From NCBI GenBank assembly GCA_029976025.1, contig JARKNX010000109.1, forward strand, positions 3,085-67,084: a stretch of 64,000 nt of DNA, in the 5' to 3' direction. The notes below the pieces were generated by a model. It saw only the letters and a list, made by a program, of their open reading frames with translations, made no database searches and was not told the origin of the DNA. The translations under genes and the position numbers were made by a program. Shown piece by piece: positions 1 to 64,000 of the stretch (positions within the stretch are counted from its first letter, which is position 1; each line of letters opens with the position of its first letter). This DNA comes from Aggregatilineales bacterium. Its GTDB lineage: Bacteria; Chloroflexota; Anaerolineae; Aggregatilineales; Ch27.

Positions 1-735
1 CTGCTCCGGGGTTCTGAGATCGCCATGGTCTTTCAGGACCCGATGACCTCCCTCAATCCGGTGCTGACAATCGGCCACCAGATCACGGAAGCGCTCAAGC
101 TGCACCTGGGGATGGACAACGCCCAGGCCCGGGAGCGCGCCGCTGAGCTGCTGGCGATGGTCGGCATCCCCAGCGCCAAGAGCCGGCTGGATGATTACCC
201 GCATCAGTTCTCCGGCGGCATGCGCCAGCGCGCCATGATCGCCATGGCCCTTTCCTGCAACCCGCAGCTCCTGATCGCCGACGAGCCGACTACGGCGCTG
301 GACGTGACTATCCAGGCTCAGATTCTGGACCTGGTGCGGCGCCTGCGCGACAAGATCGGTATGGCGATGATCTGGATCACGCACGATCTGGGTGTGGTGG
401 CTGGCCTGGCCGACACGCTGCAGGTGATGTACGCCGGCTATATTATCGAGCGCGGCCCCAACGCAGCCGTCTTTGGCGATACCCGCCACCCGTACACCCT
501 GGGCCTGCTCAAGTCGCTGCCGCGTATTGATGCCAAGGGCGACAAATTGTTTTCAATTGAGGGCGCCCCGCCTGATCTGCGTATTGAGCCTAAGGGCTGC
601 CCGTTTGCGCCACGCTGCCAGTACCGTATTGAGCGGTGCCTCCAGGAGAATCCCCAGTTGAAACCGGCGGACGGCAGCGTAGAGGGTCATATCGTGGCCT
701 GCTGGGTGGATGTACGGGAGGGAGTGACGGCATGA
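1..735 (+). CDS. Oligopeptide/dipeptide ABC transporter ATP-binding protein (OppD/DppD type); 5' end lies outside the window
   Basis: Reading frame is open to the window edge. ABC signature FSGGMRQR, Walker [14 protein letters not shown]-loop ITHDLG, and an Opp-type C-terminal extension with CPFAPRC. Confidence 0.9.
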
Positions 736-1742
736 CCGACAACGGCAACGGGCGGAAAGCCAAAAAAGAAATCCTGCTCAAGGTTGAGGGGCTGAAGAAA
801 TACTTCCCCATTACCTCTGGCCTGATCATCCAGAAGCATACCGGCGATGTGAAGGCGGTGGACGATGTCAGCTTCCACGTCTACCGGGGCGAGACGCTGG
901 GGCTGGTGGGGGAATCCGGCTGCGGCAAGAGCACGACCGGCCGCACCGTCCTCCAGCTCTACCGGCCTACCGCCGGCAAGGTGGAGTTCGAAGGGGTAGA
1001 CCTGACGACGCTCAAAGGCGAAGACCTGCGCAAGATGCGCCGCCGGATGCAGATGATCTTCCAGGACCCCTACGCCTCCCTTAACCCGCGTATGACGGTC
1101 GGGCGTATCATCAGCGAGCCGCTGCAGGTGCACCATGTCAGCAACTCCAACAAGGAGCGGCAGGAGCGGGTCGAGTATCTGATGTCGAAGGTAGGGCTGA
1201 ACCCCTACTTCATCAACCGCTACCCGCACGAATTTTCCGGCGGTCAGCGTCAGCGTATCGGCATCGCCCGCGCCCTGGCGCTGGACCCGTCGTTCATTGT
1301 CTGCGACGAGCCAATTTCGGCCCTGGACGTATCCATCCAGGCGCAGGTGGTCAACCTGCTGGAAGACCTGCAGGATGACCTGGGGCTGACCTACCTGTTC
1401 ATCGCCCACGACCTGAGCATGGTGCGGCATATCTGCGACCGCGTGGCCGTGATGTATCTGGGCAAGATTGTCGAAGTGGCTGAGACTCAGGAGCTGTACA
1501 CCAACCCCCTGCACCCTTACACGCAGGCGCTGCTTTCAGCCGTCCCTGTGCCGGACCCCAAGGTGGAGCAACATCGCAAGCGTATCATTCTCAAAGGCGA
1601 TGTGCCGACGCCGATCAACCCACCCAAGGGCTGCAATTTCAACACGCGCTGCCCGGTGGCGGTGGATGTCTGTTACGGCGACGACCCGGTGCTGGAGGAA
1701 GTCCTCCCGGAACACTGGGTAGCCTGTTACCGGGTCAGCTAA
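732..1742 (+). CDS. Oligopeptide/dipeptide ABC transporter ATP-binding protein (OppF/DppF type)
   Basis: Walker [10 protein letters not shown], signature FSGGQRQR, Walker [14 protein letters not shown]-terminal CNFNTRCP motif. ATG at 732 overlaps the upstream stop (ATGA), so the 636 start in the ORF track is unlikely. Confidence 0.9.
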
Positions 1743-1750
1743 CCGGAGGC

Positions 1751-2209
1751 ATGTCAAAAGCACAGCCGCAAGTTGCGCATGGGGTCGTGAAATATCAAAT
1801 ACAGGAGTTCCGTCGAGTGAAGGAAAGACGCGCCTTGCTGGCGCTGCTGCTTGTGGTTGGGGTGCTCAGCCTGGCGGCGCTGGCCTGTAATTCCGATCAG
1901 GAATGGATCATTCCTCGCACTGCCACACCAACGATCACCCCGTCGCCACTGCCGATCTCTATGGAAACCCGCTTCCAGGTGGGCGACCGGGTGATCGTTG
2001 TGGCGGAGGGCACGACGTTCATGATCTACCAGACCAACCTGCCGGAACCCGATCGCCGGAATAACCGCGTGATGGGCAGCAGTTGTTTCCCCAACACGAC
2101 CGTGACTATTCTGGATGTGGCGCAGGGAGCCGACGGCGATATCTTCTACAAGGTGCGCTGCACCCTGGATGGCTGGCTGCCAGAAGCTAACCTGGCGCCT
2201 GCCGAATGA
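1751..2209 (+). CDS. Hypothetical membrane-anchored/secreted protein with a small SH3-like C-terminal domain
   Basis: Hydrophobic helix LLALLLVVGVLSLAALAC, then a Pro/Thr linker and a beta-rich segment (GDRVIVV...FYKVRC..DGWLP). Embedded in the opp operon. Start uncertain; an internal GTG near 1817 is possible. Confidence 0.5.
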   Translation: MSKAQPQVAHGVVKYQIQEFRRVKERRALLALLLVVGVLSLAALACNSDQEWIIPRTATPTITPSPLPISMETRFQVGDRVIVVAEGTTFMIYQTNLPEPDRRNNRVMGSSCFPNTTVTILDVAQGADGDIFYKVRCTLDGWLPEANLAPAE

Positions 2210-2236
2210 GGCAAAGGATAGAGGAGTAATACAGGT

Positions 2237-3220
2237 ATGGGAAAATACCTTATCCGTCGTATCCTGGTCGCCATCCCGGTGCTGCTGGCGATCATCTTTT
2301 TCACTTTTGTCGTCATCCGCGCGACGCCGGGCGGCCCGTTTGATGTGGCGGGCGAAGGGCGGCGCGTGCCGCAGTCGGTGATTGACGGCCTCAACCGCCA
2401 GTACGGGCTGGACCAGCCTATCCTGACCCAGTTCATCAGTTACCTGGGCAGCGTGCTACAACTGGACTTCGGCCCCTCTCTGGGGCGCTCCACGCTCGGC
2501 CAGCCAGTGAACGACATCATCGCGCGCGGGCTGCCGGTGTCGATGCAGGTCGGCGTCATGGCCGTGGTCTTCGGCTTCGTGATCGGCATCCCGCTGGGTG
2601 TGCTGGCGGCTATCCATCACAACACCATCATTGACTACGGGGCGACTTTCATCGCCGTGGTCGGGACCTCCGTCCCTTCCCTGGTGATCGGCCCGCTGTT
2701 GATCATCATCTTCGCGGTGGGGCTGAACTGGCTGCCCGTGGCCGATGTCAACGGCGTCTGGCGGAGCACGCTCACTAACCCCGGCCTGTTTTTCACCTGG
2801 GATTACATCAGCCTGGCGATTCTACCGGTGGGCGCGCTGGGGATCGGCATGGTCGCCGGCATCACCCGCCTGACCCGGGCCAGCCTGCTGCAGGTTATGC
2901 GGGAGGACTATATCCGCACCGCGCGCGCCAAGGGCCTCAAGGAGCGCACCGTCATCTACCGGCATTCGCTGAAGAACGCCCTGATTCCGGTGGCGACTAT
3001 CCTCGGGCCGCTGCTGGCGGGGGTGCTGACCGGGTCCTTCATCATCGAGCGCATTTTCAACATCCCCGGAATCGGTGGCGAGTTCGTGAAGAGCGTTTCC
3101 AGCCGCGACTATAACCTGCTGGTCGGGGTGACCATTATTTACTCGGTCCTCCTGATCGCCGGCAACATCATGGTCGATGTTATGTACACCTGGCTGGATC
3201 CCCGCATTCGGTTTGATTAG
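2237..3220 (+). CDS. Peptide ABC transporter permease (OppB/DppB type)
   Basis: Multi-TM protein with a typical N-terminus (YLIRRILVAIPVLLAIIFFTFVVIR) and an EAA-like loop (YIRTARAKGL). Confidence 0.9.
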   Translation: MGKYLIRRILVAIPVLLAIIFFTFVVIRATPGGPFDVAGEGRRVPQSVIDGLNRQYGLDQPILTQFISYLGSVLQLDFGPSLGRSTLGQPVNDIIARGLPVSMQVGVMAVVFGFVIGIPLGVLAAIHHNTIIDYGATFIAVVGTSVPSLVIGPLLIIIFAVGLNWLPVADVNGVWRSTLTNPGLFFTWDYISLAILPVGALGIGMVAGITRLTRASLLQVMREDYIRTARAKGLKERTVIYRHSLKNALIPVATILGPLLAGVLTGSFIIERIFNIPGIGGEFVKSVSSRDYNLLVGVTIIYSVLLIAGNIMVDVMYTWLDPRIRFD

Positions 3221-3232
3221 GGAGTAACCATC

Positions 3233-4276
3233 ATGGCTGTTTCTGACAGCGCCAAGCCTCTTGTGCTGGCCGAAGAAGAACATTACCCCTCACGCTCCCT
3301 CTTTCAGGATTCAATGCGCCGGCTGTTCCGCAACCGGGCTGCGGTCGTTTCCATCGTGATTATCGGCTTCCTGGCTGTTCTGGCGCTGACGGCCGATATC
3401 CTGCAAGGCGCCGGGGTGATTGATAACTACGCTACACAGCACCGGGGCTCCAGCCTGGCCGAGCCGCTGACCTGCGCCGTCGATGGCGACAAGGATGGCG
3501 ACGGCGTGCCGGACCCGGTGCAGTTCTGCTTCCTGTTCGGGGCCGACCGGCTGGGGCGCGATCTGTTCAGCCGCGTGGTGTACGGCGCGCGGGTGTCGCT
3601 GCTGGTGGCCGTGGTCGGCGCGACCATTTCGCTGTCTATCGGCACGGTTTACGGCGTGGTCTCCGGCTTTTACGGCGGCAAAATCGATAACGGGATGATG
3701 CGCCTGGTTGACTTCCTGTACGGCATCCCGATGCTGCCGCTGATCATCATCATGCAGGTGTACTTCCGCGGCCTGCGCGAACACGCCGACCAGGTCGGCG
3801 GGCTGGGCCTGACTATGGTCCGGATCGACCAGTCGATGGGCGGCCTGTTTTTCCTGTTTATCGCGCTCGGCCTGCTGAACTGGATCGGCATGGCCCGTAT
3901 GGCGCGCGGACAGGTGCTGTCGTACAAACAGAAGGAATTTGTCGAGGCGGCGCGTTCTATCGGCGCGGGCGACCGGCGGATTATCTTCACCCATCTGCTG
4001 CCTAATATCATCGGTCCGCTGATTGTGGCAGAAGCGCTGGCTATCCCCGGGTATATCTTCACTGAGGCGATGCTGAGCTTCCTGGGGCTGGGCGTCAACC
4101 CGCCCACGCCAAGCTGGGGCGCGCTGATCACCAACGCCATCGACGAAGGCGCGATCAAGTTCCGGACACATCTGCTGCTGATACCGGCCTTCGCCCTTTC
4201 GGTGACGACGCTGGCCTTCAACTTCTTCGGCGACGGCCTGCGCGACGCGCTCGATCCGCGCATGGCCGGGGAATAG
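3233..4276 (+). CDS. Peptide ABC transporter permease (OppC/DppC type)
   Basis: Multi-TM BPD-transporter fold with conserved EFVEAARSIGAGDRRIIFTHLLPN and C-terminal GDGLRDALDPR. Confidence 0.9.
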   Translation: MAVSDSAKPLVLAEEEHYPSRSLFQDSMRRLFRNRAAVVSIVIIGFLAVLALTADILQGAGVIDNYATQHRGSSLAEPLTCAVDGDKDGDGVPDPVQFCFLFGADRLGRDLFSRVVYGARVSLLVAVVGATISLSIGTVYGVVSGFYGGKIDNGMMRLVDFLYGIPMLPLIIIMQVYFRGLREHADQVGGLGLTMVRIDQSMGGLFFLFIALGLLNWIGMARMARGQVLSYKQKEFVEAARSIGAGDRRIIFTHLLPNIIGPLIVAEALAIPGYIFTEAMLSFLGLGVNPPTPSWGALITNAIDEGAIKFRTHLLLIPAFALSVTTLAFNFFGDGLRDALDPRMAGE

Positions 4277-4283
4277 GGGAAAG

Positions 4284-4317
4284 CAGGAACCGCAGAATCG
4301 CAGAGGGCACAGAGAAA
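4284..4317 (+). repeat. Intergenic repeat family A, copy 1 (CAGGAACCGCA...GCAGAGGGCACRGAGAAA)
   Basis: caggaaccgcagaatcgcagagggcacagagaaa. A near-identical copy lies at 16563-16597. Confidence 0.7.
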
Positions 4318-4403
4318 TCACTCTTTCCTCTCATGTGCCGGGGGAAGCATACAGCTCCAGCCTGATGGAGCGGGCTTCTGTCGCCAGGCAAAGCGTGCTG
4401 AAA

Positions 4404-4426
4404 TCTGCGGTTCCCCTCTTTCTCTG
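4404..4426 (-). repeat. Family A sub-motifs in inverted orientation
   Basis: The reverse complement reads cagagaaagaggggaaccgcaga, which contains the AGAGAAA and GGAACCGCAGA blocks. It lies about 90 nt from copy 1. Confidence 0.5.
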
Positions 4427-4528
4427 GCTGCCGCCGCACGGGCGTTCAATCGAACGCCCGGCCTGACTGCCCGGCTTTCTCCGTTTTTCCTTTGCGCTCT
4501 CCGCGTCCCTGCGATCCCCGGTTTTTAG

Positions 4529-5566
4529 CTACTCCCGGGTCTCCACCTCATCGCCGTGCCCGGCGACCAGGACATCCAGGGCCAGGACAAGGTCGGTCCG
4601 GCCGGTTTTGACTTCGCGGTCGATCTCCAGCAGACGATGGTAAATTGCCTCCAGATCGCGCAGGGTGAAGTTGCGGCTCTGCCGCTCGATTTTCTCCGCC
4701 ACGAACTTGTGCAGGCGCAGGGCCTCAGCCAGCGCCCCGCCATACCCCCGGCCGCGGTCCAGATGTTCGCGGGCCTGGATCAAAAGCCGGAACTGGCGCA
4801 CGATCATGCCGAACAGGCTGAGGACTGCCCCCGTGTCATCCCCTGTGGCTTTAAGCTGGCGGTGCAGCGCGCGGAGGGCGGTCTGGCTGTCGCGCTGGCC
4901 GATGGCGTCCACCATCGTGAAGATGAGCGATTCCGGGAAGTAGGTGTGGGAAGTCAGAGCGGCCACAGCGTCCTCGCGCGCTACCCCTCCGTCGCCGACA
5001 TAGGCGGCCAGCTTGAACAACTCCCCGTCCAGGCGGATCAGGTCGCCCCCGCTCAGGGCGGTCAGCATGGCCGCCGCTGCCGGCTCGATGGTGATGCCGT
5101 AATGGCCGGCGCGGCTGATGATCCAGGCCGGGACCTGCTGTAAAGGCGGGAGGGCGAAGAGGCGGACGAAGCCGCGCGGATCGGCGCGAGCGGCCTTGAG
5201 CACGGGGTGGGTCTCCTTGAGCGCCTCGCGTTCCACAAACACCAGCCGGGCGGTATCGGGCAGCGTGGAGAGCTGCCCGACAATGCGGGCCAGAGTTTCC
5301 TTGCCGGCGCTGCCCGCGCCGGAGCGGGCCAGCCAGCTCAGCCAGCCGGAGACGATCACCAGCCGGCGATCGCTGAGGAAGGGGACGGCGCAGGCGGCGT
5401 TGAACACATCGGCGACATCGGCGTTCCGGCCGTCAAAGGTCATGGTATTGAGGTCGGCTGTGCCGGTGTCATCCATGCGGGCGCGCATCTCGGCCACATA
5501 CGCCTCGCGGTCGAAGGCGTTGTCGCCGTGCAGGATGTAAAAAGTGGGGGCGGGTCTGGCGGCCAT
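4529..5566 (-). CDS. holA: DNA polymerase III delta subunit
   Basis: 345 aa. N-terminus FYILHGDN..., then a delta-subunit-like layout of an alpha/beta domain followed by helical domains. Confidence 0.75.
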   Translation of the reverse strand: MAARPAPTFYILHGDNAFDREAYVAEMRARMDDTGTADLNTMTFDGRNADVADVFNAACAVPFLSDRRLVIVSGWLSWLARSGAGSAGKETLARIVGQLSTLPDTARLVFVEREALKETHPVLKAARADPRGFVRLFALPPLQQVPAWIISRAGHYGITIEPAAAAMLTALSGGDLIRLDGELFKLAAYVGDGGVAREDAVAALTSHTYFPESLIFTMVDAIGQRDSQTALRALHRQLKATGDDTGAVLSLFGMIVRQFRLLIQAREHLDRGRGYGGALAEALRLHKFVAEKIERQSRNFTLRDLEAIYHRLLEIDREVKTGRTDLVLALDVLVAGHGDEVETRE

Positions 5567-5773
5567 TGTTCATCCGATGCGCGGCGGATACAGAGGCAGG
5601 GCTGCCGCAGCACTCATTATGCCGCGACAGCCGCGGAGATTCAAACCGCCCGGCCTGTAATGCGGGCGCTTGCAGTTTAAAAATCCCTTTTCAGGCAGGA
5701 AAAACATAACTCGTGTACACTGGGAGGCAGGACTTTTTTCTGAACAGCGGGAAGGCAAAAGGTAAGGAAACTT

Positions 5774-7156
5774 ATGTCTCAGGATCAAATCCGGCAGATA
5801 CAACAACTTATCAGCGCGGGGCGCTTCGCCGAAGCCCGCGCCATCCTGCAAAGTATCGACCGGCCAGATATACCACAGCTTCTGGCCCAACTGGATGCGA
5901 TGGAGCGCGCCGCAGCGGCCGCACAGCCGCAGCCCGTGACACAGACCGAATCGACCGCGGATTACCTGAACCGGCTGGATGACACCGGCGGCGAAGCCGC
6001 CGCGGCGGCAGGGCCGGCGACCCCGGCTCCGGAGGCGCCTCGCCACTCCCGGAAGGGGGAGCTAACCGGCACGGACGCGGAAGGCCGGCGTATCTACTAC
6101 GAAGGCACATATGAGATGCTGTGGGACTGCCAGTACTGCGGCACGAAGAAGCTGCTCGGCAAGACCCACCGCTTTTGCCCCAACTGCGGCGCGGCCCAGA
6201 ATCCGGACTCGCGCTACTTCCCGTCGGAGGAAGAGCAGATCGCTGTCGAGGATCATGTGTTCGTCGGCGCGGATATCACCTGCAAATCGTGCGGCACGCT
6301 CAACAGCGGCAACGCCGAATTTTGCGGCAACTGCGGCTCCCCGCTGACCGATTCCGCGCGGGCCAGGACGCAGGCCGAGCAGGTCCGCGGCGCGGGCGAG
6401 CACTTCGCCTCCAGCGGGTCGCGCGATATCGCCAAAGAGCGCTTCGACGCGGAGATGGAGCGCGTCGGGGTCAGGCCCAAAGCTGGCAAGAAAGGCCTCC
6501 CCCGCTGGGCGATCGCCCTGATCATCGGTCTGGTCGTGCTGCTCTGCGGCGGCGTGCTGGTCTCCACGCTGTGGACTAAAGAGGCGGGCGTGGTGCTCAC
6601 CGGCCACTCGTGGGAGCGGACGATCTTTGTCGAGCAGTACGGCCCGGTGAATGAGAATGAGTGGTGCAGCAGTATGCCCGGCGGGGCGTACAACGTATCG
6701 CGGCGGCAGGAGATTCAGAGCTACCGCCAGGTCCCCGATGGCGAGGACTGCCAGATGGTGCGCGTCGATAGCGGCGACGGCACCTTCCGCACTGAGCAGC
6801 GCTGCCAGACGCGCTACCGCGATGAGCCGGTTTACGCCGACAGGTGCTACTACACGATTGACCGCTGGAGCGATTCGCGGACGGCCCGATCTTCCGGCAG
6901 CAGCCAGTCGGATGCGCCTTACTGGCCGGAGCTGAACCTGAACTGCGAGGGGCAGACCCGCGCCGGCTGCGAGCGCGAACGCAACCGCGAAGGGCGTTAT
7001 GTCCTGATCCTGCACAACACTGACGAGAATAAGGAATACACCTGCGAGGTGACGCAAGAACGCTGGCAGTCTGCCCCGCTCGAATCCCGCTGGCAGCTTC
7101 AGGTGGGCGGGGTGATGGGCGACGCCCGCTGCGATACGCTGGAACCGGCGCGGTAA
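5774..7156 (+). CDS. Zinc-ribbon membrane protein with a short TPR-like N-terminal helical module
   Basis: Two CxxC...CxxC pairs (CQYCGT..CPNCG, CKSCGT..CGNCG), one TM helix (WAIALIIGLVVLLCGGVLV), and a Cys-rich extracytoplasmic C-terminal domain. Confidence 0.6.
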   Translation: MSQDQIRQIQQLISAGRFAEARAILQSIDRPDIPQLLAQLDAMERAAAAAQPQPVTQTESTADYLNRLDDTGGEAAAAAGPATPAPEAPRHSRKGELTGTDAEGRRIYYEGTYEMLWDCQYCGTKKLLGKTHRFCPNCGAAQNPDSRYFPSEEEQIAVEDHVFVGADITCKSCGTLNSGNAEFCGNCGSPLTDSARARTQAEQVRGAGEHFASSGSRDIAKERFDAEMERVGVRPKAGKKGLPRWAIALIIGLVVLLCGGVLVSTLWTKEAGVVLTGHSWERTIFVEQYGPVNENEWCSSMPGGAYNVSRRQEIQSYRQVPDGEDCQMVRVDSGDGTFRTEQRCQTRYRDEPVYADRCYYTIDRWSDSRTARSSGSSQSDAPYWPELNLNCEGQTRAGCERERNREGRYVLILHNTDENKEYTCEVTQERWQSAPLESRWQLQVGGVMGDARCDTLEPAR

Positions 7157-7180
7157 GCAACCAGGAGGAGCGAGCGAATC

Positions 7181-8179
7181 ATGAAAGTCCTCTTCATCGG
7201 CGGGACGGGCAAGATCAGCGCGGCGGTCAGCCGCCTGGCCGTCGCGCGCGGGATCGATCTCTACCTGCTCAACCGGGGCGAACGGCTGCCGGATATCCCC
7301 GGCGCGACGCCCATCCGCGGCGATATCGGACGCCCGGAGGAGGTGCGCCGGGCGCTTGATGGACACCGCTTCGACGCGGTTGTGGACTGGATTGCCTACG
7401 TGCCGGCGGATATCCAGCGCGATCTGGATTTGTTCCGGGGGCGGGTCGGGCAGTTCGTGTTCATCAGCACGGCGGCCACCTACCAGAAGCCGCCGCTGCA
7501 CCCGGTAATTACCGAATCGACGCCGCAGGCCAACCCGGCCTGGCAGTACGGCCGCGATAAGATCGCCTGTGAAGAGCTGCTGCTGCGCGCCTACCGGGAG
7601 GAGGGCTTCCCGGTCACGATTGTCCGGCCGTCGCTCACCTACGATACCAACTTCCCGATCGCCATCGGCGGCTGGGATACGTACACCCTGCCGGATCGCC
7701 TGCTGCGCGGCAAGCCCCTGATTGTGCATGGGGACGGCTCGTCGCTGTGGACGGTGACCCATTCGGAGGACTTCGCCCGGGGCTTCGTGCCGCTGCTGGG
7801 GCACCCGCAGGCCATCGGTCACGCCTTCCATATCACATCCGACGAAATCCTGACCTGGAACCAGATTTATACGACTATTGCCGACGCGCTGGGTGTGGAG
7901 GCGACGCTGGTGCACATCCCCTCAGAGACGATCGCCCGCCTGGAGCCGTCGCTGGGGGCGGGGCTGCTCGGCGACAAGGCGTGGAGCGTGATCTTCGACA
8001 ACACCAAGATCAAGACCTTCGTGCCGGGCTTCACGGCCACGATCCCGTTTCATGAGGGCATCCGCCGGACGCTGGCCTGGTTCCAGGCGGACCCGGCCCG
8101 GCAGCGCGTGGACGAAGACGTGAACGCTACGATGGATCGCATCCTGGCCGCCTGGGGGCGGTTCACGGCGACGCTGTGA
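7181..8179 (+). CDS. NAD-dependent epimerase/dehydratase family (extended SDR) protein
   Basis: N-terminal Rossmann motif VLFIGGTGKIS and a YGRDK (YxxxK) catalytic motif; 332 aa. Confidence 0.8.
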   Translation: MKVLFIGGTGKISAAVSRLAVARGIDLYLLNRGERLPDIPGATPIRGDIGRPEEVRRALDGHRFDAVVDWIAYVPADIQRDLDLFRGRVGQFVFISTAATYQKPPLHPVITESTPQANPAWQYGRDKIACEELLLRAYREEGFPVTIVRPSLTYDTNFPIAIGGWDTYTLPDRLLRGKPLIVHGDGSSLWTVTHSEDFARGFVPLLGHPQAIGHAFHITSDEILTWNQIYTTIADALGVEATLVHIPSETIARLEPSLGAGLLGDKAWSVIFDNTKIKTFVPGFTATIPFHEGIRRTLAWFQADPARQRVDEDVNATMDRILAAWGRFTATL

Positions 8180-8411
8180 TCGCTCCGCAGGCGGTGGAGA
8201 GAATCTGTAACCGGCGCCGGGGCACATCCCCGGCGGAAGCACCTTGCTGGGTAACAGCCTGAGCAGTTCCATCTGCTCCATCGAAACAATCCAGCAGCCA
8301 GAGAAGGCGTCAGAAGAATCGGACGGGCCGCGAGGATGGTGCGTGGAGTCGGTTGGTTGTTGGCCGGGATGGCCAGCAACCCTTTCGTGGGAATTACCCG
8401 GGAGATAAGCT

Positions 8412-9926
8412 ATGCGAAAATTGTGGATAGGCGTGATGCTGGTGGCGCTGCTGGCGGCGGGATTGCCCGGCTATGCTCAGGGGGGCCGACAGCCAATCAC
8501 GGGGGACAACGCGACCCAACTGGTGGAGCTCATCCGCCTGGGGCGCGGCTCGTCGGACAGGGTCGCCTTTGCGCCCGACGGTGGGACGATAGCTGTCGCC
8601 AGCACGGTTGGCGTCTGGTTGTATCCGGCGGCAGGGGTGAGCACCGCGACGGAGCCGCCGCTGCTCGAGACGGCCAAACCGGTGAAGGGGCTGGCCTATA
8701 GCCCGGACGGCAGGACGCTGGCCGTCTCGTTTGGCGACGAAGTGCAGTTCTGGGATGTCGCCGCTATGCAGATGACCGGCTCGATGCGGCCAGCCCGCAG
8801 CTCTCAGGCGGTCGCCTACAGCCCCGATGGGAGCCTGCTGGCGATCAATATGGGCAGCGGCGGCATCAGCCTGTGGGATCTGGCCGCCGGGGCGGAGCGG
8901 TTGTTGATCACCGGCAGCATTCAGAGCGATGCGGCCGTTGTCTTCAGCCCGGATGGCAGCCTGCTGGCCGGCAGCACCACCGACTACAAGGGCCACCTGT
9001 GGCGCGTCGCCGATGGCAGTGAGGCAGCGCTCCTTGAGGGCCACTCGCGCTATCTGTACGACTTCGTCTTCAGCCCGGACAGCAGCGTGATCGCCACAGC
9101 AAGCTACGACAACACGGTGCGCATGTGGGACGTCGCCAGCGGAACTGAGCTGGCCTCCCTGGCCGGCACGGATGCGCAGCGCGTGGATGGCGCCTACGCC
9201 ATCGCCGTCAGCCCGGATGGCATGATGCTGGTCAGCGGCCACGCTAACGGCCTGGTCGTGGTCTGGGATGTCAACGCCATGGCTCCTGGCCGGGTGTTCG
9301 GCCCGGGATCCGGAACCGGCAATATCGTGGACCTGGCCTTCAGCCCGGACGGCGCGCAGATCGTGACGGTCAGCTCAGCGCCGGGCGTGATGCTATGGGA
9401 TGCGGCTTCTGGCGCCGAGATCGCGCGGGCGGTGGGGCATACCCCCTATGTCAGCGCGGCTGCCTTCAGCCCGGACAGCGCGGTGCTGGCTATCTCTGAC
9501 TGGGATGGGAATATCTGGCCGTGGAGCACGGCCGGGATGCAGGAGCTGAACTTCACTACGCCCGCCCCGGAACTGGTCAGCACGGGTCTGCGCAATGACC
9601 AGATGCTGGGCTACTCCCCCGATGGCAGCGTGTTGGCGGCTTCCAACGGTTTTGACGTGATCCTGCTGGACCCGGTCACCGGCGCGGAGCGGAGCCGGCT
9701 GACGGCCTGCTCGGGGACGTCGGAGAGCTTCGTCTTCAGCCCGGACAGCACCCTGCTGGCGGAAGCGAGCAGCAGCGGCGTATGCGTGTACAACCTGGCG
9801 ACGGGCCAGCAGATGGCGTTCTTCCCGGCGGGTGACTGGCTGAACACGGTGGACTGGAGTCCGGATCAGACGCTCATCGCCACGACAGGCAAGGACCACA
9901 CGGTACGCGTCTACGGCCTGCCCTGA
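8412..9926 (+). CDS. Secreted WD40-repeat beta-propeller protein
   Basis: Signal peptide (LWIGVMLVALLAAGLPGYAQG) followed by many repeats of the SPDG....AS.D.TVR.WD type. Confidence 0.85.
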   Translation: MRKLWIGVMLVALLAAGLPGYAQGGRQPITGDNATQLVELIRLGRGSSDRVAFAPDGGTIAVASTVGVWLYPAAGVSTATEPPLLETAKPVKGLAYSPDGRTLAVSFGDEVQFWDVAAMQMTGSMRPARSSQAVAYSPDGSLLAINMGSGGISLWDLAAGAERLLITGSIQSDAAVVFSPDGSLLAGSTTDYKGHLWRVADGSEAALLEGHSRYLYDFVFSPDSSVIATASYDNTVRMWDVASGTELASLAGTDAQRVDGAYAIAVSPDGMMLVSGHANGLVVVWDVNAMAPGRVFGPGSGTGNIVDLAFSPDGAQIVTVSSAPGVMLWDAASGAEIARAVGHTPYVSAAAFSPDSAVLAISDWDGNIWPWSTAGMQELNFTTPAPELVSTGLRNDQMLGYSPDGSVLAASNGFDVILLDPVTGAERSRLTACSGTSESFVFSPDSTLLAEASSSGVCVYNLATGQQMAFFPAGDWLNTVDWSPDQTLIATTGKDHTVRVYGLP

Positions 9927-9949
9927 CCGGCCTGACGGTTGAAATTCGA

Positions 9950-9992
9950 CGCCGGGGGTGCGCCCGCTGCTGATCGCGCCCCCGGCGTTTTT
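9950..9992 (+). terminator. Rho-independent terminator downstream of the WD40 gene
   Basis: 13-bp GC-rich stem (9950-9962 pairs with 9975-9987, one G-U wobble) followed directly by TTTTT (9988-9992). Confidence 0.8.
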
Positions 9993-10415
9993 GTGCCCCG
10001 CGGGGTGGAGCAGCAGGAGAGCCTCACGTCTGATGGCGCGCCGCTTCATCAGGTGCGGCCTGGCCGCCCTGTTTCTTTCTAACATAATTCTTATAAAATA
10101 GACTTGATTTATCTATAAATAGTGCTATGCTGATGCTAACTGATTGCTCAGCAGTCAGCCGCAGCGGCCCACCTTATCGCTCACAATCCTGCCCGTGGGC
10201 TCGCCTGCACAGACGAGGCTACCCGAACATTGTCTCAACCGGCGATGTGCGATCCCCCCCCTGTAGCGTCGTCTGTCCAGGCGAGTTCACATTTTCAGAC
10301 CCTTCGCACTCATTGAGCCCGCCGTGGCAGCATCACCATCGCGCCACAACTGTCGCGCCGTCGTCGTTGCTTTCGTCGCTCATCGCGCTCCGTTGTCACC
10401 TGTGATGCCGTCCTG

Positions 10416-10473
10416 CCTCCGGGGGCAGGCTACCCCGCCGCTCACGTTGTCGCCCGCGGCCTGTCCCCGGAGG
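10416..10473 (+). other. Long GC-rich hairpin inside a gene-free convergent gap
   Basis: CCTCCGGGGGCAGGC (10416-10430) pairs with GCCTGTCCCCGGAGG (10459-10473) with one mismatch. A T-rich stretch (ccgttgtttt) lies about 10 nt downstream. Confidence 0.5.
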
Positions 10474-10519
10474 GATACTTAGTCCGTTGTTTTGAGGGTC
10501 AACTTACTCTTATGAAGTC

Positions 10520-10565
10520 CCGCCGGGCGCAGTGATCATCTCCTGCGCCCGGCGGTGTTGTTATG
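10520..10565 (+). terminator. Terminator-like hairpin (perfect 13-bp stem) with a T-rich tail on the + strand
   Basis: CCGCCGGGCGCAG (10520-10532), a 10-nt loop, CTGCGCCCGGCGG (10543-10555), then TGTTGTTAT. It may also serve the convergent minus-strand gene ending at 10598. Confidence 0.6.
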
Positions 10566-10597
10566 TGGAACGGGAATCAGGCGCGGCGGGAGCGCGA

Positions 10598-11719
10598 TTA
10601 CCTGGCGGCAATCTCCCGCACGGCGGCCAGGAAGGCGTCATAGGCGGGCTTGGGCGTGCCGTCAAATTCGCGCAGACCCAGGCTGCACAGGAATTCGTGC
10701 ATCCGGGGGGATGTGGGCACGCCGGTGTAATACTGGACGAACAGGTCGCACACCGCCGCGCTCCAGTCGGAGAGCTGGAGGACGGACACGAACCGCACCG
10801 CAGGATACCGCCCCACTTCAGCGAAGAAGTTCTCCACAAAGGCGCGCTGCATCTCGACCGAGCTGCCGTTGGACGGGTCGGGCAGATAGCCGGCCGGGTA
10901 GCCCACCTCCTGCAGCAGCACCGGCAGGCCGCCGGCGACGTTGACCATCCGCGCGAGGTCCGCCCCGGCCACCGACGGATCGCGCACACTGAAATCGGCG
11001 TTGAGCGGATAGTAGGTGAAGGCGGCGGCATCGCTGACAGCGAGCAGGTCGCCGATATAGGCCCAGTTGCGCTCCACACCGCCAAGTGTCAGCGTCGCGC
11101 CCACGCCCAGCCGCGGCTCGATCTGGTGGGCGTGATCGCGGGCGGCGGCGACAAACCCGACGAAGCCGGGCGCTTCCGCCGGGCGCGATTCCAGCCACCC
11201 GTCCACCTCATTGCCGACCGAGACGAAGAACCCGTTGTGCGCGACCAGCAGCGGCACGACCGTGTCCAGCACGGCGGCGAACCGCCCGGTGATGGCCGGA
11301 TCGTCGAAGCGGCGGCCCTCCGCCAGCTCAGCTTCGCCGGCCGCCATCAGGTCGCGGGGGAGGGTGAGCCTGGTGGTGTTGATGGTGGTGATGCTCAGGT
11401 ACGGCTGCAGGTTGAGCGCATCCAGGATGCGGAGCATCTCCTCCAGGCGGGCGGTGTCGATGACGCCGGGGGCTGGCTCCAGATCGGACCAGCTTATCGA
11501 CAACTGGTAGGCGCTCAGGCCGGCCTGGATCAGCTCGCCCAGCGCCGCTTCCAGCACGGTCTGGGCGGCAGGGTTGTTCTCCGGCGCGGAGTAGATCACG
11601 CCGAGGTGCAGGCCGGGCGACAGCAGGGGGAGGGCGTCAGCGCCGTCCTGCGCCCGGCCAGGCGCTGCGGAACCCGTGACCAGCCAGAGGAGGAGCAGAA
11701 GCATTATCAGGCGGCGCAT
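10598..11719 (-). CDS. Secreted clan GH-A (TIM-barrel, cellulase-like) glycoside hydrolase
   Basis: Signal peptide MRRLIMLLLLLWLVTGSAAPGRA, candidate acid/base motif VGNEVDGW and nucleophile motif LLQEVGYP. Start set at the ATG ending at 11719 rather than the 11797 start in the track. Confidence 0.6.
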   Translation of the reverse strand: MRRLIMLLLLLWLVTGSAAPGRAQDGADALPLLSPGLHLGVIYSAPENNPAAQTVLEAALGELIQAGLSAYQLSISWSDLEPAPGVIDTARLEEMLRILDALNLQPYLSITTINTTRLTLPRDLMAAGEAELAEGRRFDDPAITGRFAAVLDTVVPLLVAHNGFFVSVGNEVDGWLESRPAEAPGFVGFVAAARDHAHQIEPRLGVGATLTLGGVERNWAYIGDLLAVSDAAAFTYYPLNADFSVRDPSVAGADLARMVNVAGGLPVLLQEVGYPAGYLPDPSNGSSVEMQRAFVENFFAEVGRYPAVRFVSVLQLSDWSAAVCDLFVQYYTGVPTSPRMHEFLCSLGLREFDGTPKPAYDAFLAAVREIAAR

Positions 11720-11942
11720 TGGTGTTTCTCCTGACTGAAAACAAACGGTCGGGATACCCCCGCGCTGCATTCCCCGTAGCATGACATTATACGGCATTCA
11801 TGGGCGGCGAAGCCACCTACGACTCGCCGCTGTTTGCCATGCGGCCCGGCCGCCGCGCCCCGGGGTTGGGGAACGGGGTGGGCGTGTTATAATAACGCTA
11901 TGACGTTTTTCACAAACGGAAATTGATTGAGGAGGCCCGAAA

Positions 11943-12434
11943 ATGTACGAAAAGAGCATCGCGCTGCTGAATAAAGCGGTTGCTGACGAGATGTCCGCCG
12001 TCCACCAGTATATGTACTTCCACTTCCACTGCGAGGACATGGGCTACGACAAGCTGGCCGGCCTGTTTATGCGGACCGCCATTGAAGAGATGGGGCATAT
12101 CGAGCTGTGCGCGGAGCGTATCCTGTTCCTGGAGGGCGAGGTGGAGATGGTCGCCTCCAGCCCGGTGGAGAAGATCCACGATGTCAAGGCCATGCTGGAG
12201 AAAGCGCGGGCCATGGAGCAGGGCAGCGTGCGCGACTACAACCTGTGGGCCAACGAATGCTCGGCCAACGCCGACGCCGGCTCCCGGAAGGTCTTCGAGA
12301 GCCTGGTCGCCGACGAGGAGCGCCACTTCAGCAACTACGATCTGGAAGTAGACCGTATCGAGCAGTTTGGCGAGAAGTACCTGGCGCTGCAATCGCTGGG
12401 GGACGGCGCGGAAGCCGCCGAAGGCGAAGACTGA
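11943..12434 (+). CDS. bfr: Bacterioferritin
   Basis: Ferritin-like four-helix signature: LNKAVADEMSAVHQYMYFH, EEMGHIE (di-iron ligands plus the Met heme ligand), ADEERH; 163 aa. Confidence 0.85.
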   Translation: MYEKSIALLNKAVADEMSAVHQYMYFHFHCEDMGYDKLAGLFMRTAIEEMGHIELCAERILFLEGEVEMVASSPVEKIHDVKAMLEKARAMEQGSVRDYNLWANECSANADAGSRKVFESLVADEERHFSNYDLEVDRIEQFGEKYLALQSLGDGAEAAEGED

Positions 12435-12836
12435 GCCGGCCTCATCGCCGCCACCTGGTACAACACACATTCTGCGCCCGGGCGCCTTCCAGTACGGAGG
12501 CGCCCGCTGCGTTGTGAGGGGGGACGGATCAAACGTTGGTTGCGCGTCGAAGGCAACCTGTCCTGACTCCGGTTAACTGCATCACCACGCCCCATGATCC
12601 GGACGCGCGCTACCGCGTCAAACTCCTGACAGACTCTTCGCGGACAAGGCGGGGTATAATCAGGAGCGAAAGAGCGAGCGGCTGAGACCCTGTTCTCGTA
12701 CTGCAACACCGGGTGCCCGCATCGGGGCTATCGCAATATGGGCGCCTGCCCATCCAGATCGCACAACGTTTCAATCTACTGTACGTGAAGAAGGCTTACC
12801 GTCCACGTACTTAGGTGAACGTAAGGAGGGCGAATC

Positions 12837-13226
12837 ATGACGACGCAAGTTACGTTGTCACTGCCTGATGAAACCTACCGTCGCGCCGAGCGCCTGGCCC
12901 GGTTGACTGGTCGGAAAGTGGACGATATCCTCGCCGATACACTTCATATTTCGCTGCAACCCCTGGGAACACAGGCTCCGACTGGCATACCCATTGCAGA
13001 AATGTCTGATGCCGAGGTATTGGCCGTCGCCGATTCTCGAATGGATGCGACTCAGGATCAGCGCTTTGGTGAACTGCTGCATAAACAGCAGGCAGGAACC
13101 CTGCTAGACAACGAGCAGCCCGAGCTGCTGGCACTGATGCAGGTCTACCAGGAAGGATTGCTGCGAAAGGCGCAGGCGCTCAATGAAGCCGTGCATCGCG
13201 GTCTGCGAGAGCCGTTAGAGTCGTGA
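12837..13226 (+). CDS. Small hypothetical protein with a ribbon-helix-helix-like N-terminus, partner of the downstream HNH gene
   Basis: N-terminus VTLSLPDETYRRAERLARLTGRKVDDILAD is RHH/CopG-like. Its stop overlaps the HNH start (GTGA at 13223-13226). Local GC is visibly lower than the flanks. Confidence 0.5.
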   Translation: MTTQVTLSLPDETYRRAERLARLTGRKVDDILADTLHISLQPLGTQAPTGIPIAEMSDAEVLAVADSRMDATQDQRFGELLHKQQAGTLLDNEQPELLALMQVYQEGLLRKAQALNEAVHRGLREPLES

Positions 13227-13639
13227 GCATCTCCGACGCACTACACGAGCGCGTTCGCAAGCAAGCCGGGGATCGCTGCGGATACTGTCAGAGTGCGCAG
13301 CGGTATGTATTCGGGCCTCTGGAAATCGATCATCTCACGCCGATGGCACGCGGTGGCACAGATGATGAGGAGAATCTGTGGCTGGCGTGCCGGATGTGCA
13401 ACGGTTTCAAGAGCGATCACACGCATGGGCGCGATCCGGTGACCGGCGAAGAAGTCCGGCTGTTCAATCCTCGAACCCAACACCGGGTAGAACATTTCGT
13501 ATGGGGCGAAGATGGAACGCAAATTGTCGGATTAACACCCTGTGGTCGGGCGACGGTTGTCGTGCTTCAGCTTAACAACGTGATCGCCGTGATGGTCCGG
13601 CGGGAATGGGTTGCGGCAGGCTGGCATCCGCCGAAATGA
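13223..13639 (+). CDS. HNH endonuclease family protein
   Basis: CGYC...EIDHLTPMARGG..DEENLWLACRMCNGFK is a classic HNH beta-beta-alpha-metal motif with two CxxC pairs. Confidence 0.85.
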   Translation: MSISDALHERVRKQAGDRCGYCQSAQRYVFGPLEIDHLTPMARGGTDDEENLWLACRMCNGFKSDHTHGRDPVTGEEVRLFNPRTQHRVEHFVWGEDGTQIVGLTPCGRATVVVLQLNNVIAVMVRREWVAAGWHPPK

Positions 13640-13814
13640 ACACTACGCGCAGGGTAGGTCTGGAATCCGTCACGACCCTTGCAAAACGCCCCCCAACTGC
13701 TTGACAGGCCTCTATTCCAGCTTCGCCTCCAAACCGGCCACATATTTCGCCCACCGTCTAGAACGTACGTGCTAATCTGAAGGCATCATCAGCCGGAGGA
13801 GGAGGGAGGCACGC

Positions 13815-15674
13815 ATGGAGCGGGTGGGTGAGGCCGCCAGGCGCGGCGCGGTCAAGATGATCGGCGAAGGCCGCATCGGCGGCTACCTGATCGTGTGGGG
13901 TGACGACGCTCACAAGGACCTGCACGGCGAATACTTCACGCCAGCGACAGACCTGGCCCTGGACTGGTACGCCCGGCGGCCCGTGCTCTACCACCACGGG
14001 CTGGATGGCGCGATCGGCCCGGCGCTGGTCGGCGTCATGGACGCGCTGCGGGCGGATGAGGTCGGCCTGTGGGCGGAGGCCCAGCTCGACCTGCACCGGC
14101 GCTACACGCGGGCCGTGCGCGATCTGGTGGCGCGCGGGGCGCTGGCCTGGAGCTCCGGCAGCCTGCCGCATCTGGTCGAAGTCGCGCCGGACGGGCGGAT
14201 CAAACGCTGGCCGCTCGTCGAAGGCAGCCTGACCCCGACCCCGGCTGAGCCGCGGCGCACGACAGTGGGGGCCATTAAGGGCGCATACGAGGCGCTCGGC
14301 CTGGACGCGGCGCGCCTGCTGGCTGCCCCTGATGACCTGAACATGACCGACGAAGGAGAAAACGCTGTGAACCGTGACGAAATTGCCGCCGCCGTCAGCG
14401 CGGCGCTGGAAGAACGGGCCGCGCTGGTGGAGCAGACCTCCGCCGCCGAAGCGCCGCACGGGCCGGTCCGCCGCCTGCCCACCGCCGACCCGGCGGAGGC
14501 GATCAAGGCCGGGCCGCGCATCACCGTCGGCAGCCCCTACGACGGCCTGGAGGCGCTGGATATGGCCCACGGCTACGTCATGCTGCGGGCGACGAAGGGC
14601 TTTCGCGGCGTGAGCGAGACCTACGCCAACGCGCTAGCCCACAAGGTCCGCCGGGCCGGGCTGAGCGCGCTCAAGGCCGACGAGCTGAGCACATCCACCC
14701 AGGCCGGCTACGGCGACGAATGGGTGCCCGACCTGTGGAGCGCCGAGTTGTGGCGGCAGGCGCGGCTGGAAAACGTGATCCTGCCCCTGTTCCGGGCCAT
14801 CGAGATGCCCGGCAATCCTTACGAGCTGCCCATCGAAGGGGCCGACCCGACCGTCTACTACGTGGCGGAGACGAACGATGAAGCCGACCTCACGCTGGGG
14901 CCGGGCAACCCCATCCCCGACAGCAAGATCGGCTCCGGCAAGGTGACGCTGGCGGCGCGCAAGCTGGCGCTGCGGGTGGGCTTCAGCGCGGAGCTGGCCG
15001 AGGACAGCCTGGTGCCCGTGCTGGGCATGTACCGTGAGCAGGCCATGCGCGCCCTGGCCGCCGCCATCGACAGCGTCCTGCTCAACGGCGACACTGAGAC
15101 CGGCGCGACCGGCCAGATCAACAGCGACGACGCCGCGCCGCCCGCCGGGGCGACCTACCTGGCTTTCAACGGCCTGCGCAAGCTGCCGCTGGTGACGACG
15201 ACGGCCAACAGCGTCAACGCCGGGGGCGATCCGTCGCTGGCCCTGCTGCGCCAGGTCCGCTTCACCATGGCCCACCGGTACAGCGTCAACCCGTCCCACC
15301 TGGCCTGGATCGTCGATGGCGGCACGTATGCCAAGCTGCTGGGTATCAGCGAGTTCCTGACGATGGACAAGGCCGGGCCGCACGCCACCGCCCTGACCGG
15401 CCAGATCGGCATGGTGGACGGCATCCCGGTGCTGGTGTCGGCGGCGATGCCGCTGACGATGGCCGATGGCAAGGTCAACGCCAGCGGCAACACCAAAGGG
15501 CAGGCCGTGTGCGTCTACCGCCCCGGCTGGATCGTCGGCTACCGCCGCCGCGTCGCCGCCTCGGTGGATTACCTGCCGTACTACGACGCCTACCAGATGA
15601 CGGCCACGGTGCGGCTGGTGCTGGCCCGGCTGGATGCCGACGTGTCGGCGGCGCTGTACAACATCACCGTGTAG
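13815..15674 (+). CDS. Phage prohead protease (HK97/U35-S78 type) fused to an HK97-fold major capsid protein
   Basis: N-terminal ~170 aa are protease-like (GYLIVWG..D.HGEYF, AWSSGS, LVEGSLTPTPAEP). A helical linker follows. The C-terminal ~400 aa are MCP-like (YGDEWVPDLW, PIEG..PTVYYVAE, LALRVGFSAELAEDS, LLNGDTE). Confidence 0.8.
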   Translation: MERVGEAARRGAVKMIGEGRIGGYLIVWGDDAHKDLHGEYFTPATDLALDWYARRPVLYHHGLDGAIGPALVGVMDALRADEVGLWAEAQLDLHRRYTRAVRDLVARGALAWSSGSLPHLVEVAPDGRIKRWPLVEGSLTPTPAEPRRTTVGAIKGAYEALGLDAARLLAAPDDLNMTDEGENAVNRDEIAAAVSAALEERAALVEQTSAAEAPHGPVRRLPTADPAEAIKAGPRITVGSPYDGLEALDMAHGYVMLRATKGFRGVSETYANALAHKVRRAGLSALKADELSTSTQAGYGDEWVPDLWSAELWRQARLENVILPLFRAIEMPGNPYELPIEGADPTVYYVAETNDEADLTLGPGNPIPDSKIGSGKVTLAARKLALRVGFSAELAEDSLVPVLGMYREQAMRALAAAIDSVLLNGDTETGATGQINSDDAAPPAGATYLAFNGLRKLPLVTTTANSVNAGGDPSLALLRQVRFTMAHRYSVNPSHLAWIVDGGTYAKLLGISEFLTMDKAGPHATALTGQIGMVDGIPVLVSAAMPLTMADGKVNASGNTKGQAVCVYRPGWIVGYRRRVAASVDYLPYYDAYQMTATVRLVLARLDADVSAALYNITV

Positions 15675-15709
15675 CGCGCGGCCGCGGTCTCCGTGAAGGG
15701 AGCGATTCC

Positions 15710-16534
15710 ATGATCACCTATGCCACACTGGACCAACTGCGGGAACGGCTGAATATCCCGGCGGGGGACGCGGCGACCGATGTGCGGCTGCTGCGGGCAC
15801 TGCGCGGGGCCACCGCCCAGATCGACCGCTACACGGCCCGCCGCTTCGCCCCGGTCGTGCAGACCCGCCGCTACGACTACCAGACTCCCTACAGCCTGCG
15901 GCTGGACCTGGACCTGCTGGAAGTGCTGGCGGTCACTAACGGGAACGGGGCACCCCTTGATCCGGGGGCGGTGACGCCGCTGCCGGACGGTGACGGCCCC
16001 CGCCACGCGCTGATGATCGCGCCGGGGTCGGGCGAGACGTTCGTCCCCGGCGGCGGGCGGGCGATCGCGGTGCGCGGCATCTGGGGCTGGCACGACGCCT
16101 GGTCGGAGGCGTGGCAGCCCTCCGGCGACGCGGTGCAGGACGACCCGCTGAGCGCCGGGTCCAGCCTGATCGCGGTGAGCGACGCCGACGGCGCGGGCCG
16201 GACCGCTGAACTCTCCCCGCGCTTTCAGCGGGGACAGCTCCTGCGCCTGGACGACGAGTACGCCCATGTGACGGCGGTGGACGCGCAGGCGGACACGATC
16301 AGCGTCATCCGGGGCGTGCGCGGCACGCTGGCGGAGTCGCACCCGGCGGGGACGGCGATTGCGGTCTATGTCCCGCCGGAAGACGTGGTCGCGCTGTGCC
16401 TGCGCTGGGCGGCGTGGCTGTATCAGCAGGTGGATGCCGCCGTCGGGGCCGGGGCGGACTGGCTGTATCCCGCCGAGCTGCCCGGCGACCTGCGGCAGCT
16501 CCTGGCGCCGCTGCGGCTGACGCGCGTCGCGTGA
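15710..16534 (+). CDS. Phage head-tail connector/adaptor (gp6-like N-terminus) protein
   Basis: N-terminus ITYATLDQLRERLNIP..D..LLRALRGATAQIDRYT is typical of gp6-like head-tail connectors. It lies directly downstream of the capsid gene. The internal ATG at 15710 is chosen as the start. Confidence 0.6.
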   Translation: MITYATLDQLRERLNIPAGDAATDVRLLRALRGATAQIDRYTARRFAPVVQTRRYDYQTPYSLRLDLDLLEVLAVTNGNGAPLDPGAVTPLPDGDGPRHALMIAPGSGETFVPGGGRAIAVRGIWGWHDAWSEAWQPSGDAVQDDPLSAGSSLIAVSDADGAGRTAELSPRFQRGQLLRLDDEYAHVTAVDAQADTISVIRGVRGTLAESHPAGTAIAVYVPPEDVVALCLRWAAWLYQQVDAAVGAGADWLYPAELPGDLRQLLAPLRLTRVA

Positions 16535-16562
16535 GCGCGCGCCGTGGCGTAGCGGCGGAAAA

Positions 16563-16597
16563 CAGGAACCGCAAAGGTGCAGAGGGCACGGAGAAAA
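16563..16597 (+). repeat. Intergenic repeat family A, copy 2
   Basis: caggaaccgcaaaggtgcagagggcacggagaaaaaac aligns with 4284-4317 with only a few mismatches. Confidence 0.7.
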
Positions 16598-16661
16598 AAC
16601 AGAAAGGTCCTCTGATAGTTCGAAGCCTGTTCATTCCGTCGAAGTCCCTGACAGAAGGGGC

Positions 16662-17111
16662 CTACCACTGGCGCGGGATGATCCAGCCGTTCTGCACTTT
16701 GTCAAATCCGATGTGCGGGTAGTAGTCCATGGCGTCGGGGGCGGACAGCAGCAGGAGCATTGCGCCGCCCCCGATGGCCGTCCGCACTTCCTCGATCAGC
16801 CGCCGGCCGATGCCCAGCCGCTGGTAGGGCAGTGCCACGGCCAGATCGGAAAGGTAGCAGCAGTAGGAGAAATCGGTCAGGGCGCGGGCCACGCCGATGA
16901 GCTGCTCCTCGCCGTTTTCCGCCGGGAGGTACGCGCCCACGATCAGATTGGCGTGGGCCAGCATCTGTCCGATGCGCGCCAGGTCATCCACCGGGCGGCG
17001 CAGCCCGGCGCTGCGGTAGACGGCGGCGACGGCTTCGGCGGTCAGCGTCGGATTGACGCGGTACAGCACGGCGGCGGGCGAGATGGGCGGCATCGAGTCG
17101 GTGGCTGACAT
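16662..17111 (-). CDS. GNAT family N-acetyltransferase
   Basis: Acetyl-CoA binding motif LAVALPYQRLGIGRRLIEE (Q/RxxGxG/A); 149 aa. Lies on the opposite strand between phage-like genes. Confidence 0.8.
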   Translation of the reverse strand: MSATDSMPPISPAAVLYRVNPTLTAEAVAAVYRSAGLRRPVDDLARIGQMLAHANLIVGAYLPAENGEEQLIGVARALTDFSYCCYLSDLAVALPYQRLGIGRRLIEEVRTAIGGGAMLLLLSAPDAMDYYPHIGFDKVQNGWIIPRQW

Positions 17112-17235
17112 CGGGAATCCTTTTCGGGTGAGAAACGCGCCCTCAACTCTACCACCCGGTGCAGCGGAGACAAGATAAAAGGGCAGATGATTTTTCTGGC
17201 GCTCGCGGCGGTTTGTGTGGGAAAGGCGGAGCCTG

Positions 17236-18768
17236 ATGCGCTACCGGGTGGAAGTGGACTGGAATTCCGACGGCGTTTTTGACGCGCCGGGCGAATCGCT
17301 GACGCGCGACGTGCTCCGGGTCGAGTGGGCGCTGGGGCTGGAGGAGCCGGAGGCATGTATGGCCGCGCCGTCGTGGGCGGTGGTGACGCTGCGCGACCCG
17401 GCCCGCCACTACGCCCCGGAACGCGCCGCCGGCCCGCTATACGGCCAGCTTGAGCCGCGCCGCAAGGTGCGGATCAGCGGCGAGCATGGCGGCGAGACGC
17501 GCGTTTACTTCACCGGCTGGGTGGAGGAGATCGCGCCGGGGCCGGGCCGGACGGCTGTCCTGCGCTGCGGCGGCGTGGAGGCGCTCCTGGCGCGGGCGGA
17601 GGTGTTCCTGCCGCTGCTCACCGCCGGGCGGGCGGACACAGTGGCGGCGGCGATCCTCGCCCGGGTGGCCTACCCCCCGGCCATCAGCGGCTACTGGCTG
17701 CTGGGCACGGCTTGCCTGGGCCGCGACACCCGCCTGCCGGACGTGACGACCTACGCCGAACTGGAGCGCGGCATCAGCGCTTTCGCTTACGTGGGCGACC
17801 GGGCCGGGGTATCGGCCTGGACTGCGCTGCGGGAAGTCGCCGAGGCGGAGCGCGGCCTGTGCTTTGTAGATCGGGGCGGGCGCGTCATTCTGTGGAACCG
17901 GCATCACCTCCCCTGCCGGCGCGACCCGCGGCTGGCGCTGACCGGGCGGGAGGCGCGCTTCACAGCCGCAGTCAGCGGCGCCGATATCGTCAACCGGGCG
18001 GTGATTACCTGCCACCCGCGCGAGGTCGGCGGCAGCCCGGAGGAGCTGTGGGAGCTGCGCGCGCCGCTGGTGCTGCCGCCGGGCGAAGCGCGGACGGTTC
18101 GCGCCCGCTTCGTGGATGGGGCCGGGCTGCCGTGCGGGGCGCTGTCTGTGCTCGCGCCCGTCCCCGGCGTGGACTATCGGGCCAGCGACCGCCCGGATGG
18201 CTCCGGCGCGGACTGCACCGGGAACGTGGCTGTGTCGGTCAAAGCGGGGGGGAGCAGCGCGGCGCTGACCTTCCGCAACGGGGGGGCGCGGCAGGCTTGC
18301 GTGCTGGCCGGGGCGCGGCTGCGCGGCATCCGCCTGATCGACCGCGGGCCGACCGCTGTCGAGCACGCCGACGCCCTCAGCGTCACCCGTTACGGGCGGC
18401 GGACAATCGGGCTGGACCTGCCGCTCCTCTCCAGCCCGGCGGAGGCGGCCCGCCTGGCCCGTCACCTGGTCGTCGAGCGCAGGGATCCGCGCGGGCGCGT
18501 CCGGGAGGTGACGCTGGAGCTGGCGACTTCGTCAGCCCTGCTGCCGGCGGCCCTGGCCCTGACGATAGGGGATTGCATACGGCTGGCAGACCCGGAGACC
18601 GGCCATGACGGCGTCTATTTCATCGTGGGCGAGCGGCACACGCTGGCGCGGGGCGGGGCGAAGCACACGATCGCGTGGACGGTGCGGGCCGCGCCGCCGC
18701 TGCTGTACTGGCAGCTCGGCGTGCCTGGCGCGGGGGAAGTGGGCGCGGCGACTACACTGGGATACTGA
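17236..18768 (+). CDS. Phage tail-like protein (possible distal tail/baseplate component); function uncertain
   Basis: N-terminus MRYRVEVDWNSDGVFD resembles siphovirus-type tail proteins. Sits in a phage structural gene context. No enzymatic motifs seen. Confidence 0.4.
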   Translation: MRYRVEVDWNSDGVFDAPGESLTRDVLRVEWALGLEEPEACMAAPSWAVVTLRDPARHYAPERAAGPLYGQLEPRRKVRISGEHGGETRVYFTGWVEEIAPGPGRTAVLRCGGVEALLARAEVFLPLLTAGRADTVAAAILARVAYPPAISGYWLLGTACLGRDTRLPDVTTYAELERGISAFAYVGDRAGVSAWTALREVAEAERGLCFVDRGGRVILWNRHHLPCRRDPRLALTGREARFTAAVSGADIVNRAVITCHPREVGGSPEELWELRAPLVLPPGEARTVRARFVDGAGLPCGALSVLAPVPGVDYRASDRPDGSGADCTGNVAVSVKAGGSSAALTFRNGGARQACVLAGARLRGIRLIDRGPTAVEHADALSVTRYGRRTIGLDLPLLSSPAEAARLARHLVVERRDPRGRVREVTLELATSSALLPAALALTIGDCIRLADPETGHDGVYFIVGERHTLARGGAKHTIAWTVRAAPPLLYWQLGVPGAGEVGAATTLGY

Positions 18769-18789
18769 GGGCGCGGGGCGGCCGTCCCC

Positions 18790-19704
18790 TTACAGGAACA
18801 GCAGCGCCGTGCCGATGACGGCGACTACGGTGCCCAGAATGGCCCGCTTCGTGATCTTGTCCTTGAACAGCACGCGGCTGATTGGCAGCAGGAAGATCGG
18901 CATCAGGCTGGTCAGCGTCGTCGCTACGCCCAGCGGCGCGTTTTGCACCGCGAGCAGCGCCAGCCACACCCCGACGAACGGGCCGACGAACGACCCCGCC
19001 GCGATATAGCGCAGCGCGTCCGGCTTCTGGCGCAGGAGGCGGAACGTCCCCTGCGCCTGTCCGCCCGGGAGCGCGATCAGCCAGATGGCGGCGGCGGCCA
19101 CCACGACGCGGATCAGGTTGCCGGACAGCGCCGGATACCCCCCCTCCAGCCCGATCCGCGAGGCCAGCATGCCGCCGGCCTGCCCCATGGCCGCCCCCAG
19201 CCCGCACAGCACCCCGATCAGATACCCCCGCCGGGAGGTGACCAGCACCGCGCTCGAATTGCCATTCTGCCGGTCGGCGACGACGATCATAATCCCCCCG
19301 ACCGTCAGGCCGATAGCCACCAGCTCCACCGGGGATAGCTGCTCATCCAGCAGCAGCCAGGCCATGATCGTGCTGAACACCGGGGCCAGCGCCATCAGTA
19401 ACATGCTCAGGCGCGGGCCGATCAGGACAAACCCCTGAAACAGGAAGCCGTCCCCGATCACGTAACCGATGAAGCCGGACAGCCCCATCCAGAACCAGCG
19501 ATAGCCGTCCGCGTCGGCCGGCAGAAAGGTTCCCTGGAGCAGGCGGTGCGTCAACACGACGAACACGACAGCGAACAGCAGGCGGGTGCGGTTGACCACC
19601 GGCGAGCCGACGCGGCGGCCCGACAGGGTAAAAAAGACGGAAGACAGGCTCCAGAAAAAAGACGCGCCCAGCGCGGCCAGTTGGCCGATAGTCTCAGCGA
19701 TCAT
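18790..19704 (-). CDS. EamA/DMT-superfamily transporter
   Basis: About 10 TM helices in two EamA-like halves; 304 aa. Confidence 0.8.
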   Translation of the reverse strand: MIAETIGQLAALGASFFWSLSSVFFTLSGRRVGSPVVNRTRLLFAVVFVVLTHRLLQGTFLPADADGYRWFWMGLSGFIGYVIGDGFLFQGFVLIGPRLSMLLMALAPVFSTIMAWLLLDEQLSPVELVAIGLTVGGIMIVVADRQNGNSSAVLVTSRRGYLIGVLCGLGAAMGQAGGMLASRIGLEGGYPALSGNLIRVVVAAAAIWLIALPGGQAQGTFRLLRQKPDALRYIAAGSFVGPFVGVWLALLAVQNAPLGVATTLTSLMPIFLLPISRVLFKDKITKRAILGTVVAVIGTALLFL

Positions 19705-19989
19705 GCAGCGATACTTTCAGGAGGGACAGCGAAGAGACGCAGTGACCGGGAGTGTACCGCACAATTCTCCGCCGGGGGCGGCAATTATCAAGAATTTGTT
19801 CGCGTTACTGTCAGATCGGAAAATTCCGGAGTACACTGAATATACCGGACTGCAGATTACCAGCGCCGGCGTTAATTCGAACTTCAGCGCACGGCCCTGT
19901 GAAGGTCCGTGTCTGCCCTGTAGTGTCAGATAGCTTTACCGGGATGCGGGCGGTCTTTGCGGCAAGAACGGCTCAGTGAGTCTGATGAT

Positions 19990-21789
19990 ATGGCCCCCCT
20001 TTCTTCGCAAGAAGCGTCACGCCGGCGTCAGCGCGGGCTGGAAGTAGCCGCGCGGATCAGCGCCGCTGATCCTGTCCTTCATATTGCCACGCTGTGCACC
20101 TTCGATACCGATTTGCTGCCGCCTTTCCTGGTGGAGGCGCTGGACCGCGCCGGGCTGGCCGCGGTTATTTCCGCCGGGCTGTTCGGGCAGATCGCGCAGC
20201 AGGCGCTGGACCCGGCCTCGGCGCTCTACCAGAACCCTCCGGACATCGTGCTCCTGATCCCGGCGGCGGATGATCTGCTGGAGTCGTTCTTCCAGCGTCC
20301 GCTGGCCCTCCGCCCGGAGGATATCGACGCGCTGGTGGATGATCAGGTGCTGCAAGTGCGTCTGACGGCGACCGCGCTGCTGGAACGGCTGCCCGCCGCC
20401 AGCATTTATCTGGTCGTCATGGATGCCCTGCAGGCGCCGCTGGAGCACCTGCTGGACCCGCTGGATGCCGCCCGCGGTCAGGGGGCGGTGGACCGCCTGC
20501 TGGCCGGCCTGCGCGCCCTGAGCGGGCTTTCGCCCCGCCTGGTGATTGTGGACTGGGCCTGGCAGACCCGCCGCTCCGGCCTGGACAGCTATATCGACCC
20601 GCGCCTGTGGTACCTGGCCCGGATGCGCCTCAACCCGCCCGGCCTGGCCGCCCTGGCCGATCTGGTCGCCGCCCACGTGGCTGCCTATCGCGGCCTGACC
20701 CGCAAGGTCGCCATCGTGGATCTGGATAACACCCTGTGGGGCGGCGTCGTGGGCGAAGATGGGCTGGCCGGGCTGGAACTCGGCGGGGACGGCCAGGGGC
20801 TGGCCTTTCAGGAATTTCAGCGGGAGCTGCTCAGGCTTCACGATATCGGGATCGTGCTGGCGGTGTGCAGCAAGAACAACCCCGCCGACGCCTGGGAAGT
20901 CTTTGACCACCACGAAGGCATGATCCTCCGTCGTGAACATCTGGCCTCCGCCCGGATCAACTGGCAGGATAAAGCGACTAACCTGCGCGAGATTGCCGAA
21001 GAACTCAGCCTGGGGCTGGATAGCTTCGTGTTTCTGGATGACAACCCGGTGGAGCGGGAATGGGTCCGCACCGCCCTGCCCGAAGTGCTGACGCCGGACC
21101 TGCCCGCCGATGTCGTCCTGCGGCCGGGCTTCCTGCGGGAGCTGCCGGCCTTCCGGCGGCTGCACCTGACGGCGGAGGACCTGGGCCGCGCCGAGTCGTA
21201 CAAGGCGGAGGCCCGCCGGCGCAACTTGCGCGAGGAGGCTGGCTCTTTGCAGGATTTCCTGGCCTCGCTGGAGCAGGAGATCACCATCCAGCCGGTGCAC
21301 GCCGGGACGATGGCCCGCGCCGCGCAGATGTGCCAGCGCACTAACCAGTTCAACCTGACCACGCACCGCTACACCGTCGCCGATCTGGAGCATTTGCTGG
21401 CTGACCCGGCTGTGGAGGCGTACACCGTCGCCGTCCGCGACCGCTTCGGCGACAGCGGCATCACCGGCCTGGCGATCCTGCGCCTGAGCGCGGATGTTGC
21501 CGAGCTGGATTCCTTCCTCCTGAGCTGCCGGGTGCTGGGTCGGGGGGTCGAAGATACGCTGCTGACTTTTTTGGCCGGCCGGGCGCGGGCGCGCGGCGCG
21601 CGCGCCCTGCTGGGGCGTTATATTCCCACGGCCAAAAACGGACAGACGGCCGCTTTTTATCCGGCGCACGGCTTCCAGCCTGCCCCCGGCGATAGCGGCG
21701 GCGCTCTGTTCCGCCTGTGCCTGGAGTCCGCCGCCGCCCCGGATGCGCCCGCGCTCTCCCCTGCCGCTCCAGGAGACCTCCCTGCATGA
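19990..21789 (+). CDS. FkbH-like HAD-IIIC family protein with a C-terminal GNAT-like domain
   Basis: HAD motif I VAIVDLDNTLWGG, motif CSKNN, FLDDNP. C-terminal acyltransferase-like region (FLLSCRVLGRGVE). ATG at 19990 preferred to the TTG at 19957. Confidence 0.75.
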   Translation: MAPLSSQEASRRRQRGLEVAARISAADPVLHIATLCTFDTDLLPPFLVEALDRAGLAAVISAGLFGQIAQQALDPASALYQNPPDIVLLIPAADDLLESFFQRPLALRPEDIDALVDDQVLQVRLTATALLERLPAASIYLVVMDALQAPLEHLLDPLDAARGQGAVDRLLAGLRALSGLSPRLVIVDWAWQTRRSGLDSYIDPRLWYLARMRLNPPGLAALADLVAAHVAAYRGLTRKVAIVDLDNTLWGGVVGEDGLAGLELGGDGQGLAFQEFQRELLRLHDIGIVLAVCSKNNPADAWEVFDHHEGMILRREHLASARINWQDKATNLREIAEELSLGLDSFVFLDDNPVEREWVRTALPEVLTPDLPADVVLRPGFLRELPAFRRLHLTAEDLGRAESYKAEARRRNLREEAGSLQDFLASLEQEITIQPVHAGTMARAAQMCQRTNQFNLTTHRYTVADLEHLLADPAVEAYTVAVRDRFGDSGITGLAILRLSADVAELDSFLLSCRVLGRGVEDTLLTFLAGRARARGARALLGRYIPTAKNGQTAAFYPAHGFQPAPGDSGGALFRLCLESAAAPDAPALSPAAPGDLPA

Positions 21790-22022
21790 CTACTGATCGG
21801 GTCAAAGCCGTCATGGCCGTCGCGTTCAATGTCCCGGCGGGTCAGATCCCCGATAACGCGGTCATTGGCGAATTCTCGCCCTGGGACTCGGTCGGGCATA
21901 TGCAGCTCATGCTGGAGCTGGAATCTGTGTTCGGCGTCAGCATCCCCAGCGACGTCATGTTCGAGCTGCTTTCGCTGGCCGATATTGAAGCCTACCTGAA
22001 AGAAAACGGAGTCTTCGCCTGA
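21786..22022 (+). CDS. Acyl carrier protein
   Basis: 78 aa with the phosphopantetheine attachment motif WDSVGHMQL (DS). Its start overlaps the upstream stop (ATGA). Confidence 0.8.
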   Translation: MTTDRVKAVMAVAFNVPAGQIPDNAVIGEFSPWDSVGHMQLMLELESVFGVSIPSDVMFELLSLADIEAYLKENGVFA

Positions 22023-23227
22023 TGCCGGACCCGGCCATCCCTGCTGCGCTGGCCGGCAAGCCATTCGACGCCTGCCGGGTAGGCGACTCAGCCAGCTGGA
22101 CTCATCGCCTGACGGAAGAGGATGTCCGGCGCTTTGCCGAGCTTTCCGGCGACTACAACCCGGTCCATCTGGACGACAGCTACGCCCGCCAGCACGGCTT
22201 CCGGTCGCGGATCGTTTACGGTATGCTGGCCGGCGGCGCGTATCTGTCGCGGGTGCTGGGGATGCTGCTGCCCGGGCCGGGAGCACTGTGGCTCACCCAG
22301 GACACGCGCTTCGCCCGCCCGATTTACCTCGGCGACGAGATTACGATCACGGTGCGCGTTACCCAGAAGAACGACGCCCTGCGCACCCTGGTGCTGGAAA
22401 CCGCGGCAACCAACCAGCGCGGCGAGCGCGTGCAGTCCGGCGAAGCAAAGGTGATGATGCTTATGAATGAGAAGACACTCCCCTGGGACGAGATGACAGC
22501 CGTGGTGACCGGCGGCAGCCGCGGCATCGGCGCGGCGATCTGCGCTGCGCTGGGGGAGCGCGGCGCGCGCGTGGTGGTTAACTACCATCAGCAGGCCGCC
22601 GCCGCCGCCGAAGTTGTCGCGGCGGTGGAGCAGCTCGGCGGGCGGGCGGTCGCCGTTCAGGCCGATATCACCGCCGCCGCTGACTGCGCCCGCCTGGTGG
22701 AGGCGGCCCGCGCCGCCTTCGGGCCAGTGAATGTCCTGGTGCACAATGCCACCCCGCCCGTGATCGAGAAAGCGCTGCTGGACCTGACCGAGGAAGATTT
22801 CGACGGCTACTATCGGGCTTACGTGCAGGGGGCTTTCAACCTGGCCCGGCAGGTCGTGCCGGAGATGAAGGCGGCCGGCTGTGGCCGGATCGTCCACGTG
22901 CTGGCCAGCGCCGTACTGGGCAACCCGCCGCCCGGCCTGGCCGCCTACGTGGCCGCCAAGAGCGGCCTGCTCGGCCTGTCGCGGGCGATGGCGGTGGAGC
23001 TTGCCCCCTTCGGCATCACGGTCAACAGCGTCTCCCCCTCGGTCGTGCCCACTGACCGCTGGCGGGATGTCCCCGATACGCGCCTGCGGGCGATGGTGCG
23101 GGGTATCCCGCTGCAGCGCTTCGCCACCCCGCAGGATGTGGCGCGGGCGGTGCTGATCTGCCTGGGGCCGGAGGGCAGCTACATGACCGGCGTTAACCTC
23201 CCCATCGCCGGCGGCGAAGTGATGTAG
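22022..23227 (+). CDS. MaoC-like (R)-hydratase hot-dog domain fused to an SDR (FabG-like) reductase
   Basis: N-terminus FAELSGDYNPVHLD (MaoC motif). C-terminus TGGSRGIGAA (Rossmann) with YVAAK (YxxxK). Start overlaps the ACP stop (TGATG). Confidence 0.8.
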   Translation: MPDPAIPAALAGKPFDACRVGDSASWTHRLTEEDVRRFAELSGDYNPVHLDDSYARQHGFRSRIVYGMLAGGAYLSRVLGMLLPGPGALWLTQDTRFARPIYLGDEITITVRVTQKNDALRTLVLETAATNQRGERVQSGEAKVMMLMNEKTLPWDEMTAVVTGGSRGIGAAICAALGERGARVVVNYHQQAAAAAEVVAAVEQLGGRAVAVQADITAAADCARLVEAARAAFGPVNVLVHNATPPVIEKALLDLTEEDFDGYYRAYVQGAFNLARQVVPEMKAAGCGRIVHVLASAVLGNPPPGLAAYVAAKSGLLGLSRAMAVELAPFGITVNSVSPSVVPTDRWRDVPDTRLRAMVRGIPLQRFATPQDVARAVLICLGPEGSYMTGVNLPIAGGEVM

Positions 23228-23360
23228 GACCCTCTCCCCGGCTCTCATTGCGAGGGAGGTGTGTCCCCCGCTTTCTGCCGTCAGACATGGATGGTATGAT
23301 AGACGCCTGCCGGGCTGATCCTTCCCGGCCTGTTATTGAGGGTGTGCCGGGGAGGCTGGT

Positions 23361-24011
23361 ATGCGTTTTTCTGCCCTGCTGTGGGATATGGATGGCACGC
23401 TGTTCGACACCTACCCACCGCTCCGCCAGGCGCTGATCGAAGTCTTTCGCGAAGCAGGCGTGACCGTCAGCACGGAGCGCGCCGCCCGCCTGCTGGCGGT
23501 CACATTTGACCATGCGCTGGAGACTCTGGCTGCCGAATATGGGCTGGACCCCGCCCCGCTGAAAGACGCTTACTACGACCGCGCCGCGCACATCCCCCCG
23601 GAGACGCAGCCGCCGTTCCCCGGTGTGACGGCGTTATGCCGGCGGGTCGCGGCGGCGGGCGGGCGCAACCTGATCTTCACCCACCGCGGGCGGGAATCGC
23701 TGGATCGCTTTCTGACGCTGTACGGCATGGCCGATCTGTTCAGCGCCACGCTGACGGTGGACCAGGGCTACCCGCGCAAGCCGGACCCGACCGGCTTCCT
23801 GACGCTCATCACGCAGAGCGGCCTGACCCCGGCCGACGCCCTGGCTGTCGGCGACCGCGATCTGGATATCGAGGCCGGCATCGCGGCGGGCATCGCCACC
23901 TGCTGCTTCGCCCCGGCCGATTTCCCCGGCGGCGCGCCGCCGCCCGCCGCCCGCCCCGATTATACAATCGCCTCCTATGCGGAGCTGGAAAACCTGCTTT
24001 TCAGCGTGTGA
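23361..24011 (+). CDS. HAD-superfamily hydrolase (phosphoglycolate phosphatase-like)
   Basis: Motif I LLWDMDGTL, motif III KPDP, motif IV VGDRDLDIEAG. Confidence 0.8.
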   Translation: MRFSALLWDMDGTLFDTYPPLRQALIEVFREAGVTVSTERAARLLAVTFDHALETLAAEYGLDPAPLKDAYYDRAAHIPPETQPPFPGVTALCRRVAAAGGRNLIFTHRGRESLDRFLTLYGMADLFSATLTVDQGYPRKPDPTGFLTLITQSGLTPADALAVGDRDLDIEAGIAAGIATCCFAPADFPGGAPPPAARPDYTIASYAELENLLFSV

Positions 24012-24254
24012 CGCAGCCGCGCAGGCCGCGTATCGTCAGGCTCCCGTCGGACAAACGCCGGGAACCCGGCCTTCAAAGCGACATGTGCAGCGGGTATACT
24101 GGCCCTGCTTTGCAGGGCGATGGCCGTCTGTTTGACGCATAGCTCCTGTAGTCGCGCGGGATGAGGGGCCGGCGCCCCTTATCTAGGCCCTTTACCCGAA
24201 CTATTCCGTCCATAGAACAGACCGTTCGTCCAGTCAGGAAAGGATTCTGTAACG

Positions 24255-25781
24255 ATGCAAAAAATGCGAATATTCTTCAATCGGCGTATCGCGCTGATGA
24301 GCATGACCCTCGGGGCGGCTCTGCTCCTGCTGCCGGTCCTGCCGGCCCTGGCCCAGGGCGGGGCGGAGTCAATCGCTTACAACAGCAGCGTCACTGGCGC
24401 GCTGGACGCGACAGCATCTGTCGTCAGCTACAGCATCACCGGCGCGGCGGGCGATCAGATCGCGGCAACCGTCATCGGGCTGGCGGCGGGCATGAAGCCC
24501 GACCTGGAACTCACCGGCCCGGCGGGGACTCCCCCCGTGCAGGGGAGCGCCGATCCGCTCCAGCCGGCCAGCGGCGGGGCCGCGCTGTACGCCGTCCTGC
24601 CAGTTGAGGGCGCCTACACCCTGACCGTCAGCGCGGGCAAAGGGACACTGGGCAGTTTTGTGCTGACGCTGACCGGTGGCCCGGCTCCGGAGGCGAGCCT
24701 GCTGGCCGATGACCAGCCGACCGAAGTCACTATCACGTCCGATTCCGAGCCGCCGACGATGCGCTTCGATCTGACCCCCGATGGGCCGACGACGCTCACG
24801 CTTTCCAGCCTGACGGCGCGGTTCGCCTATGCGGCCGAAGTGCGCGACGGCCAGGGGCAGCCTGTGGCCCGGCTGGGCGGGGGAGTGCAGACGGCGACCG
24901 TGACGCTGGCCCCCGGGGACAGCACCTATACGCTGACGGTTGGCGGCGCAACACCGGAACAGGCCGGCATCGTGTCCGTGCTGGTGACGCGTGGCGCGGC
25001 TGCCGCGACCCCGACGGTTGCTGTCACGCCCGCCACCCCGACTGTTTCTGACGGTGACTGCACGGCGGCGGCCCTGTATCTGGCCGATGTGACTGTGCCG
25101 GACGGCACGCTGATCGAGCCGGGGACCGAGTTCGTCAAGACCTGGCGGATTCAGAATTCCGGCACCTGCACGTGGGGCGAAGGCTACACCTTCACCCAGA
25201 TCGACGGGACCCTGATTACGCCGACCCGGGCGGACCTGCCGTTGCCGGAGCTGGCCCCGGGCGAATCCTTCGATTACAGCGTAGTCCTCTCCCTGGGCCT
25301 GAATGCGCCGCTGGGCGAGCCAACCGGGGCGACCTTTGAAATGCGCCACCCCAGCGGGTATGTCTTTGGCCCGCTGCTCTCAGTGCAGATCATCCCCGGC
25401 GTGCCGGAGCAGTCCAGCGCGGCCCAGACCGGCGACTGCATCAACCAGGCCGTCTTCAACGCCGATGTGACCATCCCCGATGGCTCGTCTGTCGCGCCCG
25501 GGCAGCCGTTCGTCAAGACCTGGCGGATTATGAATACGGGGACCTGCGCCTGGGATGAGACGTACACGCTGGTCCAGATCATCGGCGACCTGCTGGTGGC
25601 CGACCCGGCCTCGGTGCCGCTGGACGTGACCGCGCCCAACGCCACCGCCGATGTCAGCGCCTCGCTGACCCTGGCCGTGACCGCGCCGGCGGGCCAGTCC
25701 CAGCGGGCCGTCTTCCGCCTGAGGACGCTGGATGGGCAGTACTTCGGCGACGAGTTGTATGTAGAAGTCGTCCCGCAGTAG
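24255..25781 (+). CDS. Secreted protein with an N-terminal PPC-like domain and two C-terminal NBR1/FW-like Ig domains
   Basis: Signal peptide; IAYNSSVTGALD..Y.I (pre-peptidase C-terminal-like). Duplicated motif FVKTWRIQNSGTCTW / FVKTWRIMNTGTCAW. Confidence 0.6.
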   Translation: MQKMRIFFNRRIALMSMTLGAALLLLPVLPALAQGGAESIAYNSSVTGALDATASVVSYSITGAAGDQIAATVIGLAAGMKPDLELTGPAGTPPVQGSADPLQPASGGAALYAVLPVEGAYTLTVSAGKGTLGSFVLTLTGGPAPEASLLADDQPTEVTITSDSEPPTMRFDLTPDGPTTLTLSSLTARFAYAAEVRDGQGQPVARLGGGVQTATVTLAPGDSTYTLTVGGATPEQAGIVSVLVTRGAAAATPTVAVTPATPTVSDGDCTAAALYLADVTVPDGTLIEPGTEFVKTWRIQNSGTCTWGEGYTFTQIDGTLITPTRADLPLPELAPGESFDYSVVLSLGLNAPLGEPTGATFEMRHPSGYVFGPLLSVQIIPGVPEQSSAAQTGDCINQAVFNADVTIPDGSSVAPGQPFVKTWRIMNTGTCAWDETYTLVQIIGDLLVADPASVPLDVTAPNATADVSASLTLAVTAPAGQSQRAVFRLRTLDGQYFGDELYVEVVPQ

Positions 25782-25853
25782 GGCGGAGATAACCGCGCAG
25801 ATAACAAAGTGGGGCGGCCGGCGGGCTGCCCCATTTTGTCTGGTGTTCGATCC

Positions 25854-26189
25854 CTATTCTGGCGGCTCGACAAAAGGCGGGCTGTAGCCGAGCTGGCCTG
25901 TCCCGATCCGTTTCAGACGGGGTTCTTCCTCCGGGGCCGGGCGGCGGCGTTTGAAGATAGCCAGCTTCCCGCCGATCACCGGATCGTTCAGGAACACTTC
26001 GTCAAAAGTGATGAACTCCCAGCCCTCCAGCCCCAGAGTCTGGAAGTACTCCTGCCAGTCCGGGCCGCGATCCCAGCGGTCGAGCTTCTCCCCGTTCACG
26101 GCGAACGGACGGTAAACGCTGGTCTGGAACCCGCGCGAGAGCGCAATCTGGACAAACAGGTAATCCCACTGGACATATTGTCCGGCCAT
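25854..26189 (-). CDS. DUF4177-like small protein
   Basis: WDYLFVQI...LGLEGWEFITF pattern; internal ATG (26187-26189) chosen as the start. Confidence 0.45.
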   Translation of the reverse strand: MAGQYVQWDYLFVQIALSRGFQTSVYRPFAVNGEKLDRWDRGPDWQEYFQTLGLEGWEFITFDEVFLNDPVIGGKLAIFKRRRPAPEEEPRLKRIGTGQLGYSPPFVEPPE

Positions 26190-26282
26190 ACTCCCTCCGT
26201 CGCGAAATGAAGGGCACTCTCCTCCAGCATACGCCAGGTCTGCTTCTCTGTATACTGTTTTCAACCGAATCCTAACCGGCGG

Positions 26283-27026
26283 TCAGGCTTTCACCGCTTC
26301 AATGATCGTCTCCGGCCCGGCCTGGCGGATACGATGCCCCGGCGGCACAACCAGAAATTCCGCCTCCGGCCAGTCGCCGCGCACCAGCATTCGCAGCAGA
26401 CGGTTGTCGCCCTGCTTGCGCTCGAACAGCCAGCCGCGTTCCTGCGCCTGGTCGTGGGCGATCTGCTCAAAGTGCGCCGAGGAGTCGCCGCCGTGGCCCA
26501 TGTCGATGAAGACGGCCCGATCGTAGTGCTTGCCCCATTCGCCCATCACCGCCATCAGGTAATCGGCGTTGTCCTGCCCGTATTTGGCCACATACTCTTC
26601 GTAGACTTCGTCTATCTGGCCCAGGTTAGCCGCGCCCAGCCCGTCCATCTTGCCGCTGTTGCGCTCCAGGTAATCCAGGCTGTACCAGTACGTGCCGGGG
26701 TGAGCCTCAAATTCGGTCTGGTAGCGCCCCGCCGAGCCGAGGTAGAGCGTGATGCAGTCGTGGGCGCGGGTCATGACCAGCGGTGTGTGGGCCGAGGTCA
26801 GCTCCAGCGTGGACGTGCCGCAGATGCCGTAGACGAGCAGGATGGCGTCGCACTCCCCCGGCGCGATAGCGTCAATCTGCTCCTGCAGGGTCTGGCGAAG
26901 CACTTTGGGCGTGTTATGAAGGCCCTGCTTGTACAGCCGGATGCTGATGGTATGGGGTGAATCGGCAGAAGCGGCATAGATGCTGCGGGCCAGGGCTTCA
27001 CAGGTGAGGGCGATGTAGTGCTTCAT
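26283..27026 (-). CDS. DUF1638 domain protein
   Basis: 247 aa, N-terminus KHYIALTCEALAR and LVYGICGT, resembling the DUF1638 family. Recognised by eye only. Confidence 0.5.
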   Translation of the reverse strand: MKHYIALTCEALARSIYAASADSPHTISIRLYKQGLHNTPKVLRQTLQEQIDAIAPGECDAILLVYGICGTSTLELTSAHTPLVMTRAHDCITLYLGSAGRYQTEFEAHPGTYWYSLDYLERNSGKMDGLGAANLGQIDEVYEEYVAKYGQDNADYLMAVMGEWGKHYDRAVFIDMGHGGDSSAHFEQIAHDQAQERGWLFERKQGDNRLLRMLVRGDWPEAEFLVVPPGHRIRQAGPETIIEAVKA

Positions 27027-27053
27027 TGGGATAGGAAGTCCTCTCTATAATAA

Positions 27054-27089
27054 GCGGGCCTCCCGCCAGTCGGCCAGCAGGAGGCCCGC
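27054..27089 (-). terminator. Rho-independent terminator after the 27104-28753 gene
   Basis: GCGGGCCTCC / GGAGGCCCGC 10-bp stem, followed on the minus strand by TTATTATAGAG. Confidence 0.6.
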
Positions 27090-27103
27090 GCTGCTCAAAA
27101 AAC

Positions 27104-28753
27104 TTACTTGATAGCAACCGTGAAGCTGACGCTGTGGTTGCGGGAGAGCGAATCTATGCCGTAGATCGTCACCGTGGCCGCAGCGCCCGGCATACCCTCG
27201 CAGTAGATGGTCACTGGAATCTGGGTGGGGTACGGGTATATGTCGGCTACGGCGTCGATATCGACCGGGTTGCTGCTGACGGCCCCGCTCATATAAAGAG
27301 TCGAGCCGTCGCCGGGCACGAAATTAGCCGTCACGTTAAACGCTGTGCCCGAGCTGCAGGTGTAAGAACAGGCGGGCACGCGCAGCGTGCCGTCGCCGCC
27401 GCAGGCAATCGATTGTCCGCAGGTTCCCGGGTCCCACAGGCACGCCCCTTCTGGCGAGAGCACGCATTCGCCGTCATGGCCGCAGGTGTTGCAGCTACCG
27501 CAGCCGCCCCACTGGCCGGGCTGCCAGTCCGAGCCGGGGGTGATCCCCTGCGGGAGGATCGGCGTCGGGCCGGACGGCGGCGCGACGGGCGGTGTGTAGA
27601 AGCTGAGCAGGATTTCAAACAGATCTTCCGGCAGGTGAAAATCGGAAAATAGGCCGGAACCGGCGGCGGCCTGCCCGGCGGCCAGAATCTCAGCGGAGAG
27701 CGCGGCGAGCAGGTCCGGGTCGGTGATCGGGAGCAGGTGAGACGTATCATCCACCACGCCGTCCTCGCCGAGCGCAATTGCCACGCTGTCGCCCAGGCGG
27801 GACAGGACGACCGGCACGCCGTTGATCGTCGTGTGCAGGCCGCCTTCCAGCAGCGACAGCAGCAGGGTCGGGAATTCCATATCCGGGAGCTGGACCATCA
27901 TCAGGACGACGGTTGAGCCGATGGTGATATCCAGATTATTGACGCGCAGGGTGACATCGGCCAGCTCAGTGCTCTGGATGACGACGGCATCTGGCGCCTG
28001 GGTGCAGGTCGGCGCGCCCAGGCCGGTGGTGAAGTAAAACGCCTGCATCGGCCCGTAGCGCGGCGGCGTGTTCGGCCCGTAGGTCACCGGCAGCGCGTCC
28101 AGGCCGGCCTGGTCGGCGATGCGGATCACCTGCCAGTTGATCCACAGCCGCCCGTGCGTTTTATCGATAAAAGCCTGAAACCATTCGCCGCTTTCATCTT
28201 TGCCGATCAGGAGCAGCTCCGTGCCGGCGGGCACGCTGTAGGGCACGTTGGCGTTGGGGGAGGGCCGGCTGCGCAGGTTGGCCGCGGTCAGGGTCACGGC
28301 GGTGACGGAGGCCGAAGCGGTCACCGCTTCTTCCGGCGGGACCTGATTCTCGATGGAGGTGTTGCCCATCAGCATGAAGGTGACGGCCTGGCCGGGCAGC
28401 ACATCCGGCAGGTTGGCCTGCACTTCCAGCAGGGCCACGCCCCACAGGTCGGCGGCCACATCCAGCGGCGTCGTGGACAGGGTCTGCAAATCCACCAGGG
28501 CGACCCGGTCCGCCGGGTTGCTGAAGATCAGGTCGTCGCGCGCCTGCCAGAAGGTCGCATCGACGCGGTTATGGCCGTAGCAGGCCGAATTGCGCCCCAG
28601 GCCGCCGCAGAGATTCTCCAGCGAGGCGAGCGCCGTCTGCACTACAGCCAGGCAGTTATCCAGCTCTCCCTGGGCCTGGGTCGGGCTGCGCGGCCCGATC
28701 GACATGCCGGCCAGCATCATGCTGACCAGCAAAAGTATTTTTATCGTACGCAT
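27104..28753 (-). CDS. Secreted hypothetical protein (SH3-like segment, Cys-rich C-terminal region)
   Basis: Signal peptide MRTIKILLLVSMMLAGMSIG; ANLRSRPS...VPAGTELLLIG..ESGEWF (SH3b-like); C-terminal Cys-rich block (GGCGSCNTCGHDGEC). Confidence 0.55.
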   Translation of the reverse strand: MRTIKILLLVSMMLAGMSIGPRSPTQAQGELDNCLAVVQTALASLENLCGGLGRNSACYGHNRVDATFWQARDDLIFSNPADRVALVDLQTLSTTPLDVAADLWGVALLEVQANLPDVLPGQAVTFMLMGNTSIENQVPPEEAVTASASVTAVTLTAANLRSRPSPNANVPYSVPAGTELLLIGKDESGEWFQAFIDKTHGRLWINWQVIRIADQAGLDALPVTYGPNTPPRYGPMQAFYFTTGLGAPTCTQAPDAVVIQSTELADVTLRVNNLDITIGSTVVLMMVQLPDMEFPTLLLSLLEGGLHTTINGVPVVLSRLGDSVAIALGEDGVVDDTSHLLPITDPDLLAALSAEILAAGQAAAGSGLFSDFHLPEDLFEILLSFYTPPVAPPSGPTPILPQGITPGSDWQPGQWGGCGSCNTCGHDGECVLSPEGACLWDPGTCGQSIACGGDGTLRVPACSYTCSSGTAFNVTANFVPGDGSTLYMSGAVSSNPVDIDAVADIYPYPTQIPVTIYCEGMPGAAATVTIYGIDSLSRNHSVSFTVAIK

Positions 28754-28920
28754 CAGGCACTCTCTCCCGGCACTACGTTTCCTATCAAGAATATCATAGA
28801 CCAAAACGAGTCTTCTGTACAAAGCATCAATAGTTTATCTCTTTTATCGAAAATCGATCTGTGCGCCCGGCTTCTACCCATAGAAAATAGAGGGGAGGAC
28901 GCCGGTCCGCCGCCGGGCGG

Positions 28921-29433
28921 TCAGTCGAAGACGCCGGTCGGGTGGCAACCCAGATTCGCCGCGCGGGCCGCCCGTTCCAGATCGTTGAACAGCCGGGCGT
29001 GAGCTGTATCTGGCGGATACTGCACCGCCTCCGCATAGCCTTCCCGCACCAGGATTTCGTTGACGAACTGCCCGTTGACGTATACGTAACGCAGCAGGCG
29101 GCCAAAGCGGTCGGTCTCGCTGACATCGCGCACCAGGGTGACCGTCTGGCCGTCAACCAGGCGGGCGTTGGCCCGCGTCGCCTCGCGGTAGCAGGCTTCG
29201 TCGCGCTCCGGCGTGTTGATGCCGATATAGCGCACGCGGGAGCGCACGCCGTCGATCAGGACATCAATGGTGTCGCCGTCGATCACGTTCACCACGCGGC
29301 CCACTTCCCCGGCAGGGGCCGGTGAGCCGGAGCGCGGGGGCGCTTCCAGGCCGTCGATAAGCTGGCAGCCAGCCAGCAGCCAGCAGCACAGCGCGGCGGC
29401 CAGAATTATCTTGATGAGGGGGCGTGTATGCAT
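28921..29433 (-). CDS. Thermonuclease (staphylococcal nuclease-like) lipoprotein
   Basis: Lipobox LLAGC. SNase motifs VVNVIDGDTIDV, VRYIGINTPE, DRFGRLLRYVY. Confidence 0.85.
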   Translation of the reverse strand: MHTRPLIKIILAAALCCWLLAGCQLIDGLEAPPRSGSPAPAGEVGRVVNVIDGDTIDVLIDGVRSRVRYIGINTPERDEACYREATRANARLVDGQTVTLVRDVSETDRFGRLLRYVYVNGQFVNEILVREGYAEAVQYPPDTAHARLFNDLERAARAANLGCHPTGVFD

Positions 29434-29443
29434 GGCGGGTCCT

Positions 29444-29920
29444 CTACGGGGCAGGCGCATTCAATTCTTCCAGAACGGCCAGCAGCCCGGCGTTGGGCGG
29501 GATATCGCGCATGGTGCGGCCGTAATGAGCATAGCGGGCGATCCCGGCCTTATCAACGATGACCTGGGCCGGCATCCTGCCCAGCCTGAACAGGCTGACT
29601 TCCTGCCCGTACAGCTTGAGGACGGCGTGCCCGGGGTCGGGCAGGCCGATGAAGGGCAGGGCGTTCTCAGTGAAATAGCGCCTGAACCGGTCGGCCTGCT
29701 CCGGGCCGATGACGAGGATAGCGGTCTGCTGTTCGATGAAACGCTGGTAGTCCTGGCGCAACTGCGCCATGTGCGCGCGGCAGAACGGTCACTGGAAGCC
29801 GCGGTTGAAGACCAGCAGGACATTCTGCTGCCCTTTGAACTGTGCGAGCGTCACGCGCTCGCCCCGGAAGTCATCCAGCGCGAAATCCGGGGCCGGGACG
29901 TTCAGGGCTACTTCGGACAT
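29444..29920 (-). CDS. AhpC/TSA-redoxin family thiol peroxidase/oxidoreductase with an in-frame TGA at the catalytic position (candidate Sec, UxxC) or a recent nonsense pseudogene
   Basis: One continuous frame from ATG 29918-29920 to the stop at 29444. It reads MSEVALNVPAPDFALDDFRGERVTLAQFKGQQNVLLVFNRGFQ-TGA-PFCRAHMAQL... The TGA (29789-29791) sits where the family has the first Cys of CPxC. The ORF track splits this gene. Confidence 0.6.
29752..29771 (-). promoter_or_regulatory. SECIS-like hairpin downstream of the in-frame UGA
   Basis: mRNA CAUGGCGC-AGUU-GCGCCAGG: 6 contiguous bp, one A/G mismatch and a closing C-G. The apical loop AGUU contains GU and begins 25 nt after the UGA. Confidence 0.45.
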
Positions 29921-29982
29921 AGTCTGTTGTTTCCTCTGGTCAGGAGCCGGCGCGCCCTCCGCATCGGACAGGGGGCGGCGAA

Positions 29983-30702
29983 TCAGGCGTCATCGGCTTT
30001 CGATTCGGCGGAGGCGCCCTCCGGGGGCGGGGCGTTGTCCGCCTCTGGCTCAGCCGGCCTGTTCACCACCGGCTTCGGGATACGCTGAAGGCGATGCGCT
30101 GGCGACGGCGTGCCCCGGCGAATGACAGGGGCGGGGAAGGGCCGGGGTGATGGGGCCGCCGGCGGCGCTTCGGCCTCCCAGGCCTGCCGGAATTCGGCCA
30201 GCCATTCCAGTTCGGTCAGCGCCAGGCGCAGGCTGTAATCGTAGATAGCGCGTATAGCCAGCGGCTGGATCTTCGGGTTATGGGTGCGCTTGCTGCGGGC
30301 GCGGTTCAGCTCGGCCACGTGGGAGCGCAGCCGGGACTCGTAGGCGTCGAGGGCGTGGCGCACCTGATCCGGGCGCAGGTGGTGCATGTTAGCCAGCCCC
30401 AGCACGAAGTCCGAGCCGAGATCGTGGGGGGTGCTGAGCAAATCGGCGATGGCCGTCTGCAGGATACGGCGCCCGGCGTCGGTGAGCTGGTACACCTTGC
30501 GGGTCGGGCCGCGCTCGCTTGGCGCGAGTTTGCTGCTGAGCAGGCCGTCATGCTCCAGCTTATTGAGGACGTAATACACCGACGAAAAGCCAATGGCGGT
30601 CCATTCGCGCAATCCGCGCTCATCGATCGCCTGTTGTATCTGGTAGCCGTGCTGCGGCCCTTCGGCCACCAGGCTCAGGAGCACCAGTTCCGCATCGGTC
30701 AT
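29983..30702 (-). CDS. PadR family transcriptional regulator with a long C-terminal extension
   Basis: Winged-helix N-terminus LVLLSLVAEGPQHGYQIQQAI......SSVYYVLNKLEHDGLL. Confidence 0.85.
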   Translation of the reverse strand: MTDAELVLLSLVAEGPQHGYQIQQAIDERGLREWTAIGFSSVYYVLNKLEHDGLLSSKLAPSERGPTRKVYQLTDAGRRILQTAIADLLSTPHDLGSDFVLGLANMHHLRPDQVRHALDAYESRLRSHVAELNRARSKRTHNPKIQPLAIRAIYDYSLRLALTELEWLAEFRQAWEAEAPPAAPSPRPFPAPVIRRGTPSPAHRLQRIPKPVVNRPAEPEADNAPPPEGASAESKADDA

Positions 30703-30781
30703 CGGTCTCCTCCTGCCGGTCAGTCCTGCCTGCTATTCCAGTTATAGCATGCATTGCCGGGAATCACATAACAAAACCGGA

Positions 30782-30886
30782 GGAAAGGCGGGCAGCAGAG
30801 GGAGACAGGTAGCGGGCAGCCGGTGTCCTTTGCGGCCCCCGCGGTTTCCGCTTGCTGGCTGGCCGTTGCCCGCTTTTCCGCCTTTG
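30782..30886. repeat. Intergenic repeat family B: purine-rich arm plus a partly complementary pyrimidine-rich arm
   Basis: GGAAAGGCGGGCAGCAGA (30782-30799) and AGCGGGCAGCCGG (30811-30823) are identical to blocks at 52828-52845 and 52817-52829. The complementary arm is GCCCGCTTTTCCGCCTTTG (30868-30886). Confidence 0.65.
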
Positions 30887-30940
30887 ACGGGCCGGGCGTT
30901 CTCTGCTACCGTAAAAGCGCGAACAAGGAGGGGTATCGCC

Positions 30941-31291
30941 ATGGCCGATCCCGGAGGGGGTCCCTACATCAATCCTGAGCGGGCTGCGCGGGCCAGCGCC
31001 AGCCTGGCCGATCCGGCGACCGCGGCGGCGGCGGCCAACCTGTTCAAGGCGCTGGCCGACCCGACCCGGGTGCGCATCATCTCTGCCCTGTCTAACACCG
31101 ATCTGTGCGTGGCCGACCTGACAACCCTGATCGGTATGGAGCAGTCGGCGGTCTCTCACCAGTTGCACACCCTGCGCAAGTGGCGGCTGGTGCGGAGCGA
31201 GCGGCGCGGGCGGCTGGTGTACTACCGCCTGGACGATGAGCATGTCCGCGATCTGCTCCAGCGCAGCCTGGAGCATGTGCATCATTCCTGA
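30941..31291 (+). CDS. ArsR/SmtB family metalloregulator
   Basis: LFKALADPTRVRIISAL...DLCVADL...SAVSHQLHTLR. AAGGAGG lies about 8 nt upstream of ATG 30941. Confidence 0.85.
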   Translation: MADPGGGPYINPERAARASASLADPATAAAAANLFKALADPTRVRIISALSNTDLCVADLTTLIGMEQSAVSHQLHTLRKWRLVRSERRGRLVYYRLDDEHVRDLLQRSLEHVHHS

Positions 31292-31299
31292 GGCGGGGA

Positions 31300-31818
31300 T
31301 CAGTTGAGGGAAGGGCCGTGATGATCGTCCGGCGGCTGTCCCCGGGGCCGGAGTTCTTCGACGGCCGGCCATTCGGCGGTGATATCCGCCGGCAGGTCGT
31401 CATCCGCTGCCTTAAATCTGGACGGCTGGTCCGGGGCGCCAGATAGTTTGGCCTTGCGTCCTTTGAATATCTCCGAAAGCACCCACAGGGTGGCCGCGCC
31501 CGCGAACAGCAAAAGATCGTCGAGGACGCGCGGCGGCGGCGTGAGCACAATGACCAGCAGGCCCAGCACGGCCATTGTGGCCGCCAGGGCGCGGAAGGTC
31601 GTGTGCAGCCCCTCCCGCGCGGCGGGATTCAGGGTGCGCTCCAGCCAGGGGACTGGCGGCTGGGAGACGATCATCGCGCCGCAGTGGGGGCAGAAGCGCG
31701 CTTTGGCCGGGACTGACTGGCCGCAGGCGCTGCACTGGCGATCCAGCTCCGCGCCGCAGCTCACACAGAACCGGGCGTGATCGGGATTTTCCTGCTGGCA
31801 ATAGGGGCACGGCTTCAT
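31300..31818 (-). CDS. Double zinc-ribbon membrane protein
   Basis: CPYCQ..FCVSCG and CSACG..FCPHCG, followed by two hydrophobic helices. Confidence 0.6.
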   Translation of the reverse strand: MKPCPYCQQENPDHARFCVSCGAELDRQCSACGQSVPAKARFCPHCGAMIVSQPPVPWLERTLNPAAREGLHTTFRALAATMAVLGLLVIVLTPPPRVLDDLLLFAGAATLWVLSEIFKGRKAKLSGAPDQPSRFKAADDDLPADITAEWPAVEELRPRGQPPDDHHGPSLN

Positions 31819-31887
31819 CGGGCGGACCTTCTTCCAGGACGGCGATGTTGCGCTGATTCGATTATAACACGGGCCGGGGTGTGCTGG

Positions 31888-32457
31888 TCAGGGCCTGACT
31901 CCCAGAATCAGGACCGGCACGTCAATATCGGCGACGCCTCTATGCTCCAGATCCCACACAAACTGTTCGAAATATGAGACGCCCGTTGACATCTGATCGG
32001 CCAGCTCTTTCAACGGCACGATCTCAATCCCGACCTGGATCACCCCCAGATTGCGGAAGATGGTCATCTTGGCGGCTACGTTGTATACCATGAAGGCATA
32101 CTTTCCAAATTGCACTTCCACGCCGACGTTATTTTTGACGAAATCCATTTCCCGGAAGGGGTAGGCAGCCGATTTCTGAGGAGTGTAATCCGCGGTGTAG
32201 TACCCCGTGGGATAGTCACAGTACTCCCGGTGTTTTTTCCAGCCCTTATTGTTGAACGCCTGGGCAAAAGCCTTGTTCAATAGCCGTGGACTATACAGAA
32301 TCCGCCCTGGCATTGTTTTTTCCCGACTCGGCCTGGTCAGGTATAGCCCAGCATCTATCGCAGAGATGATGGCTTCAACTTCAGCCAGCTCCTCCATATA
32401 ACTGGCCGTCAGAGCAGTCTGACCCTGATTGAATGAGTAGATTCCTCCGATACGCAT
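31888..32457 (-). CDS. Type II restriction endonuclease, BglII/BstYI family
   Basis: EMDFVKNNVGVEVQFGKY matches the BglII catalytic block DIDFGKRDTLVEVQFSNY, with the same D/E/Q spacing as BglII Asp84/Glu93/Gln95. C-terminal VPVLILG resembles BglII VPIRLVG. GC is visibly lower than the neighbours. Confidence 0.75.
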   Translation of the reverse strand: MRIGGIYSFNQGQTALTASYMEELAEVEAIISAIDAGLYLTRPSREKTMPGRILYSPRLLNKAFAQAFNNKGWKKHREYCDYPTGYYTADYTPQKSAAYPFREMDFVKNNVGVEVQFGKYAFMVYNVAAKMTIFRNLGVIQVGIEIVPLKELADQMSTGVSYFEQFVWDLEHRGVADIDVPVLILGVRP

Positions 32458-32546
32458 GAGTTCCTCCTGCTGCCCCCGATTATGAAGAGTGATATCGGGT
32501 TTATGGTAAAATACAGCGCACTACATAGTTCTGGTGAGATGCTCGC

Positions 32547-33500
32547 ATGACCAAGCAAATCCAGTTGGGTTTATTTGATGGCGTAACCCCACAAGATTTT
32601 GTGCTGGCCGATCGCTATACCCCTGAAGCGCACGTCACGCTATTTTGTGGAGACCGGTTAATCCTGCTGCGGCAAATCGCAGAATTGGGCGGGAAGGCAG
32701 AGTTGATCATTACGTCACCGCCCTACAATATCGGCAAAGAATATGAGACTCGCACCTCACTGCAAGAATACATTGAAAGCCAGCGGCAGACTATTGCCGC
32801 CTGCCTGAAAATCCTTTCGCCGACCGGCAGCATTTGCTGGCAGGTGGGACACTTCATTGATGGGCATAGCCGGTCCAAAGAGGCGTTTCCTCTTGATCTT
32901 GTCCTGTATCCTGTCTTCAAAGATTTTGGGCTGAAGCTGCGCAACCGCATTGTGTGGCAGTTTGGCCACGGCCTGCACGAAAATATCCGCTTTTCCGGCA
33001 GGCATGAGACTCTGTTGTGGTTCACCTGGGACACAGACGAGTACACTTTCAATCTTGACCCGATTCGGGTCCCCCAAAAGTATCCCGGCAAGCGGGCCTT
33101 TCGCGGGCCGCGTAAAGGACAGCCGTCCGGCAATCCCAAGGGGAAGAACCCCGGCGATGTCTGGGATATGCCCAATGTCAAATCCAACCACATCGAAAAG
33201 ACAGAGCATCCCTGTCAGTTCCCGGTTGCCCTGGTCGAGCGACTTGTGCTTGCCATGACCCATGAGGAAGATCTGGTCGTTGATCCTTACCTTGGGGTCG
33301 GTACAACGGCTGTCGCCAGCGTGCTGCACAATCGCCGCGCTGCCGGAGCCGACATCGAGAGCCGCTATCTGGAGATAGCGCGCGATCGGATCAGCCGGGC
33401 GCGAGCCGGGACGCTCCAGACCCGCCCGATGGACAGGCCCGTCTACGAACCGGGTGAGAATCTGTCTCTGGCGCAGATCCCCGATGAATGGAAAGAGTAA
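32547..33500 (+). CDS. Beta-class DNA methyltransferase (N4-cytosine or N6-adenine; the SPPY motif favours N4-C)
   Basis: Motif IV IITSPPYN precedes motif I VVDPYLGVGTT. Divergent from the BglII-like endonuclease gene, with an 89-bp spacer. Confidence 0.85.
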   Translation: MTKQIQLGLFDGVTPQDFVLADRYTPEAHVTLFCGDRLILLRQIAELGGKAELIITSPPYNIGKEYETRTSLQEYIESQRQTIAACLKILSPTGSICWQVGHFIDGHSRSKEAFPLDLVLYPVFKDFGLKLRNRIVWQFGHGLHENIRFSGRHETLLWFTWDTDEYTFNLDPIRVPQKYPGKRAFRGPRKGQPSGNPKGKNPGDVWDMPNVKSNHIEKTEHPCQFPVALVERLVLAMTHEEDLVVDPYLGVGTTAVASVLHNRRAAGADIESRYLEIARDRISRARAGTLQTRPMDRPVYEPGENLSLAQIPDEWKE

Positions 33501-33503
33501 CCC

Positions 33504-34286
33504 CTATTCCTCAGCGCGCAGGCGGCGGATGAAGTCCACCGATTGCAGGCGCTTCTCCAGCAGCGTCACCAGGTAGCCCAGCATCACGCGCTCAATTTCG
33601 GCGTGCAGCAGGCCGCTCAACTGGAGGGCGCTCACCCGCTCCCACGGCTCGCGCTGGAAGGCGCGCAGGGCGTGCAGGCCGCGCTGGCTGATGGCGACTG
33701 TCCGCTGGCGGGCCGGGTCCGGCAGCGCCGCCGCGCAGTCCGGGCAGACCACGCCGCCTTCGACCGGGCTGAAAGCCTGATCCCGGGCGATGATCTCCTC
33801 CCCGCCGATCACACAGCGCGTCAGCTCCGGGCGGAAGCCCACCGCGTCCAGCAGGCGCAGCTCGTAGAAGCGGGCGGCCACGCGCAGATCAGCTTCGCCG
33901 CACAGCCGGCGCAGGGTGACATCCAGCAGGGCGAACAGCGCCGCGCTCTCCGCGCCGTCCTCGTCGGTAGTGAAGCGGTCCAGCAGTTCCACCACATAGC
34001 TGGCGTAGGCTGTGCGGGGCAGCTCCTCGCGCAGCCGCAGGTACGGCTCCGTCATCTCCGCCTGGGAGATGATCAGCAGGTCGCGCCCGCGGTGGAGGAG
34101 CATATCTGACCGCGCGTACAGCTCGACGTGGCCGCTTTTGCGCGTCGTGGGCTTGCGGGCGCCTTTGGCGATCGCCCGCAGCTTGCCGTAGCGGGGGGTG
34201 AACAGGGTGAGCAGCCGGTCAGCCTCGCCGAAGTCCATCCGGCTGAGGATGATCGCGTCGCTGCGGAAAGTGCGTTCCTGGCCCAT
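33504..34286 (-). CDS. recO: DNA repair protein RecO
   Basis: N-terminal OB fold (AIILSRMDFGEADRLLTLFTPRYGKLRAIAKGARK) and a C-terminal zinc motif (CVIGGE....CPDC). Internal ATG at 34284-34286 chosen as the start. Confidence 0.85.
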   Translation of the reverse strand: MGQERTFRSDAIILSRMDFGEADRLLTLFTPRYGKLRAIAKGARKPTTRKSGHVELYARSDMLLHRGRDLLIISQAEMTEPYLRLREELPRTAYASYVVELLDRFTTDEDGAESAALFALLDVTLRRLCGEADLRVAARFYELRLLDAVGFRPELTRCVIGGEEIIARDQAFSPVEGGVVCPDCAAALPDPARQRTVAISQRGLHALRAFQREPWERVSALQLSGLLHAEIERVMLGYLVTLLEKRLQSVDFIRRLRAEE

Positions 34287-34453
34287 AGCGACAATTGTAG
34301 CGCCGCCGCCGGGGAAAGGGTACAGGCGCGGACAGCAGGCGGCGGTGACCCGGCGCTCCTTCCCCGCTCCCGGCGGCCTGTTTTCCCGCCCGGTTTTGCT
34401 ATCCGCTCGCCCGGCGGCGTACAATGAAGCCAGGAGGGAGAAAGGCGGGGCCG

Positions 34454-35545
34454 ATGAAGATTCTATTCTATGGCGCGGGGGTGCTGGGGAGCCTGCTGGC
34501 GGTGCGGCTGCACGCGGCGGGCCATGAAGTGCGGCTGCTGGCGCGCGGCAAGCGGCTGGAGGACCTGCGCCAGCACGGCGTTATCCTGGAAGACGCTGCG
34601 ACCGGCGTCCGCACGACCGCCTGGGTCCCGGTTGTGGACTCGCTCCAGCCGGATGATGTCTACGATCTGATCGTGGTCCTGCTGCGCAAGAATCAGGTCG
34701 CCGATGTGCTGCCGATCCTGGCCGCCAACACCGGGACTCCGGCCATCCTCTTTCTGGGCAACAATGCCGCCGGGCCGGGCGCGTACACGGCGGCGGTGGG
34801 GCGGGAGCGGGTGCTGACCGGCTTCGCCGTCGCCGGTGGGGCGCGGGAAGGGCACATCGTGCGCTATATGGCGCCGGACGGGCAGATCAAAGTGATAGCG
34901 GGCGAGCTGCACGGGCGCTTCACCCCCCGCCTGCACGACATTCTGGCCGCCTTCGCCGACGGCGGGATTGCGGTGGAAGCCTGCCCGGCCATGGATGCCT
35001 GGCTCAAGACGCATGTCGCCGTCATCAGCCCGCTGGCTAACGCCTTCTACGCCGCCGGGAGCAGCCTGCCCCGCGCCGCCAGCACGCCGGATGCCATCGT
35101 GCTGGGCATCCGCGCCGTGCGGGAGGGGCTGCGCGTCATCCGGGCGAGCGGGATGCCGATCATGCCGCCCCGGATGGTCCTGCTGGAGCGCCTGCCGGAG
35201 CCGCTGCTGGTGCTGCTGCTGTCGCGCACGGCCCGGTCTCCGCTGGCCGAGATTGCCATGGCCGCCCACGCCAGCGCGGCTCGCGACGAGATGGCGGCGC
35301 TGACGGAGGAGTTCCGCGCCCTGGCTGCTGAGACCGCGGTCCCCACCCCGGCGATTGATGCGCTGGCCCGCTACCTGGACCCGGACATGCCGCCCATGCC
35401 GGAGCGCAGCGCCGCCATCCCGATGCAGTGGCGGGGGATGCTGCTCACCGTCATAGTCGGGTTTCTGCTGCTTAACGCCGCCGTCAACCTGCTGGCTTAC
35501 CTGGCCGGCTGGCTGGCCCGCGACCGGATGCGCCGTGACCGGTAG
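34454..35545 (+). CDS. Ketopantoate reductase (ApbA/PanE) family oxidoreductase with a C-terminal TM helix
   Basis: MKILFYGAGVLGS Rossmann N-terminus and ApbA-like layout. GGAGGGAG lies upstream of ATG 34454. Confidence 0.65.
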   Translation: MKILFYGAGVLGSLLAVRLHAAGHEVRLLARGKRLEDLRQHGVILEDAATGVRTTAWVPVVDSLQPDDVYDLIVVLLRKNQVADVLPILAANTGTPAILFLGNNAAGPGAYTAAVGRERVLTGFAVAGGAREGHIVRYMAPDGQIKVIAGELHGRFTPRLHDILAAFADGGIAVEACPAMDAWLKTHVAVISPLANAFYAAGSSLPRAASTPDAIVLGIRAVREGLRVIRASGMPIMPPRMVLLERLPEPLLVLLLSRTARSPLAEIAMAAHASAARDEMAALTEEFRALAAETAVPTPAIDALARYLDPDMPPMPERSAAIPMQWRGMLLTVIVGFLLLNAAVNLLAYLAGWLARDRMRRDR

Positions 35546-35596
35546 CGCCGGGGCGCCTCACCCCGGCCGCCGGTTGTTCTTCCGCGGGGTGCCCTG

Positions 35597-37348
35597 ATGA
35601 ATCTGGACCGGCGGCTGCTGGCGCTGGCGCGAAAGGCGCGCTTCTGGCTGGCTCTGACACTGCTGGCCGGCGTGGCCGGCGGCGTCCTGCTGGTGGGGCA
35701 GGCTCGCGCCCTGAGCGCGGCTGTTAGCGGAGCTTTCCTGCAGGGCCGGGCGCTGGCCGATATCGCGCCGCTCTTGCTGGCGCTGGTCGCGGCGGCGCTG
35801 GGCCGGGCGGTCTGCACCTGGCTGGGGAGCGCCGCCGGCTACGAGGCCGCCGCGCGGGTCAAAGGCGACCTGCGCGAGCGCCTGTTCGCCCACCTGCTGG
35901 CCCTCGGCCCGGCCCACGTCGGGGGCGAGCGCAGCGGCGAGCTGGTGAGCGCGCTCACCGACGGCGTGGACGCCCTCGACGACTACTTCGGGCAGTACCT
36001 CCCCCAGATCGCGCTGGCCGCCCTGGTCCCGCTGACGTACCTGCTCTTTCTCTTCCCTGCCGATCCGCTTTCAGCCGTGATCCTGCTGGTCACGGCGCCC
36101 CTGATCCCGCTGTTCATGGTCCTGATCGGCGCCGCCGCCCGCCGCCTGACCCGCCAGCAGTGGGCGCTGCTCAGTCGGATGAGCGCCCATTTTCTGGATG
36201 TCCTGCAGGGGCTGACGACGCTCAGGCTGTTCGGGCGGAGCCGCCGCCAGATCGCCGTGATCGCCCGTATCGGCGACCAGTGGCGGGGGACGACGCTCGG
36301 CGTGCTGCGGGTGGCCTTCCTCTCCGCGCTGGCTCTGGAGCTGATCGCCACGCTCAGCACGGCGGTGGTGGCGGTGGAGATCGGCCTGCGCCTGCTGTAC
36401 GGGGGGATAGTCTTTGAGCAGGCGCTGTTTGTGCTGGTGCTGGCCCCGGAGTTCTACCTGCCACTGCGGGCGCTGGGGGTGCGCTTCCACGCCGGGATGG
36501 GCGGCGTGGCCGCCGCTGAGCGCCTGTTCGCGATTCTGGAAACGCCCCTCCCGCCGCGGCCAGAAAAGAGCGCCCCGCCCCCGGCCCGGATGCACATCAC
36601 TTTTGCCGGCGTGCGCTGCGCTTACGGCGGGGAGCGCGCCGCGCTGGACGGCGTCTCTTTCGCTATCGAGCCGGGCCAGCAGGTGGCGCTGGTCGGGCCG
36701 TCCGGCGCGGGCAAGAGCACGATCGCCGCCCTGCTGCTGCGCTTCATGACGGCGGAAGAGGGCGAGATTCGCGTGGACGGCGTCCCGCTGGGCGAGCTGG
36801 ACCCCGACGGCTGGCGGGCGCGGCTGGCCTGGGTCCCCCAGCGCCCGTACCTGTTCCACGCCAGCGCCCTGGAGAATATCCGGCTGGGCCGCCCGCAGGC
36901 CGGGCCGGACGAGGTGCGCTGGGCGGCGCGCCAGGCCGGCGCCGACGCCTTCATCGCGGCTCTGCCCGATGGCTACGATACGATCATCGGCGAGCGGGGG
37001 GCGCGGCTGAGCGGCGGGCAGGGCCAGCGCATCGCCCTGGCGCGGGCCTTCCTGCGCGACGCGCCGCTCCTGATCCTGGACGAGGCCACGGCCAACCTGG
37101 ACCCGGAGAGCGAGCGGCTGGTGACCGACGCCGTGCGCCGGCTGGCCCGGAACTGCACGAGCCTGATCATCGCCCACCGCCTGAGCACGGTGGCCGGGGC
37201 CGACCGCATCATCGTGCTGGCCGGCGGGCGGGTGGCCGAGAGCGGGACGCATGCCGATCTGCTGGCGACGGGCGGGCTGTACGCCCGGCTGGTCGCCGCC
37301 GGAAGCCCGGACGGAACGGAGGAGCCGGATGCCCGATCGGACTCCTGA
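35597..37348 (+). CDS. cydD: Thiol reductant ABC exporter subunit CydD
   Basis: 6-TM domain plus NBD (GPSGAGKST, LSGGQGQRIALARA, LILDEATANLD). Paired with a cydC-like gene. Confidence 0.8.
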   Translation: MNLDRRLLALARKARFWLALTLLAGVAGGVLLVGQARALSAAVSGAFLQGRALADIAPLLLALVAAALGRAVCTWLGSAAGYEAAARVKGDLRERLFAHLLALGPAHVGGERSGELVSALTDGVDALDDYFGQYLPQIALAALVPLTYLLFLFPADPLSAVILLVTAPLIPLFMVLIGAAARRLTRQQWALLSRMSAHFLDVLQGLTTLRLFGRSRRQIAVIARIGDQWRGTTLGVLRVAFLSALALELIATLSTAVVAVEIGLRLLYGGIVFEQALFVLVLAPEFYLPLRALGVRFHAGMGGVAAAERLFAILETPLPPRPEKSAPPPARMHITFAGVRCAYGGERAALDGVSFAIEPGQQVALVGPSGAGKSTIAALLLRFMTAEEGEIRVDGVPLGELDPDGWRARLAWVPQRPYLFHASALENIRLGRPQAGPDEVRWAARQAGADAFIAALPDGYDTIIGERGARLSGGQGQRIALARAFLRDAPLLILDEATANLDPESERLVTDAVRRLARNCTSLIIAHRLSTVAGADRIIVLAGGRVAESGTHADLLATGGLYARLVAAGSPDGTEEPDARSDS

Positions 37349-38999
37349 CAACCGCCGCGCCCTCCGCCGCCTGCTGGGGCTGGCCGCGCCGTTCTGGAAG
37401 TGGATCGCGCTCTCCACCGCCCTCGGCTTCCTGACTGTCGCCAGCGGCATCGGCCTGATGGCGACCTCCGCCTGGATCATCAGCCGGGCCGCGCTGGGGC
37501 CGGGCATCGCCGATTTGCAGGTGGCGATTGTAAGCGTGCGCTTCTTCGGCGTCGCCCGCGGCGTCTTCCGCTACCTGGAGCGGCTGACCTCACACAGCGC
37601 AACCTTCCGCCTGCTGACCCGGATTCGCGTCTGGTTTTACGCCGCGCTGGAACCGCTGGCCCCGGCCCGGCTGATGCAGTACCGCTCCGGCGACCTGCTC
37701 AGCCGGATCACGGCCGACGTAGATACGCTGGAGGATTTCTACGTGCGGGCGCTGGCCCCGCCGCTGGTGGCCGTCTGCACCGCCGCCCTGATGATCGTCC
37801 TGCTCGGGAGCGCCGGGCTGGCGACCGCCGGCGCGGCCCTGCTGGGGATGGCGCTGGTCGGGCTGGGCGCGCCGCTGCTGGTCCGGGCGCTGGGAGAAGG
37901 GCCGGGCCGGGCGCTGGTGAGCGAGCGGGCCGCCCTCCGCGCGGCGATTCTGGACGGCGTGCAGGGCATGGCCGACGTGATCGCTGCCGGCGGGGGGGCG
38001 ACCCGGAAGGAGCGGGTGGCGGCCCTCAGCGCCGCCGCGATCGCCCGCGAGCGGCGGCTGGCCTGGATTGACGGCCTGCAGGGCGCGATCGGCGTCCTGG
38101 TGGTGGGGGCGACAACGGCGGCGGTGCTGGCGCTGGCCGTCCCCCGCGCGCCGGGGGTGCATCTGGCGTCGCTGGCGCTGGCGACAATCGCCGCCTTCGA
38201 AGCCGTGCTGCCGCTGCCCGCCGCGTTCGCCGTCCTGGGGACCAACCTGGCCGCGGCGGGCCGGCTGATCGCCCTGGTGGAAGATGTGCCGCCGGCGGTC
38301 GTGGACCCGGCGGAGCCCGCCCCCCTCCCGGCTCGCTGCGATCTGGAAATTGAGGGCCTGTCCTTTCGCTACCCGCCGCCGGAGGACGGCGACGCGGAAG
38401 CGCCCCGGGTGCTGGAAGATTTTTCGCTGACCGTGCGGCAGGGGGAGCGGGTGGCCGTGATCGGGCCGAGTGGAGCGGGCAAGACCACGCTGGTTAACGT
38501 GCTGCTGCGCTTCTGGGAGTACGAGGCCGGCAGCATCCGGCTGGGCGGGCGGGAGCTGCGCACCCTGCGCGGCGACGATGTGCGCGCCCTGATCGGCGTC
38601 GTGACGCAACACACCCACCTGTTCAACACGACCATTCGCGAGAATCTGCTGCTGGCGAACGAAGGGGCGAGCATGGACCAGATCATCGCCGCTGCGCGGC
38701 AGGCCCAGGTTCACGACTTCATCGCGGCCCTGCCCGATGGCTATGAGACGGTCGCCGGCGAGGGAGGGGTGCGCCTGAGCGGGGGCGAGCGCCAGCGGAT
38801 CGCCCTGGCGCGGGCGCTGCTCAAGGACGTTCCCGTTCTGATTCTGGATGAGCCGACGGCTAACCTGGACACGGTGACCGAGGAGGCCGTCTGGCGGGCG
38901 CTGGACGCGGCGACGCAGGGCCGGACGACGCTGATCATCACCCATCGTCCGGCGGGCCTGGCGGCAGTGGACCGCGTCGTCAGGCTGGAGGGCGGGTAG
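37329..38999 (+). CDS. cydC: Thiol reductant ABC exporter subunit CydC
   Basis: 6-TM domain plus NBD (GPSGAGKTT, LSGGERQRIALARA, LILDEPTANLD). ATG 37329 overlaps the end of cydD. Confidence 0.8.
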   Translation: MPDRTPDNRRALRRLLGLAAPFWKWIALSTALGFLTVASGIGLMATSAWIISRAALGPGIADLQVAIVSVRFFGVARGVFRYLERLTSHSATFRLLTRIRVWFYAALEPLAPARLMQYRSGDLLSRITADVDTLEDFYVRALAPPLVAVCTAALMIVLLGSAGLATAGAALLGMALVGLGAPLLVRALGEGPGRALVSERAALRAAILDGVQGMADVIAAGGGATRKERVAALSAAAIARERRLAWIDGLQGAIGVLVVGATTAAVLALAVPRAPGVHLASLALATIAAFEAVLPLPAAFAVLGTNLAAAGRLIALVEDVPPAVVDPAEPAPLPARCDLEIEGLSFRYPPPEDGDAEAPRVLEDFSLTVRQGERVAVIGPSGAGKTTLVNVLLRFWEYEAGSIRLGGRELRTLRGDDVRALIGVVTQHTHLFNTTIRENLLLANEGASMDQIIAAARQAQVHDFIAALPDGYETVAGEGGVRLSGGERQRIALARALLKDVPVLILDEPTANLDTVTEEAVWRALDAATQGRTTLIITHRPAGLAAVDRVVRLEGG

Positions 39000-39027
39000 T
39001 ATCTGTGATCCCGGCGGCGTGACGCCC

Positions 39028-40509
39028 TCAGCTCAGCGCGTGCATGTCGTCGCGCAGCCTGTCGTACAGCCCGTGGAACAGCGCCGCCCGCCCGGCGTAG
39101 AACGCCGCCCGCGCCGGGTCCGGCTGGATTGTGTCCCCCTCTATCGCGGGCAGGTGGGCGCAGGCGTCGGCTACATCGGTGTAGAGGCCGGCCGCGACCC
39201 CGGCCAGCAGCGCCGCGCCGACGGGGGCGTGATGCGCGCCCCCGGCCAGCCCGACCGGCCGCCCGAAGATATCGGCCATGATCTGCCGCCACAGCGCCGA
39301 TTTCGTCGCCCCGCCGGAGGCAAGGACGGCCGTATCCGGCCCGGTCACCAGCGCCAGACAGCCGGACAGGGCGAAGGTCACGCCCTCCATCACCGCCCGC
39401 GCCAGATGTCCCGGCCCGTGGTGTAGCCGCAGCCCCAGGAACACCCCGCGCGCCGCCGGGTCCAGGTGCGGCGTGCGCTCCCCGGCCAGGTACGGCAGGA
39501 AGATCAGGCCCTCCGCGCCGGGGGGGACTTCCGCCGCCAGCGCCGACAGGCGATCGTAATCTCCCGCGTTGAGCAGATCGCGCAGCCAGCGCAGCGACAG
39601 CCCGGCCGCCAGGATGGCCGCCTGGGCGTACCAGCGGCCCGGCACGGCGTGGTTGAACACGTACCAGCGCAGGGCGGGGTCCACCGCCGGGCGGTCCAGC
39701 GGGTTGAAGATCTGGCCGCCGGTGCCGAAGATAGCCAGCGCCCGGCCCGGCTGGACCAGCCCGTAGCCCAGCGCCTGGGCCGCCATATCCGCCGCCCCGG
39801 CCGCCACCGGCAGGCCCGCCGGCAGGCCGAGCGCCCGCGCCGCCTCGCCCGTCAGGACGCCGGCGGCCGTCCCGGAGCCGACTACGGGCGGCATCAACTG
39901 CCGGTCTGCGCCGCACCAGGCCAGCAGCGTATCCGACCACTCGCCGCGCCGGATGTCGAACAGCCAGGTGGAGGCGGCGTCGCTCGGCTCGGCGCAGGCG
40001 GCGCCGGTCAGCATCAGGCGCAGGGCGTCCTTGGGCAGCAGGACCGCTGCCGTGCGGGCCAGCGTCTCCGGCTCATGTTCAGCCAGCCAGCGCAGCGTCG
40101 GCCCCATGAACCCGGCGGCGGGGAGGCCGGGCGCGGCGGCGGCCATCTCGGCCGGAGGAATTTCGCGGCGCAGGGCTTCGGCCTCCTGGCTGGAGCGCGT
40201 ATCGGCCCAGATGATGGCCGGGCGGATCGGCGCGCCGCTGGCGTCAACGCAGACCGTCCCGTGCATCTGGCCGGACAGGCCGATCCCGCGCACTGACTCC
40301 GGCGCGACGGCGGCTTCGGCCAGGGCGCGGCGGGTCGTCTCCACCGCGATACGCCACCAGGTCGCCGGAGCCTGCTCAGCCAGGCCGGGGCCGGGCTGCT
40401 CGATCGGATGCTCGCGCTCCGCGGCGGCCAGGACTCGCCCGCTGGCAGCATCCACGACGGCGGTCTTGAGGGTGGTGGTCCCCAGATCGATTCCGAGCAG
40501 GCAGGGCAT
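39028..40509 (-). CDS. xylB: FGGY-family carbohydrate kinase, probably xylulokinase
   Basis: N-terminus LLGIDLGTTTLKTAVVD (FGGY phosphate-1), internal GQMHG, C-terminal GGATKS. Confidence 0.7.
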   Translation of the reverse strand: MPCLLGIDLGTTTLKTAVVDAASGRVLAAAEREHPIEQPGPGLAEQAPATWWRIAVETTRRALAEAAVAPESVRGIGLSGQMHGTVCVDASGAPIRPAIIWADTRSSQEAEALRREIPPAEMAAAAPGLPAAGFMGPTLRWLAEHEPETLARTAAVLLPKDALRLMLTGAACAEPSDAASTWLFDIRRGEWSDTLLAWCGADRQLMPPVVGSGTAAGVLTGEAARALGLPAGLPVAAGAADMAAQALGYGLVQPGRALAIFGTGGQIFNPLDRPAVDPALRWYVFNHAVPGRWYAQAAILAAGLSLRWLRDLLNAGDYDRLSALAAEVPPGAEGLIFLPYLAGERTPHLDPAARGVFLGLRLHHGPGHLARAVMEGVTFALSGCLALVTGPDTAVLASGGATKSALWRQIMADIFGRPVGLAGGAHHAPVGAALLAGVAAGLYTDVADACAHLPAIEGDTIQPDPARAAFYAGRAALFHGLYDRLRDDMHALS

Positions 40510-40718
40510 GGCGGCCTTCCTCTCCAGTTGGGCAGGCGTAGGATCAGCGTACATCTTGCGGCGATTGAATCGCGATCCAAACTATCCTACAATGATGCTG
40601 CTGTCCAGTGACAGGTAGCAGGGCGCAATGCAGCGACGCTTTCACTCTCCCTCTGAAGAAAAACCCCTCACCGGTCTAAACAGCAGAACTTTAGCGGCAT
40701 CAGAAAGGAAAGAAGGTT

Positions 40719-42188
40719 ATGTTCAGGTGGTTTCGAGTTATCCTGGCAGCGAGCCTGCTGGCAGTGATGCTGTCGGGGATGTCGGTGGCACTGGCCCAGA
40801 AGGGGGCCACGCCAATCGCATACGGTCAGCCGGTCACCGGCACTATTACCAATGAGTCTCCAGAGCAGCTCTTTACCTTCACCGGGGCGGCGGGCGACCT
40901 GATTGTGGCCTCCATGGTCGCCAGCCAGGGCGGCCTGGATAGCTATCTCGAGCTGTTCGACAGCGCCGGCGCGCTGCTGGCTTCTGACGATGACGGCGGC
41001 GGCAACCTCAACGCGCTTCTTGGCCCGTTCCGGCTGCCGGCGGCTGGCGAATACACCATCAAGGCGACGCGCTTCGCTGGCCCGGATGGTTGGGGCAGCG
41101 GCCCCTTCACGCTTGTCGTGCAGATTGTCGAAGTGATCCCGCTCAGCCTGAACGAGACGGTGACGGTTGACCTCAGCCCGGAGCAGCCGCAGACGTTCTT
41201 CGCCTTCAGCGCGGCGGCCGGTGGGATGTTCAACCTCTCCGGGCGGGGGCAGGGCGGCACGGCAGACTTCAACATAAGCATCCGTGACGCGCAGGGCGCG
41301 ACCCTCAACGGCGGCTACGGCACGGCCAACGGAGAGGCCCTGATCGACCCGCTGATATTCAGCGCGGCGGGCGATTACACCATTCTGCTGTCCCGGCAGG
41401 AGCAGTCGGGCGGCCCCGTGGGCGGGACGGTGCGCGTCGGCGTGACGCTCAGCGCCATCGAGGCGCAGCCGCTGGCCGTTGACGGGACGGTGACCGGCAC
41501 GCTGGATGACGCCGCGCCGGCGGCCTACTATACCTTCGCCGGCCAGCAGGCGGACATCCTGCGCCTGGAAGGTGCGCAGGACCCCGGCGGCGCGCCGTTT
41601 GATGTGCAGGTCTACGGGCCGGATGGCTACGGCTTCAATGGCGGCAGCACGGCTTACGGCACGGAAGCCAGCCAACTTGTCATCGATCCGCTGGTGCTCA
41701 GCCAGACTGGCGACTACCTGCTTGTCGTGCACCGCACTGACATGACCGGCCAGGGGGCCGTCGGCATGCGCAGCGGCTACACCCTGACGCTGGGCGCGAC
41801 CCGGACGCCGGAACTGGTTGCCGGGCAGGGAGTGACCGGCACGGTGGATCAGGTGAACTATGACGACACCTACCGCTTCGTGGGCGAAGCCGGCCAGAAT
41901 GTCCGCATCACGGTGCGCAGCCTGGACGCGGGCTATGCCCCCGGCCTGGATGTGCAAGGCCCGGGGCCGGATGAAGCCGCGAGCAGCGGCTACTACAACG
42001 GCCTGGCCTACATCCTGTCGGCCAACAGCGGCCTGCCCGGCACGGCCACTTTCGAGGTGACCCTCCCGGCATCCGGCGTGTATCTGTTCCGCGTCTTCAA
42101 CGGGATCAGCGTCAGCCCGCTGAGCAGCGTCCCGCCCGCGGCTGACGGCACAGGCACGTACGGGCTGCTGGTCGAAGTGGTGAAGTAA
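40719..42188 (+). CDS. Secreted protein made of about four PPC (pre-peptidase C-terminal)-like repeats
   Basis: Signal peptide. Repeated pattern: I.YGQPVTGTI......F.F.G.AGD.......D..L.L.D..G......DD.....Y.L.V. Confidence 0.6.
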   Translation: MFRWFRVILAASLLAVMLSGMSVALAQKGATPIAYGQPVTGTITNESPEQLFTFTGAAGDLIVASMVASQGGLDSYLELFDSAGALLASDDDGGGNLNALLGPFRLPAAGEYTIKATRFAGPDGWGSGPFTLVVQIVEVIPLSLNETVTVDLSPEQPQTFFAFSAAAGGMFNLSGRGQGGTADFNISIRDAQGATLNGGYGTANGEALIDPLIFSAAGDYTILLSRQEQSGGPVGGTVRVGVTLSAIEAQPLAVDGTVTGTLDDAAPAAYYTFAGQQADILRLEGAQDPGGAPFDVQVYGPDGYGFNGGSTAYGTEASQLVIDPLVLSQTGDYLLVVHRTDMTGQGAVGMRSGYTLTLGATRTPELVAGQGVTGTVDQVNYDDTYRFVGEAGQNVRITVRSLDAGYAPGLDVQGPGPDEAASSGYYNGLAYILSANSGLPGTATFEVTLPASGVYLFRVFNGISVSPLSSVPPAADGTGTYGLLVEVVK

Positions 42189-42330
42189 GCCTCACCTCGC
42201 CCGGCCTCTGGCCGGCCCCTCATCCATCTGTCGTGGAGAGGGGGGATAGGGAATGAAAGGGCGGCCTCCCCCGGGTCACGCTGATCCGGCGGGGGCCGCC
42301 TTTGCGATTCCTGCCTGTGGCAGCGGCGCG

Positions 42331-43206
42331 CTACTTGCCGGAGCCGAGCGTCAGCCCCTGGATGAAATAGCGCTGCAGGAAGACGAACATGATCAGGGTG
42401 GGCAGGGTCGCCAGCAGCGCGCCCGCCGTGATCACCGGCCAGTCGGTATTGTACTGCCCGCGCAGCGTGGCCAGGCCGGCCGTCACCGGGCGCAGCGAGT
42501 CCGATTGCAGCAGGATGATCGCCCACAGGTAGTCGTTGAACACCCAGGTGAACTCCAGCGTGGCCAGGGCGGCCAGGGCCGGCAGCGTCAGCGGCAGCAT
42601 GATCTGCCAGTAGATGCGCAGCTCTCCGCAGCCGTCCACGCGGGCGGCGTCCAGAATCTCATTGGGCACGGTGCGCATGAAGTTGCGCAGCACGAAAGTG
42701 CAAAAGCCGAGCTGAAAAGCCGTGTGGATCAGGATCAGGGAGCCGTAGGTGTTGTACAGGCCCAGCGTGTTGCTCAGCCGGAAGACCGGCAGCAGCAGAA
42801 TCTGGAAGGGCAGCATCGTGCCGGCCACATACATGAAATAGATCAGCAGGTTGCCCCGGAATCTGAAGCGGGCCAGCGCGTAGGCGCTCAGGGACGACAG
42901 GAACATCATGCCGAACAGGGCCGGGATGGTGATGATGAAGCTGTTGAGCAGGTACTTGCTCACCCGCGCGTCCACCCAGGCCCGCTGGAAGTTTTGCAGC
43001 GACAGCGTGCCGGGGATGCTCCAGAACCCGTTAATCGTGATGTCGTCCATCGTGCGGAAGGAGGTGACAAAGGCGGCCGCGATCGGGAGCAGCCAGAGCA
43101 GGGTGAGCGCCGTCAGGCCGGTGTACTTGAGTGCGCGCCGCCAGGCTTTGCCGCTGGTCGAGAAGCCGGTGACCGGCTGTGAGGCCGCTTGAGCAATTGA
43201 GAGCAT
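42331..43206 (-). CDS. Carbohydrate ABC transporter permease (MalG-like)
   Basis: 6-TM BPD transporter with an EAA-like loop (LDAARVDGCGELRIYWQIMLP). Confidence 0.9.
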   Translation of the reverse strand: MLSIAQAASQPVTGFSTSGKAWRRALKYTGLTALTLLWLLPIAAAFVTSFRTMDDITINGFWSIPGTLSLQNFQRAWVDARVSKYLLNSFIITIPALFGMMFLSSLSAYALARFRFRGNLLIYFMYVAGTMLPFQILLLPVFRLSNTLGLYNTYGSLILIHTAFQLGFCTFVLRNFMRTVPNEILDAARVDGCGELRIYWQIMLPLTLPALAALATLEFTWVFNDYLWAIILLQSDSLRPVTAGLATLRGQYNTDWPVITAGALLATLPTLIMFVFLQRYFIQGLTLGSGK

Positions 43207-43215
43207 GGCCGTCTC

Positions 43216-44616
43216 CTAGTATTCCAGTTCGTCCTTGACGACGCGGGACAGATAGAAGCCGATGAACACCATGCTGATGGCGAACAGCACAACGGCGATG
43301 GCGCCGGCATAGCCCATCCGGTAGTTGTTGAAGGCTTCTATATACATGACATTCGCCAGCACCTGGGTGCTTTGCCCGCCGCGCGTCATGATAGCGACCA
43401 GATCGAAGGCGCGCAGGGAGTCGATGATCGAGATCACGATCACGATGGTGGTCACCGGGGCCAGCAGCGGCAGCACAACGCGGCGGAACAGGTTCCAGCG
43501 GTCGGCGCCGTCCACCAGCGCGGCATCGACCAGCGTCGGGTCGATGTTCTTGAGGCCGGCCAGGTAGAGCACCATCACGTAGCCCACCTGGCGCCAGACC
43601 GCCGCCGCAATCACGCACCAGATAGCCAGCTCGCGATCGCCCAGCCAGCCCGGCGGGCTGCTCACCCCTATCCCGACCAGGAAGGAGTTGATCAGCCCCA
43701 GACGCGGGTTGTACAGCCAGGTCCAGACCAGGGCGATCACGGCGAAGGAAAGCACCAGCGGCGAATAGAAGCTGACCTTGTAAAAGCGCCCGCCGCGCAT
43801 CTCAGTGTTGAAGATCAGGGCCAGGCCCAGCCCCAGTGAAGTCGGCACGGTGATGAAGACGACCAGCCAGCGGGCATTGTTGATCAGCGATTCGGAGAAG
43901 TTGCGGTCCTGAGTGAACAGGCGCTGGAAGTTGGCCAGCCCGACGTAGGAGGGATTCGTGATGCCGTCCCAGTTGGTCAGGCTGAGGTAAAAGGTGACGA
44001 AGGTCGGGCCGATAATCCAGATCAGGTAAAGGATCAGCGGCGGCAGCAGGAACAGATAAGGGATCCATTTGCGGGGGATAGCCGGCATATGGCGGGAGAG
44101 GCGGGTCTGTGTCACCTGCAGGCCGGCGTTGACGCGCGGCACGGCGATCATGGCTTGCAGCGCCATGCCCAGCCCGCCGGCCAGGATCGTCCAGAAGCCC
44201 AGCCCGGGCGCGGGCGCGTCTTCAGTTGAAGCGGCCTCCGCCAGCCTGAGCAGGCAGGCAGCGATAATAGCCAGGCCGAGCGCCATTGTCAGGAGCGATA
44301 CCAGGCGCCCGGATTCCGGCTTGAGCACGCCCCACAGAGCCAGGCCGATCCCGATCACGGCGGCGAGCGGGGCCAGGACCATCACCGGCGTCACCGTCGA
44401 CCCGGCCACGCCGGAGAGAAAATCTGCCAGCAGCTTGGCCGCGTTATCGACGATGGCGATCCCGTGCCAGGGCATGAAGATAAAGCCGATCAGGATCAGG
44501 CCCGCGAAAACGAGGCCCAGCAGGCTGGCGGTCGAGTAATCAACATCGCGTTCTGCAGAGGGGGGGGCGTAAACAGTCGTTGTGGTCGCGGCCATGGCAG
44601 TCTCTTTCTGGCTCAT
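43216..44616 (-). CDS. Carbohydrate ABC transporter permease (MalF-like) with an extra N-terminal multi-TM extension
   Basis: C-terminal BPD core (VDAALVDGADRWNLFRRVVLP). The N-terminal ~190 aa add several hydrophobic helices. Start set at ATG 44614-44616. Confidence 0.85.
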   Translation of the reverse strand: MSQKETAMAATTTTVYAPPSAERDVDYSTASLLGLVFAGLILIGFIFMPWHGIAIVDNAAKLLADFLSGVAGSTVTPVMVLAPLAAVIGIGLALWGVLKPESGRLVSLLTMALGLAIIAACLLRLAEAASTEDAPAPGLGFWTILAGGLGMALQAMIAVPRVNAGLQVTQTRLSRHMPAIPRKWIPYLFLLPPLILYLIWIIGPTFVTFYLSLTNWDGITNPSYVGLANFQRLFTQDRNFSESLINNARWLVVFITVPTSLGLGLALIFNTEMRGGRFYKVSFYSPLVLSFAVIALVWTWLYNPRLGLINSFLVGIGVSSPPGWLGDRELAIWCVIAAAVWRQVGYVMVLYLAGLKNIDPTLVDAALVDGADRWNLFRRVVLPLLAPVTTIVIVISIIDSLRAFDLVAIMTRGGQSTQVLANVMYIEAFNNYRMGYAGAIAVVLFAISMVFIGFYLSRVVKDELEY

Positions 44617-44825
44617 GGTTCGGGTGGGTGAGCCGGGGCGGGCAGCGGCAGCCCGGCTGATCTGGCAGGGGCATGGCGCCCGATCGGGATCGCCATGCCC
44701 CTGGTAACCTCCCCCTCCCCGGCCCCCTTTCCGCTGATGAAGGGATGGGTTGTGTCCCCTCATTCTGGGAAAAGGCCGGGGAGGGGGGAGACGGGCTTAG
44801 CTACTGGCCCACAGACGACCCCCGA

Positions 44826-46103
44826 TTACGAGCCGGCTTCTTCTTCCAGAATGCGCAGGCGCTCGGTCTCCAGGTCCTGCAGGATCTGGTCAAGCTGTGA
44901 CGGATCGTCCCAGAAGCGCATGAAGCCATCCATGCCGACTTCGGCCATCGGCGGTGTGGTGTCGCGATCGAAGAACTGGGCGATATAGTCGGCGCTCTGG
45001 ATCAGGGCGATACCCTGCTGGATGTTGGCCGGCGCGGCGGAGATATCCACATCGGTGCGGGTGGGCAGGCGGCCCAGCTCCTCAAAGGCCATCTGCTGCA
45101 CTTCCCGCGAGCCGAGGAAGGCCATGAACGCCTTGCCGCCTTCCAGATTGCGGGCGTTGGCGGCCATGAAGAAGCCGTCGGTCGGGGCGTCTTCACCTAC
45201 CGGCATATTGGGATCGATGATCGGGAAGCGGAAGAAGTCGAGATCATCTTCCATCTCGTCCGGGTAGGAGTCGGTGATGAACTGGCCCATCAGGTACATG
45301 GCGGCGTCGCCCTGAACCATCGGATCGATAGCTTCCTGCCAGTCGTAGGCGGCCGGATTATCGATGAAGCAGTTGTGCTCGAACAGCTCGTTCCACTTCT
45401 CAAAGGTGGCCCGGACGCGCTCGTCGAGGTAGGACTCCTCAAGCAGCATCAGGCCGATGTGGAATTCCGGCCCGTTGACGCGCATGTTGAGGTAGTCGAA
45501 CCAGGCGGCGGCCGGCCAGCGGAAGCGGGCGCCGATGGTGATCGGCGTGATCCCGGCGGCGTTCAGGGTGTCGCAGGAGGCCAGGAATTCATCCCAGGTT
45601 TCGGGCACTTCGGTGATGCCGGCCTGCTCAAAGAGGGAGGGGCGGTAGTACATGGCCCACCAGTAGTAGGAAGTGGGCAGGAAGTACTTGCCCTCTGCCT
45701 GGCCGGTGGCGGCCAGCGCCTGGAAGCCGGGGGCATAAGTCTCGTTGAAGCCGTTGGCGTCCCACATATCGCCGATATTGGCGATCAGGCCGTTGTTGAC
45801 GAAGAAGGCGGCGCGGTTGCCGGCGAACCAGGTCAGCACATCGGGCGCCGGATCGGCGGTCAGGTAGGCGCGGATGGCCTGCTTGAAGTCCTCGTGGGCG
45901 ACGATGGAGTGCTCCACCGGCATGTCGGGGTGGGCTTCGTTCCACATGGCGACGACTTCTTCATCGAACGCGCGGGGGATCGGGTCGCCCATGTACGAAT
46001 TGTAGGTGATATAGCTGGGGCCGCGCTGGGCCAGGACCGGGGCGACCATCGCCACCAGCATAGCCACAATCAACAGAATACCAACTTTGCCAAAGCGGGA
46101 CAT
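44826..46103 (-). CDS. Sugar ABC transporter substrate-binding protein
   Basis: Signal/anchor sequence and an SBP family 1-like layout; first gene of the minus-strand operon. Confidence 0.85.
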   Translation of the reverse strand: MSRFGKVGILLIVAMLVAMVAPVLAQRGPSYITYNSYMGDPIPRAFDEEVVAMWNEAHPDMPVEHSIVAHEDFKQAIRAYLTADPAPDVLTWFAGNRAAFFVNNGLIANIGDMWDANGFNETYAPGFQALAATGQAEGKYFLPTSYYWWAMYYRPSLFEQAGITEVPETWDEFLASCDTLNAAGITPITIGARFRWPAAAWFDYLNMRVNGPEFHIGLMLLEESYLDERVRATFEKWNELFEHNCFIDNPAAYDWQEAIDPMVQGDAAMYLMGQFITDSYPDEMEDDLDFFRFPIIDPNMPVGEDAPTDGFFMAANARNLEGGKAFMAFLGSREVQQMAFEELGRLPTRTDVDISAAPANIQQGIALIQSADYIAQFFDRDTTPPMAEVGMDGFMRFWDDPSQLDQILQDLETERLRILEEEAGS

Positions 46104-46620
46104 AGTTTCTCTCTCACTCCTTTTTAAAAGTGATGTTGCGCGTACAAGATCGGGCTGTCCGCTTCACACTGCCGGACAGCGCTGCCTCCGGGATGAGCAC
46201 TAAACGATGGGGACACCTCCTTTTCAGCGAACGGGCAGCAGGGCGGTCGGATCAGCCGGGGTCACGGGGTGGCCGGTCGGCGTAAAGAAGGCGGAAGAGA
46301 CTGCGTGGAGGGGGCGCAGCGCGGCGTTTTGCGGCGCCCGATCCCGGCGCGCCCCGGGCTGATGGAGCGTTGCGAAGCAGGTCTCCGGCGGTGGCTGACC
46401 GGTGGAGAGCGCACAGGCCATAGTTTCAACAGGCTCGCGAGATAGCTGCTCTGGTTTCATCAGCACGTGTAGACGCACCTGTATATCTATAGTACAATAT
46501 AGGACGGAGTTGTTTCGCTGTCAAGCACCGCGCCGTCAGATATTTTGCGCGGGCGGGCTGCCGGGCAAGATATCCGGGCGTGTTATACTCTCCGCCCGGA
46601 AGATTCAACCGGAGGTGAAC

Positions 46621-47757
46621 ATGATCGACGGCGGATACGACGGGGAGGCCGGGGGCGAGTCCGCGCCGGACCGCCCGGACCTTCAGGACCGCCCGGTCCT
46701 GCCAGAACGGGGGGTCACCCAGCAGGATGTCGCCCGACGAGCCGGAGTCTCCCGCGCGGTGGTGTCATATGTGGTCAACAACGGGCCGCGCGTGGTCTCA
46801 TCGGAGGCGCGGGAGCGCGTCCTGCGCGCCATTGCTGAGCTGGGCTACCGGCCTAACAAATACGCCCAGGGCCTCAGGCTGCAGGCCGCCGACCGCGCCG
46901 ACGGCCAGATCGGCATCCTCCTCGGCGGGCACAGCGCCATCCTCTACCGCCCGTATTTCAGCGCAGTGCTGGCCGGCATCTTCGACGCCGCCCGTCACCA
47001 GCACCAGCAGATTCGCTTTATGTCCTTTTTTCACGAGCTGCTGGACCCTGTCTTTTTCAATAAGAACATTCACCCGGAGGAAATCTCCGGCCTGATTCTG
47101 TTCGCCCCGTACCTGTTCCTGCAGGAGGCGAGCCGCCAGCCGGCTTCCCCCGCCAGCCACCTGCTGGCCCGGATTATCGAGCGTGTGGATAACATTGTCT
47201 CGCTGGAAGTCGTGAGCCGCGACCTGCCCGCCGTGATCTTCGACCGGGCGGCGGCGGCCCGGCTGGCGGTGGAACACCTGGTTCGGCTGGGCCACCGGCG
47301 CATCGCTTTCGCCGGCGTGCCCGATGAGCGCGTGGACGGCTACCGGCAGGTGCTCTTTCAGAGCGGCCTGCCCGGCGAGGAGGCTCTGATACAGGCCCCG
47401 GGGACCCACAACTCTCCGGAGGAAGGGTATCAGGCGGTGCAGGCGCTGCTGGCCCTGCCCCGGCCGCCAACGGCGCTTTTCACCGCCAGCGATGAGGTAG
47501 CTATCGGGGCGCTGGCCGCCCTGCACGATCTGGGGCGGCGCGTCCCGGACGACGTGGCCCTGGCCTCAATCGACGATATCGAATTCGCCGGGATCATCCG
47601 CCCGGCGCTGACGACCGTCCACGTGCCCAAAGAACAGTTCGGCGTTTATGCGCTGCAGATGCTGGCCATGCGCCAGGCTTACCCCGACAGCAAGCCGGCT
47701 TCGGTCGTGCTGCCTACCGAGCTGGTCGTGCGCCAGTCCTGCGGCGCGGGCCGTTAG
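46621..47757 (+). CDS. LacI family transcriptional regulator
   Basis: HTH: VTQQDVARRAGVSRAVVSYVVNN; periplasmic-binding-fold C-terminus. Divergent from the sugar ABC operon. Confidence 0.9.
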   Translation: MIDGGYDGEAGGESAPDRPDLQDRPVLPERGVTQQDVARRAGVSRAVVSYVVNNGPRVVSSEARERVLRAIAELGYRPNKYAQGLRLQAADRADGQIGILLGGHSAILYRPYFSAVLAGIFDAARHQHQQIRFMSFFHELLDPVFFNKNIHPEEISGLILFAPYLFLQEASRQPASPASHLLARIIERVDNIVSLEVVSRDLPAVIFDRAAAARLAVEHLVRLGHRRIAFAGVPDERVDGYRQVLFQSGLPGEEALIQAPGTHNSPEEGYQAVQALLALPRPPTALFTASDEVAIGALAALHDLGRRVPDDVALASIDDIEFAGIIRPALTTVHVPKEQFGVYALQMLAMRQAYPDSKPASVVLPTELVVRQSCGAGR

Positions 47758-47779
47758 CGGGGGCGGGCAAAAACTGCAA

Positions 47780-47828
47780 AGGGCACAGAAGCAGGGCGGA
47801 CATCTCTTCTTTGCGCCCTCTGTGCCCT
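47780..47828. repeat. Hairpin element between convergent genes, a member of the intergenic GGGCACAGA repeat family
   Basis: AGGGCACAGA-agca-GGGCG, a 15-nt loop, then CGCCC-TCTGTGCCCT. It may act as a bidirectional terminator. Confidence 0.6.
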
Positions 47829-47897
47829 CACTGGCTCTCTGTATTTTCCCGCTTCGCTGACCTGCATGCCCGCCGCCAGGCCGGCCCCGGCGGTGGA

Positions 47898-48473
47898 TCA
47901 GTCTGGCTGACCGGAGGATTCGTCAACGAAAATGGGCAGATGTCCCAGCGCGATCACGTCGGTCCAGCGGGCGCGGTCGCCTTCGGTGAAGATAGCCGCC
48001 TGGGCCACCACTTCCGCGCCAACCTTGTCCATCAGCACGCGCATCCCCTGCAGGGTGCTGCCGGTGCTGATCACGTCATCCACCAGCGCTACCCGCCGCC
48101 CGTGCAGCAGATCGCGATCCTTCGCATCCAGGTAGAGCTTTTGCGGCACGCCGGTTGTGATGCTGACGGTGTGCGCTTCCAGCGCGTCGCCCATATAGGG
48201 CTTGTAGGCTTTGCGCAGCACAACGTAGGGCAGGCCGGTCTCCAGCGCCAGCTCATAAGCCAGCGGGATGCTCTTGGCCTCCGCCGTCACCAGCACATCG
48301 GGCGTCTTGGTCATGATCCGGGGGGCAAGCTGGGCGGAGACGGCCTTGACCAGCTCCGTGTCGCCCAGGATGTTGATGATGGCGATGCGCACACCGGGGG
48401 CGACCTGAAACAGGTGCAGGTTACGTTTTAGCCCGGCAATTTCGACCGGATACACATCATTATCTGAGGACAT
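47898..48473 (-). CDS. Phosphoribosyltransferase family protein (purine PRT-like)
   Basis: PRPP-binding motif VALVDDVISTGST; 191 aa. Confidence 0.75.
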   Translation of the reverse strand: MSSDNDVYPVEIAGLKRNLHLFQVAPGVRIAIINILGDTELVKAVSAQLAPRIMTKTPDVLVTAEAKSIPLAYELALETGLPYVVLRKAYKPYMGDALEAHTVSITTGVPQKLYLDAKDRDLLHGRRVALVDDVISTGSTLQGMRVLMDKVGAEVVAQAAIFTEGDRARWTDVIALGHLPIFVDESSGQPD

Positions 48474-48773
48474 AATTCCTCCTTAGATCAGAGCGGCTGT
48501 GTCACAAGCGCGCGATCATACCGCACAGGCGGGTCTAAGTAAAACGGCATGTGCAGCGCGGAGAAGGGTTAGAATGTGGGGGTGCGCGTGATCGCCGGCC
48601 GCACGTCCGATCTGTTTTTTCTGGTGCCTTTGGTCCGCTTGCGCGTGAATTCAGGATCACATGCCAGTGAGTCAATCAGATCGTGCGCCATATACCAGCA
48701 CAACCCTGAGTTCGACCGGTGGCTGATAACCTGAAATATCTGTACATCTCAGCCGAGAAGAGGGCGACACATC

Positions 48774-49124
48774 ATGAGCGAGAGACAAAAGCCTGAAGGT
48801 CAGAGACGTTTTGAGGAGTATCGAGCCAGGCAGATGGCTGACCCGGAATTTCGTGCCGTCTATGAAGCGGAAGCGTCGAAAAAGGACCTCTGGCTGCAAC
48901 TGGTTGAGGCGCGGCGGGCCGCTGGTCTGACTCAGAAACAGATGGCTGAACGGCTCGGGATATCCCAGGCGCAGGTGGCACGAATTGAGAAACGAGGCTA
49001 TGACGCCTACACGCTCAATACCCTGCGCCGCTACATCATGGCGCTGGGGGAGGGATTCTCGCTGGAAGTCACCATTCATATCCCGGAGCGGGGTACGCTT
49101 GTTCCGACAGCCCCTGGCCCCTGA
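48774..49124 (+). CDS. XRE-family HTH protein (HigA-like antitoxin architecture)
   Basis: LTQKQMAERLGISQAQVARIE HTH, preceded by an N-terminal FEEYRARQMADPEFRAVYE segment typical of antitoxins. Local GC is lower. Confidence 0.7.
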   Translation: MSERQKPEGQRRFEEYRARQMADPEFRAVYEAEASKKDLWLQLVEARRAAGLTQKQMAERLGISQAQVARIEKRGYDAYTLNTLRRYIMALGEGFSLEVTIHIPERGTLVPTAPGP

Positions 49125-49299
49125 GCATTGTATTCCTCTTAAGTGAATATCGGCGATCTTGTGATTCAGGCGCCGGAAATATTACGGTTGCAAGTCGTTT
49201 CAGACTCCCGCCTGCTGTATGATCTGACAGGGAGCTTAAGCCCCCTGTCTTGAGTTATCACGCCCGGCCTGTTTTTCCTCTACTGCCTGCTACCCGCGT

Positions 49300-50832
49300 T
49301 TACGGCACCCACTGGTTAGCCATGCTGTAAAGGGTGTTGAACGTCACCTGGTAATTGGCGTAGGTGCTGACATCGACGATGTACACCTCGTAGTTGCTGC
49401 CGCCCCGGTTGGAGCTGTAGACCAGGAAGCGCCCGTCTGGCGACCAGCGCGGACGCACATCGTTCCCCGGCGAATCGACGATCAGCAGCGCCATTCCTCC
49501 GCCAGCAGCCACTATGTAGATGTTGTTATTCTCAGGGTTGGCCGGCGAATGGGCCTGGAAAGCGACAAGCTGACCGTCCGGCGAGAGGTCCGGGTTGCCC
49601 TCGATCATGGCGTTGCCATCGGTGGTCAGGGCTGTGATCTGGCCGGTGGTGGTGATAATCTTGATATCCACGCCGCCGCCGGTGGCTGTGCTGTCTTCCA
49701 CAAAGAGCAGGCGGGATGAATCGCCCCAGGAGGGCGCCGTGTTGCTGGCCCTGCCGTTGGTCAGCCGCTGCAAAGCCTGGGCGGCCGTTGTCTCGCCGTC
49801 CGCGCCATCCGGCTGGGGCGGGGAGGTCAGCGCCTGGAGGGGGATGACGTAGATATCGCTGTTGACGCTGCCCGGCTCGCGAGCGGAGAACGCCAGCACG
49901 GTGTTGTCCGGGGAGAAGCTGCCGTCATCCTGCTTTTGCAGAATACGCCCGCCCAGCAGGGTGGAAAGGAGCTGGGCGGAGCGGGAGCCGTCCGTCCAGG
50001 CCAGCTCCAGGCCCTGCTCGCCCGTGCCGGCGGAGTAGCGGGTGTAGACCATCATATCGCCCAGCGGCGAGAGATTAGGGTTGGCTGCCCGCTCATTGAA
50101 GAACTGGCGCGGCGGCAGGCCGTCCAGCGGAATCTCCACCAGCGGCACGAAGCCCGTGCCGGTCGTGTCATTGCCTTCCGCCACCAGCAGCTTGCCCTGG
50201 AACATGCCCGACCCGATGGCGGTTGCCAGCGGCGTCGCCGTCGCCAGGATCGATGACGTGGCCGAAGGCGGCGGCGTCCAGCTTGGCGGCAGAGTCGCGC
50301 CGAGGGGCGTCGGCGTGAAATCGGCCAGGATGGCCGCCTGGGTCGCGGCGGCAGCGGCGGTAGCGGCTTCCTGCTCGCGGGCGTCGATGGTCGCCTGCAG
50401 AGCGGCGGCGGTCGAAGCCTGTTCCTGCGCGATGCGGTTGTTGTTGGAGATAATCACGGCGAGGGCGGCGCAGATCAGGACGACCAGAATAGCCAGCCCG
50501 GCCCCGCCATAGATCACCACCCGCCGGCTGACGCCGGGGATGACCTCTTCATCCAGGGCGGATTTGGCGGCTTTCTTCTGGCGGGTTTCCAGCGAAGTCA
50601 GGATGGACTGGGCGCGTTCGTTGGCCGGGTTGATCGCCAGCACATTGTTCAAATAGATGATGCGTGTTTCGTCTTCCTCCGCCAGCGAAGCCAGCCAGAA
50701 CCACGCCTTTTCATTCTTGTCGTCCCGTTCGACGATTTCCTCAAAAAGGGTGCGGGCGCGGTCTTTGTCGCCCTCGCGGGCGGCGGTAATAGCGTCACGC
50801 ATGAGTTGGGCGATAGGTATCTCTTGGCTCAA
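49300..50832 (-). CDS. Membrane protein: N-terminal TPR-like module, TM helix, Pro/Thr/Ala linker, TolB-like PD40 beta-propeller
   Basis: N-terminus ...GDKDRARTLFEEIVERDDKNEKAWFWLA...INPANERA; TM GGAGLAILVVLICAALAVII; C-terminal repeats of the SPDG..L.F type. Confidence 0.75.
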   Translation of the reverse strand: MSQEIPIAQLMRDAITAAREGDKDRARTLFEEIVERDDKNEKAWFWLASLAEEDETRIIYLNNVLAINPANERAQSILTSLETRQKKAAKSALDEEVIPGVSRRVVIYGGAGLAILVVLICAALAVIISNNNRIAQEQASTAAALQATIDAREQEAATAAAAATQAAILADFTPTPLGATLPPSWTPPPSATSSILATATPLATAIGSGMFQGKLLVAEGNDTTGTGFVPLVEIPLDGLPPRQFFNERAANPNLSPLGDMMVYTRYSAGTGEQGLELAWTDGSRSAQLLSTLLGGRILQKQDDGSFSPDNTVLAFSAREPGSVNSDIYVIPLQALTSPPQPDGADGETTAAQALQRLTNGRASNTAPSWGDSSRLLFVEDSTATGGGVDIKIITTTGQITALTTDGNAMIEGNPDLSPDGQLVAFQAHSPANPENNNIYIVAAGGGMALLIVDSPGNDVRPRWSPDGRFLVYSSNRGGSNYEVYIVDVSTYANYQVTFNTLYSMANQWVP

Positions 50833-50904
50833 GGCGCAACCCTCCAGTGACAGGTCAGTAAACTCACAAACGGCACAGACGCCGGAATAACCACCACCGT
50901 AACA

Positions 50905-52644
50905 CTACCTGCGGGCCTGATCCGGCCCGGCCAGCCAGGCTGGCTCAATAGCCTCCCCCGGGCCGCGCGTCACCTGAACCAGGCGCGTGCCAAACGGCTC
51001 GATCAGGAAAATCTGGAAGCTCTCGGTCTCCCGGGTGGAGGAGAACGCGATCCAGCGGCCATCGGGCGACCAGGCCGGGTTGCGATCTTCAGCGCCGCCG
51101 TCGTTGCGGGTCAGGAGTTGTTCATTGGTGCCGTCGGCGTTCATGATGTACAGGTCGCTGTCGCCGCCGCGGTCGGAGACAAAGACGATATGCCGGCCGT
51201 CGGGCGACCAGGCCGGCTGGTAGCTGCTGCCCGCCGAATCGGTGAGCTGCCGCAGGTTCCCCGCGTCCGGCTGGATGCTGAAGATCTCGGTCTCGCCGGG
51301 CGTGCCCCGGTCGGAGGCGAAGACGATCGTCCGACCGTCGGGCGACCAGGCCGGGTCGCGGTCTATGGTCCGCTCGCTGCTGGTCAGGTTGACGATGCTG
51401 CTGCCGTCAACGTCGGTCAGGTAGATATCCTCTTCATTCCACGCCCCGACGCTGAAGGCGAAGCGGAAGCCATCCGGCGACCAGGAGGGCGAGTCCACGT
51501 ATGCCGCGGCCAGATGGGTGATCGGCGTCGGGTTGAGGCCAGCCCCGGCGGGGGCGGAAGCCTCCGGCAGGGTGATCAGGGCCACTTCACGCTCATCCCC
51601 TATGTTGGTTGCATACAGCACCCGCCGGCCGTCGGGGCCGGGGGCGGGGCTTCGGTCATCGCCCGATCCGTCGGTCAGCGCTGTCCGGCCTGAGCCGTCG
51701 CCGCGGATGGTGAACAGGCGGTATTCCGCTTCATCATCGCCGCGCCCGCTGTAGATCAGGCTGTATTCGCCCGGCGGCAGGCCGGTGGGCGAAGGGGTGA
51801 AGGTGGGCGTGGCCGTCGGCGTATGGGATGGCGTCCATGTGGGCGGGTAGATGAAGCGCTCGTTCTGATCGGCGGTGACGATCAGCACCGGGTTGGCGGT
51901 AGGCGTCGCCGTGGCCAGCAGGGCCAGGGCCGTTTGCAGGCCAGGCGTGGGGGTCGCCGTCGGCGGCACCGGCTGCAGGAGCTGGCCCAGCCCCACGATG
52001 ACGAGGCCGGTCACCATCGTGCCGACGAGGACGATCAACAGGGTCGAAGCGATCACGCCGATGCGCCGCCACAGGCGCGCCCGCTGCTCCCGCCGGAAGT
52101 CGTAGTATTCGACCGGCTTTTCCGGCGCGGAGGGGGTGGTCGGGACCGCCGCCGGGGCGGGGCGAACTTCTGCCCGCTCCTGTTCCCGCCGGGCCATAGC
52201 CAGCAGCTCCTCAGTCAGGCGCGCCTCCCGCTCCTCTGGAGAAAGGATCGGCTCTGGCTCCGGCTCTGGCTCGACCGGGCGCTCGACGACGGCCTGAAAG
52301 GCGGCCTCAGAGATACCGGCTTCGGTCCCGGCGGCCTCGATGCCGATGCGGTCGGCCAGGGCCTGGGCCTGTTCCGCTTTGCGCCGGGCGCGCGGCCCGC
52401 CCAGTTTTTCCAGCGCGTCGCGCGCCTGCTCATTTTGCGGGTTGATCTCCAGCACGATCTCCAGCGCTTCGCGGCGCTGGGCATTGTTTTCGGCGGCGGC
52501 GGCCATCCACAGCCAGGCGACTTCGTTAAACTCGTCGGCCCGGATCACCTGCTCGAAGATGGCGCGCGCCTCAGCCGGGTGACCGGTGCGGGCCAGTTCG
52601 ATGCCCCGCTGGAGAAGATCGTGCAGTTCTGGCTGGCTGGTCAA
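50905..52644 (-). CDS. Paralogous membrane protein: TPR-like module, TM helix, linker, PD40 beta-propeller
   Basis: Same architecture as 49300-50832. N-terminus GHPAEARAIFEQVIRADEFNEVAWLWMA...INPQNEQA; repeated W/SPDGR..VF.SDR motifs. Confidence 0.75.
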   Translation of the reverse strand: MTSQPELHDLLQRGIELARTGHPAEARAIFEQVIRADEFNEVAWLWMAAAAENNAQRREALEIVLEINPQNEQARDALEKLGGPRARRKAEQAQALADRIGIEAAGTEAGISEAAFQAVVERPVEPEPEPEPILSPEEREARLTEELLAMARREQERAEVRPAPAAVPTTPSAPEKPVEYYDFRREQRARLWRRIGVIASTLLIVLVGTMVTGLVIVGLGQLLQPVPPTATPTPGLQTALALLATATPTANPVLIVTADQNERFIYPPTWTPSHTPTATPTFTPSPTGLPPGEYSLIYSGRGDDEAEYRLFTIRGDGSGRTALTDGSGDDRSPAPGPDGRRVLYATNIGDEREVALITLPEASAPAGAGLNPTPITHLAAAYVDSPSWSPDGFRFAFSVGAWNEEDIYLTDVDGSSIVNLTSSERTIDRDPAWSPDGRTIVFASDRGTPGETEIFSIQPDAGNLRQLTDSAGSSYQPAWSPDGRHIVFVSDRGGDSDLYIMNADGTNEQLLTRNDGGAEDRNPAWSPDGRWIAFSSTRETESFQIFLIEPFGTRLVQVTRGPGEAIEPAWLAGPDQARR

Positions 52645-52816
52645 GATTCGTTATCCTTCACCTGCTGCTGGCCCGGGCGTGATTCTGGGGTAAGCGCGCG
52701 TTGAATACGTCCGCGCCTCGCCGGTGCGCTCATGTCCTTCACCATGTTTATCTTAGACTCGATCAGCGGAGAATGCTATTGGCCCGGCAGTACGGGGTGG
52801 AGAAAAGTGAACAGCA

Positions 52817-52978
52817 AGCGGGCAGCCGGAAAGGCGGGCAGCAGAAAAAGCGGGGAGCGCGGAGACGCCCGGAAAGCAACCGGTTTTCCCCCTGGCATTC
52901 TCCGCGCTTTTGCAGTGAGCACTTTTCCCGCCCGCCTGTTCCCCGCCGCTGTTTTCCCCTATTCCCCGCTTTTCTCTG
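52817..52978. repeat. Intergenic repeat family B, second locus (long imperfect palindrome)
   Basis: AGCGGGCAGCCGGAAAGGCGGGCAGCAGAAAAAGCGGGGAGCGCGGAGA is followed by TCTCCGCGCTTTT...TTTTCCCGCCCGCCTG...CCCCGCTTTTCTCTG. Confidence 0.65.
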
Positions 52979-53603
52979 TATATTCCCACAGCGACCTGAG
53001 GATCAGGTAGGTCGAGACCGCACCCGGATCGGGGTGGCCCAGCGACCGCTCGCCGAGTGTCTTGGCCCGGCCCATCGACGCGACCATATCCTTTGTCGCT
53101 TCCATCCCCAGCCGGGCGGCCTCAGTTGCGGCGGCGAGCGCCTCATCCAGCGGAGCGGCGGCGGCCTGTTCCGCCGCTGCCGCCGCTGGCTCCAGCGCGT
53201 CCACCATGGTCTTGTCGCCGGGCTTCGTCTTGCCGCGCTCCTTGACCGCTGCCAGCCCATCGACCAGCCAGGCCGACAGGGCCGGCGAATCCAGAGTAGC
53301 GGCGCCGGCCAGATTCTTCGTGCCGCCGCGGAACCACGTCCCGAAGATGATGCCGGAGGCCCCGCCGACCGACGTGATCAGCGCCATGCCGGCGGCCTTG
53401 AACAATTCGTCCAGCGCGGCGAAGCTCCCGCCCTCCAGCTTCAGGCGCACAGCCTCAAAGCCGCGGGCCATGCCGATGCCGTGATCGCCGTCGCCGATGG
53501 CTTTATCGGCCTGGGTCAGCGTGTCGGTGTGGCCGATCATCTGTTCGCAGAGATAAAGCAGCATTTGCTGCGTTTCCTGCACAGTGAGGGATGACTTGCT
53601 CAT
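52959..53603 (-). CDS. dhaL: Dihydroxyacetone kinase subunit DhaL (DAK2 domain)
   Basis: AIGDGDHGIGMARGF motif (DAK2 nucleotide/Mg site). Start at ATG 53601-53603. Confidence 0.85.
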   Translation of the reverse strand: MSKSSLTVQETQQMLLYLCEQMIGHTDTLTQADKAIGDGDHGIGMARGFEAVRLKLEGGSFAALDELFKAAGMALITSVGGASGIIFGTWFRGGTKNLAGAATLDSPALSAWLVDGLAAVKERGKTKPGDKTMVDALEPAAAAAEQAAAAPLDEALAAATEAARLGMEATKDMVASMGRAKTLGERSLGHPDPGAVSTYLILRSLWEYTEKSGE

Positions 53604-53607
53604 AGGA

Positions 53608-54594
53608 TCACCACTTGGTCCAGCCGAACGACCGGATCGGCATATCGTAGTAGCGCTTAAGCTCGTCATCCACCCGCATCAGGCTGATGGAGAAGCCGGC
53701 CATCTCCTGGGTGGTGAAGAGCGACCCGACGACGCACTCGTGCACGGTGACGCCGTTTTCCGCCAGGACCTGAAGCACCCGCCGGTTGGCGATCAGCAGC
53801 TCCATGGCGGTGGTGGACCCCGCGCCGTTGATCAGGACGCACACTTCTTCGCCGCGCTGGAGCGGCATGTCGCGCAGGATGAACTCCATCATCCGGTCCA
53901 CCAGTGTGTCGGTGGAGACCATCTTCTCCCGCCAGACGCCCGCCTCGCCATGGACGCCCATGCCGATCTCGATTTCGTCATCGGCCAGCTCGAAGGTGAA
54001 CTCTCCCGTCTCGGGGATCGACCCGGCGTACAGGGCGACGGAGATGGAGCGGATATTTTCCAGCGCTCTGGAGGTCACGCGCACAACGTCGTCCAGCGTG
54101 TCGAGCGTGGCGGCGGCCCCCCCGGCGATCTTGACGGCGAGCATGGCCCCGGCGATGCCGCGCCGGTTTTCGACCGGCCCGCAGGCCACGTCATCGCGCA
54201 CCAGCAGCGTCCTGACCTCGATCCCTTCCTCGGCGGCCATGTCGAAGTTGAGGATGTCGCCGGCGTAGTTGCCATAGAGATACAGGACACCTTTGCCCCG
54301 GTGGATAGCCCTGGTCGCTTCCAGGATGATGTCCGGCGTCGGGGCGGCGAAGACGTTGCCCAGGGCAGCGCCGTCGGCCATGTTGTCTCCGACAAAGCCG
54401 TGGTAAGCCGGCTCATGCCCGCTGCCGCCGCCGATCAGGAGGGCGACCTTGCCGGCGGGGATATCGACGCGGGCCATGGCGTTCACGCCGTCGAGCTTCT
54501 TAACGCGCCCGTTGTAGGCGGCAACCAGGCCGTCGAGCATCTCCGGGACCACGTTCCGGGGATCATTGAAGATTTTCTTCGCTTTTCTCACCAT
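53608..54594 (-). CDS. dhaK: Dihydroxyacetone kinase subunit DhaK (DAK1 domain)
   Basis: KKIFNDP..VVPEMLDGL N-terminus, GGGSGHEP motif; 328 aa. Confidence 0.9.
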   Translation of the reverse strand: MVRKAKKIFNDPRNVVPEMLDGLVAAYNGRVKKLDGVNAMARVDIPAGKVALLIGGGSGHEPAYHGFVGDNMADGAALGNVFAAPTPDIILEATRAIHRGKGVLYLYGNYAGDILNFDMAAEEGIEVRTLLVRDDVACGPVENRRGIAGAMLAVKIAGGAAATLDTLDDVVRVTSRALENIRSISVALYAGSIPETGEFTFELADDEIEIGMGVHGEAGVWREKMVSTDTLVDRMMEFILRDMPLQRGEEVCVLINGAGSTTAMELLIANRRVLQVLAENGVTVHECVVGSLFTTQEMAGFSISLMRVDDELKRYYDMPIRSFGWTKW

Positions 54595-54704
54595 TCGCTC
54601 CCTTTGTGTGTGCCTGCTGCTGAACTGCCGGCTGACGCCGGCTACCCTCTATTGGACCGTCGGGGCGTCAGGAATGCAAAAGAAAAGACCGTATCGTCTT
54701 TCTT

Positions 54705-54749
54705 CCGCGATTCTGGCGTCCTGGCAGTTTCTGTTCTGGCGCTTTTGCC
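54705..54749 (-). repeat. Intergenic repeat family A-like copy in reverse orientation
   Basis: The reverse complement reads ggcaaaagcgccagaacagaaactgccaggacgccagaatcgcgg. It shares the CAGGA.C.CCAGAATCGC block with 4284-4303 and the GGCAAAA..GC block with 47765-47790. Confidence 0.45.
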
Positions 54750-54778
54750 CCGGGGATTGTATCCGGGGCGGGCGGGGT

Positions 54779-55159
54779 TTAGCCGCTGAGGATGACGGCA
54801 AAGAGCACGGCCAGGATCACGATCAGGATGAAGCCGCCGACGATCAGGACCCCGAAGATCAGCGTGCGATTGCTTTTGGCTTTTTCAGTATGGGCCATGC
54901 GCTGAAGCTCTTTGCGGGCGGCGGCGTTGTCCGGGTTGACCTTGAGCACCTTGACCAGGTAGCGGCGGCGGTCGGTCGGGTTGCGGGTCAGGTGGGCCAT
55001 CCACAGCAGGGCGCGCTCGTTGCGCGGGTCCTCTGAGAGCACCTTCTGCAACATCACCCGCGCCCCCTGGGGATTCTGCTTGGCGGTCTGAATCGCCAGC
55101 TGGATCAGCTCTTCACGGTTGAGACTTCCTGCTTCTCTGGCGGGAGGGACCTGAGTCAT
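54779..55159 (-). CDS. Small membrane protein: TPR-like module plus a C-terminal TM helix
   Basis: QNPQGARVMLQKVLSEDPRNERALLWMA...VNPDNAAARKEL, then LIFGVLIVGGFILIVILAVLFAVIL. Start at internal ATG 55157-55159; the track start at 55204 is TTG. Confidence 0.6.
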   Translation of the reverse strand: MTQVPPAREAGSLNREELIQLAIQTAKQNPQGARVMLQKVLSEDPRNERALLWMAHLTRNPTDRRRYLVKVLKVNPDNAAARKELQRMAHTEKAKSNRTLIFGVLIVGGFILIVILAVLFAVILSG

Positions 55160-55404
55160 GTGGCACGCCCTGTATGGCTGTTGTTCTTTACAAAATACAG
55201 ACAATCGCTAACCTGATTATACAGCCAGAGCGCATTTTGTGGGCAAGTGAGAAATAGGTCTCAAAAATCGCGCGCAAGGCGCTCCGCGTGAAAGTGAGCG
55301 ATTCGCGGTAAGAGGAGAACAGTAAGCGCCGGGGCGCGGTGGAATTCGCCCTCTTTGGATCGGTGCTGCGGGACTTCCGCTATGCGGCAGGATGGCGTTG
55401 CCGG

Positions 55405-56193
55405 TTACGCTCCGGCGCCCAACCCCGGCGCCAGGCGGACGGCGATCAGGGTGGCCAGGGCGGCGGCGATGATCGCGGCGGCCAGCCAGTCCCGCCCGGT
55501 CATATGCAGGACGCGGCGCTCGGTGCGCGGGCCGCTGCCCAGGCCGCGCACGGTCATGGCCATAGCCAGGTGGTCGCTCAGCCGCACCGACTGGATGACC
55601 AGCGCCGTCAGAATCGGGACGAACTGCCGGACCCGCCGGAAGATATTGCCGCGCTCCAGGTCCAGGCCGCGCGCTTCTTCGGCCTGCCTGATCGTGGTGT
55701 ACAGCCCGGCGGCGATGGGGATGTAGCGCAGGGCCAGCGTGATCGTCAGCCCGGCGGTGTAAGGCAGCCCCGCCTGCACCAGGCCGCGCACCAGATCGTC
55801 GTGGCGGGTGGTGAACAGCGGCATCAGGGCCAGCAGGGTCAGCACATTGGCCCGGATGGCGATAGCCAGCGCGGCGGTTGCGCCGCCGGTCGTCAGGCGC
55901 AGCGGGCCGAGCGCGAACAGCTCCCGCCCGCCGGGGACGAACCAGGGCTGGATCAGGAGGATGAGGATCGTCAGCGGCAGCACGCCGCGCAGCACCCAGC
56001 GGATGCGCTCCGCTGGCACGCTGCCCAGCCGCAGCACGGCGATCGCCAGCCCCAGGGCGGCCAGCAGCGCCAGCGGCGTGACCAGCAGGAAGGCGGCCGC
56101 CGTCCCCGCCGCCGTCCCCAGCAGCTTGACGCGCGGATCCAGCCGGTGCAGCCAGGAATCGGCGTGGGTGTAGACATCGACGTACACGCTCAT
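55405..56193 (-). CDS. ecfT: Energy-coupling factor transporter transmembrane subunit (EcfT/CbiQ family)
   Basis: N-terminus SWLHRLDPRVKLL; multi-TM; conserved ARG-containing coupling helices (EEARGLD, VRGLGSG). Confidence 0.8.
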   Translation of the reverse strand: MSVYVDVYTHADSWLHRLDPRVKLLGTAAGTAAAFLLVTPLALLAALGLAIAVLRLGSVPAERIRWVLRGVLPLTILILLIQPWFVPGGRELFALGPLRLTTGGATAALAIAIRANVLTLLALMPLFTTRHDDLVRGLVQAGLPYTAGLTITLALRYIPIAAGLYTTIRQAEEARGLDLERGNIFRRVRQFVPILTALVIQSVRLSDHLAMAMTVRGLGSGPRTERRVLHMTGRDWLAAAIIAAALATLIAVRLAPGLGAGA

Positions 56194-57026
56194 GGCCCGG
56201 GCGGCCTCCCCGGCGCGGCGTCGGCTTCAGTCAGCGCGGCCAGCACGTCGCGGATGCGCAGCGTCGGCCCCGGCAGGCCCAGGGCGCGCCCCAGGGCCAC
56301 GCTGAACGGCTCCGCCAGGCCGGCTTCGGCCAGCAGATCGGGCCGGGCGAAGACCTCCTCCGGCGGGCCGTCGGCCAACAGCTCTCCCCGGCGCATGACC
56401 AGCACGCGGGTCATCTTGGCCGCCAGCCGGAGCTGGTGCGTGACCATCACCGTCGTGCCGCCCGCCGCCTGATGCGCTTCCAGCCAGGCGATCACGCGCC
56501 GCCGCCACAGGCCGTCCAGCCCGACCAGCGGCTCATCCAGCGCCAGGATCGGCGTGTGCAGGGCGGCGATGCTGGCCAGCGCCACCAGCCGCCGGTAGCT
56601 GAAGCTCAACACGGCGGGCGGGTGCTGGGCCAGCGCCGTCAGGCCGAACTGCTCCAGCGTCTCGGCCACGCGAGCGTCCAGCGCCGCGCCGCGCAGGCCC
56701 AGATTGTGCGGCCCGAAGGCGATCTCGGCCCGGGTCGTGGCGCTGAAGAGCTGGTGTTCCGGCTTCTGAAAGGCGAACCCCACCTGGCGGGCCAGCGCCG
56801 CGATAGTGGCCGTCCGCGTATCTACGCCGTTGATCAGGACCCGCCCTTCCTCCGGATGCAGCAGGCCGATCAGGTGGCGCAGCAGCGTGGTCTTGCCGCT
56901 GCCGTTGACGCCGATCAGGGCCACCGACTGCCCGGCGGGGATGGACAGGTTGATATCCCGCAGGATAGGCGGGCCGTCGGGATAGGCGTAGTGGATGTGT
57001 TCTAACTGGATGGCCGGGACGGTCAC
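56190..57026 (-). CDS. ECF/cobalt-type ABC transporter ATP-binding protein
   Basis: Walker A GVNGSGKTT, Walker B ILALDEPLVGLD, H-loop VTHQL. Start is ambiguous: GTG at 57026 or TTG at 57077. Overlaps the ecfT start by 4 nt. Confidence 0.8.
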   Translation of the reverse strand: MTVPAIQLEHIHYAYPDGPPILRDINLSIPAGQSVALIGVNGSGKTTLLRHLIGLLHPEEGRVLINGVDTRTATIAALARQVGFAFQKPEHQLFSATTRAEIAFGPHNLGLRGAALDARVAETLEQFGLTALAQHPPAVLSFSYRRLVALASIAALHTPILALDEPLVGLDGLWRRRVIAWLEAHQAAGGTTVMVTHQLRLAAKMTRVLVMRRGELLADGPPEEVFARPDLLAEAGLAEPFSVALGRALGLPGPTLRIRDVLAALTEADAAPGRPPGP

Positions 57027-57106
57027 GGGCGGTTTGCTCGCTGGCAAAAACCGGTACAGGGTCCCAGTGTACCGCAAACGCCCCGGTTTGCGCCTGATGC
57101 TTTCCG

Positions 57107-57457
57107 CTACCGGGGGACCAGCACCACCACAGCCAGCACCACCAGCACCACCAGCATGATCGCGATCAGGGCCCCCAGCACGATCGCCAGCCGGCGGCTG
57201 GACTTCTTCTGCTGTCCGGGCTTCTTCCCGCCGCCCAGCTTGCGCAGAGCGGCGTTCGCCTTTTCGTGGGCGGGGTCGAGCGCGACCGCCCTTTGCAGGT
57301 GGCGGATAGCATATTCGCGGGTGGGGGCGGCCAGCGCGAACAGGTAGTAGGCGTCGGCGCTGCGAGGGTTGATATCGAGATAGTCGCGCAGCACGGCGTT
57401 GGCTTCATCTTTGCGGCCGGCTTTGATCAGGCTGGCGGCGCGGCGCAGATCGTCGTT
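57107..57457 (-). CDS. Small membrane protein: TPR-like module plus a C-terminal TM helix
   Basis: LIKAGRKDEANAVLRDYLDINPRSADAYYLFA...LDPAHEKANAALRKL, then LAIVLGALIAIMLVVLVVLAVVVLV. Start at ATG 57455-57457. Confidence 0.6.
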   Translation of the reverse strand, partial: NDDLRRAASLIKAGRKDEANAVLRDYLDINPRSADAYYLFALAAPTREYAIRHLQRAVALDPAHEKANAALRKLGGGKKPGQQKKSSRRLAIVLGALIAIMLVVLVVLAVVVLVPR

Positions 57458-57692
57458 CATCAGGGCGCTCCTTTGCGATAAGTCCGCTTCTACTATAGAG
57501 CACTTTGACGTCCAGGCATACTGCGCACCGGTGGGCGGCACGTCCTGGATTCGGGGTATTTCCGGGGAGAAAAGGCTTTGAACTGTGGAGACGAAGGGCA
57601 CGGCGGCTTTTCGCCATTTGACTCCGGAGCGCTGACCGTCATAGACTGAAAACAGTATACACGCAGGCTGATGAGGAAGTGAGGCATCGCTC

Positions 57693-58955
57693 ATGAATCG
57701 GACTGACTCTAACCGGGCCGAAACGCGCATTCTGGCTATCTCAGCGGTCCTTCTGTTCGGGCTGCTCCTGCTGCTGGAGCCGGCCGGCGGCCGCTTCACG
57801 CTGACGTTAGCCATCATCGGGGTGGTCATCTACGCCGTCGCCACCTACCACGCGCTGTGGGCGCTGGCCCACGATCTGCCGCGCGTCTTTGGCGGCCCGC
57901 CGGCTGCGCCGCCCCCGGCCGGGGACGCGCCTCCGGCGGAGCGGAAATCGCGCCTGGCGTTCTTGCAATCGCGCGTCGCCGTGCTGGTGTACGCGCTACT
58001 CGTCACCCTGATCGCGATTGCGGCGGTGCTGCGGGGCGAGCTGACCGCGCCCGCCCTGGAACAAAGCTGGCCCATGGTAGCCCTCAACCTGGTGCAGGTC
58101 AGCCTGGCGCTGGTACTGCTGGCGCTGGTACTCCAGGCGTGGCTCTCCGCGCAGCGGCAGGCTGCGCCCGCCCCCGCGCCCGGCCCGGCAGGGGAGGAAG
58201 CGCCGCCGCCGCCCGACGACGTGCTCTCCCAGATGTGGGCGTGGATCACAATGTTCTTCGGCGGGCTGCTCCGGATAGTCGAAGCGTTTGTCATGATTCT
58301 GGTCAAGACGGTGACAGTCCTCCTGCCTTCAGTGGCGCGCTTCGGTAACGCCGATCGGAAGTATCTCGACAGCCAGAAGGACAACCTGATCAAGACGGCG
58401 CAAGAGCTTAAGCTGAGCGAGCAGCAGCAGACGATTATCAAAGATCGCTGGATCGAGCAGACTATCTGGGCCGGCGGCCGGGCCAATACCGAGCGCGACG
58501 CCAACGAAATTTTCCGCTGGTGGCAGATCGTCCTCGGCGCGTCGATCCCGGTTTTCTCCCTGCTGGGGGAGCCGGGCAACAATGTCGGTCGGGTTCTGGC
58601 CAGCATCGCCGGCGCGTTCGTGGCGATCATCACCTCGGTGCAGCAGTTCCGCCGCCCGGAGGAGCGCTGGCGCCATTACCGGATACTGGCGGAAAACTAC
58701 CTGAGCGAGTTCTGGTCCTATGTCAGCCTGACCGGGCAGGACTATCAGGATGCCCGCAAAGAGGCTGAGGACGCCCTCGAAAAGGCCCGGAGTGCCGGGG
58801 ATACAGAGATGAACCTGCACCGCCTGATGTTCGACCTCTTTGATCGCAATATGACCCGGCTTCAGAAGGAAGAGCTTTCCACTTTCTTCAACCAGACAAT
58901 GCCGGCGCAGCAGGTTCAGCAGGTCCAACAGCCCACCCCGCCGCCAGCGGCGTAG
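57693..58955 (+). CDS. Multi-TM protein with a C-terminal DUF4231/SLATT-like 2-TM domain
   Basis: About 5 N-terminal hydrophobic helices. The C-terminal part (RWWQIVLGASIPVFSLL....ASIAGAFVAIITSVQQFRRPEERWRHYRILAENYLSEFWSYVSLTGQDY) fits the DUF4231/SLATT pattern (2 TM, then F..E.W..YR..AE.L..E...Y...G.Y). Confidence 0.55.
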   Translation: MNRTDSNRAETRILAISAVLLFGLLLLLEPAGGRFTLTLAIIGVVIYAVATYHALWALAHDLPRVFGGPPAAPPPAGDAPPAERKSRLAFLQSRVAVLVYALLVTLIAIAAVLRGELTAPALEQSWPMVALNLVQVSLALVLLALVLQAWLSAQRQAAPAPAPGPAGEEAPPPPDDVLSQMWAWITMFFGGLLRIVEAFVMILVKTVTVLLPSVARFGNADRKYLDSQKDNLIKTAQELKLSEQQQTIIKDRWIEQTIWAGGRANTERDANEIFRWWQIVLGASIPVFSLLGEPGNNVGRVLASIAGAFVAIITSVQQFRRPEERWRHYRILAENYLSEFWSYVSLTGQDYQDARKEAEDALEKARSAGDTEMNLHRLMFDLFDRNMTRLQKEELSTFFNQTMPAQQVQQVQQPTPPPAA

Positions 58956-59043
58956 CGCGCAGTCGCAGTTGCGCATTTTTGCGTTTGGCCCCATGATATA
59001 GGGGTGTGTCCGTGAGGTTTGGGAGACTAGAGGAGAGTACACT

Positions 59044-59154
59044 ATGCCTGACAAGAAGAGCCCCGCCAAGAAGGAAAAGGCCCCGGACAAGAAGGCTCCG
59101 GCCGGCGGCAAGAAGGCCCCTGCCGCTGATAAGAAGCCAGCTAAGAAGAAGTAA
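59044..59154 (+). CDS. Candidate 36-aa lysine/alanine/proline-rich basic microprotein
   Basis: MPDKKSPAKKEKAPDKKAPAGGKKAPAADKKPAKKK. GAGGAGAG lies about 8 nt upstream of the ATG, a strong terminator follows directly, and codons are GC3-rich like the host. Too short for the ORF track. Confidence 0.45.
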   Translation: MPDKKSPAKKEKAPDKKAPAGGKKAPAADKKPAKKK

Positions 59155-59161
59155 TCACACT

Positions 59162-59193
59162 GGCGGCGGACAGATGTCCGCCGCCACGTTTTT
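59162..59193 (+). terminator. Rho-independent (probably bidirectional) terminator between the micro-ORF and the portal gene
   Basis: GGCGGCGGAC-agat-GTCCGCCGCC, a perfect 10-bp stem, followed by ACGTTTTT. It lies 7 nt beyond the portal stop codon on the other strand. Confidence 0.8.
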
Positions 59194-59199
59194 GGGCGG

Positions 59200-60660
59200 T
59201 TAAGCGCCCGCATCCACCCCCCGGAACACCGCCCGCACTTCCTCCGCCGTGCCGGCCAGCCGCAGCCGGGCGGCGATCTCCACCGCCAGATCATCCGGCA
59301 CCGCGTCCACCACGAACGGGCGCTCCCCGGCCTGCCCCAGCCGCCGCAGGGCATAACGCTCCCACTGCTTCAGCTCGCGCCGGACGGCGTCAGCCTGCCC
59401 GGCCTTGATTGCCGGCCCGACTTCGCCGCTCCCGGCGTCGGCGGCCTCGTTGTCTTCGATGGAGATAGCCAGCGCCCCCGGCGCGGTATCCCGCGCCCCG
59501 GAGCCGCTGACCGGCGCGTCTCCCCAGGCGACCGGCGGCAGGTCATAAAAACGGGCGCGAATCTCGTTGATGCTCAGGACCGGGTAGGCCGTGCGGACTT
59601 CGGCCAGCCGGGTGCTGATGTCGGTCGGGCGGATGTCCTCGAAGCTCGCTTCCAGGTCTGGCCCCCAGAAGGGCAGCAGCCCCGCCGTGATCTTGCCGGC
59701 CAGCCGGACCAGCTTGGGCCACAGCGTGCGCTCGATGAAGACACGCTCGGCGATGTGAGCGTTGGCCTCGGTGGCGTTTTCGCTCCACAGGCCGGGCGGG
59801 ATGCCGAAGATGTGGAAGACCTCCTCGCGGTTGAAGCGCCGCCCGTTGAGGAAGTCCACGTCCTGCTGGCTGAGGCCGATGCCCTGCCACTGGACCGCGC
59901 CGCCGCGCAGGAACGCCGTCCGCCGCTCGCCGCCACTGTAGGACTCCCGCCAGTCGCGCTTGATGCGCTCAAAGTCGGCGTCGCTGACAAAGTCGGTGAT
60001 CGCCACGATCCCGGCGGGCACAGCCCGGTTCGCGCCGAAGGTGTCGCGGTTCCAGCGGGCCATGGCCTCGTCGCTTTGCACGGCCAGCCGGGCCGCTTCC
60101 AGCGCGCTCAGGCCGTAGTAGTCGCTGCGCGGGTGCCAGCGGCGGAAGTGGATCACCTCGGCGGCGTCCAGCGAGATGTCGCGCCCGTCGATCGTGTAAA
60201 CGTAGCCGCGCACATGCTCCCGCGCATCGGGCGCGACGGCCACCCGGTCCGGGCGCAGCGGCCAGATCTGGGCCGGCAGGCCGGCGGCATCCCCGGCCAG
60301 GAACCAGTAAGCGTTGCCGGTCAGCTCCAGCATCCCGACCGTCTGCTCGATCAGCTCGAAGCCGCTGAGGGTGGGGTTCGGCGCGGCCAGCAGGCGCTCG
60401 GCGGGGTGCGCCTCCAGCGGCAGGCGGCGCTCCCCCTCGCGGCGGGTGACGTGCACGGGGACGAGGGCGGCGGCCTCGGCGATGCGGTTGACGGCCACAT
60501 ACACCCAGGAGCTGCTCTCATAAACGGCGGCCTGACGCTCGTAGGTGGACAGGGCCGGCCAGGCGAAGGCGTTGTGCTCGGCCATCGCCGCCAGATGGGG
60601 GATGCTCTGCCCCAGGCCGCGGCGGCGGGCAGCGAACAGACGGTCGAACCATCCAGGCAT
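59200..60660 (-). CDS. Phage portal protein (HK97 family-like)
   Basis: 487 aa. Typical portal N-terminal/central pattern (SSWVYVAVNRIAEAAA, NAYWFL, ...GIPPGL...). Adjacent to the large terminase gene. Confidence 0.75.
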   Translation of the reverse strand: MPGWFDRLFAARRRGLGQSIPHLAAMAEHNAFAWPALSTYERQAAVYESSSWVYVAVNRIAEAAALVPVHVTRREGERRLPLEAHPAERLLAAPNPTLSGFELIEQTVGMLELTGNAYWFLAGDAAGLPAQIWPLRPDRVAVAPDAREHVRGYVYTIDGRDISLDAAEVIHFRRWHPRSDYYGLSALEAARLAVQSDEAMARWNRDTFGANRAVPAGIVAITDFVSDADFERIKRDWRESYSGGERRTAFLRGGAVQWQGIGLSQQDVDFLNGRRFNREEVFHIFGIPPGLWSENATEANAHIAERVFIERTLWPKLVRLAGKITAGLLPFWGPDLEASFEDIRPTDISTRLAEVRTAYPVLSINEIRARFYDLPPVAWGDAPVSGSGARDTAPGALAISIEDNEAADAGSGEVGPAIKAGQADAVRRELKQWERYALRRLGQAGERPFVVDAVPDDLAVEIAARLRLAGTAEEVRAVFRGVDAGA

Positions 60661-60779
60661 CGGATTCTCCTTTTGTAGGACCTCACCCCCTGACCCCTTC
60701 TCCGGCAATGACCTCACCCCCTGACCCCCTCTCCGTTGACGGAGAAGGGGGAGCCGGGCGCAACGAGGAAGGGATGAGG

Positions 60780-61955
60780 TCAGGCGAAGCTCACCGGGCT
60801 GCCCATGCGCTGTACGCCCAGCCAGCCCAGCGCCGTCGCAATCACGGTGTCGTCGTGGCCGCCGGAGGGCGCGCCGTAGCGGTACAGGCCGGAAGGCAGC
60901 CGCTCCAGGGTGTAGGCGGCCAGCTCCCCGCGCAGGACAGGGTCATCCAGCAGAGTGACCTCGCCGCGCTCGACAGCCAGCGCCAGCGCCTCAATCAGCG
61001 GCCCCTTGCTCCGGGCGGTGGTGTTGAAGGGGCGCACGGGCAGGCCGCTCTGCTGCAGGGCTTCGATGTTGACGCTGCCGATGCTGTTGGCCTCCGCCCA
61101 GACGATATCGGGCCTCCACCGCTCAACCAGCGCCCGCAGCCGGTCGCGCTGCTGCGCCCAGCCCACCTGGCGGAAGCGATCCAGGGCGACCATCCGCCGC
61201 CGCCCGGCCTCGAACACGGCGAAGACGGTGTAATCGTCCACGCGGCCCCAGTCGATGCCGACGGTGTAGCGCGCGCCGGGGCGGGGGCCTGCTTCCGCCG
61301 CCGCCGTGCAGGCGGCCTCGAGGTCGCGGAAGACCTGCCCGGCATCCTCGATGAAGGCCGCCTCGTACTCCTGCCGGAACCAGCGATCGGGCATCTCCAG
61401 GCGGGCGGCGTCCACCTCCTCCGGCGCGATCAGGGGGTTGCCCAGCGTGGGATGGCTGAAGCTCTGCCAGTCCGGCTGGAGCGGGTCCAGGCCGAGCCGG
61501 TACAGGCGGTGGAACCAGTTCAGGCCGTTGGGGGTGGAAAGGAACAGGGCGCGCCCCCGCCGGTCGGAGAGGGCGGGGCGGATGGCCCCGGTCCACACTT
61601 CCTCCGGCATGAAGGCGGCCTCGTCCAGCACGGCCAGGTCCAGGCCCGCGCCGCGCAGGGCGTCCGGCTCGTGGCCGCTGCGGACCTGAATCTGGCCGCC
61701 GCCGGGCAGGACCACCCGCCGCCGCGTTTCGTCTTTTTCCACCCAGAGTCCGGCCAGGCTGCCCTTCAGGCTCCGCCAGACATCGTCGGCCATGCCGTAG
61801 GTCGGCGCGATCCACCAGCCGGAGCCGCCCAGGCGGGCCGTATCAAGCAGCGCCACCTTGCCCAGCTCCGTCTTGCCCCACCGCCGGCCGCAGGCCACGA
61901 CGCGGAAGCGCGCCGGGTGGGCCATCACCGCCGCCTGCCCAGGGTGGAGCATCAT
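60780..61955 (-). CDS. Phage terminase large subunit
   Basis: Walker A-like ACGRRWGKTE, Walker B-like LAVLDEAAF, and a C-terminal nuclease-like region with DD/D residues (GIDWGRVDDYTV, GGHDD). Start is approximate. Confidence 0.75.
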   Translation of the reverse strand: MMLHPGQAAVMAHPARFRVVACGRRWGKTELGKVALLDTARLGGSGWWIAPTYGMADDVWRSLKGSLAGLWVEKDETRRRVVLPGGGQIQVRSGHEPDALRGAGLDLAVLDEAAFMPEEVWTGAIRPALSDRRGRALFLSTPNGLNWFHRLYRLGLDPLQPDWQSFSHPTLGNPLIAPEEVDAARLEMPDRWFRQEYEAAFIEDAGQVFRDLEAACTAAAEAGPRPGARYTVGIDWGRVDDYTVFAVFEAGRRRMVALDRFRQVGWAQQRDRLRALVERWRPDIVWAEANSIGSVNIEALQQSGLPVRPFNTTARSKGPLIEALALAVERGEVTLLDDPVLRGELAAYTLERLPSGLYRYGAPSGGHDDTVIATALGWLGVQRMGSPVSFA

Positions 61956-62201
61956 GGACCGCACCGTTATAGACGAACTCCCAGCGGATGACGCGGTCGG
62001 AGGCCGGATCGGGGTTCGCCTGGCGTTGGAAGGACTCATCCGCTTCGAGCATCCTGATCACTTCGACGGCGGTCTTGAGCGCCGCGGCGGCCTGGTGCAG
62101 CGGGGCCTCCGCGATCTTGTCGGGCAGCGCTTCGGCCAGAGCCAGCGCGCTCTGGCGCAGGGCGGCGGCGATGGCCGCGTCGGACGGGGCCGGTTTGCGC
62201 A
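61843..62201 (-). CDS. Small helical hypothetical protein upstream of the terminase (possible small terminase/accessory); its 3' end overlaps the terminase gene in another frame
   Basis: ATG 62199-62201 is preceded by GGAGG. The N-terminal ~80 aa are Ala/Leu-rich and helical. The last ~37 codons overlap the predicted terminase start. Confidence 0.3.
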
Positions 62202-62435
62202 TAGGGCCTCCACACAGGCAGATACAGGGTCCGGGGGGCCGCGCCGGGGGGGGCGGGCAGGCCGCTCGCCTTCCGGCTGGTGACGGAGACGCCGGTGAAG
62301 CCCGCGCCGGGCTGCGTCCCGTGCGGCGCGCCCTGGCCGGCGCGGCCCCGCTGACTGTCCTCAATTTAGCACGTATGTTCTAGAAGTGAGAGTAAATAGT
62401 TGGCCGATTCGGCATCGCCCCGGGGCGGGGGGTGT

Positions 62436-64000
62436 TCAGCTTTCAGGCTCATCCAGCAGCGCGAGCAGCTCCGCCCGCTCGCGCAGCGCCGGTTGCTCGT
62501 CCAGCAGTTGCTGCATTTCGCGGCGCCGCCTGGCGCGGTACTCCGGTGTTGCGTCAGCCAGAGCTGCCTGAAGCTGCGAGCGCGCGGCCTCCATATCGCC
62601 GCGCAGCCATGCGGCCAGCGCCCGCTCGTAATTCACTTCGAACGCAGTGTCGCGCTGGATGGCTTCATCCAGCATTGCGTCCGCGAGCGCGCCGTCGCCG
62701 CGAACGATGGCAATCTGAGCGCGGCGCAGCCACAGGTAGGCGCTGTCTTCGTGGCCATCAAGCGCAGCAGCGCGGGCCAGGTCGGCCTCGGCGGCGTCGA
62801 GGTGGCGCGCCAGGATACAGGCTTCGGCGCGGTTGCGCAGCAGCGGCGGGGTATCCGGCAGCAGGTCCAGCGCCTGTGTGTATGCCCCGACAGCCTCATC
62901 CAGGCGTCCCAGGGCTTCCAGTACACCCCCCAGGCTGGAGAGCGCCCAGGCCAGGTCATCCCGGGCCTGATCATCGCGGCGATAAATCGCCATTACTTTT
63001 TCCAGCACCTGCAGTGCGTCACTGTACTGTCCGAGACTGTACAGAGCATTGGCGAGACCTGTCAGGCATTGAGCCGCCCGATCGGAGAAGCCTTGCTCCT
63101 CGTAAGTGTCAGCAGCTTCCTGGTAGGCGGCGATGGCCCGGCGGAGGTTGGGGCCGCGCTCCTCGATAGCGGCGTAGTCGCTGCAGGCAAGCCCCAGATT
63201 GTTCTGGGTGGCAGCGTAGTCCAGCGGGGCGGTCTCCGGGCGGTAGTAGCGCAGCGCCTCTTCGTAGGCTTCGATGGCCCGGCGGAGGTTGGGGCCGCGC
63301 TCCTCGATAGCGGCGTAGGTCCAGTAGGAGACCCCCAGCGACAGTTGAACAGCGCCCCTGAGCGCTTCATCGGCCTGCTCAGGCGGCGCCCCGCGGAGCT
63401 TCCCTTCAACCGCCAGCATCCAGTCCATCCGCTGTTTGAAGCGCCCGCGGTTGGCCAGGAAAGCGCTGCATGCGACGGCCAGCCGGTGCGCGTCGTCCAC
63501 CCCCCCGGAGGACAAAGCCCAGGCAAAGGCCGCCTCGAAGTTTTCCGTCTCGACATCCATCTGCGCATATTTCGTGGCGTCGGCCAACTGATCAAGCTCG
63601 CCGGCCAGCGCGGTGTAGTACAGATAATGGCGGCGGCGGGCCTGCTCGTCCACGTCAAGGGCCGCCAGCACCATAGCTTCGATGTCATAACGGGCGGCGG
63701 TGCCGCCCCGCACATGCAGCCGCACGAACTGCCACGCCTGCAGGGTGTCAAGCACCTGCTCCAGCCTGTCCTCGTCTGCCTCGAGCAGGTGCCCGGCCGC
63801 TTCGAAGGTGAAGCCGCCGCGGCAGGCGGCCAGGGCGCTCAGCGCGGCGGCGTACTCCGGCCCTTCCTCCGCGGTCATTTGCTCGAGAGTCTTGCCGATC
63901 ATTTCAGTGAGCGCCTCCTGCGCCCCGGGGCTTTTGAGCGCGGCCAGGTCGGAGATAACGCGCGCCGGCTCGGTCCGGGTCATGCGGCGCACGGCCCATT
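62436..64000 (-). CDS. TPR-repeat protein, probably the C-terminal sensor part of a STAND (NB-ARC-like) NTPase; N-terminus lies outside the window
   Basis: At least 10 TPR-like repeats (WA.TQNNLG.A / NLRRAI.AYEEAL). The N-proximal segment (LSALAACRGGFTFEAAGHLL...LDTLQAWQFV) looks like the winged-helix part that follows NB-ARC domains. The frame is still open near the window edge. Confidence 0.6.
   Translation of the reverse strand, partial: WAVRRMTRTEPARVISDLAALKSPGAQEALTEMIGKTLEQMTAEEGPEYAAALSALAACRGGFTFEAAGHLLEADEDRLEQVLDTLQAWQFVRLHVRGGTAARYDIEAMVLAALDVDEQARRRHYLYYTALAGELDQLADATKYAQMDVETENFEAAFAWALSSGGVDDAHRLAVACSAFLANRGRFKQRMDWMLAVEGKLRGAPPEQADEALRGAVQLSLGVSYWTYAAIEERGPNLRRAIEAYEEALRYYRPETAPLDYAATQNNLGLACSDYAAIEERGPNLRRAIAAYQEAADTYEEQGFSDRAAQCLTGLANALYSLGQYSDALQVLEKVMAIYRRDDQARDDLAWALSSLGGVLEALGRLDEAVGAYTQALDLLPDTPPLLRNRAEACILARHLDAAEADLARAAALDGHEDSAYLWLRRAQIAIVRGDGALADAMLDEAIQRDTAFEVNYERALAAWLRGDMEAARSQLQAALADATPEYRARRRREMQQLLDEQPALRERAELLALLDEPES
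63131..63318. repeat. Perfect 47-bp direct repeat (63131-63177 and 63272-63318), 141 nt apart, inside the TPR gene
   Basis: Both copies read cgatggcccggcggaggttggggccgcgctcctcgatagcggcgtag and encode AAIEERGPNLRRAI in consecutive TPR units. Confidence 0.9.

Follow-up and report, generated by a model that had tools for sequence, protein, structure and literature searches.

How do the head and packaging genes of a phage come to lie in two opposed loci, separated by ordinary chromosomal DNA? In the window analysed here (a 64-kb stretch of the genome of an Aggregatilineales bacterium, taken as a whole), the genes for a portal and a large terminase (TerL) are on the minus strand and those for a capsid protein, a head-tail adaptor and a tail hub on the plus strand; the two loci are convergent and ~40 kb apart (Table 1). 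The original prediction had placed and named all five ORFs as we find them, and had proposed either a single large inversion that broke within a prophage, so that reversing it would restore the canonical order, or a retained, tail-less capsid and packaging module. Overall, this interpretation is partly supported. The genes appear to belong to an ancient phage-derived set, inherited with the host, that encodes head, neck and tail-hub proteins and is scattered over the chromosome in hundreds of Anaerolineae species; no prior description of it was found in the literature searched.

The DNA between the loci encodes RecO, ABC exporters, an FGGY kinase, a sugar ABC transporter with LacI, PD40 proteins, Dak1 and ECF components, i.e. 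ordinary chromosomal functions, as predicted; no tRNA genes were found in the 64 kb. The phage-type genes had been described as host-like in GC content. At 71-74% they do remain inside the range of the host (73% in the ABC exporter genes), but they exceed the window mean of 66%. The strong terminator proposed after the portal gene was confirmed as a hairpin, and an opposite-strand GNAT gene cuts the hub off from the capsid operon. Inverted repeats had been suggested as traces of recombination, but a comparison of the two junctions revealed none longer than 8 nt common to both.

Table 1. Features of the two phage-type loci and their borders (window coordinates).
Feature	Position	Strand	Remarks
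Low-GC (58%) two-gene cassette with HNH endonuclease	12837-13639		directly upstream of the capsid promoter
Promoter/operator element, copy 1	13757-13775	+	TCTAGAACGTACGTGCTAA; ~40 nt before the capsid ATG
Prohead protease/HK97-fold major capsid protein fusion	13815-15674	+	619 aa
Head-tail adaptor	15710-16534	+	274 aa; phrog_442, E 8e-16
GNAT gene	16662-17111	opposite to adaptor/hub	separates adaptor from hub
Tail hub/central spike, gp27/VgrG/Tal-like	17236-18768	+	510 aa; ATG 17236, ORF opens at GTG 17215
Lys-rich ORF	59044-59154		36 aa; convergent with the portal gene, uses the same hairpin
Terminator hairpin, bidirectional	59161-59186	.	11 bp (9 G-C pairs), just past the portal stop codon
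Portal	59200-60660	-	486 aa; Pfam Phage_portal, E 2.4e-63
Large terminase TerL, ATPase and nuclease domains	60780-61955	-	391 aa; Terminase_6N/6C above cut-off; phrog_2, E 4e-46
TerS-like small ORF	61843-62202	-	119 aa; no N-terminal HTH; ~110-nt overlap with the TerL 5' end
Promoter/operator element, copy 2	62366-62384	-	TCTAGAACATACGTGCTAA; ~160 nt upstream of the TerS-like ORF

The best solved relative of the portal is that of RcGTA (6TE8/6TBA, E 2e-41), while the closest solved relatives of TerL are the ATPase and nuclease of the Thermus phage P74-26/G20c terminase. TerL, whose translation likely starts at ATG 61955 or GTG 61964, has all the catalytic motifs (Walker A GRRWGKT, Walker B VLDE and the nuclease residues D235, E288 and D368-D369), which are invariant in 12 orthologues. 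The small ORF overlapping its 5' end has no Pfam match of its own. In six window-clade genomes it displays a third-codon-position substitution pattern and in-frame indels, and it is related (BLASTP E 6e-5) to a 164-aa ORF of L129 that lies between the promoter/operator box and TerL and gives weak HTH_23/HTH_Tnp_1 matches. If this TerS-like ORF is counted, the window holds six members of the set, and otherwise five.

The capsid fusion consists of a protease-like N-terminal domain (residues ~1-165), a hypervariable linker and a capsid domain (~215-619). The latter is matched by Pfam Phage_capsid (residues 304-552, E 1.6e-10) and phrog_10, with T5-type capsids as its PDB profile matches; the N-terminal matches, to Peptidase_S78 (E 1.1e-3) and the phrog_80 protease (E 1.4e-4), are sub-threshold, and His60/61 and the WSSGS serines are invariant in 20 homologues. 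The adaptor, i.e. the gene predicted as a connector, is probably co-transcribed with the capsid gene, from which it is separated by 35 nt. It carries an inserted domain (residues ~150-230) that also occurs in phage tail-tip/J proteins (PDB profile matches 8VJH and 8RK3, E ~5e-5). The product of the predicted tail-like gene resembles gp27/VgrG-type baseplate hubs according to its AF2 model (pLDDT 78) and Foldseek searches (E 1e-14 to 1e-9); the best PDB match was the AnaCIS VgrG-like protein All3320 (7B5H, E 1.7e-14), and other top matches were Mu gp44, T4 gp27, T6SS VgrG and siphophage Tal. The proposed term 'tail-less' is thus not quite fitting, and relatives additionally retain genes for a ~150-aa neck-like (p150) and a ~167-aa fibre-like (p167) protein, both absent from the 64 kb of the window.

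Full-length relatives of the capsid gene are present in at least 271 GTDB species genomes (Anaerolineae, Aggregatilineales, Phototrophicaceae, Ardenticatenia and others), nearly all of the relatives compared being MAGs, though complete chromosomes of 3-6 Mb are included. We identified 982 capsid homologues (the top 120 with 59-80% identity, all named sources being Chloroflexota/Anaerolineae) and 608 portal homologues in Anaerolineae, the top ones 54-79% identical. Capsid orthologues were intact in 95 of 98 cases and broken in none; 21 TerL orthologues were intact and five cut by contig ends, and 50 hub orthologues were intact. The adaptor gene of one close relative contains a nonsense codon. 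Neither tail tube nor tape-measure genes were found at the loci examined, and no lysis genes (holin, endolysin) were seen near any locus.

A synteny comparison, as the original prediction had recommended, revealed that the loci are dispersed and differently arranged among relatives. In none of 80 genomes is TerL found less than 10 kb from the capsid gene, and the portal is that close in only one (L027), as well as in L007, which is outside the 80. GCA_020634115.1 carries a solitary portal and a solitary capsid gene 85 kb apart, and solitary genes also occur in L007 and L195. In 44 loci the adaptor is separated from the hub by host MFS and TipAS genes, and 27 loci have RecD2 upstream. A few distant relatives (L146, L155/L156) keep the contiguous canonical order TerL-portal-capsid-adaptor-hub; in L134, L139 and L142 this order is interrupted by 4-kb inserts. 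A single contig carries both loci in three genomes of the window clade (the window included), and each of the three has its own arrangement: in GCA_015657915.1 the loci are divergent and ~53 kb apart, and in GCA_054665515.1 they run in the same direction, the capsid locus coming first and the other following after 10 kb. Compared with GCA_054665515.1, the window has its TerL-portal-PD40 block in inverted orientation. Inversions did occur, but what they rearranged was a gene set already dispersed, and the idea of one large inversion inside a prophage is not supported, given these arrangements, the distance of TerL from the capsid gene and the lack of repeats at the junctions.

Pairwise distances of the phage-type proteins are strongly correlated (Mantel r: capsid-portal 0.90, portal-TerL 0.92, capsid-hub 0.97, capsid-adaptor 0.89; p=0.001), and those of the capsid also correlate with host proteins (RecD2 0.85, M24 aminopeptidase 0.78; p=0.001). 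Judging by p-distances (0.148 for the capsid, 0.245 for RecD2 and 0.183 for M24), the capsid evolves more slowly than the host neighbours compared, including these two. For the window and its closest relatives dN/dS (NG86) is below 1 in all five genes. Portal, TerL and capsid lie at 0.16-0.33 and the adaptor at 0.33-0.45; the hub, at 0.44-0.60, is under only moderate constraint. These values indicate that the five proteins share one history, and that the set has been inherited vertically in the host under purifying selection. Unrelated ancestries, decayed orthologues or duplication from a complete prophage had been named as arguments to the contrary; we found congruent ancestries and intact orthologues, and no such duplication was seen.

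The window contains exactly two copies of a 19-nt element, TCTAGAACRTACGTGCTAA, one 5' of the capsid gene and the other 5' of the TerS-like/TerL operon (two matches in 64 kb with up to three mismatches allowed, versus 0 expected). It is composed of a LexA-box-like imperfect palindrome (GAAC-N4-GTGC) and an extended -10 (TGcTAATCT). Among 96 capsid orthologues, 81 have an upstream motif that exceeds the 99% background level. The second copy is kept at the same position in L006, L089-L092 and L146. In ~2.7 Mb of loci, 109 sites reach 24 bits or more; 96 of them lie in front of capsid, TerL, portal or p167, and most of the others in front of a TerS-like HTH ORF upstream of TerL. Since the box was found at no adaptor (0/69), p150 (0/48) or hub (0/55) promoter, and upstream of the portal scores above threshold in just 7 of 71 cases, co-regulation is demonstrated for part of the set only: the capsid(-adaptor) and TerS-TerL(-portal) units, at least, are predicted to be driven by a shared promoter overlapping a LexA-type box. 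The element matches the GAAC-N4-GT(T/G)C boxes in the lexA promoter of GCA_015657915.1 (CCGAACGACAGTTCTAC between the -35 and -10 hexamers, plus CTAGAACTGATGTGCGAG), a relative with a full-length lexA 3 kb upstream of TerS/TerL; L006 has a LexA-DBD-only gene near TerL, with CAGAACTTTTGTTCC upstream. From this box similarity and the single lexA promoter we infer a LexA-type box to which LexA may bind.

The ancestor was probably one HK97-type siphophage-like module (TerS-TerL-portal-protease/capsid-adaptor-p150-hub-p167), which would have lost its tail tube, tape-measure, lysis, integration and replication genes. Rearrangements of the host genome would then have separated the remaining genes, in some lineages down to single-gene loci, the two opposed loci of the window being one arrangement among many. 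Taking into account that the set is conserved in hundreds of species, dispersed, and has retained a shared LexA-type box, a GTA-like particle system is the most likely product: we assign a probability of roughly 0.6 to a domesticated particle with a minimal tail that is induced by the SOS response, packages DNA and resembles gene transfer agents (GTAs) or PBSX; its formation and DNA transfer are predicted from the genes. DNA damage would lead to LexA cleavage and thus to de-repression of the head and packaging genes; proheads would assemble on the portal, mature via the fused protease and be loaded with DNA by TerL. Because the TerS-like partner of this clade has lost the DNA-binding HTH, packaging probably proceeds without sequence specificity, with host DNA as the probable cargo. 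Adaptor and trimeric gp27-like hub would close the particle and provide the minimal tail. LexA binding, induction, particle formation, cargo and the outcome (GTA-like transfer or PBSX-like killing) are all putative.

The inverted TerL-portal-PD40 block, the many missing phage functions and the nonsense codon in one adaptor gene might suggest a functionless prophage remnant in decay, which a large inversion would recently have split. This is highly improbable and largely refuted by intact orthologues in at least 271 species, a capsid evolving more slowly than RecD2 and M24, dN/dS below 1 in all five genes, loci already separate and variously arranged in relatives, an operator conserved at both loci, and junctions free of repeats. 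No more credible is an active mobile element, i.e. an integrated satellite or prophage family repeatedly infecting Anaerolineae; the phage-type genes and their elevated GC content would fit, but no integrase or att-type repeats were found, single genes are embedded among housekeeping genes with conserved flanking host synteny, distances correlate with those of host genes, and IMG/VR contains no full-length capsid match above 57% identity.

It is unlikely, though less so, that the domesticated head and packaging genes depend on or interfere with infecting phages, either by borrowing helper tails in the manner of cf-PICIs or as an SOS-triggered decoy diverting phage DNA or parts. Tube, tape-measure and lysis genes are missing, IMG/VR siphophage cousins have compatible adaptor and portal families (some with a similar box), and TIR-domain, SLATT/DUF4231 and toxin-antitoxin-like genes recur beside the loci. 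These defence-like neighbours are, however, not position-conserved; integrase, replication and helper-sensing genes were not seen, and the dispersal of the genes rules out self-packaging of a discrete element. Moreover, the hub that the set has kept and the fibre-like gene of relatives speak for a minimal tail that is autonomous. The same particle might also serve as an SOS-induced, PBSX-like killer or for eDNA release rather than gene transfer. LexA-type boxes lie directly on structural promoters and a hub/spike is retained, but sheath, tube and lysis genes were not found and PBSX-like elements are contiguous, unlike the scattered Anaerolineae set; although sequence alone does not separate this function from GTA-like transfer, we consider it rather improbable.

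The preferred reading, a domesticated GTA- or PBSX-like particle, can be compared with known systems, the functional side of each comparison being predicted. Like the GTAs (RcGTA, BaGTA, VSH-1, Dd1, VTA), it comprises phage-derived head and packaging genes that are chromosomally fixed, vertically inherited and under purifying selection, spread over several loci, apparently controlled by the host and devoid of integration and replication genes. Besides the related portal, it shares with RcGTA a TerS-like protein lacking a DNA-binding domain, as is reportedly the case for RcGTA gp1. The Anaerolineae set differs in having arisen independently in another phylum, in its T5-like capsid fused to the protease and its P74-26-like TerL, and in lacking tube, tape-measure, Dit and megatron genes (only adaptor, p150, hub and p167 are present); the scattering, down to single genes, is far more extreme, and LexA-type boxes lie directly on structural promoters.

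PBSX of Bacillus is an SOS-inducible defective phage that packages host DNA non-specifically, and the Anaerolineae set would likewise be a host-retained particle system, probably SOS-induced and packaging host DNA without specificity. PBSX, however, is myovirus-like and occupies one contiguous stretch of ~28 kb that encodes sheath, tube and lysis proteins as well as a repressor of its own, whereas the genes described here lie dispersed, and neither contractile tail nor lysis genes were found among them. As in cf-PICIs, there is an own terminase, portal, protease/capsid and head-tail connector without a full tail, and an HNH gene adjoins the capsid locus of the window; cf-PICIs, in contrast, are discrete, self-packaging mobile islands with integrase, regulator and replication modules, while the Anaerolineae genes are unlinked, lie in conserved host synteny and show no island modules.

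Uncultivated HK97-type siphophages among the IMG/VR contigs (e.g. L169 = IMGVR_UViG_3300025327_000057) have a protease-capsid fusion, a portal and an insert-bearing adaptor of the same families and in the same order, some also with a similar GAAC-N4-GTGC-TAnnnT element. Their contigs showed no p517-type hub within 10 kb. Their capsids contain a long middle domain, measure 700-1000 aa and are only 36-57% identical to that of the Anaerolineae set, apart from one 137-residue partial match (L189) at 61%. Unlike the scattered set, they form contiguous modules with tail tube and tape-measure genes, the latter being present in L169, the contig looked at in detail.

Every phage-derived ORF named in the original prediction was confirmed by frame-specific GC analysis and family scans, and its basic observation, that these genes occupy two separate, oppositely oriented loci, also held. 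Three features had been overlooked, i.e. a low-GC cassette ahead of the capsid gene, a GNAT gene between the adaptor and hub genes, and a 119-aa ORF preceding the gene of the large terminase (TerL). The intervening 40 kb is ordinary chromosome, encoding RecO, ABC exporters, an FGGY kinase, a sugar ABC transporter with LacI, PD40 proteins, Dak1 and ECF components.

Phage-derived genes and associated features of the window
Feature	Position (nt)	Strand	Remarks
Low-GC (58%) two-gene cassette	12837-13639	plus	129-aa protein (no family match) and 138-aa HNH endonuclease (Pfam HNH, 1e-10)
Box, capsid copy	13757-13775	plus	40 nt 5' of the capsid ATG
Protease/capsid fusion, 619 aa	13815-15674	plus	Phage_capsid, E 1.6e-10
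Head-tail adaptor, 274 aa	15710-16534	plus	phrog_442
GNAT acetyltransferase	16662-17111	minus	between adaptor and hub, on the opposite strand
Tail hub, 510 aa	17236-18768	plus	AlphaFold model (pLDDT 78) like gp27/VgrG/Tal-type baseplate hubs
Low-GC island	~31000-33500		58% versus 66% GC; directly before recO
ORF of the island	31888-32457	minus
ORF of the island	32547-33500	plus
DUF4231/SLATT protein	57693-58955	plus	adjoins portal
36-aa Lys/Ala/Pro-rich ORF (MPDKKSPAKKEKAPDKKAPAGGKKAPAADKKPAKKK)	59044-59154	plus	good RBS; convergent to portal gene
Strong hairpin	59161-59186		common to portal gene and 36-aa ORF
Portal	59200-60660	minus	Phage_portal, E 2.4e-63
Direct repeat	60679-60735		two copies of GACCTCACCCCCTGACCCC(T/C)TCTCCG, 26 nt, 96% identical, 31-nt spacing
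TerL	60780-61955	minus	Terminase_6N/6C (Pfam); phrog_2, E 4e-46
TerS-like ORF, 119 aa	61843-62202	minus	conserved; directly upstream of TerL, overlapping its start
Box, terminase copy	62366-62384	minus	upstream of TerS-like ORF and TerL
TPR protein	62436-63992	minus	adjoins TerS-like ORF

The capsid fusion consists of a protease-like N-terminal domain, a hypervariable linker and an HK97-family capsid domain. The N-terminal domain matches S78 with 19.6 bits, under the Pfam cut-off of 21, and phrog_80 at an equally sub-threshold E of 1.4e-4, and a sequence search of the PDB returned nothing meaningful for it; His60/61 and the WSSGS serines are invariant across the homologues aligned. In PDB profile searches the nearest solved structures were T5-type capsids for the capsid and the portal of the Rhodobacter capsulatus gene transfer agent (RcGTA) for the portal (E 2e-41). 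Because the AF2 model of the fusion, built from a 20-sequence alignment, was poor (pLDDT 39.7), its HK97 fold is assigned from sequence. TerL comprises ATPase and RNaseH-like nuclease domains, the nearest solved structures being the terminases of Thermus phages P74-26/G20c, and retains its complete catalytic set: Walker A (GRRWGKT), Walker B (VLDE) and invariant nuclease acidic residues. The set thus combines the components of an HK97-type head and packaging module, i.e. a terminase with intact motifs, an HK97-family portal and a capsid with a predicted HK97 fold. Structural matches to the hub model were led by AnaCIS All3320 (1.7e-14), followed by Mu gp44, T4 gp27 and T6SS VgrG.

About 1000 homologues of the capsid fusion were detectable. 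The best 120 are 59-80% identical over their full length, and all of these with a source name come from Chloroflexota/Anaerolineae, several on Mb-size contigs; portal homologues follow the same pattern. When one genome per GTDB species was scanned with a sequence pattern, 271 genomes proved to contain capsid relatives; they are named as Anaerolineae, Aggregatilineales, Phototrophicaceae, Ardenticatenia and others. Almost all data on relatives derive from MAGs, and an exact-sequence look-up retrieved only a 3-kb contig for the window's own capsid and no record for its portal. Among the capsid orthologues in the fetched loci 95 of 98 are intact and the other three are truncated at contig ends, so that there is no broken gene; the TerL orthologues comprise 21 intact genes and 5 cut by contig ends. 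Capsid cousins in IMG/VR are 36-57% identical and 700-780 aa long, with one partial match of 137 residues at 61%; the IMG/VR contig examined in detail (L169) has a tape-measure gene. The wider protease-capsid family forms 944 clusters at E<=1e-30 in a 50%-clustered library, mostly of 700-1000 aa. Since the viral capsids are more distant and the wider family is mostly larger, the ~600-aa Anaerolineae proteins are a compact, non-viral subclade of a phage family.

One explanation offered by the original prediction was that a single large inversion had split a prophage. Inversions with a breakpoint between hub and TerS have indeed occurred, because the PD40 pair and the sugar ABC/LacI genes, which follow the portal gene in GCA_054665515.1, lie inside the intervening segment in the window; what they reshuffled was a gene set already non-canonical and dispersed. 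Within ±10 kb of the capsid gene in 80 species, TerL was never present and portal only once (in L027; the two genes are also neighbours in L007, a locus fetched separately), while the adaptor lies downstream in ~54 and the hub in ~46. Host MFS and TipAS genes separate adaptor from hub at 44 loci and RecD2 lies upstream at 27, a stable chromosomal synteny. The three genomes of the window's clade with both loci on one contig have three differing arrangements: convergent and ~40 kb apart in the window, divergent and ~53 kb apart in GCA_015657915.1, and co-directional in GCA_054665515.1, where the capsid locus precedes the other and 10 kb of host genes separate them. Moreover, the junction regions (13501-13900 versus 58801-59300) share only chance 7-8-mers and neither repeats nor recombinase sites. 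The split is therefore the rule among relatives, and we reject the single-inversion explanation.

The 80 portal loci of metagenomes instead provide a graded series of arrangements. TerL, portal, capsid, adaptor, p150, hub and p167 (p150 and p167 encode ~150-aa neck-like and ~167-aa fibre-like proteins, respectively, in relatives) are contiguous in L146 and L155/L156, and the canonical order is interrupted by a ~4 kb host-gene insert in L134, L139 and L142. In the window's clade the TerS-like, TerL and portal genes stand alone, and at many other loci portal does so by itself. Single phage-derived genes are set apart by unrelated host genes in L007 and L195, and GCA_020634115.1 has a solitary portal and a solitary capsid gene 85 kb apart among housekeeping genes.

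Despite this scattering, pairwise protein distances are strongly correlated (Mantel test, p=0.001 throughout): r is 0.90 for capsid-portal, 0.92 for portal-TerL, 0.97 for capsid-hub and 0.89 for capsid-adaptor, and correlations with flanking host genes are 0.85 (RecD2), 0.78 (M24 aminopeptidase), 0.75 (TipAS) and 0.67 (MFS). The capsid diverges more slowly than the flanking genes compared, with a mean p-distance of 0.148 versus 0.245 for RecD2 and 0.183 for M24. The dN/dS values between the window and its nearest relatives (NG86), which are overestimates at a GC3 near 0.9, lie at 0.16-0.33 in portal, TerL and capsid, rise to 0.33-0.45 in the adaptor and reach 0.44-0.60 in the hub. Decay is indicated only in GCA_015657915.1 (L193 ~9590, NPIE01002122.1), whose adaptor gene has an in-frame nonsense codon, TAG, in place of the CAG (Gln) of all others and was called as two ORFs of 141 and 118 aa; this could be lineage decay or a sequencing error. 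Different ancestries of the two loci, decayed orthologues, or a complete prophage of which these genes are duplicated fragments would, according to the original prediction, refute it; the distances are congruent, the orthologues intact, and no such prophage was found. We consider it highly probable (about 0.9) that this is a conserved, vertically inherited gene set under selection. The other explanation in the original prediction, a domesticated module, is thereby supported, and it can be extended by a regulatory element common to both loci.

This 19-nt box, TCTAGAAC(G/A)TACGTGCTAA, has exactly two copies in the 64 kb, one ahead of each locus; with up to 3 mismatches allowed, the number of chance matches expected in the window is still zero. 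The matrix derived from relatives (calls being sites above the 99% background level) has the consensus tAGAACATnnGTGCTAnnnT, an imperfect palindrome GAAC-N4-GT(G/T)C over an extended -10 (TGnTAnnnT). The box is upstream of 81/96 capsid genes, 7/20 TerL operons, 7/71 portals and 3/9 p167 genes, whereas adaptor, p150 and hub genes in the fetched loci lack it. A solitary portal gene in L194 likewise has a box. Strong sites number 109 in the ~2.7 Mb of fetched DNA; 96 of them lie before capsid, TerL, portal or p167, and the others are mostly ahead of a TerS-like HTH ORF upstream of TerL in other lineages. Because phage cousins in IMG/VR carry similar GAAC-N4-GTGC-TAnnnT elements (L180 ~629, L186 ~1384, L190 ~1763 and L192 ~609, the last upstream of a portal gene), the box may predate domestication. 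Phototrophicaceae adaptors (L036, L039, L040 and others) have no SOS-like box; a different conserved element, TAAC(T)...TAACAC(A/G)GGC, lies in their divergent intergenic region ~90-110 nt upstream of the start, and may be a different control site.

The half-sites and spacing of the box are those of the Gram-positive-type LexA box, the type that Dehalococcoides, among the Chloroflexi, has as well. In GCA_015657915.1, TerS/TerL is preceded at a distance of 3 kb by a full-length lexA gene (L089 2922-3662), whose promoter, TTGACA-CCGAACGACAGTTCTAC-TATACT followed by CTAGAACTGATGTGCGAG, contains the boxes GAAC-N4-GTTC and TAGAAC-N4-GTGC. The promoter-overlapping boxes of the phage-derived genes thus match those in the lexA promoter of this relative. 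In three lineages, genes of 73-90 aa encoding only the LexA DNA-binding domain adjoin TerL or portal (L006 4627-4848, L101 ~4625-4807 and L157 ~11247-11456), the first with CAGAACTTTTGTTCC upstream; these genes and the lexA neighbour could be dedicated regulators of the system. From the LexA-type spacing and half-sites, the lexA promoter match and the site in L006, we infer that the box serves the promoters of the head and packaging genes as an SOS operator, and LexA control of the capsid and terminase promoters seems reasonably probable. Perfect GAAC-N4-GTTC boxes are absent from the window, which ends 1.6 kb past the TerL box, and recA is absent from the fetched loci.

The TerS-like ORF shows third-position substitutions and in-frame indels among genomes of the window's clade, a pattern that marks it as coding. 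In other lineages (L129, L130 and others) the ORF between box and TerL encodes a protein of ~165 aa whose weak N-terminal HTH fits a small terminase; the window-clade protein corresponds to the C-terminal two-thirds of it and lacks the HTH. Without this DNA-recognition domain, packaging would tend to be non-specific, as is reported of RcGTA gp1, which likewise lacks one. Together with the spread of the genes over >45 kb, it gives indirect hints that host DNA might be packaged at random, in pieces too small for the encoding genes. TerL and the TerS-like ORF share ~110 nt, which they read in different frames (61843-61955, minus strand), and selection appears to switch frame near CATGATGCTCCACCCTGGGCAG; they are likely overlapping genes, a programmed frameshift fusing them being a lesser possibility. 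A structured RNA in the TerL leader was considered and dropped (fold z-score -0.66; no Rfam match anywhere in the window). The direct repeat between TerL and portal occupies most of that intergenic region, and repeat scans of both loci otherwise gave only GC-rich noise. Downstream, the portal gene shares its hairpin with the convergent 36-aa ORF.

Two candidate tail genes conserved in relatives are absent from the 64-kb window. p150 lies directly upstream of hub at 49 loci, and its similarities are weak, both to a tail-terminator PHROG and, collinearly, to the post-adaptor gene of phage cousins; p167 follows hub and has a tail-fibre-like N-terminus (MAWTTPKTW..G..VTA.DLN..LRDNL). Neither gave a significant match in PDB profile searches. 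Tube, tape-measure, sheath and lysis genes were not found near ~190 loci. In the simplest structural model, closure of the capsid would fall to the adaptor together with a small ring protein and a hub trimer that bears short fibres.

The functionally nearest known systems are GTAs and SOS-inducible defective phages such as PBSX. As in GTAs generally, the genes are chromosomally fixed, vertically inherited, under selection and apparently host-controlled, and lack mobility genes: the Pfam content of all annotated flanks includes no integration, replication or lysogeny genes, and the window's other genes are chromosomal. Only the portal is nearest to RcGTA; capsid and TerL are nearest elsewhere, neither the tube and tape-measure genes nor the g12-g15 set was found near the loci examined, and without orthology to the g1-g15 head-tail cluster we reject membership of the RcGTA-like family. 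Capsid and packaging genes are also shared with capsid-forming phage satellites (cf-PICIs), but no flank contains an island, integrase, regulator or replication genes, and the packaging genes here are unlinked, so this reading fails too. Nor is it an encapsulin nanocompartment, which would have an HK97-fold shell protein of the Linocin_M18 family with cargo and neither portal nor terminase: a conserved portal and a catalytically intact TerL are retained, and there is no Linocin_M18 match. We class the system as an independently domesticated, extremely scattered, SOS-boxed phage head/neck/hub set.

The chances that it produces DNA-filled particles seem about even, and a role in gene transfer is rather doubtful. 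Equally tentative is the fullest reading, a first, independently domesticated GTA-like system of Chloroflexota in which at least seven unlinked genes, kept together solely through shared LexA operators and not through linkage, would on SOS induction build a capsid that is filled with DNA and fitted with a minimal tail, devoid of a tube and made up of adaptor, ~150-aa ring, gp27-like hub and small fibre; a TerS devoid of a DNA-binding domain would then lead to random packaging of host DNA. If so, filamentous Anaerolineae, which are abundant in wastewater sludge, sponges and sediments, would have in these particles a means of horizontal gene transfer under stress, or else of killing kin. The system is a concrete candidate for DNA exchange under stress in an environmentally dominant, poorly studied group. 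A full-text literature search found no description of GTAs or of capsid, portal or terminase genes of Chloroflexi, Chloroflexota, Anaerolineae, Aggregatilinea or Phototrophicus.

To our knowledge, domesticated phage particles (GTAs, tailocins, PBSX) are confined to few lineages, and their genes nearly always form a single cluster or a handful of them. The present set, strongly conserved and class-wide, is reduced down to single-gene loci, yet its sequence and co-evolution have been maintained, as has a common SOS-type promoter. Prophage and GTA finders based on clustering would miss such systems, which is consistent with the absence of these capsids from IMG/VR. The arrangements also provide a natural series, from contiguous ancestral order to full scattering, for the takeover of a phage module by the regulation of its host, and the predicted tail architecture is new and very reduced.

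Various other genes adjoin the phage-derived ones. The two cassette genes overlap at GTGA and end 118 nt ahead of the SOS-like box of the capsid gene; the cassette may be a selfish insertion or may be linked to packaging. Weak HNH-motif matches lie ~500 nt upstream of capsid in three related loci (L045, L069 and L074), and the 129-aa protein has no relative at any other locus fetched; with such weak recurrence, a unique partner and low GC content, the endonuclease is not supported as part of the system. The GNAT insertion, which breaks up a unit that is a single operon in GCA_054665515.1, also occurs in L011 (60% identity) and L014. Signalling- or defence-type genes recur beside the phage-derived ones, in the window (SLATT and TPR proteins) and in relatives, where TIR_2, TIR-TPR and TIR-HEAT proteins (L002 8061-9821, L006 3000-4421 and L139 13102-14577) and HicB-like, Uma2 and nucleotidyltransferase toxin-antitoxin-like genes (within the clusters of L004 and L146) were found. 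A further low-GC island, with two ORFs, directly precedes recO.

What the first reader, a model, noticed from the sequence alone, without database searches (positions are those of the whole stretch)
29444..29920. In-frame TGA replaces the catalytic Cys of a redoxin: candidate UxxC selenoprotein with a SECIS-like hairpin
On the minus strand, one uninterrupted frame runs from ATG 29918-29920 to the stop at 29444 (159 codons). It encodes a typical AhpC/TSA-redoxin N-terminus (PAPDFAL.DF.GE.VTLAQFKGQQNVLLVFNRGFQ). A TGA follows at 29789-29791, then PFC. This is exactly where the family carries the first Cys of the CPxC redox motif, so read-through would give U-P-F-C. In the mRNA, 18-37 nt after the UGA, a hairpin CAUGGCGC-AGUU-GCGCCAGG is present. 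Its apical loop contains GU and starts 25 nt after the UGA, which is the geometry of bacterial SECIS elements. The ORF track splits this gene into a 108-aa fragment that would lack the catalytic residue. The alternative is a recent nonsense mutation, since TGC to TGA needs only one substitution.
Basis: partly seen in the sequence, partly recalled or inferred. Interest (0 to 1): 0.7.

Follow-up and report, generated by a model that had tools for sequence, protein, structure and literature searches.

The report
Selenocysteine redoxin gene with SECIS hairpin
The in-frame TGA is a conserved recoding site, most likely for selenocysteine, in a peroxiredoxin-like UxxC redox protein of a Chloroflexota-type bacterium, a kind of selenoprotein already known but routinely mis-annotated as a truncated gene.

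Summary
On the minus strand, 29920..29444 is one 159-codon frame with a single TGA at 29791..29789 (GFQ-TGA-PFC). It has an AhpC/TSA domain.

All 80 closest orthologues from different species genomes, mostly Anaerolineae/Chloroflexota MAGs, carry TGA at the same column. None has TAA or TAG. The frame is open and conserved at the amino-acid level on both sides.

More distant homologues carry Cys there (CPFC, CPYC and similar). Synonymous sites are saturated across the gene, except in codons +7 to +11 (AUG GCG CAG UUG CGY). These form the hairpin UGGCGC-AGUU-GCGCCA, 25 nt after the UGA, at -10 kcal/mol. It meets every published bacterial SECIS criterion.

TGA is an ordinary stop in 24 of 58 predicted window genes, so code reassignment is excluded. 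A nonsense mutation or sequencing error is excluded by the conservation.

Not shown:
- Sec machinery in this genome. None is in the 64-kb window.
- Actual selenium incorporation.

The gene fits the known "Prx-like thiol:disulfide oxidoreductase (UxxC)" selenoprotein family, so it is a new member of a known kind. Public gene calls split it or read the TGA as Trp.

The parts
29444..29920 (-). Complete selenoprotein gene: 158 residues plus stop, a Prx-like/AhpC-TSA redoxin with a U44-P-F-C47 motif
   Evidence: Searches show the frame. Pfam AhpC-TSA scores 8.6e-20. Orthologues align from residue 1 to about 155. All 81 frames are open for 42 codons before the TGA and 110-130 codons after it.
29789..29791 (-). 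In-frame TGA, inferred Sec codon (residue 44)
   Evidence: The codon is TGA in 81/81 sequences, never TAA or TAG. Cys occupies this column in homologues.
29780..29782 (-). TGC codon for Cys47, partner of Sec in the UxxC motif. It aligns with the peroxidatic Cys of AhpE.
   Evidence: Cys is invariant here, TGC 79 and TGT 2. The alignment to M. tuberculosis AhpE is.
29752..29771 (-). SECIS-like hairpin. The core stem is 29769..29764 paired with 29759..29754, the loop AGUU is 29763..29760, and an outer C-G pair joins 29771 and 29752 across one mismatch.
   Evidence: Folds are (-10.0 kcal/mol). 99.3% of cells are paired in 81 sequences, with only compatible changes. There is no synonymous variation in codons +7..+11. 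Third-position identity is 0.93 here against 0.44 elsewhere.
29932..29936 (-). Putative Shine-Dalgarno GAGGA, 11 nt before the ATG
   Evidence: Read directly from the sequence. This is an inference only.

Best explanation
The segment 29920..29444 (minus strand) is one gene for a 158-residue thioredoxin-fold, peroxiredoxin-like redox protein. Its active-site motif is Sec44-Pro-Phe-Cys47.

Proposed decoding (inferred). The UGA at 29791..29789 is not a stop here. A hairpin in the coding sequence 18-37 nt downstream (UGGCGC-AGUU-GCGCCA, with G and U in the apical loop) acts as a bacterial SECIS. It would recruit SelB carrying Sec-tRNA(Sec) to the ribosome, so selenocysteine is inserted and translation continues to the TAG at 29446..29444.

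Proposed chemistry (inferred). Sec sits just before the first residue of the active-site helix, the position of the attacking Cys of a CxxC thioredoxin-type centre. It would cycle with Cys47 between selenolate/thiol and selenenylsulfide. The protein would therefore work as a thiol:disulfide oxidoreductase, or a thiol-dependent reductase of an oxidised substrate.

Shown here:
- conservation of the recoded UGA
- an RNA-level constraint on the hairpin
- Sec/Cys homologue pairs
- the fold

Inferred only:
- SelB/tRNA(Sec) dependence
- selenium content
- substrate
For: 1. Conserved TGA. The codon is TGA in 81/81 sequences, the window plus 80 species-representative genomes. It is never TAA or TAG.

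2. Same selection on both sides. The 36 codons before the TGA have mean amino-acid identity 0.59 and synonymous third-position identity 0.44. Codons +12..+60 have 0.60 and 0.44. No other stop occurs.

3. Translated spacer. Codons +1..+6, between the TGA and the next ATG, are conserved as P-F-C-x-x-H with free Pro codons. They are therefore translated in this frame.

4. Cys homologues.
- Close: CPFC in P0011, P0016, P0036, P0051, P0059 and P0060.
- Distant, at 30-50% identity: CPFC, CPYC, CPLC and CSHC.

5. Hairpin under RNA-level constraint.
- Ala is GCG in 79/79, Gln CAG in 81/81 and Leu UUG in 81/81. At other Leu columns CUG dominates.
- Arg is only CGC (67) or CGU (14), a G-C to G.U change.
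- All other variation in the helix keeps pairing. 99.3% of cells are paired, against 25-58% when the partner columns are slid.

6. Fit to the published bSECIS model (PMC13188914). All four criteria are met:

| Criterion | Published | Observed |
|---|---|---|
| Apical loop | 3-9 nt | 4 nt |
| Upper stem | 4-16 bp | 6 bp |
| G in the first two loop positions | required | AGUU |
| UGA-to-loop spacing | 16-37 nt | 25 nt |
| MFE | <= -7.5 kcal/mol | -10.0 kcal/mol |

7. Decay in Cys forms. The hairpin is degraded in 3 of 6 Cys-form genes (L081, L087, L088) and in only 2 of 81 Sec-form genes. This is as expected if it is needed only with UGA.

8. TGA is a normal stop. It terminates 24 of 58 predicted genes in the window.

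9. Fold. The AlphaFold model of a Cys-form orthologue has pLDDT 89.5. It is a Prx/BCP/ResA-type thioredoxin fold, with TM 0.82-0.84 to BCP1 and AhpE. The active-site residue lies immediately before helix 45-56.

10. Phylum. Chloroflexi/Chloroflexota are reported to have tRNA(Sec) and selenoproteins (PMC5389517; PMC1794560; PMC13582414).
Against: - No selA, selB, selD or tRNA(Sec) is in the 64-kb window. This says little for a genome of several Mb. It does leave the machinery unverified for this organism.
- The helix shows essentially no two-sided compensatory changes: 1 cell of 567, no better than shuffles. Structural support therefore rests on invariance at synonymous sites and on compatible one-sided changes.
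- A 71-nt fold is not more stable than shuffled sequence.
- No Rfam family matches.
- Three Cys-form genes still carry an intact hairpin (L082, L083, L085). The hairpin alone therefore does not prove current Sec decoding.
- No selenium or protein-level data exist.
Confidence: 0.9

Rival explanations
1. The UGA is recoded with the help of the same hairpin, but Cys (or a Cys/Sec mixture) is inserted. This would use a tRNA(ReC)/SelC*-type tRNA instead of, or alongside, tRNA(Sec).
For: PMC13582414 cites Vargas-Rodriguez et al. 2018: tRNA(ReC) decodes UGA as Cys in the presence of a downstream SECIS. That paper notes this as a limit of purely bioinformatic Sec calls. Nothing in the sequence distinguishes Sec from Cys insertion.
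Against: In the hydrogenase genome set of that paper, tRNA(ReC) was found in about 2% of the Sec-type genomes that lack the UXXU motif and about 17% of all Sec-type genomes. Keeping a costly UGA plus hairpin in 81/81 species is hard to explain if plain UGC would give the same protein. Cys-forms are the minority among close relatives.
Confidence: 0.05
2. The TGA is a real stop. Either the locus is a pseudogene made by a recent TGC>TGA mutation or an assembly error, or it makes two products: a 43-aa peptide and a 108-aa protein re-initiated at ATG 29770.
For: TGC to TGA is a single substitution. Gene callers report the 108-aa ORF. An ATG lies 7 codons after the TGA. UGA/SECIS sites are known to partition between recoding and termination (PMC4513850, title and abstract seen), so some termination product is likely even for a true selenoprotein.
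Against: The same TGA occurs in 80/80 orthologues from independent assemblies. Amino-acid conservation is in frame on both sides and in the 6 codons between the TGA and the ATG. TAA or TAG is never used. The 108-aa product would lack three strands and the whole redox motif of the fold.
Confidence: 0.02
3. TGA is reassigned genome-wide to Trp or Gly (code 4 or 25), and the residue is W, as many database entries show.
For: 49 of the 120 closest database proteins have W at this column.
Against: Those W residues are TGA codons read with an alternative table on short contigs. This was verified for P0009 = L031 and P0001 = L089. In the window, TGA ends 24 of 58 predicted genes. Only one in-frame TGA in the window has coding signature on both sides.
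Confidence: 0.01

Closest known systems
Prx-like thiol:disulfide oxidoreductase selenoproteins (PF00578, UxxC/UxxU; 'Prx-like 1' of the GOS study). First predicted in Geobacter, Syntrophus and Desulfotalea.
   Same: - The domain is the same (PF00578).
- The Sec-containing motif is the same (UxxC).
- The size is small and the protein has a single domain.
- The SECIS lies in the coding sequence just after the UGA.
- Abundant CxxC homologues exist (PMC13188914; PMC2398784; PMC1794560).
   Different: - This clade is centred on Anaerolineae/Chloroflexota, not Deltaproteobacteria.
- Direct similarity to the reference member WP_010940744.1 could not be measured here.
- The family is listed as 'predicted with high confidence', not experimentally verified.
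NCBIfam NF040769, SelL-related redox protein (relatives of the eukaryotic selenoprotein SelL, which PMC2398784 describes as a Prx-like protein)
   Same: It is the best NCBIfam match (8.1e-22, residues 9-108) and shares the Prx-like fold with a redox motif at the helix start.
   Different: The score is 77.7 bits, below the curated cut-off of 120, and covers only the first 102 of 173 profile positions. The protein is not a member by NCBI's criterion. From my own knowledge, not checked here: SelL carries UxxU, whereas this protein has UxxC.
Peroxiredoxins of the BCP/PrxQ and AhpE types (TxxC peroxidatic motif), and Sec-containing Prx (TxxU)
   Same: The overall fold is the same (TM 0.82-0.84). 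Cys47 aligns with the peroxidatic Cys of AhpE. A conserved Arg (R115) precedes the beta-strand, as in Prx.
   Different: Sec replaces the conserved Thr of TxxC, giving a thioredoxin-like UxxC centre. No match reaches the curated cut-offs: PRK09437 scores 42 against 140, and PrxQ scores 30.5 against 260. In Sec-Prx the Sec occupies the peroxidatic position (TxxU), not this one.
E. coli fdhF-type bacterial SECIS / consensus bSECIS model
   Same: It is a stem-loop inside the ORF. The loop begins 25 nt after the UGA, the loop is small with G then U, and the upper stem is G+C-rich.
   Different: The element is a very short, simple hairpin (6 bp, tetraloop). No bulged U and no lower stem were seen. 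SelB binding was not tested.

Membership tests
Bacterial selenoprotein gene (Sec-UGA + bSECIS) | In-frame UGA with conserved, in-frame coding sequence on both sides across species | tested here: met
   The codon is TGA in 81/81 sequences. Flanks are open and conserved, and their synonymous sites are free.
Bacterial selenoprotein gene (Sec-UGA + bSECIS) | Homologues with Cys aligned to the UGA | tested here: met
   CPFC, CPYC and CPLC forms occur among close and distant homologues.
Bacterial selenoprotein gene (Sec-UGA + bSECIS) | Stem-loop meeting the bSECIS constraints: loop 3-9 nt, stem 4-16 bp, G in the first two loop positions, 16-37 nt after the UGA, MFE <= -7.5 kcal/mol | tested here: met
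   The criteria come from PMC13188914. Observed: 4-nt loop AGUU, 6-bp stem, 25-nt spacing, -10.0 kcal/mol. The element is conserved in 79/81 sequences.
Bacterial selenoprotein gene (Sec-UGA + bSECIS) | Compensatory (two-sided) base-pair changes in the SECIS helix | tested here: inconclusive
   The helix is almost invariant. Only one-sided compatible changes occur (C-G/U.G 32, U-A/U.G 7, G-C/G.U 14). One cell has a two-sided change, no better than shuffles.
Bacterial selenoprotein gene (Sec-UGA + bSECIS) | selA, selB, selD and tRNA(Sec) present in the same genome | not testable with these tools
   None is in the 64-kb window. The rest of the genome is not available. Only phylum-level literature support exists.
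Bacterial selenoprotein gene (Sec-UGA + bSECIS) | Selenium actually incorporated at the UGA | not testable with these tools
   This needs 75Se labelling or mass spectrometry.
Prx-like thiol:disulfide oxidoreductase selenoprotein family | PF00578 (AhpC/TSA) domain | tested here: met
   The score is 71.4 bits against a cut-off of 26, E=8.6e-20.
Prx-like thiol:disulfide oxidoreductase selenoprotein family | Sec in a UxxC (or UxxU) motif | tested here: met
   The motif is U44-P-F-C47. C47 is invariant.
Prx-like thiol:disulfide oxidoreductase selenoprotein family | Sequence similarity to the reference member (WP_010940744.1, Geobacter sulfurreducens) | not tested
   The reference sequence could not be fetched by accession with these tools.
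NCBIfam NF040769 SelL-related redox protein | Score at or above the curated cut-off (120 bits) | tested here: not met
   The score is 77.7 bits with partial profile coverage of 2-102 out of 173.
Canonical peroxiredoxin (BCP/PrxQ) | Score above the curated cut-off of the PrxQ/BCP models, and a TxxC peroxidatic motif | tested here: not met
   PRK09437 scores 42 against 140, and PrxQ scores 30.5 against 260. Sec occupies the Thr position of TxxC.

The most novel reading that the evidence does not exclude
In this Anaerolineae-centred clade, the invariant 16-nt hairpin might serve a non-canonical decoding system. One candidate is the unusual 8/4-type tRNA(Sec) reported in Chloroflexi. Another is a tRNA(ReC)/SelB*-like pair inserting Cys at UGA. 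In either case the residue at position 44 would depend on selenium supply or on which tRNA is present, rather than being a fixed Sec.
Probability: 0.06. Interest if true: 0.6.

Novelty: new member of a known kind. Interest (0 to 1): 0.3.

Why it matters
The result corrects an annotation. The locus is one 158-residue selenoprotein gene, not a 43-aa ORF plus a truncated 108-aa "peroxiredoxin".

The same error is systematic in public data. Of the 120 closest database proteins, 59 are post-UGA fragments and 49 show a spurious Trp. At least several hundred species genomes carry relatives.

It also marks the source organism, a Chloroflexota/Anaerolineae-like bacterium, as a probable selenocysteine user.

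Finally, it provides a very clean, short natural SECIS (6 bp with an AGUU loop) whose sequence requirements could be tested.

It does not reveal a new mechanism or a new family.

Tried and rejected
- Rfam scan of the whole window: no family at gathering score. Rfam apparently has no model that captures this element.
- tRNA search in the window and in all fetched loci: no tRNA(Sec). The only tRNA found was a tRNA-Pro in L076.
- Pfam annotation of nearly all predicted window genes: no SelA, SelB or SelD domains.
- Synteny. None of the window's immediate neighbours on either side recurs next to the 80 orthologues. These include the PadR regulator upstream and the SNase-type nuclease downstream. 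Only three more distant window genes had any match (in 1, 5 and 5 loci). The commonest neighbour cluster occurs in only 15 of 80 loci. Context therefore gives no functional clue.
- Covariation test: uninformative because the helix is nearly invariant.
- Metagenome scan for Cys-forms with a degenerate FNRxFxCPFCxxHMAQLR pattern: only 3 loci returned. The Sec-versus-Cys hairpin comparison therefore rests on 6 Cys-form genes.
- Linking Sec machinery to orthologue-bearing complete genomes (for example Leptolinea sp. HRD-7): not possible.
- Promoter/terminator consensus scan of 28800-31000: nothing informative.
- Rejected readings: pseudogene or sequencing error, code 4/25 reassignment, and two separate ORFs. 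See the rival explanations.

Full report
**1. Observation**

The minus strand from 29920 to 29444 reads as one 159-codon frame. It starts at ATG 29920..29918 and ends at TAG 29446..29444.

The only interruption is TGA at 29791..29789, in the context NVLLVFNRGFQ-TGA-PFCRAHMAQLRQ. The mechanical ORF list splits it into a 43-aa and a 108-aa ORF.

With Cys in place of the stop, the protein matches two Pfam families above their cut-offs:
- AhpC-TSA: E=8.6e-20, 71.4 bits against 26.
- Redoxin: 49 bits against 26.6.

It has a 6-bp stem UGGCGC/GCGCCA and the tetraloop AGUU. The loop begins 25 nt after the UGA. An outer C-G pair lies across one A x G mismatch.

**2. Is the TGA conserved?**

A protein search with the Cys-substituted sequence gave 6225 hits. 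The 120 best break down as follows:

| Form at the TGA column | Count |
|---|---|
| ~105-aa fragment starting at the Met seven codons after the TGA | 59 |
| Trp | 49 |
| Cys | 6-7 |
| Arg | 2 |
| Leu | 1 |

The Trp forms are TGA codons read with an alternative table. This was verified on DNA for P0009 (= L031) and P0001 (= L089).

A scan of one genome per species found 577 relatives. The best 80 loci were fetched. They are mostly Anaerolineae/Chloroflexota MAGs, plus the complete genomes Leptolinea sp. HRD-7 and Candidatus Leptofilum sp.

All 80, and the window, have a stop at exactly this column. In all 81 it is TGA, never TAA or TAG. In every sequence the frame is open for 42 codons upstream and 110-130 codons downstream.

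**3. Is the upstream part translated together with the downstream part?**

| Region (codons relative to the TGA) | Mean pairwise amino-acid identity | Third-position identity at same-residue codons |
|---|---|---|
| -36..-1 | 0.59 | 0.44 |
| +12..+60 | 0.60 | 0.44 |

Both halves are therefore under the same protein-level selection.

The six codons between the TGA and the next ATG encode invariant P, C and H. All four Pro codons are used. They are therefore translated in this frame. This excludes a pseudogene and argues against a two-ORF reading.

**4. The hairpin**

Synonymous sites are saturated along the whole gene. All 4 Ala, 6 Leu and 5-6 Arg codons are used at conserved columns. Codons +7..+11 are the exception:

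| Codon | Residue | Usage |
|---|---|---|
| +7 | Met | AUG |
| +8 | Ala | GCG 79/79 |
| +9 | Gln | CAG 81/81 |
| +10 | Leu | UUG 81/81, although CUG dominates at other Leu columns |
| +11 | Arg | CGC 67, CGU 14 |

Third-position identity there is 0.93, against 0.44 elsewhere.

On the 81-sequence alignment, 99.3% of cells in the 7-pair helix are standard pairs. When the 3' partners are slid, 25-58% are paired.

All variation is pairing-compatible and one-sided: C-G/U.G, U-A/U.G and G-C/G.U. True compensatory double changes are essentially absent. The support is therefore an RNA-level constraint, not covariation.

Two sequences deviate. L061 has one mismatch. L060 has Ala>Arg and Gln>Arg substitutions that re-create a 5-bp stem in a shifted register.

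The hairpin alone folds at -10.0 kcal/mol. It satisfies every constraint of the published consensus bacterial SECIS model (PMC13188914):
- 3-9 nt loop
- 4-16 bp upper stem
- G in one of the first two loop positions, usually followed by G or U
- 16-37 nt spacing from the UGA
- MFE <= -7.5 kcal/mol

**5. Sec/Cys pairs and hairpin decay**

Cys forms exist among close relatives (CPFC). Among distant ones at 30-50% identity the motifs are CPFC, CPYC, CPLC and CSHC. This is the classical signature of a selenoprotein family.

Six Cys-form genes were read at the DNA level:
- Intact hairpin, plausibly recent Sec-to-Cys conversions: L082, L083, L085.
- Lost or weakened hairpin: L081 (GCA), L087 (UCU CAA CUG CGG), L088 (CGA).

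By comparison, 2 of 81 Sec forms deviate. The sample is small but points the expected way.

**6. Excluding reassignment**

The window has 66% G+C and about 58 predicted genes. TGA terminates 24 of them. A scan for in-frame TGA with coding composition on both sides finds only the site at 29789.

**7. Machinery**

The window holds no tRNA gene and no SelA, SelB or SelD domain. For 64 kb out of a genome of several Mb this is uninformative.

I could not test the remainder of the genome or the complete genomes of relatives.

The literature places the Sec trait in the phylum:
- Selenoproteins in Chloroflexi (PMC1794560).
- An 8/4-type tRNA(Sec) in Chloroflexi (PMC5389517).
- Sec-containing hydrogenases in Chloroflexota (PMC13582414).

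The last paper also recalls that tRNA(ReC) can decode UGA plus SECIS as Cys. That is kept as a minor rival.

**8. What the protein is**

Sequence comparison with solved structures gives M. tuberculosis AhpE, BCP and ResA as the nearest. In the AhpE alignment, Cys47 matches the peroxidatic Cys. The Sec matches the Thr of the Prx TxxC motif.

The centre is therefore thioredoxin-like, UxxC. It is not the TxxU of Sec-peroxiredoxins.

An AlphaFold model of the Cys-form orthologue P0016 has pLDDT 89.5 and pTM 0.86. It has a Prx/BCP/ResA-type fold, with TM 0.82-0.84 to BCP1 and AhpE. The active-site residue lies directly before helix 45-56.

NCBIfam's best match is the SelL-related redox protein family. 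The score of 77.7 bits is below the cut-off of 120, and no curated model is passed.

The defining features given in the literature for the "Prx-like thiol:disulfide oxidoreductase" selenoprotein family are PF00578 and UxxC. Both are met.

**9. Context**

In the window the gene lies 62 nt downstream of a PadR-type regulator (29983..30702). It lies 10 nt upstream of a lipoprotein-like SNase nuclease (28921..29433). All three are on the minus strand. None of the window's immediate neighbours recurs at the 80 orthologous loci. The substrate therefore remains unknown.

**10. Verdict**

This is a selenocysteine codon with a coding-region SECIS in a UxxC Prx-like redoxin.

The kind is known, so novelty is modest. 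The practical value is the corrected gene model and the evidence of widespread mis-annotation of this clade.

Confidence that this is a genuine recoded UGA is about 0.97. Confidence that it is Sec inserted via a canonical SelB/SECIS route is about 0.9.

Noticed in passing
related proteins P0001-P0120; loci L031, L089: Public gene calls handle this family badly. 59 of the 120 closest entries are fragments starting after the TGA. 49 show Trp at the TGA because a TGA=Trp table was applied to short contigs.
   Followed up: yes
L082:3086-3138, L083:3126-3178 (minus), L085:737-1219: Cys-form (TGY) orthologues still carry the intact SECIS-like hairpin, which looks like a fossil of recent Sec-to-Cys conversion. 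In L081, L087 and L088 the hairpin has decayed.
   Followed up: partly
proteins P0012, P0061 (Arg) and P0032 (Leu): Rare homologues have Arg or Leu at the Sec column. Each could arise from TGA by one substitution (CGA, TTA). They may be inactive variants or read errors on short contigs.
   Followed up: no
L060:2951-3010: One orthologue has Ala>Arg and Gln>Arg substitutions that break the usual stem. They re-create a 5-bp stem with a 6-nt loop in a shifted register.
   Followed up: partly
window 11943-12434 (+) and 13815-15674 (+): A ferritin-like gene lies about 1.4 kb upstream of a 619-aa ORF whose C-terminal half matches the HK97-type Phage_capsid family. This could be a prophage remnant or an encapsulin-like compartment.
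   Followed up: no
window 59200-62039 (-): A phage portal gene (PF04860, 2.4e-63) and a terminase large-subunit-like gene lie side by side, far from the capsid-like ORF. They are probably part of a prophage or its remnant.
   Followed up: no
window 31888-33500: A BglII-type restriction endonuclease and an N6/N4 DNA methyltransferase are divergently arranged. Their GC3 is about 0.64, against about 0.85 in the surrounding genes. This is probably a horizontally acquired restriction-modification island.
   Followed up: no
window 28921-30702 (-): A PadR regulator, the selenoprotein gene and an SNase-type nuclease with a lipoprotein-like signal (LLAGC) are tightly spaced on one strand and could be co-transcribed. 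The arrangement is not conserved in relatives.
   Followed up: partly
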